A stretch of DNA of 62,105 nt, the filler included, from Sphacelaria rigidula (lineage: Eukaryota): assembly GCA_964200075.2 (NCBI GenBank). It is 2 parts of 2 records of this genome, joined end to end, with 100 filler letters (N's around TTAATTAATTAA, not from the genome) between each part and the next. Parts side by side here need not be neighbours in the genome. Positions count along the whole stretch, not along the records: positions 1 to 31,011 come from CAXNAA020000053.1; 1 more part is not named here. The stretch is one strand, 5' to 3'. Shown piece after piece: positions 1-62,105 of this stretch (its first letter is position 1; the number at the start of each line of letters is the position of its first letter). Both the position numbers and the translations under genes were made by a program. The notes under the pieces were generated by a model. It had not been told where the DNA came from and ran no database searches. It saw only the letters and a program-made list of their open reading frames with translations.

Positions 1-445
1 TTGAACCTCATCTCAAATTTAAACCTCAATTCGCACAATTTGTTGTTGAATGAGTCCCCCCCCCCCCTCCCTTCTCCCCTCCCTTCTCCCGCCGCCAACT
101 CTGTAGAGTCCGTCTTTTTTTGTGGAGGCGTCGGTGCTCTTGAAAAGGCATAGCACCCGACGGTACATGGTGAATGTCTACTTGTAGCGTTTAGATGTTT
201 TGCTCGACGACGGTAACGACTCAGGAGGAGCATGGACAGCCAGGAAGGTCGTCTCATGTGAAAGTGTAATTGCAATCGATGCGGTTCTCATGTTAGTCTC
301 AATCGTGGGCAGTAGTTTCGTGTTCAAAGCATCGCAGAATACCCCACCAACCCGACGCTGCTGATCACGGAGGCATATGTTAACCTCCTCCCGCTATCTT
401 GCACCCACCAAATATATGGCGTAACCTGGTGCTGGCAACAACCAG

Positions 446-2630
446 GTCATCGGTCGAGTTGTAAGCAACACACAATTGGAGTGTGCCTCGCCGTCAGTCC
501 AAGTCGCGGGAACGGTCTCCGTATCTGTCAGTTTCCAGTACACCAAGATCACCCAACGGAAAACTGACTTCGCTGCGGAGGGCAGTTTCACGAGCTTGAG
601 CTGGGACAATACACTTACATTTGATTTCTACCCTACCGAAATGATTTCCGGTCTGCAACCTTACGAGGGCCCCGTACGAGGCGGAACAACCGTTTCAATC
701 CGTGGATCGCAGTTCCGCAACACAACGAAATTGGTCGCGAGGTTCCAGTCTCCAGGCAACTCCGTCAATACCACCGCCGCCACCACCGACGATATGCTTC
801 CCCCGTATTCCGTGGTACCGGGTCGTTTCGTCAGCGATGTAGAAGTGAGGGTGCAAACGCCAAAGTGTCCTGCCGGTTCGAACGGTGGGTCTTTCACGGT
901 AGGGGTTTCGTCAAACGGCGAGGACTTCACATCTTTCGAGCAGGGTCCATTGTTCTTTTACGACGCAAGCGAGCCGTTCGTCGAGGGAATATCCCCGACG
1001 ATTCTACGTGAAGGGGGCGGCGAGACTTTGACCATTTATGGCTCAGGCTTCCCGGAAACATATCCCAACACCATCGTGTGCACATTTGGCGAGGACTCGG
1101 TGATTCCGGCAATTAGACGTTCAGCCGACGTATTGAGCTGCCTTTCACCCCCGCACGAACCGGGGACCGTAGCAATCACCGTGACTTCTTACGGACAGTC
1201 CTTTGCATCCGACTACAATATTCTGGTGGAGTATGTTGGTGCCTTACGCGTGACTTCCTCGTCGCCTACGCTCGGGCCTTCGCGTGGTGGAACAGCAGTC
1301 ACCGTTCACGGAGAAGGTTTTCACGCAAAATATGAATATCTATGTGCTTTCGGGTTGACGCAGCCACCGACCATCGCTACCTTCGTCAACGTTTCTGCTA
1401 TAGTATGCACCGCACCCGCGCTATCTCGTGCAGAGGATCAAGGACAGGCTACGCTCGTGATACGAATAAATGGAAACGAAGGTGCGTACGGAGACAGCGC
1501 AGGTGTGGCATCGGGTGGTCAATATGCCACCATGAACGCAACAGACGGAGAGAACAGTTCCCTTTTGCTACCTCTAACGTTCCTGTATCACGATGATATC
1601 GATGTTATGGTGCTTTCCCCGTCGAACGGGCCCATGTCTGGTGGAACCGCTGTGCGGATATCGGGGTCCGGCTTCTTGAACCTTCCACAAGCGGCTTGTC
1701 AGTTCGGGGGTGGTAAAGCAACTCCCGCAAGAGTGATCGACGAATTCACGTTAGTCTGCACTGCGGGTTCAGCCGTCGCCGCGATCACCAGTGGGAACGG
1801 CAGTAAACATAGGCACACAGCGGACCTTCCCGTAGAAGAAATAGGAGTACCCGTGACGGTAACTGCCAATGGGGTAGACTTCTCTTCGGTGAGCTCCACC
1901 GCCATGTTCTACTACGACCACGAAGTGGTAGTGCATGCTTTGCGGCCCGATCATGGGCCAGCTACAGGTGGAATGCGTGTGACCGTTGTAGGGTCCGGGT
2001 TCCGGCGGGATGAACACTTGGCGTGCATGTTCGGCATCGAAGTAGTCCCGGCAGAGTACTTGAACAACAAGAAAATCGCGTGCATTGCTCCGGCGCAGTC
2101 GCGGTTCTCTGTGGTGTCTGTCTCTGTCACACTCAACGGTCAAGATTTCGCTCCTAACCGCCCAGCCGTAGGTGAAGTAGGGGTGCATGAAGGGCCCATG
2201 TTTACCTACACTGCTCATGCTGTGGTTACAGCAGTTCAGCCGAAAACCGGTCCCAGCCGCGGAGGAACTGTAGTGCGTGTTTATGGCGCAAACTTCGCCA
2301 ATACGACACTGTTGCGATGCAAGTTCGGTGGGGTCGCACAACCCGTTGCACACTTCGTTTCCCCCGAGATCGTTACGTGCGTGTCCCCGCCAGTTCCTGT
2401 GGGCACGGGTCGTGTGCATCTCGAGGTTTCGGACCACCACCAAGCGATGCCTGCGTCGTCTTCTTCTGATCGCAGCACCGGCACACACGCAGATTGGTTG
2501 GTTGAAGATTTGACGCTTTGGACAAACAACGGGGTCGAGTTTTCCTTCATCGTAGATGCGCAAGTTCGTTCCGCTCTCCCGTCCGCGGGTCCCACTTCAG
2601 GAGGAACTAGGGTCAGCCTTGTTGGATCAG
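446..2630 (+). CDS. Exon of giant IPT/TIG protein (tandem IPT/TIG domains)
   Basis: Acceptor accag|GTC at 445/446 and donor TCAG|gtatga at 2630/2631. Repeated motifs SPTLGPSRGGT, SPSNGPMSGGT, RPDHGPATGG, QPKTGPSRGGT. Confidence 0.92.
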
Positions 2631-5600
2631 GTATGACAAAAATATTGTTTGCAGTGCAAAACCTCATGGCCGTACTGCACTACTCATACCCCTATCAGCC
2701 TTCTTGTCAGAACACTGTCGTGTGGTGTTCATAAACGTAAACCACTACATGCATGATGAAAGGAGAATGCTTGGATAGATTGAAGACGAATGAAAAAGAC
2801 ACAGACTAACCGACATTTCCGTCAGTATCGAGCGGTGACTGAATATTGACAATGGTTGAAGGCTAACCGATAGTCCTGACAATGCCAGGCGTTGACTGAC
2901 ACGTGCATGTAAAATACAAACCCGTTGGTAAATGTCGGATTAGGGTTTGGCGATCTGCCGGGCCTCGGCTGCAGATTCGGCGGTGTCGTGGAAGAAGCTG
3001 GCGGCGATATGTTCGAGGCGAATACTGCCCAACCCCGCCACATTTCCTCGATGGAAGTTTCCGCGATCTATGTATCACCCACAGAGGTGGTTTGCATGGC
3101 ACCGGCATGGTCCCCTGAATCACTTCTCGCGGAAGAGCAGAGGAGCGGGACGGTGCGGGTGGCTGTTACGGTTAACGGGCAAAACTACGGACTAGAGATG
3201 GCCCAATTTACGTACTACTCAACGCCGCAGGTATAGTACGGGTGTGTGTGAAACGTTGATTTCAGCCGTTGTGAATATGAGAACGTGGGTAGCGAACGAA
3301 AATCCAGTTTAGGAGAGGCAGCTCGATGCGGGGGTAGTGACCCGACCCGCGATACCAACATGCAAGGCGTGTGCCGGGTGAGAAGTGAGTTGATATCTGG
3401 TGACTACGGACCCGTCCCGAGGAAGAAGAGAGGGTCAAATTTCGGCGAGAGAATTGTTAAATACGTGATGCAGGCTCCCTAAAGCGCCTTTGAGTAAAAT
3501 ATCTCTACGGCTGCGACTATAAGGCTCGTATACACGTAACCAATGTATTAAATGCCGGAACAGTTGACGGAAACGGTGATGTTCAATTGGTGGCGGTTTG
3601 TTCCCTTACTGCCCCATATCTCCACGCGAAACCATGTACTGGCCGAATGGTGTGCAGGTGTACTCCGTATCACCCGACCGTGGTCCGACCACCGGCGGCA
3701 CCGTCGTGACAGTTTCGGGCGTCAATATTTCATCTGCGGCGACTCACCGAGCATCAAGCGACGGAGGAATATTGTGTCGGTTCGGAGGACCGGGTGGACA
3801 AATTGTACGGGGAGTTCCACTTCCGGGAATCGATGCTGTCGAGTGCGAAACTCCCCCTCACCCGGGAGAAGATCCTGACATAGAGGTATTTATATGGAGT
3901 GGTGGGCAAGGGCATGAATATCTGAGCAAGGAAATGGGTCTTAACGAAGAAAACCAGACGAAGAGCTCCTTGCCACTCGCCGAGTTACGAACCTTTCTGT
4001 ACTTACTCTCGAGAAATGTCTCCCTTAGTATTTCTCGAGAACTACTTGCTCGACAACGTTCAGGTCCAATCTGTTATTTACTAGCACAACTCTGACATTC
4101 GACGGCATGACACCGCGGCCACTTCTAATATATTTGTATTTACTATAGTTCGTGGCAACACAAGTACGTGCTTGAAGCGGGAAAAACATTTAAGTCTCGA
4201 GGATAGTTTGAAGGAAATGCTTGAATTTTGCGCACGTTGCAGGTACAACGGGTATCGATCATTGGTCCCGCGAAGCAACCGGAGGTGCAGGTTGTCGAAG
4301 CCCTAGCTCTGCCCGAGGGGGATCCTGTCTACAATGTCTCCATTCGGGGCTGGGGTTCGCAGAAAGAAGTACAAGAGGTCAGGGTTGGGGCGGTGCACGC
4401 TGCAAACGAGACGGCAATTGAGGTGCGTTCGCCTGATATATTATTACATTTCAAGCGGAGTATCAGATTACTGGTACCAAGGAACACACGTGCTGTAGGT
4501 GACGAGCGCAAAACGGAAGTCGCGATTTTTGCGGCGGTGCGTTGTGGTAGACGCATGTCCAGGCGATGAAATTACAAGCGCGTTATTTATGAGGCCTTTC
4601 ATTCTCATGAATATTTTTACACTCGGAAGGATACGAGGCTTCGTGGCTAGTTAGGTCTTTTGTCATGCGTTACCCCATGGCAATAGCTAGCGCGTACAAA
4701 TATGCAGCGGATAGTCTTTGGTAGACCCGTAAAACGGAGCACTCTTTTACGGATCAAGAGGTACCAGTCTCCAAGGTGCCCCTCGGATCGTTGAACCACA
4801 CAGGTTATCCACACTTCGATGGAACTGGCTCGCGAGGTGCAACGTGTGACCGTGGATGCTTCAGCAAACATTAGCGAGGTGAGAGATACGGCATATTGAG
4901 TAAGTACCAGGCGCGAACAATGTCAATGTTGGGGCAAGCCAGTGGGTCTCTGAAGCCTACAGGCTGGTCTGCCGAAGAACCATGAAATATACCGTCTGGA
5001 TCTTTCTCGGTGAGATTCAGGAGTGTGGCGTGAAACTTCGCAATCATCACTCTGTGCGCAAAATAACCATGTACCTTCCTGCGGAGGGAAACGCCTTTTC
5101 AACGCGAGGGTCTTACGATATTATTCATTTCGGAACAATTCACCCTTTTTCGCGCGAAATACACCCTCATGCTAAAGTCGATGATGAAAAATGAGCATAT
5201 CACAACCTTGATGTGTCTGGGTACACTTACGACACATGCCGTCTTTGATTCGTGAAAGGCCACGAGAGGGGAGTAAGGAAGCATGAAGAAAACACGCGAT
5301 TCTCGAGAAAAACAACTCTCGTATTTGATTCTTTGCCCATGGTTGCGAAGAGTTGGGGAGTAAAATTTCGCACCCATGTGTCCATTAAAAAAACAAAAAG
5401 TGATGTTTTCAATAACACAATCAGTATGGATGATATCACTAGTTCCATGTCTTTGCCTTGAAATCCAATATTATCGGAAATCCGGCTTGTTCGGGACGGG
5501 TTTTTTTCTCGCTAAAAGTATAAATATCTCGATCGGAGAGAGGGAAATAAAAAGGCTTGTTCGGGACGGGTTTTTTTCTCGCTAAAAGTATAAATATCTC

Positions 5601-8600
5601 GATCGGAGAGAGGGAAATAAAAATAAGCAATAGCCACGATCACGTTCGTTTGCAGCTGTGCACATGCCGCCCCCCCGGTGTTCTAATGATCCGACTGTCC
5701 CCATAAGGGTAGAGAGAACGTGGGATCGTGCGTACCACCAGATACGTTGAGTTTTTCTTCGAAGATTTTTCGCCGTCGAAAGCGTGAAGATATGAGTAGA
5801 CAAAAAAGTAGTTGCCTGGGTTTGTTTGACGAGAGTTGACGTGGCGCGGTAGCGTTGGTCATGATTCAATACGCGATACCAAGACGTGAGACCAAGACAT
5901 TAGGGGTGTACCGGGGGAGTGATGGATTAATTCCTTGAGACCACGGGCTAGTCCTGAGGGAGGGAGGGGGTCTAAATTGAGACAAAAAAGAAAACGTGTG
6001 TAAATATTTTCGGCTTGTGACTCGTAAAAATGACGAGGGAGAGAGGTGACAAGCTCAAGAGGGTCAGAACTTCTTCAGGGACCACACTTGTCTGATTTGA
6101 CCGTTTCCCTGTGATTACTTTGAGCTGTGAAGTAAGAATGCAGTGTTTTGTGAATTCAAAAGACAAACACGGCATTTTCTTCATGAGCTAAGAAGAATCG
6201 TGAAATAACTGCGACCTGTACTATATTCGAGTATAATATCGCAAAGTTCCGCCCGTCACCAGTATGCAGCGCTTCCGTTCAAAAAGTTGTTTTCAGCGAG
6301 CGTATCATTTCCGTGTCCACCTTGCTCTCCGGAATACTGTGCTTGCCCATAAATGAACACCCTTGGCCTCTGGTCGAGGATATTACTAGGATGGGTGCTA
6401 CGTTACTGTTGTTCCGCAAGAACTCCATATCCACAGCTGTAACCTCACCGATAGAATAGTATTCTTTAGGCATATCGGAAGATACGATACTTCACTCTTT
6501 TCTTCACACCTGCTTCACACAATGTTACCGGGTTTTTCCAGGTCCAGGAGATCACGGTAGCATCCTTGGACGCGTTATCTCTGTCGGGGACGTTTTCTCT
6601 ACGTCACGGCTTCCACGTGTCTTCGCCAGTGCCTTTCAACGCCTCTGCTGCCGAGGTAAAACTGATGTTTCTCAGTGTGCTACGTCCATATACCTGAAAA
6701 CGGTCGCCCTTCCGAGTGAGAGGCGACCGCCGTGCTGGATCGATGAATATGTTCAGACTGTTGGAGTCGGCGTCTGTCGACAAAGCCTTGTCCGTTGGTC
6801 CCTTCACGTAGAGAGTCTCGTTGTACTGCGTGCGAGTTCCATTTTAACTGTTTCTTTTGAAAAAATATGCCCTTCTATTCTGCAAGACAATCGGAATCCT
6901 CGCGGTCGATCTGGACTGGCTTGTTGACAGGTAGACGGTGATGCTGATCATGAAATAACCACGTCTTTTTGTTCATCCCTCCGCCCCACCCCGCCTGCCT
7001 GGATGCCCACGTCATCGGTATCGTTGTGACCGGGACGCTGATGATACCAAAACGCGGAAGGTTGAGGAGGCACTGATGGGGCTTCCAAGTTTGGGTGGGG
7101 GAATCGTTCGCAGAATTTCCTTTTATAACAGCACCACAGGCAGGGAGGGGTTTCAATACAACGTTACACTGGCGTATGCTACGGGCGATTTGGCAGCACT
7201 TTCTGTCGTGGCCTCCGATTTGTCAGGCATCGGAGTTAGCACCACGGTGACAGAGGTAAAAGCTCATATAATGCTGATGTATTGGGTCGGAACAAAAAGG
7301 CACGACTTCGCTGCTATAATGAAGGAGTAGGCTGCCAGTCCACGTGCCGACCTGGTTTAATAGTGTATTTGGTTCGTGTCACGGGCGTTAACATCATGTG
7401 CTGTGGTGTACAGGTTCCCCGCTGTGGGCAAACTTTCGATTGATTTAGCAGTGCAGCAGTGCATTCGCTGAGATAGAGACTCCTGACATCGTGTAGTTGC
7501 GCTGTTTGATAGGAGCACAGCAACACAGCTCCTTGCCGTACAGCACTGCACGAAGCAAAACAATGTTTTGCTGTGACAGTAGTGCAGCTACTTTTGTCGT
7601 GCTTCATCTTGTACGACGTCTCACGTCATGAACGTCGCGTTGTCGACAGTGCTGAGGTAACACAAAAACCTTTGCTCTTCACAGACGCACAACCTGTCCT
7701 TGCGTTTCTCACAATATATGGCAATGCAGAATTCGACTTGCCCTTTGCGCGCTGTTGCTCCAGGTTGTGAAGGGACAGCCATGCGAGGTGCAAGCAATAT
7801 CCACGAGGGCGTCAACAGGAGGCTCGTTTACTCTCACGTATAATGGGGAAACGACCCAAGACATCCCCTGGGACGCCTCGGCAGAAGTTGTTCAAGTTGC
7901 TTTAGAGGTGAGAAGAACAAGTTAGTGCAAGGAAGAACACGGGAAGCAGTGACTGTTCCGCGACCAACTTGATAGGTATCAAGCAAACACGAGTGCACTT
8001 CCTCGTCGGTGCCTCGCCTTGGTATCCAAGCGATCTGCACACCCCTATCGTTGGAGATTCGTCATTTAATTGCCCACATTCCTAAATATCTCGACTGCTG
8101 CTGAACGACTAGTAATTCCCATTCTTCATACAAACAAAACTCACGACCCGAGCCGTGCCAACCCTGAACCTCACTCTAGTTGAAGCGCCAGTCCTAACCA
8201 GTGGGACTTCCTCTACACACATTTTTGCCTGGCGTCACCGCCCACCTATCCAGGATCTGGACTCTGTGGGACGCTTGATGGTAAACCTCACGGATCCAAA
8301 TTCGTACCAACCAGGGGGTAGAACTTGGTCAGTAGCGTTTGTGGGAACCGCAGGCGATCTTGAGCTCATGACGGCTGATGCGGCGAGGCTCCTACCCTCC
8401 CCGTCTTATTTTGCTCGCGGCGAAAGTGAGAATAACGGTTACGCTGACGACGACGACGATGATGATGGCAGCATCGCCTACTGGCCTGTGGATTCGGCCA
8501 CCATAACTGTTTCGGAGACTCAGCGTGGGGAAGCTGCGACAGGTACAATATATGTTCCGAACGCAAAAACATCGTTTTCTACTACTTGGGAAATGGACAG

Positions 8601-11600
8601 ATTTCTCTATGCACTAGACGAAGGCCTATTCAGGGATACTCCACCCTGCAGGCTAGATACTACACCTTCCAGGCAAAAAATCGATACCTGGTGCCGATGT
8701 CGTTCACGCGTTGTCGTCGGTTTGCGGCTCATACGAATTCGGCCCTCGCGCCACAGGCCGAGGAGCGCATTTTCCCGCAGGGATGAGCGTGTGTTTCTCT
8801 CTCGAAAAATCGGCTCGACACTCGCCAGACCTTGCCTGCCGGGTGTCCTCGCCACCGGCACGTTGTGGACGTTAGGCGAGCGAATCCGTATCTTTTAGAT
8901 TGGGTGTGCCCCACCAAACAGTTGGTTGCTGGACAGGTCAACTAGTTCATAGAATATATTATGAGCACCCTACATTCGATAACAGTCGGCTCAACCTACT
9001 ACCTTTTGATGCTGATGGGCTACCGCGGCGGTCTTTGGACCGTAAACGTTCTTGTCACACGAACAAAACCAATGCGAAGCACCGCCTATAGGCCTTTTGA
9101 TATTTGGTACGTAAATATTTGGGCTGGAGTCTTCCGTTGCGCAAACCACGGGCTCATTTTTGTTTTTCATATGTTAGCACACACGTCTATCATGTGCCCA
9201 CGGCTGGATCCCTGGAGAGTTTGTTAAAGTACGACAATCAAATGAAATCGAATGAAAAATCGCACGAAAGCCAGTTTGGTAGCACAGGTGTTTCCATGGC
9301 GGGCGCTTGGGTATTGTTCGACACCACCAGTGACGTTCTATGAAGTATATCGCATGGCGGAAAACCGAACCTAGTTATTTGCCACGACCAAAACAGACGC
9401 ATGGGCTTCGGAGGCAGATGGCACGCCGTTTGTTTCTGGCGATGACGAAGAGTTCGATCTGGATAAAACTACCACAGTATCACAAACCCCAACCCCTTTT
9501 TCAATCGTTCTTTGGGGAACATGGACTTGGCTTCAGCGGAAGACGTATTCAAGTGCCCAACAACTGCTGGTGTGTATCATAACCACCGACTCCCGCGGTT
9601 TGTTGTATCACAACTACTGACCCCTTCAGATGGGCGTGCCTCGGGGAGTCTTGTCATCTCCTTTGACGCTGACGGTGACGGAACGATCGATGTGGACGAA
9701 CTTGCTACGCTGGGGGTCGATGCTGACAGCCTTGTTGCACAGGAGGCACTCCAAGCTCTGGAGGGGCTGCTTTTGGGAGTCGAGGTGTCTGTGGATGAAG
9801 ACAGCGAGCATCGAGCAAGAAATGGAGGTACATGGCGGCGCTGCGTTGTTCAAACTTACACGCTATTGGCCAGTTTGGGCGGGAGTAATGAGTTCAAAAA
9901 CCGATGGTAATTGTATATTTGTTGGTTCGTGTCGTATGGATCGTGAGGATATGAGCTAGGGAAATTTCGACCAACGTCGGGGGGCTGGGAGAGGGTTGAT
10001 CCAACTTTCGACGGGAAATCCACTTGTTTTATATCTTGTCTTCTCATTTCCACGCTTTTGTCGAGTTTTTTTCAGTAACTGTTTCCGGTTCTTTGTCCTG
10101 GGTATGTGTATCTTGCGACCATGGCTGTATTTGTAGTGTGTCGCTTAGTGTAATGCAGTTTATTCATCGATCCAACCATTTACCGATCAATCATGAAAAT
10201 GTCAGGCAGGTACCAAGGGAAAGATGTGTCGATTCGTTAAGCCTGCGGAGTCGTCTCGAAAACATCGTGAGGGCGACGACTTAAACTACGACTGGAAAAT
10301 CATGAAACCGTGATGATCCAGCGCTTGACTAGATACAAGAGACACACGCTGTTAACACACTAAGGGTTGACGCTTGTCACCGGTATCCTGATCGATGAGA
10401 GCTTCGGCAGGTGGCCCCTTTCGTTGTTGTCCGGATTGCATGACTGTACCCGACCGTTCGGGAAATCGCAACTGTTCAGGCACGAACAAGCACGACAGTT
10501 ACAATATGTATCTTCTGAACGGGCGCCGAATATCCGCCCTGTTCAGCGTGGTGCAAATCAGAACAATAACACATTACCAGAGTGTTTGTACATCGAACAC
10601 CACATAAGCTTTTCCTCGCGTGCGGAAACTGACCGGTCAATGATACGTTTCAACAGGCACTGCATGGCTCATAACCTTTCCCGAAGGAAATAACTATGAC
10701 GCTCTCCAGGTTGATGTTTCGGGCGTGGCAGGAACATCTCCGTTCGCGCTTGTCGAAGAGGTGCGAGAAGCTATTGACTTTGCGGTATTGTGTGTTTGAT
10801 AGTAGTTATGGTAGTGGCGATGCACCCGCTGCGGCTTGCAGCTATCATTCAGCATTGCGGCGAGTCGAACAAGATACAATTTTGATTTTAGCGACAACTA
10901 CGTTGGATGAAGAAAAACTCTCATTTTGCTTTGCTGACAAATTGCCGAACAAAATCGATATTTGCACGACAATCCGTTAATTATGTTGGTTTGTTTGGCA
11001 TACTCGGAAATAAAAATGGTACAAAAACAAAGACGCCGCTTCGTACATGATTTTGCCCCTGAAGACTTGGAGTACTCAAAGTCGTGTGTACGCACCTGGC
11101 ATCGTGCAGTAACAGCAGCTTCCTGAGCACGCATTTCTAAAATAGCCTGCTAGTTAATGGTAGCTGTCCGTTTTCGGGATGCATCCTCTGCCGATGTGAT
11201 TGGTGCAGTAGTTTGCAGCTGCAATAGGGGGCTTTCGTATTGTTTTCGTAGTCGGCGATTTTCAATAGTATTTTCGAGTGCCACCGCTCATCTCCGTGAA
11301 AGTTTGATCCCAAAGTTTGAGGATTGAGATATAGTAGGCATGCGTTCCACATTCCGAAACAAGATCATTTCTGCACTCAAGATTGAACTGATTACGGGCT
11401 GACCGTTTTCGGGGATCCTGCGGCTACCCATCCCCAGCTTCTGATCCTTGGGTATTTTTGCTGGATTGAAGCAATCCCGCTCGTTGTTGTAAACAAACAA
11501 AACATAGTGTTCTTTTTTGTTAAATTTCTACCTATTCATTGCGCCAGAGCTGGAAAACTGTGTTTTTTGGCCCAATGACGGTCGATAGCACCCCCATGAT

Positions 11601-14600
11601 AAACGAGGTACTTACTCAGTGTCACCCCGACAAGACCAGTTGAGGATTTCGCCGTGGGGGTGACATATTTCGTTTCTCAATATCTATCGACGCTGGGGCT
11701 TTCGCGTGCCAAAGAAGAATAATATACGAGAAAAAATCAGAAAATGCCCAACTACGAAAATGCCCAACCGAGCGTTACATAGCACAGGGGTGTACTCATG
11801 ATCATGCGTGCCATAGTCAGAAGACCATTGACCTCGCATCCCTACAGNNNNNNNNNNGTTTTCGCCGGACCAGGCTCGCACTCAAACCACCAAGCGCGAA
11901 GCACCGTGGTGTGCTCAGGCGGGGGGTGAAGGAATCCCGATCGCTCTCGTGAATAATTGCACAAGCCCTTATCTGTAGTTTCACGCATTCAGCGCAATAG
12001 AGCCGAAAACGAGTGTGGTTTGGACCAAAAGCGGTTTGCAGCACCCCCTGTCAACTCAGCCCGTAAGTCGTCCGATATTAAGCGCAGAGACGATTCTTGT
12101 TTCGGAATGTGGAGCGGGTACGTAGTATCTCCCGATCCCCAAACCCCGGGATCAAACGTTTACTTCGATAAGCTGTGGCATGCGGAAAACTATTGAGAAT
12201 CGTCGACTACGAAAAATTTCAAACCTTTCCTATCTCAGCTGCAAACCACTATAGACCACTAGCGGAAATACAATAATGATCCTGACACTTGTCGATACCT
12301 GGGTGCCACGTCTTCAGGCTGCGTAAAATGTTACTCAGTTCTGAGCAGTCTTGCGTTTTCTGAATAGTATGATTTGATCGTTTCCACCATACTCTTTATG
12401 AGTTACGAGGTGAAAAAATGCGGCTACGTGCGCATTAAAAAAGCAAAACAGTTTGGCACCTGCACACTTGTTAATTAGTGCGTTTCCAATCAAAATATTC
12501 GGAGAATCATACTCGTCGGAGGTATTACATTCCGCCTTAATGTCGAAATATATCGAGTTGAGAGTCGAGGCTTGAACAATGAGCCACACTGACGACATGT
12601 GGTTTCGTGAATGTGTACAAGTGCGTGAAGGTTTCAATCATGAATCTCAGAAACCATGGAAGAACAACAAAATATGTAGTGTATTCCGCCATAAGAAAAA
12701 TACGAAAATGCTGGTGAACGTATGCCATGTTTTATCACGTGTTTCTCCCACATTAATTCTACGAAGTGCGGCTTGAAATTTGATCCAAACGTGCATTGCA
12801 AAACACCAAAAACGATAATTATGTTCAGCGTTCCTTTTCGTATTCAAGAACAATATATTCGTCGCACAGGATGTGGAAAATATTTTCAAATTGTCCAATA
12901 TCCGAATATCGCAAGCTCAACATCGGGAGCAACTAACGAGCTACAACCCCGATTTCTGTATATGGAATGCACACACGTGCATGTAAGTTCAAGCAATAAT
13001 TCATAACACCCACTGAGGAAAATCCGGGGAATGGACCGCCAACTCTTGTAACTTGGCAGCTGCCCTTACAGATCAGCATAAAGTAGTCATCCTTGTTTCG
13101 CTTCGTCATGTTATGATGAACAAGCAGCTACTCGAGCGAACCCCGCAGCAGTCTCGTGCCCGTCTCGTTATTAAGCAGCTATCGTCTTAATTGTGTTCGC
13201 CAGGCTGTCCCGGTGTGCTTTTTGGTAGCACTAGCTGATGCACAGAATCCAGTTTTTTACAGAAACATTTTCCCCCGCGAAACAAAACGCTCATTGCTAT
13301 TCCTTTACGCAAAACCTGCGGCTTTTTGCCTCTATCTACGTGCCTTTTTAACGACATTCGCTCACGAAGGTGAAAGCGGGTACACAGTTGGAGGTACAGA
13401 TGGTGCAGACTACGGGGACTCCAACTGGGGAATTTTTCCTGGGCTTCGGTGGAGGTACGAGACGAATGTTGGGTTTAGGTGTACGTGAGAAGCAAGGGCG
13501 GGGATGGGAACGTGACACCAGTAGCGACTGCAGGCACAAGAGGTGTGCTTAATATTCAGCCTCGTCCATAACGAAGAATATGTGATTTTGATTACGACAG
13601 GACGTCAAGGGCGCTTACCTTGGACAAATACGCCCGAGTTTCAAGAATCATGCATTCACGGCTGTTTACAATAGAGGACCATACACCACCCGAATCTTGC
13701 GCACGTGTGACGCATTTCTGTAGTTATCCTCTACGGCAGCTCAAAAGACGCTTGACCGAAAGACGATTTACCTTGTGCACAGTGAATAGTCAGCAGCGCA
13801 GCACCATTCCTATCGTCCGCCAATGAAACTAGTAGCTCCTACTTTTCCAATCGGGAACTTTACCGAAGCGCAGCGTGGGATGAGTGCCGTCCTTGATATG
13901 CTCCAGCATCTTTCCCCGGCGGTAGATCTATGCAAGTAGCCTTTTTTGGCCAAGAATTCTCTCTGCCTAGGCTTCGACCCGAGCATCAAACGTTTCGAGC
14001 ACTACATCTGCTTCAAATCCCCAGTCGCATAGCGTCGTGGATGGCGAGGCGCGGGAAAACCATAGCATGCTCTTCTTGGAACTGCGCGCCTGCGCACGAT
14101 GCGCTGTACTTGTCGATATTGTTCGAAAACCACGATCCATGATGAACACTGTGAACAACAGGTGGTCCAATGGGATAGGAGAGGAGCGAGGTCGGTAGTG
14201 TTCTAGAGCGGAAATCAGGGAACGTCGAACGCAATGGGTGGAAGTTTGAACCAATTTTTCACCCCTCCCGTCCCATCTCGCTCCACGACTCCGCACTGAT
14301 AGAGGACAGCGATTATGTGTCCTTCGACGCGTCAGCCTCTGATTTGAAGAGTACGCTCGAGGCCCTGCCATCCGTTGGAACGGTTAACGTTTCTCGCGAA
14401 GATATGGGAGGGGACCTGTACGCGTGGACTATTACGTTCACCGAGCCATCCAGTTCCGCCTACACTACGACAACTGAAGTGGAGGATGAGGATGGCACGA
14501 CCACCACTACTACTCTGCTGTCGTTTCCGCTTCTGTACGCGGGTGGGGTTGAAAGCGATGATAGATTCGGGCTTGGCACTCTAGGGACGGGGAGTGGCTT

Positions 14601-17600
14601 GAACGTGACGAGAGTACGCCAAGGAACGCTGGGACCCATATCTGGAAAGGTTAGTGGCAGCGGTCATCGGAATTTGGGGTGGCTTTCTCAAAACCTCTGT
14701 GCAGACTAGTCAATGGGGCATCAGAATTTGTTCGTGTCTTGCTGAACATTGGTTCCTGTGATGCAAGACCCGCTATTAGCGGTGGCGTTGGTTTGAAATC
14801 GTTCCATCCGCTACTTGATATTCCGCCGAAAAAATGTAAAGCGGTGGTTGCATGAAAAACAGATGTTGTTCACCTGCTACCCTTCGTGTTCGATTTCACT
14901 GTGTCACATGAGCACTGCGTGCACCCAGTATCATGACGATCACCCCTAAGAACAACAAAATCGTATCCAAGAGGGCAGCGCAGTCGTGGTCTGTGTTGTA
15001 TTGAGGCTGTAAATGGCTGCGTCAAACTGCATGGAGCATGCAGCAGCACTGATTTTTGAGGGGTACCAACTTTCCGACTCGAAAATTGAACCTGCATTGC
15101 GTTGGAAAACGCGGCGTGCAACGTTCAAATATAGATGAAGAACGGAAAGTGTATGTGGATAGCGCGCAGAAACGGAGGCATTCTAGAAAAATATGCTTTT
15201 GACGTGGATTAGAGCGGTCGAAAGGCGACAAAATGAGGAATTGGGTAAACTCGTAGTCCCATGCTGCTGTTGTGCGAAAGCGAGCGTATGAATCCTGACC
15301 AGTTTGCATTCATCTCTTGATGACTCGAAAGTATTCACCGGCAACAGAGGAGAGTACCTACGAAAGATTCTGCAAACGTACAAGTGGTTTTACGTGATCA
15401 TAGAGAATATCAAACGAGTACAAAAGGTTACCGTTTTACGGTTTGCCGTCGAGCTGGGAATACGAAAATATGTCAAATTTACGGTATGTAAGCGTATCAG
15501 TTCGTTGAATATGGTTGAAGCGACGCCGCTATCTGGAAGTCCAAGGTATGCGGGAGAATCCGTACCGTCAATCCCGGTGACGTATGCGAGCAGGTTCCAC
15601 ACCCCAAACCGTCCCACCGTTCCTCACGCCGTTCACGGTCGCGGACATACCAAATACTGTACAGTACTGCAGGGTAAGCAGAGTAACGAGCCTTGGAAGT
15701 ACCGGCTACTCCAGATTACACAGGGTGCGGACCGTCGAAACTGTTCAGTATGGCAGAGTGTTCAGGGTATCGACACGTCAGAATACCCGATCGTTTACCC
15801 TGCCCTACCCTACTCTATGGGGACCACCTTCGGAACCTATGTTTGGTCGTGCGTGTGTTGTCGTTCTTCTTCCAGATCCCCCTTGCGGTGATGAATGGCA
15901 CCTCGATTTCGGGAATATCATACGTCGCGTACGACGCCTCGGCAGAAGAGATGGGCGACGCACTCGCAGAGATCGCAGATGCCTCGCTAGAGGGGTCCAT
16001 CGGTAGTTTACTTGTGTCCCGAGAATCCAATGGAGCCGAAGGATTGCAGGCATACAGGTGCAGATTGTTCCCGATTAGACACAAACAAACGAAAGGCTTG
16101 GAGGTGCTTCATCTATGTTACAACGCGTTCTTCCACGTCATTTCGGTACAAAAAATCTTGAGCGGATGTGTTGGTAGCATGGCCCCCCACCGCTTTGTCA
16201 CGCATTTGCGTTGTACTTGTAGTCAAGTCAGCACCTGAAGATCATCTTTGTTAGAGCAAGAGCGACTTGAAAAAAAAAACCACGCGCAAACATTTGCTAG
16301 GAAAAACGTGTTTTGGTGACGTCTTTGGTCTCTTCGTGTCCGCACAGCCATCCACCAACAAATTGGGTCGCCTCGTTACCCACACATTCTTGTGAAGGGA
16401 CAGGCAAGCTACTCCTAACCGCTGCTTTGTCCCAGCTCAGTGAAATCAACCCTCGGTGGGAAGAACTCCGTAATTCTGCCCTTTCACGTCTCCAACGTTT
16501 GCTGTTCGTAACAATCGCCAACTCAATAGGTGGACCATAACTTTCCTAGATCTCGCGGGAAATGTACCCCAATTTTCCGTGAACGCGACCTCATCTTCGA
16601 CACTGGAGGGTGAGAACAGTCTTGCTCCAGTCGCCGGGGCAGTTGGAGATGTGACAGCGGGTATGCAGACCGTACGGGAAGCGACATCACCTTGCTGTGT
16701 CGGTGGTAACGTTTCAATGAGCTTCGATGAGGTGTTCTTCCTTGATGTAGGCGTAGGCAACACGGAACACAGAACAGCTGAGTATCTTCAGGAGGCGCTC
16801 GAGGGTGTGATGGACCAAGGTGAGAATGTCATCAACCTCCCTGTCTTCTGAGCATGTGAGGTAAGAAGGGAAAAAAAGTGGGGATGTGTCATCATCTTAC
16901 ACACTTTGCTCGCCATATTTTCAACTTCTTCTCCTTCAGGCGAGTCCGCAATCTGAAAGGATCGACGCAGTCTCCCCCCGGTACCTGCCTTGTAATCTAT
17001 GGCCGAGGATTGGATCAAGACCCCTGCACCCTGTCGACTCTCATCATATTTTTGTAGCCCGTGTCTACTCATCTCTCACGACGGAAGCAGATTTTAGTTA
17101 TGGCGGTATCTTTCCGGAGTCTAACCCGCAATCGTCCGCTGTAGCTGGCTGTTTTGTGCTACAGTAGTCAGGCCACCGGGGCGCGGTCGTGAGGATATGC
17201 AGCGCAGGAAATACCGTTGAATAAAATCACGAATAGTTTGGCGCTCTCTGTAGTGAGGAACGACTGCGCTGTACAAAATCGGTTGGGTATTCATTGAAGT
17301 CACCTGCGGAGGAATATTCGCGTGGCGCGGGGTGAAAAATATCAACGTCAGTTGACTAGTTGAAGGAAGTCGAAGCAGCCACCCCCGGGTAGAGTGAAAC
17401 GGTATTGAAGTCATGTCTCAACGACGGAACTGCCATCAATAGGTCGGGTCACGCAATCGAACACGGGTTCTCATGAGATCTGTGCATTTCAGGTGTTGGT
17501 TGCACCAAGCTTCCCTGTGAAATATTTATACGATGGAAGATAGAAACCTGACCACCGCAGCGAATTATTCCACCCTGAAGCTTTCGTTTCGCATTCAACA

Positions 17601-20600
17601 TTTCCTGCAAGCCTTCATGTGTTTTACAACATACACAATGACATGAATGTTTCGCCCTTCTGCCTGTTGTTTCGTCTTTCTGGTGTGCTTCCTCCGTTTT
17701 CCCAGATGACTGGGGATCCATCACCGTAGACTACACAAATCTCCTCGATGGCGGCTCCATTTGGACAATAACCTTCGAGGACTATGCAAATACAGCCCGT
17801 GCGGGCGGTGCGCCACTCTTGAACATATCGAGGGATAACCTCACAAACGGGACTGCGACAGTTGCACGGATATCTGCGGCTGCAAGCCCGGTCGTGCATC
17901 GTGTGCTACTATCGTCAATATCCACCCTTGATGCCAGTGGAGTTTTCGAAATGTCGGTGGCCGGCGTGGTGACTCGGCCTGTTTCTGTGGACGCGTCGGC
18001 TGTCGTCCTCCAAAATGTAATTATAATTTGGCGTTGATTCGCTCAACAGAGAGCAACAACCGTCGCTCATCAGTTCTGAAGCTGAGTGGAGGTGTACTCA
18101 CGTACGTACCTATAGATGATGAGTCATTTGGGTGTTGAGCTTAGAAGCTGAGCACACGGCGGGCTCCCGTAGCTCTTCGCGTGAGCTGGTTATAGTCGAG
18201 ATGTCCACACATAGCTTACCCGTTCATTGGCGAGCATCATCATTTTACCGGAGCGGATATGATGACCAATCACGGGTGATCCGCTCACCTGGCCACGTAC
18301 AATCGAGTACGAAGCAGGTCACTTTTATGGCATCTCGTGCGTGGTTGCACAGCTGAAATTCGCGGAATGACTATTTTCCTGCCAACGTTGCACAATCGCT
18401 TTGACGGTTTCTGCTCCGGAACCTGGAAGCCACGCAGTATTAACAACGTTTTCGCGAGATTGAGAGTAGAACGCTGAGTGAGAGTGGCTTCGGTCATTCG
18501 CTTTAATTTGGTCATTTTTTCATTCCGTGTGTGCTCTTATTTCCCTTTTATCACTAGCGTGTGCTTAGAGCTACACGCCGATATCCTCTCAGGGATATCA
18601 AGGGCCTCAGTGGCAAGCTACTACAGAAAGACTATCGGGCCTGGTGGAGGGGCATTTCGGAATTGAAACGATTGATTCACTTATTGACCGCTTTTCACTC
18701 TCAATCGTATCCTCTACTCTCAATTTCACGGAAATATTGTTTATTGTGAATGCTCGTCCGTAACGAAAAACGACTTGTCACGGTGTCTGCGGACGACGAC
18801 GTATGATGCGGTTCACAAATCTTATCCTCTAAGCACCAGTAAAGCACCCACGGGAACGTGTCTGGTGTTATGCTCTGTATTACATGGGCCGGCACGGCAC
18901 TTGGCACCGAAGCTTAAAGGCACTTGTTTGCAAGGGTCGTCCGCTCTTCTCTTGGTCCCTGTTCACCGGTACTGTTTTTCATCGGGGCCGGTTACTCGTG
19001 CCCTTTTTCTCCTTTCACTTCACCTCCTCTTTGTATTTATTCTCTTATGTCTGCTGCCCGCTCTCGTTCAGGTCACTTTGCGTGTTTTATATTTCTGTCA
19101 TTTGCCTTTTCTCGACTTTCCTCCAAGCGAGCGTTTTCCTTGGTAGGCCGTCGGAGGGTATATACTTTGCCCACGACTCAATTCCTCGGCAATCAGCCAA
19201 AGTGATGAATGAATCGATCAATCATTCAACCGATCGATCATTGAATCAATAAATCTAAATGAGTCAACCCATCCATCAACTATACTCATCAACGTCCCCG
19301 CCGTGTAAATGACCTCAGGTACTTCGGGAAGATTTCTTATCCCTTGGTCTTCAACCAACTGTTGAGCCAGTTACCGCGACAGATCTCCGGCTTGCTGGGG
19401 ATCACCGTGCGTGGGACATTGCCTGGTCTTCGATTCCTGGCAATGAAATGGCGACATCCAACTTTTCCTGCACCGGCATCAACTTAACTACGTCTTACAC
19501 GGGGGATGGAGTGTGCACCATCACCCTCGTCGAGAACTCGATCGGCGGTGTTCCTATTTCAGGGACATTTTCCATAACCATCATCACCAACGCCGGCGAA
19601 ATAACCGAAGAAGGCGAGCTGTGCAACGATAGGCGGATCGTAGGTATTTTTAGATTCTTCTCAGACGCACTCGAGAAGAGTTCGAAATGGTTTTAATCAA
19701 TCGTGGTGACACTACTGTGCGGTGGCAACGGCTCATCACTGTCGATGCCGGCAGTGCCAACACAGCGGATGAGAGGGCGTAGTAGTTCAAATGTGTTTCG
19801 GTGACTTATATTGCGGACCTGCCCTAGATCCTAGATCATATCCCCACAATGCCACACTTTCCGTAGTCGTGTCTCTTTTTCGATTGCTGTGCAACTCAGG
19901 TGGTGCTGCTTGGGGAGGATTAACGTCGGAAACCACCGTCCAACTCGCGCACAACGCAAGCGCCGACACGCTACAAACGGCTCTTGAAGAGTTAGGTAAC
20001 GTGGGTGCGGTATCGGTAGAGCGTGTCCGAGCTCTCCCACGAGAAAACGGCGGCGGAGGTTCCTATCTTATCACCTTTTTAGGCAGCAGCTATACTGATA
20101 TCGTAGATTCTATGAACGGCTACATGTCTTTGTCCATATCGGCGGAAACGAATCTGTATGGAACAATGGCTGATGCAGCGGTAGAGGTCGTGTACCCAGG
20201 GTCACAGTGGGGTGGCGAGTTTGCGCTTTCTTTCGGCGAGGTCGAGGGAGAAGCGTTGGCTTTCGATGCTCAACCAGAAGAAGTCCAAGAGGCGATTGAA
20301 GCGCTTGCTGTTTCTGCTGGTGCGGGTGAAGACGACAACGTGGAAGTGTGGCGAGAGACGTTAGAATCTGGATATCGATGGCTGGTGACATTTTCAGGTG
20401 GATATTTGGACGGCAATATTGATCTTCTCAAGGTGAGCACATGTGATGGATTATATTAAACTTATATGAATCTTTTCGTGAGCGGTAATTATTTCATATG
20501 CCAACAGCAAGAGTAGAATAAAGTCACATAGGTCGTGGGTAGATGGCATGCCGATGGTTCATGGGCAAGTGAGCTTCCTCGCGTATTTGCACCAAGCGGT

Positions 20601-23600
20601 AGAGAACCCGACCGTGGTTGAAGATCGCTGCATGGTCTAATCGTTTTAGTACGGTTTTCATATAAGGCGCCTCCGGGGTAAAATAGTATGATGGCGACGT
20701 AAATAACAGAGCCTCTGGGATGTGACTATCCATCTGGGACATCAGTCTGGGGTGTTCACCAAGGGTACCCACCCGAGATGTAAGCATCTATCTGGGAGAT
20801 CTGTCTAAGATTCACAATCTCTGCATGAGGTCAAACCTGTATAATGTCTACGATGTTAATCTGGGATGTCGATATCCATATATCCATCAGGGCTATGCAC
20901 CTGGGATATTCGTGTGGAGTCTCACTTGCATCTGCTATGGTCATGTGGACAATATTGTACATCAGTGCGCAAAAACACACCGCTATGTCATGGTGCGCTG
21001 ATTGATATTGAAGCCCCACCAACGCGTACAGTTCTTGGCTTTCACCGATGCACACCAGCCTAACTATATGTCCTACCAGAGCGCTCTAAACTGTGCTTCA
21101 CCAGCGCACGCTAGTTTACCTGATCGTACAAGTTATCCGCGAGCTTGAGTCAGGGTTAGGGTTACAGTTGGGGCCCTGAATTGGGTCGGATGTTTAACGG
21201 GTGTCTGCGATCATAAAGGTTTGGCGACATGCAGAAACGGGTCTCAGCAGGTGAGTCATTCCAGATGGACATCCATGTCCCGTATAGATATCCATCTGAG
21301 ACATTCGAAATCCAGGTAGATAGTTCTTCCGAGGGGTCTCCATGCCTCAGATGGACGTCCGCAGTAGATGCCCCATATGAAGCCTTGGATATCCAAGATG
21401 AACCCTGGGATATACTAGATGGACATCCTATATGACCATTCGTGTTCCAGATGAACATTCATGCCCCAGGTTGATTTTCCATGTGGAAAGTTTATATCAG
21501 GGATTGAGGTCTGCCTCCCAGATTGACGCCCACACACCTAACGGGTGTCCCACATGGACATCCACATTCAAGATGGACGGATCCATCTGGGATATCCGCA
21601 ACCTTCGGATGGATTCGGCCCGCTTGGGCTTGAGCCTCACGAAGGGCCAAGAACGCGTCTTCTGGAGTGCAGAGGATAGCACACATGATAACACTCGACC
21701 ACACACGTATATGAAAGAGTGCAGCAAGCCGGTGCAGTATTATTAAAGCTGGCATGCCGTAGTAGGGCACATAACAGCACAGCATAGCGTAGCATAGCAC
21801 CCCACCGCAACACTGTACCATACAGTCGATTACAGTCCCATATATGCACAGCTGTACCTACGTATGTAACCCTATCACCGATGAACGTGACTCCCAGCTA
21901 AATATGTCAGGGCAGCAGTGATAGGTCTTGACAGGGTGGTTCTGTGTCAAGCCAAGAGTACAGTGCAGTGGTCCGGTACACTCATCACAGTATATACGCG
22001 GAGAGGTGTGCAAGCGAACAGTGATCTATGCTCGCACCAGTTTGGATGCGATAGTCGCTGCTTACGGCTTGTGACCCCCATCATGCTGCTGCAAACCATG
22101 GCTGAAGGGGAGATACATGAGTCGTGGACTTTGCCAGAGCTGCGTGTTGTCTGAGAAGACAGATTTTCCGAAGACCTCACCCTATTCGAACAAAAAATGG
22201 TCAATGATTCACCTATACAGCCATCAAGTCCTTTTGACCCTGGAAGGATCCAAGTCACTCAAACATTACACCCGCGTCTGGTTTGCCTCGGTAGAAGTGC
22301 TTAATCATGCAATTGAGTATGTTCTTCCCCTGGTGCGCTTCTCCTGTATGATCGAAAAGACAACTGCCCGTTAATGGTCGCTGATCACTTGATCCCTCCT
22401 CTTTCTCTCTCTCTTTCTCTCCTGATGTTATTGGTATAAAGCCTGAATCACGCTTATCACCCATACCTCACTCATCCGCATGTGTTCACGCCTATTATTC
22501 GAGTTAGACTCTGAAAAATTACACACATATATAATGGAGCATTAGAAAACTTCCTGTGAATGAGATATTTCGAATGGTTTGTTTTCCGCCCGTTATTGGG
22601 GGTTCCGGAAGTCATGTGGGGCCCAGAAACCCCGGATAACTCGCCAAGAAGAAATAATCAAGAGATTCCACCTATATAAAGTTTTGTAGTGTGCCATAGT
22701 GTATGTGTGCAACGTTTCAGAGTGTAAGTCCAAAACTCGCCATGAACTTATCCGCTTTTGTGCGATGAAGCAAGCTGTAAACAAAGTCCTCATTACTCGA
22801 TTTGTAGTATGAAAAAGTCTACGTCGGGAATATCTAAGTTAATGCGAGAAAACACTACATCAGGTTTTAGAGGTTCACAACGAAATTTCGTAAGCATGCT
22901 CTCTGAGCTACGCCGGGATGTATATAATTATATGATTTTATTTTGAGCCATTTTGTACCGGCTTTCGGGGGTCTTTACGCTGGGATCCCCGGAAGCCGGT
23001 ACAGAGATGAGAAACCTTGGAATATTTGTTGGGGCAAGTTTGGCAGCTTATTGGGCCGTTTGCCCTCGGTCGTGCGGTGTGTCAACCACTCCGCAGAGGT
23101 CTCAAGTCTCCAGGCCGTGGAAATAGGTGAAAAGAAGTGTGAGTTCTTGCGTCTCCATGTCGTAGAGAGATAAGAAAAAGGGTCAGAGAAGTTCTTGATC
23201 AATTCGGTTTTGTGCCGTGCCGTGGGTTGGACGGCGGCTGTGGAAGGCCCATATTGGTCAAAAAGAGGTACACTTTGGACATATTTTGAGGCAGAAGAAG
23301 ACAAAATGAGGTACAAGATACTCTCAAAAGGTTTTGCCGAATACACCTCCGCCCCGATGGTGTGATGGTCCGACCGTCGCCATTAGGGTGGAGAGAACGA
23401 GGGTTCGATATCCGATGTGTTAGATTTTTTCTTCGTAGTATGTTATTTCCACCGTGGAAAGAGTGAGAACGTGTGTAAACAAAGTAGTCGACTGAGTTTG
23501 TTTGACGTGAGTTGACGCGGTGCGGGAGTGCCGATCCAATCAGCGAGACCAAAGTGCAAGGCGTGTACCGGGGAGAGACGGGTTGATCCCTTGAGGCCAC

Positions 23601-26600
23601 GGACTCGTCCCGAGGAACGGGAAGGATTCAAAGTACGATAAATAAAATTAGTAAAGAACATGATGACAAATTAGGGTTTTCTGCGAGGACTTTTTTCCCC
23701 GCGGCGCTGTTCGGCCGTGAAATCGCGTTTTTATTTCGCAAAAATTGATGTACGTACTCTGCATGGGCTGTGGACGCCTTGCCTTTGCGTGGGGATCGAT
23801 TTTTGAATGTCTTGGGTGTAGCACGGATAGCTTCCACTTGCGCGGTTACCTGTACCTACGTTTAGGCTGAAATAGATGCCCTATTTATTAGTAAACTTTT
23901 CACGTTTGGAGCACCGGTATTGATACTCACGGAACTACCAAGTTCGAGACCGGTCGGAGCTTTTCTACAACAAGATCGTCAGGATGTTTCTGGGTCTTTC
24001 GTGCATATCATTATTAAATATCCGACGCCGCCAAAACCTCACATCACCCACATACCACGATCTGGGATACAACTCGACGCCATAGAAACCGTTTTGAAAT
24101 CCGGCTTTTGTGCTAGATTCCTGAGCTGATAGTAGTTACTATGATTTGAAAGATGTGGAGACTGAATAGAAACTAGGCTGGGAATTCGTATATCATTTTT
24201 TTTATTTAGAACAATGTGAAGAGCGTTGATTGGTCGAGGTACCTTTTCGCCCTTGGCGCCATCGCTATGACCATAAACAAATATTCGGGTAATATCACCC
24301 TATTCGTTTGTTCTTTGCGATCAACATGATACGAAGTATGTGACTATCATCAGGTAAGTCTTACGGAAGATGTTTGCTGATGAAACAGTTTTGGGTTGTA
24401 AGCATGAACCGGCCTGTATAGTGGCACCGCCGCAAAAGGAAAAATGACGATGTCAGCGCTACATATACGTGGTGCTGATACGGGGTGGGGCCCAAAAGGG
24501 TAGTACCACATGTGTGCCCTAGATGCGTGTTTATTTACCAGATGCAGTCACCGCGATCACTCGCCCAACGCCAAAAGATTAACCACAAGCGAGAGGCTAT
24601 TGCGTTCAGAGTCGTCCATTAGGGCCCCGTCACCGGTTAGGCGAGAATTGCAAATCTATTCCGCGAGCAATCAAAGTTGGAGATGCCCGAGAGAGAAGCC
24701 CTGCTTTGTCTCCGACTCTGTATTCTACTCTTTATGCGAGTTGTCTTCGTGGAGTGCTTCCATTTATTCACCCCGAGTACGTCTGTCCTATAACCACGAC
24801 CGATTCGTGGCAAACCAGTTCTTGTGCGATGAACCATCATTCGATCACTTTGTCAATCCCTCAAAGGTGTAAGTGTTTTGGTCTGTCCTACAGCTGTAAC
24901 CTGGCTTGTTTTCGTCCGTCGATGCCAATGGGGACCTCTGCGGTTTGATTTCCATCAAGTGTTTCCTGCAACAGCTCCACCGTTGCTTATTGGACCAACT
25001 GAGTTCCATGCATCACATTTAGCCTTTTCCGACGGCGTCAAGCCGGAGATATAAGGAAGGAAGGAATAGTTGCTTACGCTGTTTTTGGCCATTTCGGAAC
25101 TGTATGATGCGATTGACCCTTGTTTGCGTCGAGACAAGCAGTGCACCAGGTGATCACTCTTCTCAGATGCTGATGCTGCCACGCCCCACTTGTTCATAAG
25201 TAGTATAGGGTATTCACACACAATGACGCACCTTAGCTTAACGTGGGTATGTTGCAGGTGGCGTGGTCGACGCTGCGCGGCACAGATGGGAGAGTCAACG
25301 TCTACCGTTCGGCCAACGGGGTAGATTCACCTGGGGGTAGTTTTACGCTATCATTCGGGGACGATTATCCGACAGAACCTATTGTTGCGAACGCTACCCC
25401 TGCCGCCCTCGAGGCAGCTTTGGAGGCCCTACCGACCGTTGGCGACGTCGCGGTGACCGTGGACACCTTATCGCGTTCTGATTTGGTCGACCAGACGACA
25501 TATACGGCGTGGCTGGTAGAATATACTACGCTCGGCACGCCTCCAAATCTTGGCGACCTGCCCTTACTCGGGACAGATGGATCATTCCTAACAGGCACAA
25601 ATGTGAGTGCTATGGTGGAGGAAGTGTCGAAAGGCTGCTGTGCGGTTCAACTAAGCGTCAATGGGGGGCAAGATTACACCAGCACCACTGCAGTCGGAGG
25701 GAAAGCTGGTGGCAACACAGCAGCGTTTAAATACCAAAATCGAGCCGTGGTCCGGACGATCCTGCCAAGCGCAGGCCCGGCTGCCGGGGGGACACAGATT
25801 TCCGTTTCTGGCGCTGGCTTCGACGCACCCTCATCGACATCCTCGGAGATGGAAGCAGGACTGGTATCAACGGAAGGTAGTGGTAGCGATATGACTTGTG
25901 TGTTTGGTGGTCGGCTGGAATCACCTGGAGTTCGCCTAAACTCCTCCGTCGTGCTGTGTAATTCGCCGCCTGTACAGCACGGGAGTTCTCGCGTTGTGTC
26001 AGTCGCTGTCCGATGGTCGGGATCCGTTTTCCCGTCCCTCACAACCGCAGCATTTTCGTACTACGATGAAGTTATGTTGGGATCGCTCGCACCCCGCCGG
26101 GGTTCGAACGCCGGCGGATACTCAACCATTGCATCTGTTGCCGACGGCTCATTTGATGTGGTTGGATTCGATATGGTGACGTGCATCGTAGAGGTGCGCC
26201 TACCCAGCAATATTACTGGTAGTTACACAACGCGAGGATTCATCAGCGAAGCGGAACCGGTGCATAAACGAGCTGCCCTGGTGGACACAGGTGACAGCGG
26301 CAGTGACCGGGTTTCCAATGAGGCATACTCCTGCGAAATCCCCGGAATAGGAGATTTGTTTGACGGAGTGAGTGGCGAACACTGGCTCGAAGGAGATTGG
26401 GGCGCGATAGCCCTCGTCAGCCTCTCAGGAAACGGTGGTGTTGATCGCTCATCATCTCTCTCCTTCACGTACACAGCGCGGCCTAGTGTTGTAGCTGTTG
26501 AGCCAACGTTAGGTGGAGATACCGGAGGGACACCCGTCATTGTTCGGGGAAGACGCTTGACGCAGCCGATTGGTGGGTTCAACGACGGTGAAGTCTTATG

Positions 26601-29600
26601 TCGATTCGGTCATGCACCTGTGGTTCCTGCGAGGCACTTATCCGACGAGGCAATAGAGTGTACGACCCCTCAACACACAAACGTCCCCGCAGTGCTAACG
26701 GTCGCTATTGAGGGCGCAGCTGTATTCCACGAAACTCAACAGGTGGTGGTACGGGCGCCTTTTCCGATAACGATGGAAAATATTCAGGAGTGGGGAGAAG
26801 GGGCGGTCGCGTTTTCTCTTTCCTCGTGGCCCGTACTGCACGGGACGTGGACGTTAACCCTAGAAGGCTTCGAGACTAATGCGATAAATGCCACCGCTAC
26901 GACTGCAGGTGTATCTGACGCTCTGTCAGAACTGCCGAACATTCAAAATGTCACGGTTCTCTCCAAGGAAAGCATAATTGTTTCAGAACCGCAGGCCGGT
27001 CTCACCTGGAACGAGACTACATACACCGTGCACTTTACCGCCCGCGGCGGGGATATCCCGACAATGACAGCAAACTCTACGAACCTTCGTTCGACCGCCT
27101 TCGAGGATGCACTCACGGGTATTGCGGAATATGACGAAGAAACCCCCGCACCAGCTCTAGTACCTACGCCGCAGGTCGTGGTTCGCACGGTCGAAGATGG
27201 GCACGACGGGGACGAAGTGGCCCGTGAGATTCAAGTGGTTAGGGTTACACGACCGGCGCTCACGGCCGAAGTACAAAGCATTACCGTGGCTACAGGAGTA
27301 ACACCCACGGCAGAGGTGAGATGTTGGGCATGTATCATCATTCAGATATATTTGTCCCAAATTTATTCGAGTCGTTTCATCACCGTTAAAGAAGCAGTCG
27401 AGTGCAGTGTGCTCTTTGGTCATTTGTTCTGCCTCATTTAGGTATTCCATGATTATTCAGCTTTTACTTTTGTTCTTCGGATATCTGGGGGAGACGAGGG
27501 TGGTCAAATGTGACCAAAATATGTGCTCAGGCACTGGAGTATATCATCTATGAGTGCACGTTCCTTAGGGGTACCGAGCTGCACCGGTCTGTCTCGGTAT
27601 CAGCAGAAAGAGGCCGAACACGAGCGTCACCAGGAAACAATTGGAGCCCCTCCCCCGAGCGTTTCTTGCATCTGCGCGGGAAGCAGCAGGGGGGCCGGGG
27701 TTCGGAGAGGAGGGTCATCGTTTTGCTGAACACGAATAGCTACTGATGCTGGGACCAAATAACTGTCAGTCGCACTACAGTAATTAGTGTGTTGACCTCA
27801 AGCAGTATCGGGAAGCAATGAAATCTTGAGCCAGATATTATGTGGGTATAGTCACCATGATGATTAACGCCACGCCACCTACAGCATAGCGGTACCGCAA
27901 AAGACATGGGCAGACACAGTTGGAAGAGTTTCCTATCGTCCCCCGTCGACGCTCGAACGTAAATAACTGGACTAGTGTATAGCCATGTCCCTGGACATAT
28001 TAACTGAGTTTAGACTTCTCTTCAAACGTCAAGTAGAGGTGATGGGTGCCCAGGATGTGATTCTGCCGAAACCGCTGGAGGTCATTTCATCTTGTACACT
28101 GGCAGAGGCAGACAGATACCAGAAGAAGCGCGAGTGAGGCTGTACGCCGGTGTTATTTTCAGGGAGGTACAATGTGAGTGTATACCCACATGTAATGACA
28201 CTTTTGTCACATGTGATTCACACAGACCACCGCTCGGGGCGGCAATAGAACCTGCACTGACCTTATATCATGAAGCGAAAAATATTCCTCACGATTTGCA
28301 ACAGCTTCGTCTGACGTCGCCATACGCCGACCCATGAATATCCGACAGATCCAGAAGGTGACTCTAGCGGCGGATTCAGCACTCTCCGGAGAGTTCACCC
28401 TCTCCTACCCTGATGTGGGTTCAACGGTACTGCTTGCGCACGATGCATCAGCCGAGGTTTTAGCATCATCTCTCCGCGCACTAGGATCCGACATTGGTTA
28501 TCCTCTTTCTGTATCGCGCGAACGAACAGGTATTTTATTTTCGCAATTCAACTCTAATCATTTTTAAGTAAGCCGCAACAGTCATACTTGAGTAAGCGAA
28601 AACCTGTCACAACCAAGGGAATTTCAGTCGTGCATATTAAGGAATCATATACCTCAGGCCTGTGTTAAAGTCACGAGAACAGGTGGCACGTAGTACTGAA
28701 AGTACGTGGCGTTTACAGCTTCGTTGAAACTGCAAAGTCATTTTTATTCGAATACTGAAACCAACTCATCGGTTACATTGTGCTGTGAAGTAGACTTGTG
28801 TTGAACTCCACCAGATCGAAGATAGATGGATTTCACGGCACTGTGGAGTACACGATCAGACAGGAACGTCCTCGACCGCATGCTATCCAACAGGAATGCA
28901 CTACAGCACCCTCTCACAAAGAACTGAGTCACATTTCGCAGAGCTAGGCGCGTTGGCCGTGGCTGTCGAGCAGGATGTATGGGCTTCTTTGGTCTGACGA
29001 ATACGTATAGTCAATGCGTTGGATGCATATGATGCCGTTGCTAACGATCACCCATCTGTCTACGCTGCTTCCACCGCAACACAACACCCCTGGAAAACAC
29101 AGGTGTTCGTGGGTACTCCTGGATCGTAACATTCGAAGATCTCTCGTTGGGTGACCGCCCTCAGCTTGCGGCCACCAATGTCTCATTACAATCTCAAGAC
29201 GGGGGAGATTTTACGCTGCAAATCGAGACGGCCACGAACGGAAGCAACGAAATTGGGGGAACGTTCGAGGTCAGAGATCGGCCGTTGTATGTGAATTGTC
29301 ATAATATTTTGAGTGTATTAAATTAAGTAAAATTCTAGGTGAGATAAGCAAGTGTCTAATCGAAGAGCACGGCGGGTGTTCGAGAGTAAGAAGAAATAGC
29401 GTTCGGGGACCGTCTCATCTCATGTACAAGTTTCACACCTTCGACGCCTGCGGTATAGTGTTTTGAATACATCGGAGACCTCCAATGTGCGCTGAACGGG
29501 AAGGGTGGACGTCCTTGCGTACACGTTCACTTTGCATACGTGTTCCAGCTGTTAGTAGAAGTTTTGTGTAACAACACTTTGAGATCATTCCCCCCTCCGC

Positions 29601-30018
29601 GCCGGGGGGAAGAGTACCCCCCCCCCCTCCCCGCTCCGTACTTCTTGGGTTTGCCGTCGAACACATGCGTAAATCCTCACGCCGCGCTCGGCCCCTTGCC
29701 TCTCCATCACCTCAGCTATCGTTTTCAGAGACCGCGTTGGACGACGAGGAGTCCGTCGAGGTGATATGGGTAACGGGACCCCTTGCTCACGATTCGCCTG
29801 CTCCAGAAGTGGAGGCTGCGCTGGAAGCTTTGACGGGCATCGACGATGTAGCTGTCGATGTGGAGCTCCTGCACGGCGGGCATGGGGGTCGAATTTTTTC
29901 TGTTGTCTGGCCCATGGATGCAGGCAGCCGTAATGTGCCGCAGCTGCGTGTCAATGGATCGGGTTTGACACCTGCCGGATCAGAAGAAGAAGCTGCGGCA
30001 GTTGCTTTCGTCAACGAG
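446..30018 (+). CDS. Giant multi-exon IPT/TIG-repeat protein with EVQ/WxVTF repeat domains (partial; 22 exons, ~2917 aa in window, both ends missing)
   Basis: Exons 446-2630, 2944-3230, 3658-3885, 4243-4422, 4804-4878, 6542-6655, 7061-7255, 7764-7907, 8254-8542, 9630-9827, 10657-10760, 13370-13454, 14303-14649, 15876-16057, 16530-16819, 17706-18016, 19319-19613 (or 19643), 19900-20432, 25258-27315, 28349-28529, 29103-29269, 29716-30018. All are AG/GT bounded (one possible GC donor) and phase-compatible. About 12 IPT/TIG units (PxxGPxxGGTxVxVxG..CxFG..CxxP..VxxNGQDF..FxY) and 13 copies of a GxFxLxF..DASA..ALExL..WxVTF..GDL repeat. Confidence 0.9.
2944..3230 (+). CDS. Exon of giant IPT/TIG protein (C-terminal part of an IPT domain)
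   Basis: ttag|GG TTT (phase 1) to CAG|gtatag. Encodes GFGDLPGLGCRFGG...VRVAVTVNGQNYGLEMAQFTYY. Confidence 0.88.
3658..3885 (+). CDS. Exon: N-terminal part of the split IPT domain
   Basis: tgcag|GTG to GAG|gtattt. VYSVSPDRGPTTGGTVVTVSG...LCRFGG...VECETPPHPGEDPDIE. Confidence 0.88.
4243..4422 (+). CDS. Exon: run of EVQ-type strands
   Basis: tgcag|GTA to GAG|gtgcgt. VQRVSIIGPAKQPEVQVVEALALPEGDPVYNVSIRGWGSQKEVQEVRVGAVHAANETAIE. Confidence 0.85.
4804..4878 (+). CDS. Exon: EVQ-type strands (not in ORF track)
   Basis: cacag|GTT to GAG|gtgaga. VIHTSMELAREVQRVTVDASANISE. Confidence 0.82.
5484..5623. repeat. Perfect 70-bp tandem duplication (2 copies)
   Basis: ggcttgttcgggacggg...gagagagggaaataaaaa starts at 5484 and again at 5554. 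Confidence 0.95.
6542..6655 (+). CDS. Exon: repeat domain D1, first half (not in ORF track)
   Basis: tttttccag|GTC to GAG|gtaaaa. VQEITVASLDALSLSGTFSLRHGFHVSSPVPFNASAAE. Confidence 0.85.
7061..7255 (+). CDS. Exon: repeat domain D1, second half
   Basis: aag|GTT to GAG|gtaaaa. VEEALMGLPSLGG...FQYNVTLAYATGDLAALSVVASDLSG..TTVTE. Confidence 0.82.
7764..7907 (+). CDS. Exon: repeat domain D2, first half (not in ORF track)
   Basis: ctccag|GTT to GAG|gtgaga. VVKGQPCEVQAISTRASTGGSFTLTYNGETTQDIPWDASAEVVQVALE. Confidence 0.88.
8254..8542 (+). CDS. Exon: repeat domain D2, second half, with poly-Asp loop
   Basis: atccag|GAT to ACAG|gtacaa. DLDSVGRL...GGRTWSVAFVGTAGDLELM...DDDDDDD...VSETQRG. Confidence 0.85.
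9630..9827 (+). CDS. Exon: repeat domain D3 with EF-hand-like loop
   Basis: ccttcag|AT (phase 1) to GGAG|gtacat. SGSLVISFDADGDGTIDVDELATLGVDADSLVAQEALQALEG. Confidence 0.85.
10657..10760 (+). CDS. Exon: repeat domain D3, second half (not in ORF track)
   Basis: caacag|GC to GAG|gtgcga. TAWLITFPEGNNYDALQVDVSGVAGTSPFALVEE. Confidence 0.83.
11787..11920 (+). repeat. Dispersed repeat with GGGGTGTACTCATGATCATG core (other copies 30924-30976, 58045-58183 minus, 61891-61926 minus, 61996-62044 minus)
   Basis: Near-identical core GGGGTGTACTCATGATC(A/T)TGC(A/G)TGCC(A/G)TAGTCA....CATTGACCTCGCA. The 11787 and 58045-58183 copies align over about 130-140 bp. Confidence 0.85.
13370..13454 (+). CDS. Exon: repeat domain D4 start
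   Basis: aag|GTG to GGAG|gtacga. VKAGTQLEVQMVQTTGTPTGEFFLGFGG. Confidence 0.83.
14303..14649 (+). CDS. Exon: repeat domain D4
   Basis: atag|AG to AAG|gttagt. DSDYVSFDASASDLKSTLEALPSVGTVNVSRE...YAWTITF. Confidence 0.88.
15876..16057 (+). CDS. Exon: repeat domain D5, first half
   Basis: ttcttccag|ATC to TACAG|gtgcag. IPLAV...YVAYDASAEEMGDALAEI...VSRE. Confidence 0.85.
16530..16819 (+). CDS. Exon: end of D5 and start of D6
   Basis: aatag|G TGG (phase 2) to CAAG|gtgaga. WTITFLDLAGNVPQFSVN...GGNVSMSF...AEYLQEALEG. Confidence 0.85.
17706..18016 (+). CDS. Exon: end of D6 and start of D7
   Basis: ttttcccag|AT to AAT|gtaatt. WGSITVDYTNLLDGGSIWTITFED...SGVFEMSVAG...VDASAVVLQN. Confidence 0.85.
18860..19280 (+). 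mobile_element. Probable LINE 3'-end relic with degenerate (AATC/TCAA)n tail
   Basis: Pyrimidine-rich tract followed by a degenerate tetranucleotide tail gaatgaatcgatcaatcattcaac...gaatcaat. No coding motif is left, so the assignment is inferential. Confidence 0.4.
19319..19613 (+). CDS. Exon: end of D7 and start of D8 (donor either GC after 19613 or GT after 19643)
   Basis: cctcag|GTA. VLREDFLSLG...RAWDIAWSSIPG...ISGTFSITI. Both candidate donors are phase 1 and compatible with the acceptor at 19899. Confidence 0.8.
19900..20432 (+). CDS. Exon: repeat domains D8 and D9
   Basis: actcag|GT to AAG|gtgagc. LAHNASADTLQTALEELGNVG...SYLITF...WGGEFALSFG...GYRWLVTFSGGYLDGNIDLLK. Confidence 0.88.
20715..21615. 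repeat. Degenerate short-period repeat region rich in (CC)AGATGGA(T/C)ATCCATCTGG-like palindromic units
   Basis: Recurring catctggga, gatatccat and agatggacatcc words in both orientations within a 4.8-kb intron. Confidence 0.6.
23391..23633 (+). repeat. Dispersed repeat family (other copies ~3278-3442, ~5711-5978, ~16915-17050 minus, ~54040-54108, ~57640-57760)
   Basis: Shared diverged core TGCAAGGCGTGTACCGGGGAGAGACGGGTTGATCCCTTGAG..GACTCGTCCCGAGGAA, recognised by eye in all listed copies. Confidence 0.75.
25258..27315 (+). CDS. Large exon: D10, closure of split IPT, two further IPT domains, a second opened IPT, repeat D11 and EVQ strands
   Basis: ttgcag|GTG to GAG|gtgaga. Lies within the 732-aa ORF 25243-27441. 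Confidence 0.92.
28349..28529 (+). CDS. Exon: repeat domain D12, first half
   Basis: gacag|ATC to ACAG|gtattt. IQKVTLAADSALSGEFTLSY...LAHDASAEVLASSLRAL. Confidence 0.85.
29103..29269 (+). CDS. Exon: repeat domain D12, second half (not in ORF track)
   Basis: cacag|GT to GAG|gtcaga. VRGYSWIVTFEDLSLGDRPQL...ETATNGSNEIGGTFE. Confidence 0.85.
29716..30018 (+). CDS. Exon: repeat domain D13 (last exon before contig end)
   Basis: cctcag|CTA to GAG|gtacac. LSFSE...LAHDSPAPEVEAALEALTGIDDVAV...RIFSVVW...NVPQLRVNGSGL. Confidence 0.85.
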
Positions 30019-31011
30019 GTACACTGCCGTATTCTACGGATGTTCACAACGCTTGCTTTCGTAGCTATCGGCCACCACCCTTGCCCTCCCATGCCACAGC
30101 CGGTTTCATCGCAAATACTCGTTTCCAAACCCACCAAGATGGATGACCTCAGCAACCTCTCTATATAATAGAACTAGAAAGTATGAGGAGCAGATTAAGC
30201 ACGGCCTTCTCCTCCCTGCGCATACTACCACCCGAGACAAGACTTCGGGCTAAACATAAGCACGGGTAGTGTGCTGCGCCCTCTGACCTTCGGCGTTGCC
30301 TAGGTATATGATGCGACAGAGGCCCGTTTGTTTATGCTACCGAGGATCTGTCAAAAATATAGTTCGGGACACGTAGGCCCCAAGATCGAAAATTCGAGAT
30401 TCTGAGGAGTGGAGGGGTAGGGGGCGGGGGGACACGCTGCCTGCTGTCCCCTAGTTTATTGCCGAGGCGTTGGCGGATGCGTTCAGCTGCCGTGTACAGG
30501 AATCTTTGGCATGGAGACCGCTGAGATGACGGACACACCGCCCCTCCAAGCTCATCATCTACCATGGTTCCATTCATGGCATCATGTTCCGTGTCGTGTG
30601 CCTCGATTACCTACCACTAGTAGTCCGGACAGATTTGGGGAGGCGTGAGATAATGTTGCTACTTTGCTACAGGCTGTCGCTACCGTGCGCTCGTGTATTC
30701 TACATAGATGTGTGTGAGCGTTGCCGGCATCCGAGGTCATCGGGACAGGGCGGGCAAGGAGCAGAAGCAAATATACGAACCTCGCAAAGCCCGCCAGACG
30801 TTTCAGTTTTTGTCAGTGTTTGTTATCAATTTTGTTCAACAATTTCAGCAAAAAAATCACAAAAAAATCACAAAAAAAATCATTAAAATGTTCAAAAACA
30901 AATTGTCCTCCGGGAAGGGGGGGGGGGTGTACTCATGATCATGCATGCCATAGTCATCAGACCATTGACCTCGCATTGGAGGGGGGGGGGGGGGGGGGGG
31001 GCTCTTTTGTT

Positions 31012-31111
31012 NNNNNNNNNNNNNNNNNNNNNNNNNNNNNNNNNNNNNNNNNNNNTTAATTAATTAANNNNNNNNNNNNNNNNNNNNNNNNNNNNNNNNN
31101 NNNNNNNNNNN
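31012..31111. other. Artificial contig-joining spacer (N44-TTAATTAATTAA-N44)
   Basis: Exactly 100 nt. The central 12-mer at 31056-31067 gives stop codons in all six frames. Confidence 0.95.
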
Positions 31112-33320
31112 TTTTTTTTTTTTTGGCGTGTTGTGGTTGTTTTTGTTCTTTTTTTTTTGTTGGGGGGGGGGGGGGGGGGGGGGAAGAAGGCGGCAGTTTG
31201 AGGCTTGACGACGCTGGCTAGATGTGCGGCAAGACCGTGGGACTTGCGGGCTCGCGTACTGTTGCTGCTCGGATAGAAAATAGAAAATAGTAAAGGGAAA
31301 AGGGTAAGGAGCGTCGAATTTGCATTGTGCTGTGTTGCAGAGTAGCAGATACGATGTGCGTCGTGGTTTATTGAGTGCGCATGATCGTAGCACATGGAAC
31401 ATGTTTTCTACTTGGTCATGTTTCTTGGTTCTAAACTAAACAAAAAATAAAAAATAAAATTTCATAAACTGCTTCTTCTTCGCTCAGAAGTCTGTACTCT
31501 CTGCGCTCTGTACCTACCAGGCCACAGCAGCAGGTGCAGGTGCACAGGGTATCGTACAACAACCATTTATTCTTCGATAAACGCACAGAACACGAGGGTC
31601 AGGGACATACAACCACGTACCGGTGGTACGCGCGCACAACAAAGCTAGAAAACCCGGGGATAGGGCGGTTTCGTCCCCTCGCGGTTGCGGTTATAACCTG
31701 TGGGTTGTATCAAAACGTGATTCAAGGTTATAACCGGTGCGTTATATGGAACATCCGGGGTTTTCCCCATCCTTGTTTTTTGTAATCCGTGTGGATGTTG
31801 GGCATCTAAATTATCTAGAAAATAGTCCCGGAGAACCTCTGACCGGATTTGACCCTGCAGTCTATTTCGTGTAGAGTCAGTATGCATGCTGTGTGTCTCC
31901 GCGGGATACAGCGGCAGTAAATAGTAAGCGTGCCATCGCTCTCCACTGAACACAATCTACCGTGTGCTGCTGATGCCTCTGCTTCGTGTTCTACAACAAC
32001 ACTACAGACAGTGTGAAGCTATGCTGGCAACACATGCGGGGCCAGGCACGCGGCATATTTCACGGGCAGAGTACTCAACACAATATTTGTACCCATGTAA
32101 TTCATGGTTGAATTGTCATGACCAAAATGAGGAGTATGGCTAGACAGCGTAGTCCGCCAGTATGGAAACTACATGCTCATTTTGACGGCCGTGATTGGTC
32201 AGAATGGTCACTTCGCTCCTCTCATGCCTCATTCTTGGCATATAATTTTCCGTGGAAAACTTGCAAAAACACATGGTTGACTTCGTGAGCTTTCCGGGGA
32301 TTCCTGCGAACAGGCCCCCACCCTCTGTCAAGAACCACCTCCCCCGGACCCTTGGAAACCCCCGGATGTCCCTGGACTGCCAGCCTGTGAAACTGTTTCG
32401 AGGCGACGCTCGCTGTCTAAGAGTTAACGGGGCTCACAGTCCCAGGGACTCGCCCAGCGTGCTCAGCACGCGTTTTGACTCAACAACGCACACTCTCCGA
32501 AGGGCACCCTATGTACCCCAAGAGCTTGTACAGTGTGTAGTGCCGTACGCAAACATGGACAGACAAGGCGGCACATCACAGCAATATATACACTATACCG
32601 TCCATCACACATTTCAGCGTCGTACCGTACCTATAAATGGAAAGACAGTTCGGCGCAGCCGAGCAGTGTACATTACCGGCCGTCAGACATTACCACACAC
32701 GCCAATTACCAGTCAATGTGCACCAGATTGTGTCCTACACGGCCGCTTGTGTCTTCCGTTAAATCATCCAGCACAATCATCCGTGATTGTTTCTCAGCTG
32801 GGTCCCATCACAGCAGTTAGGTGCGGCCAACAACACTACTCCTAATTACACGGGCGGTCTAAGCCGCAAAGCCTCCGGTACCTACTTCGCGTGTGCTGCA
32901 GTAGCGGTGGGGTTGCTTTTTCGTGGATGGTACACCAGAAGGGGACCTACCCAACGATACTACCGCAACTCCGAAGGACGGTCGCCAAGGGGTAAGTCTC
33001 AAAACTGCAATGAGCTCACCCAGTTGCTTGGCTTGAAAACCGCCGGTATCGGCGTCCACAGAGAGCGCACCAGAGCATATTTACCTCCCTGAAACTTGAC
33101 CATACCATTGCATATAAGGTGATAAACACGTAGATACCTTCCTGTGCATGAGGGAAAAAACCATGCTGCTTCGTAGCCCTCAGGCAGCGAGGGTGTATCT
33201 CGTCGTCAACATGTTTTTTTTGGAATGGACCACATCTGCCGCATTGCGGCGCTGCGAGATGAAAAATGCTGTGCCCACGGTACCTGTATAGTAGCCGGAG
33301 TTGTCTTCCCATTAGTGCTG

Positions 33321-34412
33321 ACAGGGAGTTGTTAGTTGTAACCGTTGCCCAAAACGAGCATCAACCGTGGGCTGTATCCGCATCACAGCGCAGTACTGAT
33401 TTATTGTACTCTGCTGCATTGTACCCTCTGCCGTCTGTCAGGAGAGCGGTACGAAATCTCAACCGCCAGTCGTGCAAGAAAGGTGGGGGGGGGCTCACCG
33501 AGCTGGGACAAGACGTGGGCTGACAAGACCGAAGCCGAGCGACACACTTCGCGGTGCGCCGAACGGGGACGATATTTGTAGGTCGGAAGGTGCGCCTTGG
33601 AATATGTGGGACCGTCCGACACAATTTCACGCGCACTTTCCGGCCTACGAATATCCTCGTTCGTGTGGCCCATCGCTGAGTGTGTCGGCTGGCTTCGGTC
33701 CTGTCAGCCCATCGCTTGTCCTCGCTCGGGAGGGACGGGATCGAAGCCTAGCGCCACACTTAGCGATGAACCACACGGGGAATAAACTTGTAGGCCGTAA
33801 GGTGCCTGTTAATTTGTGGTGGTCCCACAAATTACGAACGCGTTCATACGGCAGGAATCTCAGCCGCCGGTCATGCGTCGACCTACAAACTCATTTTCCG
33901 CGTGGCGCACAACTACGTGTATCGCTCGGCTTCCGTCCTGACACCCCACAGCTTGTCCTCGCTCGGGGCCGACAGTACCAAAGCCTAGCACACACTTAGT
34001 AGTGCGTCACGCAGGGAACGCACGTGTAGAGCCGGAAGGTGCGTGTTCATTTGTGCTGAGTCTCACAAACTAACGCGCACCTTCCAAACTACAAACGCAT
34101 CCCCCGGGTGGCGCACCGCTACGATTGTCGCTCGGCTTCGGTCGTGTCAGCCCGCAGCTTATCCTCGCCACATGAATCCTGCTTCATCATTCGTGCATGA
34201 CTGGCGGCTGAGATTCCTGCTGTTCAGCCGTCTCTTAGTCCCGTCCCTCCAGGTTAGGGGGAAAAGGGGTCGTCTGTCATGCTTGCCATTCTCTCATCAC
34301 GCAGCGGAGGGCATGATACGGCAGAATAATCAGTACTGCGCCGTACTGTGATGCGGACACGGCCAGCGATTGATGCGAGTTTCGTACGACGGTTACAACT
34401 AACACCCTCCTG
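33321..34412. mobile_element. Foldback/long-TIR non-autonomous element
   Basis: 33321-33590 is a diverged reverse complement of ~34100-34412 (e.g. gttagttgtaaccgt / acggttacaactaac; tccgcatcacag / ctgtgatgcgga; gaccgaagccgagcgaca / tgtcgctcggcttcggtc). Internal subrepeats occur at ~33683 and ~33920. Confidence 0.8.
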
Positions 34413-34804
34413 CCTTCAGCAGATTACAATGTATATGCACAGCCATTACAGTGAGACGTAAAATGTCGGGGCTCACGACTCTTGTAGGGATTTAGTGTGC
34501 ATGGTTGTTCCTTGTTGATACTGATTGCGCCCGATCCTGGTTATCTGTGCATGGGTTATCCGCCAGAGTAAACTCGGCAGTCGAACCTTTACATGAAAGA
34601 GTCGGACTTGCTTTGCGGATCGGAGAACCGGGAAGTTGTGCTTCCGAACAAGCGTAGCTTGTGGAACGAGCTCGAAAATGTACGACCATTGCTGTTTTGA
34701 CTTTGCTGGAATAGCGGAAACACAGTATGGCATACAAGCTCCTGGAAATATTCTACAAGCGGGTACAATTTCCGCTCGGTGTAGGTACCGCAGGACTTTC
34801 AGGC

Positions 34805-34957
34805 ACAGACGACAGACAACAGACGACAGACGACAGACGACAGACGACAGACGACAGACGACAGACGACAGACGACAGACGACAGACGACAGACGACAGA
34901 CGACAGACGACAGACGACAGACGACAGACGACAGACGACAGACGACAGGCGACAGAC
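34805..34957. repeat. (ACAGACG)n heptamer microsatellite, ~21 units
   Basis: Direct reading of the tandem array. Confidence 0.97.
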
Positions 34958-36051
34958 TCAGGTACACCTGTAGCCGTTCTCGCCGAAACCAGGTATACGG
35001 CGGTTTCAGCCGATCACATGGCCGTAACTTCTCGCGGTTATCTTGCGGTCAATCATTACTCCACGTTTTTGTAGCGGAAAAGGGTCCAAGTATACCTGCA
35101 TCTGTCGTTTCCCCAAGCAGAGGTTTCGGCGATACCCACCGTTGGATAATGACTCTCGAAGTGAAATGTCCCCATGTCTGACAGAGTCTAGGTTAGCCCT
35201 TGGAGCGCCGGAAGCGGAAGATCGCTCCTAGATCGACTGTGAGTCACTCGCGCGAAAGGCGGCGGTTTCGGCCGTATTCCAAACAACATATTACCCAGGC
35301 GTGGGGTCCGGAACTCCGAATTCCTGCGGAAGGATTTGTTATCGGGGGTAAGTGGGTGAGATGAAATACTACACAGCGTCGTTTCTTTTCCATGATACGT
35401 AAGCTTTTGTGGCGGTAAATAATAATTTTTTTTATGCTCCGGATAAATCAGTCATGTTCCATAGTATCAGACCAGAAAAGAAACCATCCTTGGAAGAGAA
35501 GCCATCACAATCAGCACGGACAGCTGGCGCAGCAGGTGTGGGTTGACGGTGGAGGAATCAGCACGGCGAGGGATGACCGTCACTGAACAGATCGCAAGCG
35601 GTTGCTACTCGAAACCTGCCCCGGTCCGGGAGTTTACGAGTGAATTGGTACTGTGTTCTCAGAGCTGGGGGCGCCACTCTGTGCACACGAGTACTGTTGC
35701 TGACTGTGTCTACAATAGCGTGGAAGTAGACTTGCATAACGTGACACTGTTGGATAGTGAAATACTCCGCAAGAGCTTCACGAGGTGGAAGTTGGTCAAT
35801 CACCTAGATACTCACGAACAAGCTCGAAACGGCCGCACTCTAAGTTGGTAGCGGGAGAAGAGTACCACCACAACCACCCCCATGGCTGCCAGACTGTCAG
35901 CACACCCGTTCCGGAAGTTCTGGTACCATCCGTCCGTAATGGAACGTTGCCCCCTTGCCAGGTACGCCGGCACGTGTCCGTGGCAGGACCCCCTGTTCGC
36001 GCGAGGAGAGCTTGACCTAGAGCTGTCGAGTGACTTGGAGGGGGAACGTTG

Positions 36052-36214
36052 AGCCCCCAACCCCAAGATATATAATAGAGCTAGAAGGGCGCTTTTTAGC
36101 TGTGTTTCTTTGAGCGTTGACCCATAACCGGCTCAGCCCCCAACCCCAAGATGTATAATAGAGCTAGAAGGGCGCTTCTTAGCTGTGTTTCTTTGAGCGT
36201 TGACCCATAACCGG
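36052..36214. repeat. ~83-bp tandem duplication (2 copies)
   Basis: agcccccaaccccaagat(a/g)tataatagagctagaagggcgc...gacccataaccgg starts at 36052 and 36135. Confidence 0.92.
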
Positions 36215-36544
36215 ACGAAGATTCATTGCACGGCTGACAGGATCCGCTGCTACCTGCGTGCCTGATTAATATCGTACCCTCTACGATTGCCATCAGGCAA
36301 AAGGTGCTGAGTAAGAAAGAACGAGCTCGATGCCGGTACCTGTCGCTTCAACGCACACCGCGCCCTCAGTGCCTTGAACCCTTGAACCCGTGACTTTTGA
36401 CACATATCCGTGGTACACTACCAACCAACACATCCCCCAAGCTTTGGCACCATGGCACACGAGGTGCACCTTGTCTCGACGCCCAACCTTCCAAAGTACC
36501 GCCTCCATATCATGGGAAAGAAACAGTATCGTAAAAACCAAGAT

Positions 36545-38930
36545 ACGCCGGGCAAGGAAATAGACACTCAAGATAGTTGCGACGCGTCTCAGCGTCTACC
36601 GCAAGTGGAAGTGCATCCTCTCGGAAGCGCAGTGCGGTTTCCAACCCGGCCCGTCGACAGTCGACATGATGTTCGTTGTGCGCAGGCTCCAAGAACTGTC
36701 CAGAGAGAAGAACATTGCTCTGTAAATGTGCTTCATCGACCTCCAAAAGGCATACGACTTAGTGGACCGCTCTCATATCTCTGGAAAGTTCTGGCACGCT
36801 ACGGTATCCCCCGCCAAGAGTATTTCCATCATCCGCCAGTTCCACGACGGCATGCGGGCATGCGTACGCCTCGACAGCGGCGAGACATGTGAGTGGTCTA
36901 ACGTTAATCAGGGCCTCCGCCAAGGCTGTGTGCTTTCCCCCGGTTTGTTCAACATCTTCTTCCCAGCGGTGCTGACAGTGACGTTCGATCGTTTCTCGAT
37001 CAATAAAGCGATGGCGCAGGGCTTCATCCGCATCGCTGAAAGGGGCGGGAAGACCAGAGATCAACCCAGCAAAGAGCTTGAGCGCTCACCGGTTTGATGG
37101 GTGAACTGTTCGCTTCCTGGACAAAAAATATGCTGTATGGTCCGTCCCGGCATTACATTTCAGTGATTTCCGGAGCTCCCAGTCCATCGCAAGCCTCACT
37201 GTTCACATGACAAACTTTCCTTCAACAGTCGATCACGTCGGGATTCAAACAGTGAATCTCATGTTCAGGAAGCGAACTGGTTTATCCACTGAACCAGTGA
37301 GTGCCTCGCTCACTAGTTCAACAGATGAACTGTTCGCTTGCTGAACATGATATATGCGGTTCGAGTCTCGGCATGATCGATTGCGGACAGAACATTTGAC
37401 ATATGAACAGTGAAGCTTGCGAGGGGCAGGTAGCTCCGGAGATTCGAATCGCGTATCTTTGTTCAGGAAGCTTTCCCATCGAACCAGTGACGGCTTTCGC
37501 TTACTGAACATGCCATACGCCGATGACGTTGGCATCACCTCGCAATCTCAAGTAAGCCTGGCAAAGATGATGACCGTCGCAATCGAAGTATGTGCGGCTT
37601 TTTCGGCCTCGTCGTGGCGGAAAAGAAGACAGTCACCATGCACATGCGCTCCCCGAATATAGAGGTCGATATGGTCGAGGTGGAAGCGGCGAGCTGAACA
37701 TACAAGCACGACAAGTCTTTCGTCTACCTTAGCGGCAAAATCAGCAGCATTGGCGATGTCACTCCTGAGATCCACAGCAGCATTGGCCAGACCTGGACGT
37801 GCCTCTACAAGTACAGCAGAGTAGTAATCGACAAGCTGTACATCACCCTGGCCACCAAGGTTCGTCTCCTGAAGACTGAAGCGATCGAGGTAATGCTATC
37901 CGGCTGCGTGAACTGGACGATCGCCCCTGACAATTTCGGCGCGTAATGGGAGGACCATCGAGGTTTTCTGCTGAGGTGCCTCAACAAGCATACCTCAACC
38001 CGCAGCGCCCCCGACCAACACACGCTGCCATACCAGCATGTCCTCGAAAAAACTAGCTGCGAGTGAATCGAGGCCACCGCGATGGCACGAACCCTCCTAT
38101 ACGCCGGCCGCGTTGTACGCGTGCAGGATGAAAGCCTCCCCAACATCGTCACGCATGGAGTGATGGTTGGAGGGAAGACGAAGGCAGGCCGACCAGCGAG
38201 ACGCCTACAACACGGTGTCACGGAATACCGTTCTAACTTCGGAATGAACGCGACATCGTGGACGCGGATTGCCTAAGATGTGTCCAAATGGTACCGAGTC
38301 GTAGAGGAGGGGGCTGAGATGTACATGGCAGCCTGGACTAAAGCACGCCACGCTAAGGGATTGTTTTTTGTGCTACCACTAGAGTTCCCCGAGTGCCTAC
38401 CGAGGACCTCCGGGAAGTGACCAGTATCCAATCGGGTGGTACACTCGCTAGTGCATCTACTGTTTTCCGAACAGCTTCGGTAGTTGTCTATGAGGGTGCC
38501 TGGAGCTGTTGAGTTTGACCCTCGTTTGGTGGCCACGCTAATCCCTTTTTGTCGATCTCTTTTTGTCGTGCGTCTTTTCTTGTCTGTTATTTTCTTCCCC
38601 TTTTTTTTCGGTTTGTTCTTAGGAGATCTGAAGGCTTTGTTTGTCTTTCTTTTTTTCTTTTCCCCCCCCGATGGACTCGGGGGAAGCTATTTATCTTGTC
38701 TATTTTATCGGCGTCTCTCTCTTGATTTTTTATTTGGTAATATTTTGTTTGATTGTTGAATGGTTTGCGTTTCTAGTCTGAAGTCTCAAAACAAAACGAT
38801 GAAAACTCCATGTCTGTGAGGAATAGCAGGGACGGTATTGGAAAGACGAGCCTATGACCGTGACCACGGGTTCGAGATATCGGACTAATGTGCGGAAATG
38901 ATATTGAAAATCAATAATTGATAATAAGGA
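36545..38930 (+). mobile_element. 5'-truncated, frameshifted non-LTR retrotransposon (RTE-like LINE reverse transcriptase pseudogene)
   Basis: Motifs LKIVATRL..ILSEAQCGF, CFIDLQKAYDLVDR, IIRQFHDGMRACV, QGLRQGCVLSPGLFNIF, YADD (37516-37527), LLYAGRVVRVQDESLPNIV, GRP. Multiple stops and frameshifts, followed by a T-rich 3' region. The 3' end is approximate. Confidence 0.9.
37063..37507. mobile_element. TIR-bounded non-coding insertion (MITE-like) inside the LINE RT
   Basis: Left end cagcaaagagc..tcaccggtttgatggg..cttcctggacaaaaaata is an imperfect inverted match to right end tatctttgttcaggaag..cccatcgaaccagtga..ttactg. The RT reading resumes just after it at MPYADD. Confidence 0.65.
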
Positions 38931-40090
38931 AATACCAAGATCGGCCCATTACTTGCTATTTGACAGCGGCGATGTGGCAGATGCGGCGGTTGTGGTGGAG
39001 TCAAAAAGGTTAATGGTTTTTGCCGCGTACGTCCAATATCGCATTTACTCATACTTGCAGTCACGGGCATGTGTGCGAGCGGGTGATAATTTAGTCGCAC
39101 GCGGTAACACGACCTTTTTATTGGTAATCTTCAGAGAAAACTAAGGGGGGGACAAATGGAATGCATTGGGCACGCCGTAAGAAAGCTGGTAACTACTGTG
39201 GCTTTCTAACGGTGGTAGTTTCGTCCTCAGGCGCATAGTCCAGCGTGCAAGCGGTCGGGAGGATAATGGTAGCACTTTTTTTTCGTATGGGGGGAGCACC
39301 GTCATCCCCATATTCCTGAAGAAACACGCACACGGCGTATCGATGCAAACGTTGGAATATGACCGAGGGAGCTCAAGAAACCGTTTTCCAAATTTTTGAA
39401 GATGGCCTCTACATATTTTCCGACTGAAGTGGGTGGGGGGCTTCAGATCACAGCGTACCCCACAGCGATGCCCCGCAGAATAGGTGGGAAAATAGCAGCG
39501 CCCCCGGGCACTGCGCCGAATGTGGCAAGTAGAGACATGCCACTCGTGTACGTCAAGTAGGGCATAGGAAGATGTAGAGAAAGCGTTGCTGCACAGTAGT
39601 AGGCAACCGTTGCTGAGGAGAAGGTAGTCATCGCAGAGGCGAAGGCAGCCATTGCTAAAGACTGTGTACTCAAATTTTCTGCCTGTACTGCACTGTACGG
39701 CGCTAGTTATGTGGTATACTCAAACTATATTGCACGTATTGCACTGCACTACTGTACTGTGCTGCTCGTGTACGGCATACTCGAGTATACTGCGCTGTTA
39801 ATACTCTTCATCATACTGCGCGGACTGCAATGTACTGTCAGTTCTACTGTGTATAATCCATTGTACTGTGCGTACAGTACTACGGTGAGAGGTCTGAACC
39901 GTGTACTTTCCTTGCTGCACTTATTCGTGTATTGTTATGTTGCGTGTACTGTATTCTTACTGTCCATGTTGCACTGTGCTGGTGTCTGCAGGGGGCTTTC
40001 TCTACTATAGAACAGAGGTCTGTCGAAAAAAGTGCCGGTGAGAGGCCTGCGAAATATTGTTCCGAATTCCTACCGACCCCGTCACTAAAC

Positions 40091-40344
40091 GGCCCAATAC
40101 CCGGCCAATATTTAGGATTGGACCCCAAAATTTGGTGTGGACAATGCAATGGGTATAATAAAACAAATCACCAGAGCACACAGGGATTTTTTCTTCTTCA
40201 TGACTTGAGGGCATCGCACTGATCAATACACTGCCCTAAACTCATGAAAAAAAAAAAAGTTGTGTGCAATGGAATTTGTTTCTAAATTCATTGTCCATAC
40301 CAAATTTTAGGGTCTAACTCTGAATATTGGCCGGCCAATGGGCC
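40091..40344. mobile_element. MITE with ~55-bp imperfect TIRs
   Basis: ggcccaatacccggccaatatttaggattggaccccaaaatttggtgtggacaatg versus reverse complement of right end ggcccattggccggccaatattcagagttagaccctaaaatttggtatggacaatg. No clear TSD. Confidence 0.8.
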
Positions 40345-40419
40345 TGCGAACTGTAAATTTGCTTCTTGGCTGGCCCAGCTCGTACCTGTATCGCAGTCCG
40401 AGGGTTAACTTCTTGAGCA

Positions 40420-40880
40420 TATTCTTCCTGTTTTGTTTCTCGAGCGTGCTGCTAGGTGATCGCGTGGACCATACTCTTCATCCGAGCTAGGAGTATCGTT
40501 CGTCGGATTCGACGAAAACACGCCGGAGATATGGAATGTCTTATCTTGACCCCTGAACCAGGTCTGAAGTCACCACCACCAGGAAAAAGTCATGAATTGC
40601 CCCTTGACTTCTCGTGTGCATTTTTTTTCTTCCCTGCTGACGTTGATGGCGTGGACCTTGCGGCTTATCCGTACTACGTATCGTTTGTCGAATTCCACGC
40701 CAACACGCCAGGGATTTGGCTTGTCATATCTCAACCTCTGACCAGGGTTGAAGAGACACCAACAGGAAAAAGTCACGATATGTCCCTTGACTTGTCGGTG
40801 TGCATTTTTTTTCTTTTTGCTGGCCGTTGATCGCGTGCACCTTGCGGTGCATCCGAGCTATCGTTTGTCGAATTCAACCA
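40420..40880. repeat. Diverged ~185-bp tandem repeat (~2.5 copies)
   Basis: caggaaaaagtca...cccttgactt...gtgtgcattttttt...ccttgcgg...tatcgtttgtcgaattc occurs twice, with a partial upstream copy. Confidence 0.8.
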
Positions 40881-41505
40881 ATAAATGCTCGAGTTACGTA
40901 CGTTCATGTATCCACTACTGCTAATGATGTTCCCCCGCAAAAAATAGTGTTCGCCACGTACGTTCAATATTAAATTTTCCCATATATGCAGCCACGAGCT
41001 TGTGTGCAAGTGCTTGACTGCATGAGAGCGATGACGGAGAACGCCGCGCGGTATTTTATTCTACATTCTCCAAAGGAGACCCTCGATGGTTCACCGTTCA
41101 TGCTTCGTCGCATAACGCATCGCCCTATAATGGTTCAACAGAGGCAAGCGATGCTTCTGGACCGCGGTTGTGGGGTCAAAATCATTCATCATCTGGTTCA
41201 TTGCCGCATGCACCACAGTGTGAGCATCTCTTGTCCGCAGCCTAAAAAGGGATCCGCATTGTACCGTCCGTCTGTATGCAGGTGGTACAAGCAGTTTTGT
41301 CTACTGTCTGTTCGTCTTTACTGCACAACCGTGTTCAAATCTTCCTTACATTCTTGTACATGGAAACGGTATACCCACCATGCACTGTGGTGTTGTCTGT
41401 ACGGTACACCGTTCAAATCTTCGATCTTCTTTACACCCTGCTGCATGCAGACGCCAGAGACGGTCTGTACTGCGTCACGTTCAAATCTAGTTAGGTACAG
41501 TGAGC

Positions 41506-41605
41506 ATCGCCCACGTGACTAGGTTGGTGATCTCGAAAATCTCTCGACGGCTGGAACGTGGGTTGAAATCTCGGTGCAGTCACACGAACTGGGATTTAAT
41601 CTCAC
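41506..41605 (+). mobile_element. Degenerate tRNA-derived SINE head
   Basis: tcgcccacgtgactaggttggtgatctcgaaaatctctcgacggctggaacgtgggttgaaatctcgg aligns with the SINE head at 60961. Confidence 0.65.
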
Positions 41606-41767
41606 ATCATGATCAAGAAATGAATGTCTGTCTGATTTACGGTCTGTGATTACTCCGCAACTAGAGAGTACAGCATCGGCTCGTTTTGATATACACGCCA
41701 CCTCAACTAGACAACAACATTCATATAAACACAAGAGCCGGAACGACACACGTGCCATCACTCTCAC

Positions 41768-42023
41768 CAAGAAAGTGCGCCACCATCTGAGTGAAAAATA
41801 CAAACGCCCAGCCTGAAATGAACAGGGCGGAGTCCAGCTCGCTCAGACCGGCCAGGCGTGCGGCGGCTCCGTATGTCACAGCCGAGAACACGGTCATCTT
41901 CATCCTCCCGAGTTTGAGAAGAAGCTGCAGCTTGCGCCGCCACATGGGCACCGCGTCATCATCGACCTTCCTTGATGAGGATATTGGCGCTGACGTTAAT
42001 ACTGATGCTTGCGTAGGGGACAT
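41768..42023 (-). CDS. First coding exon of a UbiA/MenA-like prenyltransferase membrane protein
   Basis: LLLKLGRMKMTVFSAVTYGAAARLAG...ALFISGWAFVFFTQMVAHFL(G), then donor G|gtgaga. Fits UbiA TM1-TM2 just before the (N/G)EYxD Asp-rich motif. Downstream exons were not found. Confidence 0.6.
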
Positions 42024-43050
42024 CGTAGTTGGTGAATAGGTGCCTTAGCTCTGCGCGTGTCAAGAACACAAATTAGACAGCAGCGTTGAGCCCGTCATCT
42101 ACTGGGATCTGAGGCAGTCAGTTGTACAACAGTAGTAGTCACTGTGGATATAACGGGGGTCGCATAATCAATGTTGTTGAACTGGTGAGGCATGTACACA
42201 TTAACGACTTCATCTTGCACCATCACGTATGAAAGAAACAACGACAGCAGCAGGTGATGAAAAGGGGATCAGCGGGGTTGGACGGAAGGGATGGGGTGTG
42301 ATGGGGAGAGAATGATAAATACACTGCACAATGCTATTGTGGCATTGTGGTACCTGGTTAGCGCAGACAATACACGTACAGAACCACAAACCATGAAGTG
42401 AAACAGCACAGTGAAGTAGTATAGGATGGCGCTGTTGGTCGTGGTAGAAATCAAGCAAGAGAGGACAAGGAAGGTAAGACATCACCACTACACAGTTGTC
42501 GGGTTGATTATCGGGGTAAATATACAGGCACATCTCGACTCCAAGGATGAGGTATCGCGCCATCCGCACAGCACTGATCCGTTGTATTGGCCCATGCTCA
42601 ATTGCGTTCCTGGACTCTGACAGCACGATGAGAGAGCTCTATCAAAATAGCAACGAAGTGATTACTCACGCTGATAGTTTGGGCAGCGGAGATGTGTTAC
42701 ACTCTAGCTGCTCCCTTGCTGCTCGATCTTCTGATACTCTGTTGTGAATGAGGTGTGTTGTGATGGGGGTATATGGGAGATGTGACAGTCCCGTCAACGG
42801 AATCTTTCAACCATAGCACTATTCTGATTTTCTTCTTGCGGCATCTGACAGTTCCTCATCACGAAAGGGCGCACTCGGTCGTTCTCATTCTCTGTGGTAC
42901 CCCTGGAGCTACAGTAGTTCATTGCAGAAGCCAACCACACTGGACTGTACTGTGCCGCCGTTCAGCGCAGCGGCAGCAAACAGCGACGGCATAGCCTGCC
43001 AGATCAACCTGGGAGTGAATACATAACCACTGCAGAAAGAGGAAGAGGAC

Positions 43051-44666
43051 ATGGGGCGACCAGCCACGACGACGGCGACCACAGGAAAATGGACTTCCTG
43101 GATGTGTCTGCTGGCCGCCAGTGTGGCCGCGGCTGCGGTGGTGTTTCAAAAGGGCAACAACGACGGTGGTCTTCACTTTGGCGGGACTAGAGATACCTCA
43201 GCGTCCTATGCCTCCCCGCCCCAGAGCATACTGGAGATCTTCGCGAAGAACGCATTCGACTGGACCAGCAGTACCACGCCCGCACCGTTAAGTACCACCG
43301 CTGTTCTTGTGAAAGCCATCCTCGCTGACCCCAGAGCAATACCTGCGGGGCTCGACAGAGATGCTGTAACGGCATTAGTGGGCACACATGGAGAGACGGG
43401 AAATGCGGAGGGAGACCACAGAATCCTCGATGTCCGCGTGGCGGGTGTGCGAGAGTGGGTATCTTCGGGCATCCTTGCAGAAGTGCAGCGGTTGTGTTCC
43501 TCCGCGCGCGGCTGCGATCCGAACGAGACTGACCCCGAGTTCGGAGTGACCCCGCTCCATTTCGCCCAGTTTTGGGGCAGTGAGAATCTAGCGGAGTATT
43601 TAAGATCGCTAGGCGCGAAGGAGGACACTTTGGACTCTGTGGGCCGCGCACCGAAGAACATGACATTTAGCGGATTCAGCAAGTACAGTCGAATGGTCGG
43701 CCAAGCTCGCCTCCCGGAGGGTGTTGACCAAGAGGAGCGGTGTGAGATTCCTGAGGTGGTGATTCCACCACGACCTAGTAACTTGATTGATAGTGCTGAA
43801 GTTGGTGGCGCAGCGGCTGCGGCCGACGAAGACTGGCGAGGTGACGTCGAAATCGCACTGAAGGAGGTACGACGGCTGGTCGGCGAAGGCGAACCGGTTG
43901 TGGTCCGCAACGCTCTGCCCTGGTTGCTCGCAATGCGGCAGCACCACAACGCCATTACAGGCGGCGCACAAAAGGCAGAGCAGCTGCCCTCAGCCACGCT
44001 CAAATACCCGGATGCGACCTCCTTCGTGCAGGCGTGGAGCGATCGCCCGGTAGACGTTGGCAGCGTGCCTTACGCCAAAAATTTCGACCTCGTCAACGAG
44101 CGCACTACTCTCGGACAGTACATTGCGGCGGCAAGTGCCGCGACCGCCGACGCAGCGATGACCACTGCCGCTGCCGCCGCTACTTCGACAGATGGTAAAA
44201 CGAACGAACAGGCGCAAGTGCGTCCGCCCCCGAACTATGTGTTCCAGGTCGACACCGAGGCTTGCGTGGAAGGAAGGGAGCTTCTCGGGCAAGTTGTGGA
44301 CGCCGCCCTACCCTCGGCCGGGGATCGGCCGCTGATATGCCCTCCTGCCAGCGGACAGCGCGGCCTGGAGAGCGTCCACTACTACCTGGGCAGTAACGGA
44401 ACCGGAGCTCCGAACCACATCCATTCGGATGCAATTAACCTTGTGGTGACCGGCCAGAAAAAGTGGTGGGTCGTGACGCCACGAGCAGCAGTGTGGAGTC
44501 GGCGGCACGTCCTGGAGTACGCTCGTGAGTGCGAGGAGGGTGGCGGAGGGGCGGACGTTGCAGAGGAGTATCGACCTATGCAGTTTGTGCAGAAGGCTGG
44601 GGATCTCGTATATGTGCCGGCGGATTGGGGACACGCGGCGATTAACCTTCAGGACGATACCTTCGG
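43051..44666 (+). CDS. Ankyrin + JmjC/cupin protein (JMJD8-like HxH type) with N-terminal hydrophobic segment, exon 1
   Basis: N-terminal WMCLLAASVAAAAVVF; ankyrin FGVTPLHFAQFWGSENLAEYLRSLGA; JmjC GEPVVVRN, YYLGSNGTGAPNHIHSDAINLVVTGQKKWWV, QKAGDLVYVPADWGHAAINL. Donor GG|gtgagc. Confidence 0.9.
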
Positions 44667-46002
44667 GTGAGCTATTATAACATGTGGCCGGGAAATATTG
44701 TTGACGTGTATTTTGCGAGAGAGCGGCTACTGTAATATTTGTGGCATACCGCGGTCGACGGATGCGCTGCGTGAGTGTTTATACTGATATTCTGTGTAGT
44801 TTTGATTAGGGAAGCAGAAACTCCGTAGGCCGTGTCCTAACCCGTGTCTTGGGCCGTATCATTTCGAGGCAAACTAGAGAAGCACGAAGAGGAACAAAGC
44901 CATGCAGTTTGCCAGCACACTGAAACCACCCTCGATCCTAACGAAGATTCTCAAAACTGGATTCCTGAGAAGAACGGTGACTCCTTCCGCACTGGATGCA
45001 GTCGGAGGTAGGTCTGGAAATCTGTCTCACCAGCCGTGGCTGAAACACATGACCGAACCACGTTACACCGTGACAACACAGCCCGAGCAAAGACACACTG
45101 ACATCGACGGCACGAGTGCAGCATGCCTGGCGCTAGCTCTTGCCCATCTATGCGCGGTGCTCTTTGTTCCATGGCAATCCATTCGGTATTGGAAGAGGAT
45201 CGGCCGTGTTTGTGCAACAAAACTTGCTCAAGATGGAGTCGTAGACAGCTTGTGCGTGTGTTACGCGGTGCCTGTCTGACAGAAATCATGAATCATTCAG
45301 TTTTAAACCGACTTTCCCCGAGCTGAGAGCGTTGAGTTGTACTCAGTTGACCACTAGCTACGGCTCGAGCTTTTCATTCCTTATGCTGGGACAGTGAGAT
45401 CAGAAGTTTGTGCAGGTTGTGCCTGAGGTCCGAGGTATGGGACAGGTGTGCACCACAGCGAGGGGCATTGCGCCGCTTGTTAAGGTTGCCTTGCATGACG
45501 AATAGCCCGAAATAATATTGGTGAATAGCCTGAAAAACCCTGGAATATTTGTTTCAACAAAGCGCCGCTGCCCCCAAAACAGAGTGCCGCTTTTTTTCTG
45601 TCGGTGGGGCGGGCATACTCGTTTGTTGCTTGCCTTGGTCGTTGAACCACTGAGACCGTGTCTTGTCAAGAATATTTCGGCTCGAAAACATGCGGTCGAA
45701 TCGAATTGGTCGTGATTAGTACGTATCTGATACGTCCACGGCACTTATGTTCTCAGATAGCTTCAAGTTTATTTTACAATTATTTACGCGCGACGGGCAG
45801 GGTGAACAACAGAAGAGCTTAGCTTTCTCGATCGAAAACACGCAGAGGAAAGGTCGTGAGGGCACTTGACTCCCAATCTTGCAGACCACCACGCCTGATA
45901 CCACCCGTTCACAGAACCATGCAGACCCCACACAACTCATTCTCAGCTACCACCGCAACCCAGCAGGAGCACGAATTTAGCACAGTTATGGATACACTGC
46001 AG

Positions 46003-46765
46003 CAAGGATGTCGGTTGACGTCACGCTGTCACGCTGTCAAGCCTGTCTGTCAAGGCGTTTGGCGTTGTCAAGACAAAACATCCCCTGTCCCCGGGGTAAA
46101 TAACGCCTTCCCATCTCTGTAGAAACCCTTATTTTTACCTTCACACAACTAGGCCTGAGTACTTTGTGCCGGCATCATTTCTAGCATAATTCCCGGCGGC
46201 CTGATTTCGTGACTTGGTGACGCCGCTTGTACCCCGTAAAAAATCTCAGGCAACACCGATTCGCGATGCTGTCACCAACTGATTGTCGCACCATACCCGT
46301 CCCCCGGATCTCATAAACCTCGACTTCAACCCAGACACCATTATTGTCACTTCATCGTGGATACACTTGCCCTTGTACCATATTGCTTCTCCCACACTGA
46401 ACTGACTCACCTGGTTCATCACACAGGCAATCTTGCATGTCAATGTGCTCTGAAATGGCATCTAGATACTGCAACCACAATAAACATCTAGGAAAATTCT
46501 TCCCGCTTCTGCACAAAACATCGATTCTTCCCTAACACAGAATCGATCCTTTTTTGCCCGAATTAGCATACGAGCATAATGCCAGCATAATCAGGGCTGA
46601 GCTAGCATAAAATGTACCGCATTTGCTCGGAAAACATGGCCGAAAAAAATGGCGCCCCGGGTTTCAGCTATATGGTCAGGCGTTACCCTGTCAAGGCTGT
46701 CAAGACAGGCAATTGGTGCTTGACAGTCTGTCAAGGGGTTCAAACCCTGTCAGCCGACATCCTTG
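46003..46765. mobile_element. hAT-type MITE (17-bp TIR, 8-bp TSD CACTGCAG)
   Basis: TIR CAAGGATGTCGGTTGAC ... GTCAGCCGACATCCTTG (16/17 match). TSD at 45995-46002 and 46766-46773. Absent from the homologous site in copy 2 (~48940). Confidence 0.92.
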
Positions 46766-47450
46766 CACTGCAGTAGTTGGGAAATCGACGGCGGAACTGC
46801 GTGGTAGGGTGGACGACCGTCTTTCGAACGCGCCCATGGACAGGACAGGCAGTACAAAACTGCACGTTGTTCAAATCATTTTCACATCCTTCCGTGTGAA
46901 AAGAGTATGCACAGCAGCCCTGTGCTGTCTGTACTACACGTTGCCCCCTTCGTCACATGCTACTGCACGAAACACACACACACACGCACACACATACACA
47001 CACACTAACTCTTCAGACGGTACAGACGGCACCGTACTGTCTGAGTTGCTTACAAGCAAACAAGTACCGCTTCACGGATTTCGCTCAGATTTTTCGATCG
47101 AAAGCATGCACATTCGCTCGCGCCCAAACACAGCACAAAGAACTAAATCAATTCCCCCGCACGGATTTGTTCGAGTCGAAAAAAAATTGTGAGACATAGC
47201 CTGACCACGCCCACCTCGTGAAACGGAGCACCGTTCCTACTCCTCGGGGGAGGGGGAGGGGTGGGCATTATCGCGGCGACGAATCGACGTGCTTCTTGCT
47301 CCTTGGATCCTATTTGTGCTCATTTTTTTGTTTCGATAAAAACACGATCTCGGGTCGTGTCTTTTCGAGATAAATTAAAGAAGCACGAAGAGGAACAAAG
47401 CCATGCAGTTTGCCGGCAAACAAAAACCACCTTGGGCCTTGGGTCCTCAC

Positions 47451-47870
47451 CAGTGTTGGAAATCGAACGAAATAAAAAAATCGATATGGCTTTTGAAACA
47501 TCGACAAAAAAACATCGATACAGATTTTTTGACTCGATACTCGAAAAATTCCCAAACAACCGGTTTTCTGGTTTTCTGGGCTTTTTGCTTTTTTTTAAGA
47601 GTCATTTTTGCAAGGAAGGGGGGGGGGGGGGGGGGGGGGGGTGTGGGGAATATATCACCCCCCCCCTTTTTTAGTGAACTGGGCCAGAAGTCGCGATTGA
47701 GATATTATNNNNNNNNNNTTGTATTATAAAAGAGTAAGAAAAGAAGAGAAAGAGAAAGAGATCTGTGGAGCGAGCGATGATGGGAATGCACTACCCTCTC
47801 CCCTTTTTAGCGAACTGGGCCCGAAATCTCGATCGGTAATCGATATTTCGATACACGATTTTCAACACTG
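47451..47870. mobile_element. hAT-type MITE (15-bp TIR, 8-bp TSD GTCCTCAC)
   Basis: TIR CAGTGTTGGAAATCG ... CGATTTTCAACACTG (14/15 match). TSD at 47443-47450 and 47871-47878. Absent from the homologous site in copy 1 (~44935). Contains a 10-N gap. Confidence 0.92.
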
Positions 47871-50829
47871 GTCCTCACGAAGATTCTCAAATCTTGCTCT
47901 CTGGGAACAGCGGTGATTGTTTCCACCCTGGACCAGTCGAAGACGGGTCTGGGAATCTCAACGGGCATGACTGAAACACTCGACTGAACCACATTACGAG
48001 TATAGCGTCACAACGAAGGCCGCGCAAACACGCATAGGCTTCCGCGGCACAAGTGTAGCACGCCTGGCACTTGCTCTTACTCATCCATGCACAGTGCTCT
48101 TCGTTTCATGGCAACCCATTTGGCGTTGGAAGAGGGCCGGCCGTGATTGTGCACCAAAACTTGCCCAAGATGGAGTCGTTGACCCCTTGTCGGTGTGTTA
48201 CACGGAGCCTCGCTGACATCAACCATCGTGTCTAATTTAATTTTGAACAGATTTTCCCCCAACTAAAAACGCCGTACCTAGTTGATCAATAGCTACCTAC
48301 GATTCGAGCTACTCCTTTCCCATGCTGGGACCGTGGATCAGAAGTTTTATGCAGCTTATGCCTCAGGTCCGGGTTGTGTGACAGGTGTGTACCACAGCAA
48401 GGGTCATTGCGCCGCTGGTTTATGTTGCCCTGCATGGCGAACTGCCCAACTCTTGGCGATTAGCCTGAAGAATCCTGGAATATTTGTTTCAACAAAGCGC
48501 TGCTGCCCAAAAAGAGCACCGCCGCGTGAAGAGAAGATGCCGCCGCTTTTTTGGGGAGGGGAGGAAGGGGGGGGTGGTATCGCGGCGACGAATGCACGTG
48601 CTTGCTTGCTCCTTGGTTCCTCTTCGTGCTTGTTTCTTGATGATCGATAAGACACGGCCTGGGGCAGGGAAAAGAAAGTGTGCGATCTGATAAGTCCACC
48701 GCATTTCTATTTCTACAGTAGCTGGCTTCAAGTATTTTCTGCATTTAGTGGCGCGCGGAGAAGCAACAAACAGTGAAGCTAAGCTCCTTCGATCGAAGAC
48801 ACTTGACTCCTATCGTGTAGACCACAACTCCAGATACCATCATTTCACAAAACCACGCAAACCCCACACATTTCATTCTCAGCTATCACCGCAACCCAGC
48901 AGCATGGAGCACGAGTTGAGCAGAGGGGTGGATACACTGTATGTAGATGTTGGGCATGATGTGTTTTTGTCGGCGAAACCTTGAGCATTTTCTGTTATAG
49001 CAGAGGTTGGCGACGGGGTTCCGTGGTAGGATTGGCATCAGACTTGCTTACACGCTCATGGACAGCGCAGGCACTACGAAAGTGCACGTTGTTCAAGTCC
49101 TTTTCACGTCGCGTTTGCAAGCACAAAGTTGTAAACAGTCCTGTGCTTTCGATACTGCACGTTGTTCGCTTCTCTTTCACGTCCTACTGTGCGAAACACG
49201 CACACACTCTCAGACGCACTGTATGCCGACAGTGTAGACAGTACAGTACTGCCTGTGCTTTAGGCAAGCGAAGACGTACCGTTTCACGAATGTCACTGTC
49301 TTTTTTCGATCGAAAGCTTGCCCATTCGCTTGGACGCAACCCGCGAAAAATGAACAAATTCGCCCAATCAATTCCACCACACGTTTTTTTTTATCAAAAA
49401 CAAATGCGCGGAGACATGCCCTTAGGCCGTTCCTTATGGCGGATAAAAATAACTATCCAGAAAAGTGCTTTTTTAGAGCTTCTACGTCTTTCTACGCGCT
49501 AAAAGAGTGCTCGGCGGATTTTATACCTTGGAATTGCCTTGCTGTACTCACTGAGATGGTTCCAGCACACCTGTGCATTTTTCCGGTGGTAGCAGGCTTT
49601 TTTTCACCACACTTGCATTTTTCTCGAAAATCGCTCTTTTTTCTTGGAGACTGATCGAGTCCCGAAAAAACTCTGCAGTCTCCGAGAGAAACGTGAGTTT
49701 GGACAAGTTTTTGGACACCATTTTTGTTCTTTATGAGGCACGGCCTTGACGCACATGGTGAAGAGATGAAGAAGAAGAAAAAAGGCAAAGCTAACAAGGC
49801 AGCTTACCTGCCCATGACAATCATTGTGGGTCCTATTATAGCGGGGAGGCACGAGACTGACTGTCTGAAAAGAGCGATGCTTCTTTCCGTGCTGGGCGCA
49901 GCCACAAACAGATCTGCAAACCTGAGGAGGCGTGACTGAAACATTTGTCATCTACACCGCTGAGCCCGAGCAAACACGGAGACACCCACAGCACAAGCAC
50001 ACCACACCTAGCGCTGGCTCTTACTCATCTGTACACAGTGTCATTTGTTTCAAGGCAGTGCGTCCGGTGTTGAAAGAGGGCCGCGTGTGTGTGTGTGTAC
50101 CAGAAAAGTTACTCGTGATGGAGTCGTTTACCGTCTGTGGGTGGTGCTATACAGCACCCGTCTGGCAGAAATCATCGTGTTTCATACAAGTTTGAACCGA
50201 TTTTCCCCGAGCCAAAAATGTCGTATCCACTTGATCAATGGCTACGGCCCGAGCTGTTCATTGTCGATGCTGGGACAAGGAAATAAGAAATTGATGTGAG
50301 CATACGTGCCTCAGGTTCGGGATGTGTGACAGATGTAAATCACAGGAAGGGTGATTGCGCCGCTGGGCAAAATGGACTCGTGTTGACCAATTTGGCGGGA
50401 CGCGATAGTGTCCCTCGCGAAGTGTGATCATGTCGCTAGGTGAGGCGTTTTGTTGAGTCCGGGGTTGCGTGTGATTCCGAGAGTTACAGACAACCAGAGA
50501 TAGTTGACGAAATGGGACTGAAATTGCGACGAATACGGCACTTTGTTTAGTAATAATCTGGAGCAGGATCACATCTCCCCTACACTGACGGGTGACTTCG
50601 GGATCATGTTGTGTGGCGTGTTATAGTGGGATATTTCAATTCATAACCGCGTGTTTTATCACGGTACGCTAAATTATCAGGTTGTGCAACTCTTCCTCTG
50701 ATTTCACCTTAGGCACCAAAACCTAGCTCGTGAACCAAAGAAAAAATACACGCTCGAAGTGCCAAGTCAGTGTTCTAGTTGCCACGTGTCCCTTATCTTG
50801 GACCGGTGGCGCCGAATGTATCAAGAGTT

Positions 50830-51062
50830 GGACGAATCATCGCCGGTTCGAATCACCAAACCCACGATTTTTTAGGTCTGATTTCTCCGAAGGCAGAGAA
50901 AAGTTGTCCGCAGATCAAGCACGTCTCCACGCAATATTTGCTCCAATCCACGTGCCTGGCGTGCAACGCTGAAAACGAAGCCCAAGGATTGACTCCTACG
51001 GTACGAATGAATCACGCCAAAATCAGGTAATTTCCAGACGAGACGTTATTTGTCCGTCCCTT
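50830..51062 (-). mobile_element. Fragment of the SINE body seen at 61100-61345
   Basis: Reverse complement aagggacggacaaataacgtctcgtctggaaattacctg...cacgtggattggagcaaatattgcgtgga...tttggtgatt...gatgattcgtcc aligns with 61100-61345. Confidence 0.75.
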
Positions 51063-51499
51063 GAATCGTATCGTTCGAAACAGTGCGATTGAGTGTTGGC
51101 GGTCGGTACAGGGATTTTCATTTCAGCGCGACAGTCCCTCGTGCCACGAAGCTGTTCTGGCGAATGGGCTCACCGGCTCATTGAACCGTGGTGCTACACG
51201 TGATGGGCACAGGAAACGGGACGTCTCAGTGCTGATACCGTGGGATTCCATGGTACCTTGTCGTGTTGGCTTCCGTACCATGCATGCACCGCTTGCCAGG
51301 CTGTGCATACATCCTCATCTACCCTGCGGGGGTTCGCCACCGTGCGACACGCCTCTCGACAGTTACTGATTTTCATCTTGTCAAGTATTCGGGTTCTGTG
51401 CACACCCGCTGTGCAGGCTACCCGTCGACACTCTTCTGATTTGTCGTCCACCTCCCGTCTCCTCCGGCACTCTCTCATTGTGTGTTGTTCATGTACCAG

Positions 51500-51569
51500 G
51501 TACACGCTGGAGCTGATCAATCGCAGGGAGACCCTGGCGTCGGTGCTGGGCCAAGGTTGCGAAGCGTGA
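51500..51569 (+). CDS. Ankyrin + JmjC protein, terminal exon 2
   Basis: accag|G TAC (phase 2 matches) gives DDTFG-YTLELINRRETLASVLGQGCEA*, supplying the last JmjC strand after WGHAAINL. Confidence 0.75.
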
Positions 51570-53098
51570 ATCTACCCGTGAGGCTGCTGTTACGCGGGAG
51601 ACGGGAATACATTTTTGACGTGAAAGGAAGGCCCGTCCATGATAGCCGTACACGATGCCAATTTTGGCGTGTATGAGTTACTGTGTGCCCAGGTACTTGG
51701 ATGTGAGGAGAGGTCCAGTGCGTGCTGCAAAAAAAACGCCGCGAGCTTTGCTCGCATGTGTTGTTTGCCTGTTTTTTTGTTTTATGTTTTACCCTCGCCT
51801 CCATCAGTATTGCAGTGAGCAGCGTGTACTGTCAACTGACAGCTGTAACTGTGTTCCCTTTCATAATTCATCGATTCCGAAATTCGTGCTTTGGCGCGAA
51901 TAGGGTAGTGGATGCTGTTAGAGTTCGCGCATAGAGGGAGTAGGTGGATGTGAAGGCATCGTGATGTGCTGCAATTGTCCCCACCCCACCCCACCCGCCC
52001 CTCTTTAGCCTTTATAATTTCGTTTGAAGGTGGTGAGCAGCTTGAATGCGTTGTTGTTCTCACAATTCGCGGGTTGCACCCCTCATAGTCTACGCGAGTT
52101 CTTCGTGAAATAAACGGGGGTACTGTACTTCCAAGAGTTTTGCGTGGACGGTGAGATCGGGGTCCTCAGAGTGCTGGTAGCCCGCAGGGTTCGTTAGCCT
52201 GCCAAGCACATATTTTTTGCTCAATCCAGCGCCTCACGCTGCCAATTCGAGTTCTGCCAACGCATGCTGCTTGTGAAGGATATCCTCCGGAGCCTCATTC
52301 GCTAGGCTCTTCATAATACGCCTTGGGATACGGTCAAGATGTAGTTTATTTTTTATTCAATAATATGCCAACCATGCATTATTTGGTGACGAGCTCGTGT
52401 AAACCCCCTTTTTCTGACGAGTTGTCAATGGCATGGGGTAGCTTGGTCCTCTTGGCGTGTTTTTTATTTTGTCTTTTCGTGCCGAATTCCTGTTTGATGT
52501 TTCCCTTGTGTACGAGTATTGAACGTCTGTCGCCCATGACAAGCAACGAAGTCCTTGGGTCCTCCTTTTTTTTTGGTGAGAGGGTATCTTCATGCAGGAG
52601 CTCGGGTCAACTCGTTGCGGCGTGTCGAGCTCGTGTTCCCACGTTTTGGAGTGGTGTTCGTAGTGCATGCCGGCGTGCACTTGTATCGGAGTACTTATGT
52701 ACATAAGCTTTTGACTCGCTAAAAAGTTCGAGGCATGTATTAATATGGAGGATATATATATATATATATATACATACACATACTGTATCGTGCCGTCTCT
52801 TGCACAAGGCTTGGGTCAGTTTTTCGAGTGTGCAATAAAAGCGCTGAGAAGCAGTCGTTGAATGTTTTCAAGAACTCCCGTACTTCGTCATAGCGCGCGG
52901 GCCTGTCTGTCGCATACGTTGAAGGTGATTGCTGCCCGCTACTGCATAGCACTTCCAAGCAATGCCGGAAAAACTTGACCAGATACTTTCTCAATAATGA
53001 GTTGGCAGATTAAGTAGGGAATGACTTGTGAGTGAAGAGTTGCACGTACCATTTTTTTTACCCGGCCGTTTGGACGGCGAAGTGGTCATTCTGAGTCT

Positions 53099-53220
53099 CA
53101 TGTCTGCCGATGAGGGCATGGGTGTGACTTGATTTATTTGCACAAAATCTCCGGCAGGCATGTCTGCCGATGAGGGCATTGGTGTGACTTGATTTCATTA
53201 CACAAAACCTCCTGCAGGCA
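53099..53220. repeat. 60-bp tandem duplication (2 copies)
   Basis: catgtctgccgatgagggcat(g/t)ggtgtgacttgattt...cacaaaa..cc.gcaggca occurs twice. Confidence 0.93.
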
Positions 53221-55253
53221 ATCAAAATCCCGAAACCTTCAGAAAGAGTTGACGAGGCCTCGATTTTTAATTTTATTTGGGGGGGGAGGGGGGAGCGAGT
53301 ACAATCAATCCAAGTGGTTGAGGTACTAGACGTGGTCAGACCTCTGAAGCTGGTGTTGGTTCACTTGTTGGAGAGGAGTTTGGTTTTGGACTTGAAGCAA
53401 GGGTTTACACTGTTTTCAAGGAGTTGCTATGTGTCGACCGCGAGTGATTCAAGTCATGAACATTGAGATGGATGAGTGAAGGAAAAACAGCATCTTGTGG
53501 GGCGGCTGAGTTTCGGTGTTGGTAGCTGCCTTGAGACTCTGCCGCAACCCCCAAAAAGGGTGTATACTTGCTGCTGTCAAAATTTCAGCGTCCAACTCCT
53601 AATATCACGCCGTGCGTCGCCTGAGCGAGATTCGCACCTACTCTTGGCTGGCCCAGCTCGTATACTTCACTACTACTGTACAGCGCAGTACTGCATAACT
53701 TTCCGTGGTGCTGACGATATACCTCTAAAAAACACGGAAAGCACGTGAGCTATGCAGGTAACAAGTCTTTTACAGGTCTACAAGACACCAGTATTTCTGT
53801 TGGACCCTCACAGAAAGTGGTCGATATTGATTTTTGCCATATCTTCTACCCCTCCCCAGTCAGCGATTTGCTCGACCAAAATATACGGACGTCCCGTATT
53901 TTTCTAGACCAAAGGCCTGTTTGTCAAACCCAGCAGCTTCCAGACATAACAGGAAACGTTTCGAGGCAATATACGGACTCAGCATTTTTAGTTCCTTCCG
54001 AGTCGTTACGGATTGCTCACAGCTCAGGCAGAGCTGGCGGACAGACGGTTGATTCCTCGAGACAGACCACAAGAAGACTCGTCTCAAGGAAGAGGGAGAG
54101 TTGAAAAGTGTGGCGAAAACAAAAGGCGACGCCCAGGCATCATTTCATCATTTTGGATCCCTGTACAATTTGGTCATCTTCCTCCAGCAATTTTACTACT
54201 TCGCCCTCAGTTTTCTGTGTGTCCAGCCTTTCCATAGAAAAAAAAATCCAGGCACAAATCCTTCCCCCGTCCCTGCCTTGCCGTTCAAGAGGTTTTCGGG
54301 GTACGGCGACGGGAGCAACTTGCTACGGCATTCCTCGAGGAGTGAGTGTTGTTCGACGGTAGGGGGACACTATTTTTTTGCTGAGGCTCTTCACTTTTCT
54401 CTCGATGACAAACGTCTGGGCCTTGCTGCGCAGCCTCAGAAAAATTTTGAACTAAAAAGTGCACCCGTACGGTAGCATCACTCCGATGTACATGTACTGT
54501 GTAATTATATAATCATAATCATGTGCCGAAACGTTATCCCCCATGTACTTGTTAAGATACCGATTGACTGCTGAGCTAAACAGCCAGCGCCTCGTACATC
54601 ATATGGCCAATCATATGGATCATCGTCGACGTTATCATTTATTTGATCCGCGGCAAATTGAGCCGTGGTCACAACAGACATACATACCTAACCAAGGCAA
54701 ACAGAGAAACCACACACACACGTGCTAAGGAGGACTTGAAAGCAAGGGACATATTTAAAAGGGAGAGGAGGAAACCGAACAGAAATAGGAGACAAAAAAA
54801 GGGGGACAAAAGGAGACGAAGAAAAGCATGATGCCAATAAGATCCAGTACCGGTCCGGAGGAAAACCCTGGCAGGCACCTGGCAAGACTTTAGCTCAGAT
54901 TTCCCTCTTTGCTCTCGATCACCTTGTTGCAATCACATGTTTTTCGACTGCTTGAATACAAATAAATCCCGCGGCTTAGCCCTCTCCGCGACCTCCTCAT
55001 CCACCTCGCACTTCATCCATGAAGCAATATTCTACCCTGAATCCTCACCCCGCTTGCCCTCTCGGACCACCACACCCACCTCACGTGAGTCGTAGGGGGC
55101 GGTTAACAACCGGCGGAACCCCCTGTATGGTGGGGAATCGATTTTTTTTACTGTACCGTAGGTGAAAATTGAATTCCATACTGGGACCATGTCCTGTACG
55201 CCGACAGACACACGCAAAATGAACGAAGAGCTTATTACGAACTCACAAGTTCA

Positions 55254-55646
55254 TCACGTACACAACAGTAGGGACGCCAAATTCGAGCTCACAACAAATA
55301 CGTGGCCGAGTACGAATATGCATACAAGACTCTCGCTACCTCTGCTGTTCTGTTGTCTCTCCAAGTCGCCCATTATTGTTAGGACCCCCCCCCCTCTATC
55401 ATCGGCGACGCTGGACTTGTACCTCCTACGCATCGCTCTGTACTTGCTAAGCCTAGAGAGCGCTTCAATGTCCCTCACAACCCGTCTACCTCGAGCAACA
55501 GCGCGTTTGATTTCTATTTCGTCCTTGAGCGCGGCGTTTTGCCGGAACGCCTCCATCGCCTTGTCCTTGACAAATCGCTCTCCTGAAGGATGTCGTCGGG
55601 CGGCGAGTACGAACCTCTTGCACAGGTCACGCACTAGTGGGTGCAT
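55254..55646 (-). CDS. ETFRF1: LYR-motif protein, LYRM5/ETFRF1-like (electron transfer flavoprotein regulatory factor 1)
   Basis: MHPLVRDLCKRFVLAARRHPSG..FVKDKAMEAFRQN..KDEIEIKRAVARG..V.RDIEALSRLSKYRAMRRRY matches the LYRM5 pattern (LYK..YPKG..F.KN..I...I..GE...KELEAL..L.KYRAMK.RY). The 3' end is uncertain. Confidence 0.8.
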   Translation of the reverse strand: MHPLVRDLCKRFVLAARRHPSGERFVKDKAMEAFRQNAALKDEIEIKRAVARGRRVVRDIEALSRLSKYRAMRRRYKSSVADDRGGGVLTIMGDLERQQNSRGSESLVCIFVLGHVFVVSSNLASLLLCT

Positions 55647-55946
55647 CTTACTGTAGTTTTTTCAGTCGATTGTTGTTTGTTTCGGGTGGGCGATACCCTC
55701 TATAGTCAGGTTTCGAGCAAGCGCGTGTTCCTCACAGGAAACCGATGTAGTAGCAACTTGGTAGTCGAGTGCTGTTGCTGCTGTTTTGTCGAGCGAGATG
55801 TGCACAGTATCTTCCACACGGTCACGAGCTCAGTGTTGTCACGTTAATATAGGTTATACTCCAAACATGTCAATTATCGCCGACACCGTCTTCAGTCCGT
55901 TCTACGCTGTGCCACGTTGTCGGGTGCAGTGTGTAACTGCTCAGAT

Positions 55947-58900
55947 ATGTATGTTTTGCCTGTTCTGGTTATCTTCCTACCGACATGCCATGTTCAAGCG
56001 TGGTCGACCGCGATGTGGTCGACCGCATCTCGCAGGCAGCACATGAGGGCGGTAAGTTGACCTTGCACAGGCTCTCCTCGGTACCAACACAATGCACATG
56101 ACGACGCAGAGCAGCAATTGCAGTTGTGTATCTGCAGTGTTGATCATTGCCTCACGGACCATGTACACGAATGCTTGTAGCGCTGTATCATATTACTGTG
56201 AGAGTGGTGAAGCAGCACAGCGATAGTAACTTGAAAACTTCCGACGCTCGTCATGTGTTCTCTATATCCGTCTGTCACGCTGGATTCTCAGCTGCAGCAA
56301 CGCGAAGTCTGCATGAGCTCGTCTAGCAGCATGGAAACAAGCTCTACACGAGGCGAGTGGCTGCGAAAAACCGCCGGGGCAGGAGCGGTGGCTGCTATCG
56401 GCCTATCATCTTCTTTGCTCGCGAATCCCACACGATCAATGGCAGCCGTGGTGGCCGTCGATGCTCCGTCCGTGTGGGCACCTGAGGTGAGTTTGTGAGG
56501 ACGAGCTAGAGTAGCTATGACGGTAAATAACACCCCCTTCTCCCGACCCTTTTAAATTGTAGGTTTCACTTTCAGTTAAGCCACTTAGATATCCAGAGTT
56601 GCTGATCTCTGAGTGTACCGCAATTGCGCATAAAAATGTGCCCAATGCATGATCGTTGGGCTACTTACCTCTGTATTGACATCATGTACCCTTTGATATC
56701 AGGCATCGCACCGTGTCCTTCTCGCTCTCTTGAAGGTACCTGCCTGGCCCGTGTGCTACACCCTGGTTGTATCTTCCCCCCCCCTCCCCGCCCCCTCCTC
56801 CTCTCCGAGGGGGACGGGTCGATCTAAATTTTCCGAATTTTCCCGAGAAACTGAATCCTGTCCTCCCTCGAGGTTTTCTATGTATCGATACATGTCTACT
56901 TTCTATACCAACCGGTCGGTCCACATACATTTCTCGCTCGGTTGCGACCGGGTCGACAGCGAACAAAGAAAGATCGACAGCAGTACTCTACCTTCCATGG
57001 GGGCGCCAGTATGGCTAATCTATTTTTTTCTTGTCAATTTCCGTGCGCCAAAATTATTCGAGACGAGTTTCGCTATTTGCCTATTCCCTCTCCGTGCCAT
57101 TCAGTGGGTACTGGCAGTTTCTGACCCTTTGCCGAAGACCCCTTTTGCGCACAGTTATGGTTCCATCTGTGCCCGTACACGCGTGTGTGCGGCAGGGTAA
57201 TCCGACGGCGGCGGCATCCTGGTTTCCATTGTTGAAGAAATGCTATAAAGCATTAGAAGGTAAGCGTGTTCCTTGACGGGCGGGGTGAGCTTGTAGCCCA
57301 TTGGGACTCCGACCATGACGTCAAGTCTATCAGATTTGTGACCGTCGGAGCTCACGACCATCCAAATGAGGTCTTGATACGGATGGTTCGCCTTGCCGAT
57401 AAATTTGGGAAGCAAGAGCTTTTTTCTGTGGTAGTAGGGCGTTTTTGTCTCCCTCGGTACATCAATATATAATGCTGCAAAGTGAATCTAACGTAAAAAT
57501 AGCTTGACACGTGCTGAAACAGCATCGTACAAGGCTGTTGTGGTCCTCATGAACCGTTAATGAAATGAAAAATGTCGCCATGCAACAACACAGTTGAGTA
57601 GTTGTTGTTCAGTGAAATATTTTCACTGCAGTCGACAAGCTACGGGAGTGCTGATCCAGTTCTTGATAGTGAAAATGCAAGGCAAGTATCAGGAGAGAGA
57701 TAGGTTGATCCCTCGAGACTTTGCACTCGTCCCGAGGAAGGAGGGGCGGAGGTAAATCTCCGATCACGTGAGAGGCAAAGGTGTACGTTTGACCGACATC
57801 ACAAGGCCGCCATCGCTAATTAACCTGTCTACTACCGTGTACGTCCCCCCCCCCCCCCCCCCCCCCCTACCAACCACCCCCCCCCTCCCCCCCCGCCCGG
57901 TGCCTCCGAACCCCCCCCCCCCCCCCCCCCCGCCCCCCNNNNNNNNNNGGCAAAGGTGTTCCTTTTCCCGACACCCCAAGCCCCCCCCTCCTAATTACCC
58001 TGTCCACCCCCGTGTCCCCCCCCCCCCCCCCCCTTCTCAATGTACAACACATCTCGGCGCTTCACGCTTGGCGATTGATTGCGAACCTGGTCCGGCAGCA
58101 CTCGACGTGCTTCGTCCCGGCTTTGTAGAGATGCGAGGTCAATGATGATATGACTACGGCATGCAAGATCATGAGTACACCCCTTAACGCTTGCGCAACC
58201 GTTGATGGGAAAATGACGAATTAGAATTGACGTTTTTTTTGTCAAGATACGGTTGTTTTTCTGCAATTGTTGATGATGCAACCCACCAAAACGGTGCACC
58301 ACTCTATGTCCAAGTATACCAATATGACCCATTCGTGCACCGAACTCGAAACTGACGTTTTCCCGGTGACAAAAGCTCGTATATGGGAGTTTGTACTGTT
58401 TTTCGCGAGTTTCAAAATGGTGAATGTACAATAAAGGCTTAGTCCTGGAATGCCGTATCGCGGTATTGCTTAGAGGTAGAAACATAGCGGGTGCATCACG
58501 ATATCTGAATAAGCCATTGCTATGGTATTCGTTTTTCCACCCTCAGATGTACTGGAAAATTGGGACAAATTGGCGGCGCGGCAAGACGGAGACGCGATCA
58601 GACGATTGATTGGAACAATCGGCGTTTCCAGCCCTTTATCCTCCTTGCGAAAAGCTTTCGTTAGTGTCAGAGACGCCGAGGAAGAGTCGGTGAGGGATAG
58701 TGCAGCTATTTGCTAACGCCGAAGGGAAGGGAGAAACGCGGGCGTAGGGGCGGCTACCCTGGATATACCATGGCTGAACACAAAATTGAGCTCAGATTTG
58801 TCGTTGAGGAGGGTGCACTGGGCTGTTGCGGGGCTGAGGTGTTCGGTTCTTATCTGGCGGAACACACGCGATCGCGACGCTTTTCTCAGAAGAGCTAATG

Positions 58901-60182
58901 AATATCCGAGGATGAACGGAGTTAGGGAGCGGGTGGGGGAGAAGGAGTTGCATAGTCGCAATCGTCTTATAAATCCAGACACGTTAGGTACCCTATTGCC
59001 CGTGCTTACCACTTACTCCTGCGGCGCAAGTACAGATCTAAGTACACCCATTGAAATGAGATATATAAGTGAACGCTTCATCCTTTCAACAAGGCCCCGG
59101 TGCCGTAACGATAGGGTGGAACCTGATCCGTCGTATCGGCAAAAACGTGAAGGTAACACGCCGGCCTAACCGCGAAGACAGCTTGGGTCCATAGGTGGGT
59201 GCCAATTTCCAACCACATGGCAACAATGTTGATGCCATAAAATGCATGTCCGCACGAAGATACGACATTTCCTCAATCACTGCCCAGGGTCAATCACTCA
59301 CACCGAGGTACTCAAACATGCCACCGAGGCTCACATCCTGCAGCAGTGCTGTCAGCGCTTGAGCATGCACGCATCGAGAGTCTAGCTCTTGAAAAGGTGA
59401 CGCTGAAGTCGTGTGAAATCAAAACAAAAAATGTGTAGAATTCAGAGAGGTCTGAAAAGGTCTGGAGGTGGGCATTATCCAAAAATATTCATGGCGAGCA
59501 AGGCATCATTGCACCTGCGCGTGTTGCTGCACGTAGGCCGTGGTGGGTGACCGAAGCCCGAACTTGGACCCGTTGGTGAAACGTCTCGATACGGGTGGGA
59601 GTCCCCTCCCTCTCCTCCAAAGTTGGGTGTGCGTCTCCAAAACCTATTCACGTGATCCGGCGGTGCTTCGTCCGACATGTGCTGAGTACTCTTGTGTCTC
59701 CTAAAAGCAGAGCGAAAAGCAGCCGAACCCTTTGAGTGTCAACGTGGGTAGGATATACGGCTTCGAAATCTCGCGCATAGCACGTTCGGCCGTGGCGCCA
59801 TGCGATCGACACAAGAATCGAACAAGGATACGAAGAAAAAAAACAAGGCCGGAGTTGTTGTTCTGCTTGTCTTGAATCACGCTGAGCGGCCTGTAGCGGG
59901 GTTGCAACCGCAAGCCAGCGAATCACCGCCGCACATGGTTTGCTTGTGCGGTCCGGGAGCCTCAACTCAGCCCGGTCCCTACCATCATCTATCTTCCCTT
60001 GGATCGTGTTTTGTACGTCCATCGTGCAGCAAGGAGATATCGAAGTCATCGAATTTGTGGAAGCTTACATGGAGGTTTTGACGGCACTCGGAGACGCGGA
60101 AAATGACCTCTACTCGGCCAACTTCGCAGAGTACGCCGGCGGTGGCGGCATGAAGGCGAGCAAAAATAACAAAACACTGTAG
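55947..60182 (+). CDS. Putative nucleus-encoded thylakoid-lumen protein of unknown function (5 exons: 55947-56051, 56292-56486, 57196-57259, 58547-58689, 60030-60155/60182)
   Basis: Phase-compatible GT-AG exons. Signal peptide MYVLPVLVIFLPTCHVQA-W, Ser/Thr/Arg-rich transit region, TRGEWL plus hydrophobic AGAGAVAAIGLSSSLLANPTRSMA. The mature part looks helical (ENWDKL..DGDAIRRLIGTIGVSSPL..LRKAF..AENDLYSANF). Confidence 0.8.
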
Positions 60183-60960
60183 AGGTCCTTGAAGAGCAGT
60201 AGACATTCCATGCATATACCATTCGAAAGTCGTGGGGCTACCTTAGTTCTAGTAGTCTTGATCCGACGCTCGCTCGTGAAGTCAAGGGTAAGTACCCGGG
60301 ATGGTATTGGCCGATCTCCTTTGACTATACAATCGTGTCGAGGAAAGGGAAAGTACGACTATAGTGGTCAAACTTTGAAAGAAAATATTTTCGATTCGAA
60401 AGTGATTTTTTTTCAGGTTTTTCGGTTATCACGACTCATCACGGTTTTTCTTCGATCCCAAACTTCGGAAATCGAGAGAGATAATAACTCGCCATAAGTT
60501 TCAATACAAAAATGGATTCTACGACAAGAGTTTTGAACGAGATGCGGACTCGCCGGTCTTGAGGGGCCCGACGAGTGTACAGCCCCCCCCGGTTCCTGCT
60601 CGCTGATATTTTCGGTCGACCGAACCGATCCAGACCGCTTTGATGAAAAATGATATGCCTTCAGTTTATCTTTTACCCCTATATTATTTCAGCTACAGCC
60701 GAAAGAAACGTGTTTTTGGCCTATATGCGTTCAATAACACCCCTCGGTAAACGGGGTTTTACTCTGTATCGTTCCGACAACACAAAATTGAGAAATGTGC
60801 CCCGAGGTCGACTTGCTTCTTTTTCCAACGCTTACCGACTCTCACGTTCTCGAGTACAGGTGACAAATTGCCCGAGAAAAAATCTCGATTGAGTGAATAC
60901 CATATTCAAAGGTTGACGACTGTACAAAAAATGAATAGATGGTATGCATGTACTAGAACG

Positions 60961-61592
60961 GTCGCCCCGGTGGCTCAGTCGGTAACCTCGAAACCTCCTC
61001 ACGGTTGGGTCGTGGGTTCAAGTCTCGGATCGATCTGAGATTTTCCTCACACAATGCCCAACAGTTGAGAGCGACTATGCCGTGGGTACACAAAATTCCA
61101 AGGGTCGGACAAATAATGCTTCGTCTGGAAATTACTTGGTTTTAGTATAATAACGAGTCGGCTTGTGACGAGTCGATCCCTAGGCTTTATTTCAGCATTG
61201 CAACCCAGGTACACGCAGCCCAGACACGTGGAATGGCGCAAAGGTTGCGTGGATACCCCTTGGACCAGCGGTCAACTTTTTTGCTCCCTTTTGGGCAATC
61301 AAGACATCGTGAATTTGGTGATTTTGAGTCGTGATGATTTGTCCTAACCGTGAAAATTCCGACTTCACGGTCGACGAGGGAAGGAACTGCTGAGCTCCTC
61401 TCGCGATGAAAAATAAAAGGCAAGCACCGCAGAAGGAAGGTGGAGTACTTGAACAAATAGCAAAGAAAAACTCCTGTGTTAGTCTTCTTCTTGTGTGACC
61501 CCGGCTGATGCGCTCACAGACACCGAAAGGTGTCGGCTGGCGTCCAGAATAGATGGGATGACAACACACACACACACACACACACACACACA
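60961..61592 (+). mobile_element. tRNA-derived SINE with (CA)n tail
   Basis: Pol III A-box TGGCTCAGTCGG (60971-60982) and B-box GGTTCAAGTCT (61015-61025). No closing acceptor stem. Body is repeated at 50830-51062 and head at 41506. (CA)n at ~61563-61592. Confidence 0.75.
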
Positions 61593-62044
61593 TTCATGTG
61601 TCCTGCTCGTTTTGATTGATTCGATTGATTATCGCGCATAAACCGACCCCCCGAGGGATCCAGTTATGGTTAGTGGTCATCATCCACAAGATAGACGTAC
61701 GTAGGTAAGGTAAACAAAAACGGAAACACTCGCGTTTGTCACTGCAATTTTTGTCAGGACTATATATGTGTCTATCGCTTGCTGCATTATTGATCAAAGC
61801 TGATTCGCTGCAGGGCAAAGAATCTTGCTCTTGGCAAAGTAAGTAGCACTGCGCAGACGGACGATTGTAGGTATGCAATATCGAAGGTTTTATGACTACG
61901 GCATGCAAGATGATGAGTACACCCCCTCCTGGATGCGTCGTCAATGATCAAACGACTGAGGCAAACAACAAATGAGTAACCCCCCACCCTCTCTCTGCGA
62001 GGTCAATGGTCTTATGACTATGGCATGCATGATCATGAGCACCG

Positions 62045-62081
<37 letters not shown>

Positions 62082-62105
62082 ACAACCGCGCAACCCCGCG
62101 CCACC

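What the first reader, a model, noticed from the sequence alone, without database searches (positions are those of the whole stretch)
3658..25740. Nested 'out-and-back' stalk: an IPT domain split by ~1240 aa in which six orphan EVQ strands match six strand-less repeat domains
Seen: the IPT domain that starts VYSVSPDRGPTTGGT stops after CETPPH (~3860). Its missing last strands (AVQLSVNGGQDY...AAFKY) reappear only at 25642-25734, after 3720 coding nt. The insert opens with six consecutive strands that have no domain attached: IEVQRVSII, PEVQVVEA, PVYNVSIR, KEVQEVRV, AIEVIHT, REVQRVTV. Ten repeats follow. D1 (SEVQEITV), D2 (CEVQAIST), D4 (LEVQMVQT) and D7 (PVVHRVLL) carry their own leading strand. 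D3, D5, D6, D8, D9 and D10 start directly at the GxFxL strand, so six domains lack one. Inference: the chain runs out as an extended string of strands and folds back, each strand-less domain clamping one outgoing strand last-in-first-out (S6-D3, S5-D5, S4-D6, S3-D8, S2-D9, S1-D10). This would return the chain to close the IPT domain, like intramolecular donor-strand complementation. The result would be a mechanically reinforced side branch on an extracellular IPT rod. I know of no description of this architecture in algae. Two of the strand assignments (PVYNVSIR, AIEVIHT) are degenerate.
Basis: partly seen in the sequence, partly recalled or inferred. Interest (0 to 1): 0.88.

Follow-up and report, generated by a model that had tools for sequence, protein, structure and literature searches.

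The report
Nested split-domain stalk in algal protein
A giant algal surface-type protein appears to build a side stalk by sending out a string of single beta-strands and then returning domain by domain, each domain closing around one earlier strand, which would be a very deep case of domains nested inside domains.

Summary
A 17-exon model with AG/GT at every junction and an open 1361-aa frame gives an IPT domain cut after CETPPH (3658-3885). Six lone strands follow at a period of about 14 residues, then ten repeat domains. Four of these carry their own EVQ strand and six do not. The missing IPT hairpin lies at 25636-25734.

The repeat has no Pfam family. It is related to the C-terminal-extension (CTE)-like domains of mycobacteriophage Bxb1 (window D10 against 9d93 gp23, E 3.3e-10).

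The 6 lone / 6 strand-less count recurs in three distant full-length relatives. Across 153 relatives, strand runs and domain runs match in length (0 of 10000 shuffles).

AlphaFold2 models of a related unit hosted in a split FN3 domain are confident (pLDDT 93-95, pTM 0.75-0.82). In them the FN3 closes from its two distant pieces. The domain matches form nested intervals: 54-168 inside 37-284 inside 21-386. This is last-in-first-out pairing.

The best description is recursive domain insertion, seven levels deep in this window. Not tested: a fold of the window's own spliced product (the tools take no joined sequence), RNA support, and function. No description was found in seven literature searches.

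The parts
425..3233 (+). Upstream exons of the same gene: an array of complete IPT/TIG domains, each ending with a V-x-V-x-x-N-G-x-D-F ... F-x-Y hairpin.
   Evidence: ORF listing; tblastn to P0110 and P0154.
3658..3885 (+). IPT N-part (strands up to CETPPH) followed by the linker PGEDPD and the first two residues (IE) of S1. The exon ends ...DPDIE|gt.
   Evidence: It matches positions 5-66 of a home-made 97-position IPT profile, E 3.5e-15.
4243..4422 (+). Exon with lone strands S1 (3880-3885 plus 4243-4263), S2 (4279-4302), S3 (4324-4347), S4 (4363-4386) and the start of S5 (4414-4422).
   Evidence: Coordinates were worked out by hand from these outputs.
4804..4878 (+). Exon with the rest of S5 (4804-4815), S6 (4831-4854) and the first two residues of the D1 lead strand (4873-4878).
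6542..7775 (+). D1, own lead strand SEVQEITV. Exons 6542-6655, 7061-7255 and the start of 7764-7907.
7776..8542 (+). D2, own lead strand CEVQAIST (7782-7805). Exons 7764-7907 and 8254-8542.
9630..13381 (+). D3, strand-less. Exons 9630-9827, 10657-10760 and the first 12 nt of 13370-13454.
13382..14625 (+). D4, own lead strand LEVQMVQT (13388-13411). Exons 13370-13454 and 14303-14649.
14626..16683 (+). D5, strand-less. End of exon 14303-14649, then exons 15876-16057 and 16530-16819 (first part).
16684..17887 (+). D6, strand-less, begins TSPCCVGG inside an exon. Exons 16530-16819 and 17706-18016 (first part).
17888..19540 (+). D7, degenerate own lead strand PVVHRVLL (17888-17911). Exons 17706-18016 and 19319-19643 (first part).
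   Evidence: The corresponding strands in P0003 and P0154 carry the IQ/VQ motif.
19541..20201 (+). D8, strand-less, start inside an exon. Exons 19319-19643 and 19900-20432 (first part). An acceptor at 19918 fits as well as 19900.
20202..25320 (+). D9, strand-less, start inside an exon. Its last strand follows the 4.8-kb intron (20432|25258).
   Evidence: The junction is collinear with P0110.
25321..25635 (+). D10, strand-less, entirely inside one exon.
   Evidence: It matches Bxb1 gp23 with E 3.3e-10.
25636..25734 (+). CC followed by the missing IPT F-G hairpin (AVQLSVNGGQDY...AAFKY), which would close the domain begun at 3658.
   Evidence: It matches positions 73-94 of the home-made IPT profile only weakly: 4.6 bits, E 0.0087 among 5 sequences.
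25735..30141 (+). Continuation of the gene: complete IPT domains, then a second split IPT (…CTTPQH) with further EVQ strands and repeats. It is collinear with unit 2 of P0110, which has 5 strands and 5 repeats before its own IPT closure.

Best explanation
The segment 3658-25734 encodes one IPT domain with a 1252-residue insert between the strand ending CETPPH and its last hairpin.

The insert is a recursively nested array of ten copies of an alpha/beta domain of about 100 residues. This domain belongs to the same family as the mycobacteriophage Bxb1 CTE-like domains. Its first beta-strand carries the EVQxI motif.

In six copies the first strand is separated from the rest of the domain by everything that lies further out. 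The chain lays down S1 to S6 on the way out. It forms contiguous D1 and D2 at the tip. It then returns: D3 closes on S6, D5 on S5, D6 on S4, D8 on S3, D9 on S2 and D10 on S1. The contiguous D4 and D7 sit as side buds. The two ends then meet and the IPT sandwich closes. Every stalk domain is therefore crossed by two passes of the chain.

The result is a rigid hairpin-shaped side branch on an IPT rod of a giant protein that is presumably extracellular.

Shown: the exon anatomy, the counts, their conservation, homology to the phage domain, and the closure and nested pairing in AlphaFold2 models of a homologous FN3-hosted unit. Inferred: the same pairing and IPT closure in this gene, extracellular location, and a structural or glycan-binding role.
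For: Gene model. There are 17 exons, all AG...GT, with an open frame of 1361 aa. Junctions are collinear with P0110, P0154 and P0003.

Balance in the window. Ten strands (6 lone plus 4 own) face ten repeats (plus reading). Read as brackets, the order returns to zero exactly at the CC closure.

Conservation. P0163, P0164 and P0165 (24-28% identity) each show six lone strand positions after an IPT N-part and then a CC closure. Ten repeats are detected in P0163 and P0164 and eight in P0165. P0163 shows the same own/less order. Unit 2 of P0110 has 5 strands and 5 repeats before its IPT closure.

Family-wide balance. I examined 469 internal strand-run/repeat-run blocks from 89 of 153 proteins; Spearman rho is 0.51. 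Of the 50 blocks with 3 or more strands, 32 differ by at most 1 and 11 are equal. 0 of 10000 shuffles reach 32. A transcript-derived protein (P0034, MMETSP) has a run of about 10 to 13 strands at a 13-residue period, followed by 12 detected repeats.

First AlphaFold2 model. The unit P0001 767-1370 with 52 homologues gives pLDDT 93.3 and pTM 0.75, with the lone strands at pLDDT 95-98. 49 of 50 PDB matches are FN3 domains, Z 11.6-14.4, rmsd 1.6-2.6, 87-100 residues aligned, spanning model residues 1-4 to 604. The split FN3 therefore re-forms.

Second AlphaFold2 model. The natural fragment P0040, which lacks the host pieces, gives pLDDT 94.8 and pTM 0.82. Of 50 matches, 22 span 54-58 to 162-168 (own strand plus repeat 1), 2 span 37 to 282-284 (S3 plus repeat 2), and 23 span 20-24 to 376-386 (S2 plus repeat 3). 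The last group aligns 60-98 residues to single small alpha/beta domains. The remaining 3 are poor.

Homology to solved structures. Window D10 against 9d93 gp23 gives E 3.3e-10. A profile of the family gives 3e-20. By fold, Z is 11.5, rmsd 2.3, 87 aligned, 25% identity.
Against: No structure prediction was possible for the window's own spliced product, so pairing and IPT closure here rest on homology.

No coordinates or PAE were returned. Pairing is read from the first and last aligned residues only. The S3 plus repeat 2 class has only 2 rows at Z 4.9-5.4. S1 plus repeat 4 was not seen, because that repeat is truncated in the model.

The closing hairpin matches my IPT profile only weakly (4.6 bits). 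The closure pieces of P0110, P0003 and P0154 did not match the expected profile part at all.

Three of the ten window strands (S3, S5, D7 lead) are below 5 bits on the motif matrix.

The family counts are not independent, because many proteins are related. Detection also misses strands: 1140 strands against 1509 repeats in total. 18 of the 50 long blocks differ by more than 1.

No RNA evidence exists for the exon model.
Confidence: 0.75

Rival explanations
1. Intermolecular strand exchange. The lone strands of one molecule complete the strand-less repeats of a neighbouring molecule. The proteins would then polymerise or cross-link, as pilus subunits do.
For: Incomplete domains plus free strands are what donor-strand polymers use (recalled knowledge of chaperone-usher pili). 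The AlphaFold2 models were monomers and cannot exclude swapped dimers.
Against: Strands and repeats balance within each unit bracketed by the two halves of one host domain. The host closes within one chain in the model. The pTM of 0.75-0.82 shows a self-consistent monomer.
Confidence: 0.08
2. The lone strands are only a spacer or a small sheet of their own. The strand-less repeats are complete five-strand variants that need no extra strand. The equal counts would come from shared duplication history.
For: S3 and S5 are degenerate. A 14-residue period could make a beta-meander. Block counts often differ by one or more.
Against: In the P0040 model, 23 of 50 single-domain matches start at residues 20-24 and end at 376-386, and 2 span 37 to 282-284. 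A separate strand sheet could not give these ranges. The lone strands have pLDDT 91-98. The split host domains need the chain to return.
Confidence: 0.07
3. Gene-model artefact. Unseen exons supply the missing strands, or the lone-strand exons belong to another transcript.
For: No RNA run holds the gene. D3 and D5 begin at introns.
Against: Four of the six strand-less starts lie inside exons. All 17 exons join in frame with AG/GT. P0003 sits on a 5237-nt contig with no room for introns, and P0034 is an MMETSP transcript; both show the same strand-less repeats and strand runs. Three full-length relatives keep six lone positions.
Confidence: 0.03

Closest known systems
Mycobacteriophage Bxb1 C-terminal-extension (CTE) and CTE-like domains: gp14 capsid, gp19 tail tube, gp23 'tail tip cage' (PDB 9d93, 9d9w). 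Phage Patience (8giu) has one too.
   Same: Same domain family. The EVQ lead strand, the GGxFxL strand and the NAS..v..AL..L helix align by sequence. The fold also matches: Z 10.2-11.5, 83-87 residues aligned, 24-25% identity. The phage domains are surface-exposed. Passages of PMC8704799 call the phage extensions non-essential and immunodominant with unknown function. [quoted passage not shown]
   Different: In the printed alignments to gp23, the phage copies each start with their own EVQ strand next to the domain. No lone strands, no nesting and no split host appear in those matches.
Recursive domain insertion in the cyanobacterial RNA polymerase beta' Si3 region.
   Same: The pattern A1-B1-C-B2-A2 is repeated several times with domains of one kind, giving an elongated out-and-back structure. 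A 2026 survey of 2.7 million classified domains presents six-level nesting there as its example of complex nested organisation (PMC13114784, abstract and passages read).
   Different: The fold, the cytoplasmic enzyme context and the organism all differ. Here the piece left behind is a single strand. The depth is seven in this window by bracket count, and runs of 10 or more strands occur in relatives. The host is an IPT or FN3 domain of a giant protein that is presumably extracellular.
Donor-strand complementation in chaperone-usher pili (recalled, not tested here).
   Same: An incomplete beta-sheet domain is completed by a strand that lies elsewhere in sequence.
   Different: In pili the strand comes from another subunit and the fold is Ig-like. 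Here the donor is in the same chain, the fold is alpha/beta, and the pairings are nested.
Insulin receptor FnIII-2 with its insert domain (4zxb appears; the insert itself is recalled).
   Same: An FN3 sandwich interrupted by a long insert and still folded.
   Different: Per recall, the insert there is largely disordered and is not a nested domain array.

Membership tests
IPT/TIG domain (PF01833) | Sequence passes the Pfam gathering score. | tested here: met
   The frame holding the N-part scores 33.5 bits against a cut-off of 20.9, E 4.1e-08.
IPT/TIG domain (PF01833) | The whole sandwich is encoded by one continuous stretch. | tested here: not met
   Only profile positions 3-70 of 84 are matched before the exon ends. 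The F-G hairpin lies 1252 residues later.
IPT/TIG domain (PF01833) | The two pieces together cover the domain and associate. | tested here: inconclusive
   The pieces match complementary parts of a home-made profile: 5-66 strongly and 73-94 weakly. The closure motif is conserved in 4 relatives. Association was not modelled for the IPT host. It was modelled only for the FN3 host of relatives.
Bxb1 CTE-like domain family (no Pfam model found) | Significant sequence similarity to the solved phage domains. | tested here: met
   Window D10 against 9d93_Ma gives E 3.3e-10. The profile of A3 gives E 3e-20. P0040 gives E 1.1e-05. Pfam finds nothing for D10 or for the repeats of P0040.
Bxb1 CTE-like domain family (no Pfam model found) | Same fold. 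| tested here: met
   This was tested on the model of relative P0040, not on the window's own repeat: 9d93_Ja Z 11.5, rmsd 2.3, 87 aligned; 9d9w_Aa Z 11.2; 8giu_1 Z 10.2.
Bxb1 CTE-like domain family (no Pfam model found) | Contiguous domain with its own lead strand. | tested here: not met
   6 of the 10 window copies lack an adjacent lead strand.
Recursive nested domain insertion (A1-B1-C-B2-A2) | Domains whose sequence ranges enclose one another. | tested here: met
   The ranges 54-168, 37-284 and 21-386 are strictly nested in the P0040 model. The FN3 host spans 1-604 in the P0001 model. For the window itself this is inferred from the bracket order of strands and repeats.
Chaperone-usher type donor-strand complementation | The completing strand comes from another polypeptide. 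| not testable with these tools
   Only monomer models were made. The balance within each host-bracketed unit argues for the same chain.
Chaperone-usher type donor-strand complementation | Ig-like pilin fold. | tested here: not met
   Apart from the phage tail/capsid and FliD rows, matches of the repeat are to small alpha/beta domains (RRM, ACT, HMA) and not to Ig-like pilins.

The most novel reading that the evidence does not exclude
This protein family builds stalks by unbounded recursion. Each domain is inserted after the first strand of the previous one, so the sequence reads like balanced brackets (n strands, then n domains, with side buds). The depth is seven in this window and ten or more in relatives. 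That would be deeper than the six-level nesting that a 2026 survey of 2.7 million domains presents as its example of complex nesting. Such a stalk can only fold from the tip inwards, and the innermost strand waits more than 1200 residues for its partner. It would be a new way to make long, rigid extracellular rods whose two ends emerge together.
Probability: 0.55. Interest if true: 0.9.

Novelty: new variant of a known kind. Interest (0 to 1): 0.8.

Why it matters
If the models are right, domain insertion can be iterated far beyond what has been catalogued, using a single beta-strand as the piece left behind.

The family then offers a natural test bed for several questions. How do deeply discontinuous domains fold during and after translation? 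How do out-and-back rods resist force? How did a phage and actinobacterial surface domain become the building block of giant proteins in stramenopiles, including oomycete plant pathogens and diatoms (names)?

It also matters for annotation. The lone strands look like low-complexity linker, and the strand-less repeats look like truncated domains. Domain callers and gene predictors will therefore mis-segment these proteins.

Tried and rejected
RNA support. The look-up of sequencing runs listed 7 runs and no RNA holder. Four runs were laid on 3600-23599. X1 and X4 behave as unspliced DNA. X5 and X6 cover almost nothing of the gene. No plus-strand splice joint was seen, so the exon model has no RNA test.

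Complex prediction on the window's own exons (19902-20432, 25258-25740, partner 4243-4422) gave 'no answer'. I make nothing of it either way. The tool did not use the alignments I supplied.

No whole genome is held for this window.

Earlier findings of this scan: three look-ups returned nothing.

I first thought the 'L-G..a-v-v-ev..G' segment before strand-less repeats might be their lead strand. I rejected this because repeats with their own strand have that segment as well as the EVQ strand, for example VSTTVTEVVKGQPCEVQAIST.

A local MAFFT run timed out, so I used the alignment tool instead.

The home-made IPT profile did not place the closure pieces of P0110, P0003 and P0154 where expected.

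A weak match of D10 to a solved chain named OCM6 (9ufe, E 0.064) was not confirmed by the family profile at E 0.01. It did not appear in the Foldseek list either.

Literature. Seven full-text searches found no description of this architecture. Supplements are closed and subscription journals are not covered, so this is not proof of absence.

The coordinates in 'parts' were worked out by hand from earlier outputs.

Full report
WHAT IS THERE

The window is eukaryotic DNA with a long multi-exon gene on the + strand. No whole genome is held for it. Exons from 425 to 3233 encode a run of complete IPT/TIG domains.

The next IPT domain starts at 3658 (VYSVSPDRGPTTGGT) and its exon ends at 3885 with ...CETPPHPGEDPDIE|gt. 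Pfam TIG is passed (33.5 bits, cut-off 20.9), but only profile positions 3-70 of 84 are matched.

I built a 17-exon model by listing GT/AG sites and choosing junctions that keep the frame and align best to relatives. All 17 exons have AG...GT borders. The frame is open for 1361 aa. 3756 coding nt (1252 aa) lie between the IPT N-part and the CC that precedes AVQLSVNGGQDY...AAFKY at 25636-25734.

Several introns sit in phase 0 exactly between the E and the V of a lead-strand motif (E|VQ, or E|VI at 4422|4804).

THE SIX LONE STRANDS AND TEN REPEATS

After the IPT N-part come these strands: IEVQRVSII, PEVQVVEA, PVYNVSIR, KEVQEVRV, AIEVIHT and REVQRVTV. They start at model residues 76, 90, about 104, 118, about 135 and 147. 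The lead strand of D1 starts at 161.

A motif matrix trained on relatives scores S1, S2, S4 and S6 and the leads of D1, D2 and D4 at 10.8-20.7 bits. S3, S5 and the D7 lead score below 5 bits. S5 lines up with EVQRIAT at the start of P0110. The D7 lead lines up with xIQTVV or xVQTVV in P0003 and P0154.

A repeat profile finds ten repeats in order and none on the minus strand. D1, D2, D4 and D7 have a lead strand 10-16 residues before the GxFxL strand. D3, D5, D6, D8, D9 and D10 go directly from the last strand of the previous repeat into GxFxL. For D6, D8, D9 and D10 this join lies inside one exon.

WHAT THE REPEAT IS

Pfam has no family for it. The ESM Atlas lists only unnamed clusters, from diatoms, green algae and Actinomycetota.

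The repeat is related to solved phage domains. Window D10 matches Bxb1 gp23 'tail tip cage' (9d93) with E 3.3e-10, and the alignment includes the GGxFxL...NA(S/T)...AL motif. A profile of the window's family gives E 3e-20. In the printed alignments to gp23, the phage copies each begin with their own EVQ strand.

[quoted passage not shown] RELATIVES AND THE COUNT RULE

A full HMMER scan with a relative's unit found 1962 proteins at E 0.001 or better. Many are giants of up to 7591 aa.

Named members come from Phaeothamnion, Choristocarpus, Aphanomyces, Phytophthora, Pythium and the diatom Leptocylindrus. There are also an MMETSP transcript, a record labelled Sphagnum, and two bacterial MAGs.

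P0110 (Phaeothamnion, 35% identity) is collinear with the window. It has the same own/less order for D1 to D10 and the same closure, AGCCAVEVTLNG. Its second unit reads strand, strand-repeat, strand, strand, strand-repeat, repeat, repeat, repeat. That is 5 strands and 5 repeats, followed by an IPT hairpin.

Three full-length relatives at 24-28% identity (P0163, P0164, P0165) each show an IPT N-part, six lone strand positions at the same spacing, then the repeats and a CC closure. Two of the six positions are degenerate in each. Ten repeats are detected in P0163 and P0164 and eight in P0165. P0163 has the same own/less order as the window.

In relatives P0001 and P0004 the host is an FN3 domain, cut after strand C and resumed after the array. 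This unit has 3 lone strands, one repeat with its own strand and 3 strand-less repeats. It is conserved over its whole length in many proteins.

Written as e for strand and C for repeat, the giants read like balanced brackets. For example, P0007 begins eeeCCCeeCCeeeeCCCCeeCC.

I examined 469 internal blocks from 89 of 153 proteins. Run lengths correlate (rho 0.51). Of the 50 blocks with three or more strands (from 36 proteins), 32 differ by at most one and 11 are equal. No shuffle of 10000 reached 32.

There are caveats. The proteins are related. The matrix misses degenerate strands (1140 strands against 1509 repeats). Nested words such as the window's break simple blocks, so 18 of the 50 long blocks do not fit.

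STRUCTURE MODELS

Model 1 is P0001 767-1370. It was aligned with 52 homologues, chosen from the 84 that align over 250 or more residues. I left out the proteins longer than about 1540 aa and the weakest matches. The result is pLDDT 93.3 and pTM 0.75. The three lone strands are beta-strands at pLDDT 95-98.

Against 48161 PDB chains, 49 of the 50 listed matches are FN3 domains. They have Z 11.6-14.4, rmsd 1.6-2.6 and 87-100 residues aligned. The first aligned residue is 1-4 and the last is 604. The host therefore re-forms from pieces about 500 residues apart. The one other row (9d9w, Bxb1) spans 94-199, which is the repeat with its own strand.

Model 2 is P0040, a 454-aa database fragment with the four strands and the repeats but without the FN3 pieces. 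The result is pLDDT 94.8 and pTM 0.82. Its 50 matches fall into these classes:
- 22 rows span 54-58 to 162-168, which is own strand S4 plus repeat 1. The top rows are Bxb1 and Patience at Z 10.2-11.5.
- 2 rows span 37 to 282-284, which is S3 plus repeat 2, at Z 4.9-5.4.
- 23 rows span 20-24 to 376-386, which is S2 plus repeat 3. They align 60-98 residues, and 22 of the 23 rows have rmsd 2.9-4.5 Å (rank 32 has 6.0 Å). The targets include small RRM, ACT and HMA-like domains.
- 3 rows at Z 4.7-5.0 and rmsd 6.0-9.4 Å fit no class.

A compact domain of 60-98 aligned residues cannot start at residue 21 and end at 386 unless the strand at 27-33 lies in the sheet of repeat 3. The intervals are strictly nested, which is the last-in-first-out order.

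S1 with repeat 4 was not seen, because repeat 4 is cut off in this fragment. Ranges give only the first and last aligned residues. I had no coordinates or PAE.

HOW IT MOST LIKELY WORKS

Each strand-less repeat plus its distant strand is one discontinuous domain, with everything further out inserted after its first strand.

Read as brackets, the window's order is S1 S2 S3 S4 S5 S6 [D1] [D2] D3 [D4] D5 D6 [D7] D8 D9 D10. This gives the nesting D10 > D9 > D8 > D6 > D5 > D3 > {D1, D2}. D7 is a sibling of D6 inside D8, and D4 is a sibling of D3 inside D5. That makes seven levels inside the IPT host.

The chain ends meet, so the IPT can close and the main rod continues with the next IPT at 25741. 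The stalk is crossed twice by the chain at every level. It must complete from the tip inwards.

Extracellular location and a structural or glycan-binding role are inferences from IPT/FN3 content and from the phage relatives. Neither end of the gene was defined.

COMPARISON AND NOVELTY

The fold family is known from phage cryo-EM. Recursive insertion is also known: a 2026 survey presents six-level nesting in cyanobacterial RNA polymerase Si3 as its example of complex nesting among 2.7 million domains (PMC13114784, abstract and passages).

What is new here is the combination: a single strand left behind, a depth of seven in this window and runs of 10 or more strands in relatives, split IPT or FN3 hosts, and giant eukaryotic proteins.

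Seven literature searches found no description. I rate it a new variant of a known kind.

WHAT REMAINS OPEN

No RNA run holds the gene. The complex test on the window's exons gave no answer. IPT closure in this gene is inferred. The closing hairpin matches my IPT profile only weakly, and the three relatives' closure pieces did not match it.

Noticed in passing
window 9713-9788 joined to 18110-18201: One 168-nt contig of run X5 (guessed to be RNA) joins these two stretches. The skipped part begins CT and ends AC, which is GT..AG on the minus strand. This suggests a spliced antisense transcript with an 8.3-kb intron across D3 to D7. All its reading frames have stops.
   Followed up: partly
window about 8936-9602, 11604-12270, 18274-18940, 22943-23599: Introns of the gene hold very high-copy sequence: summed contig depth in the thousands to hundreds of thousands, against about 30 elsewhere in run X1. 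Many contig joints link these places, so they look like dispersed repeats. The assembly gap at 11848-11857 lies inside one of them.
   Followed up: no
window 25258-25641 (D10): D10 weakly matches a solved chain named OCM6 (9ufe_FA, E 0.064, residues 245-333) with the same FxxxYGxxxxTxPI...AALExLP motif. If OCM stands for the Ochromonas mastigoneme proteins (recalled, not checked), the repeat may occur in stramenopile flagellar hairs. The match was not confirmed by the family profile or by Foldseek.
   Followed up: partly
window 26416-30141: A second split IPT (…AIECTTPQH) opens another unit of strands and repeats. It includes the tandem AREIQVVRV / AEVQSITV before an intron at about 27300, and repeats at 26836-27102, 28346-28534, 29096-29272 and 29767-30141. 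Its end was not found, and assembly gaps lie at 31012-31111.
   Followed up: partly
relatives P0169, P0173 and the Atlas cluster: The repeat also occurs in bacterial proteins (Moraxellaceae and Pirellulaceae MAGs, where it accompanies RTX-type repeats PF00353) and in an Actinomycetota cluster, besides the mycobacteriophages. The direction of any transfer between phages, bacteria and eukaryotes is open.
   Followed up: no
D6 start (about 16690) and IPT closure (25636-25641): A vicinal CC pair sits at the start of strand-less D6 and at the start of the closing IPT hairpin. It is conserved in P0110, P0154 and P0003 at both places, and in P0158 at the closure. None of the six lone strands of the window has a cysteine.
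   Followed up: no
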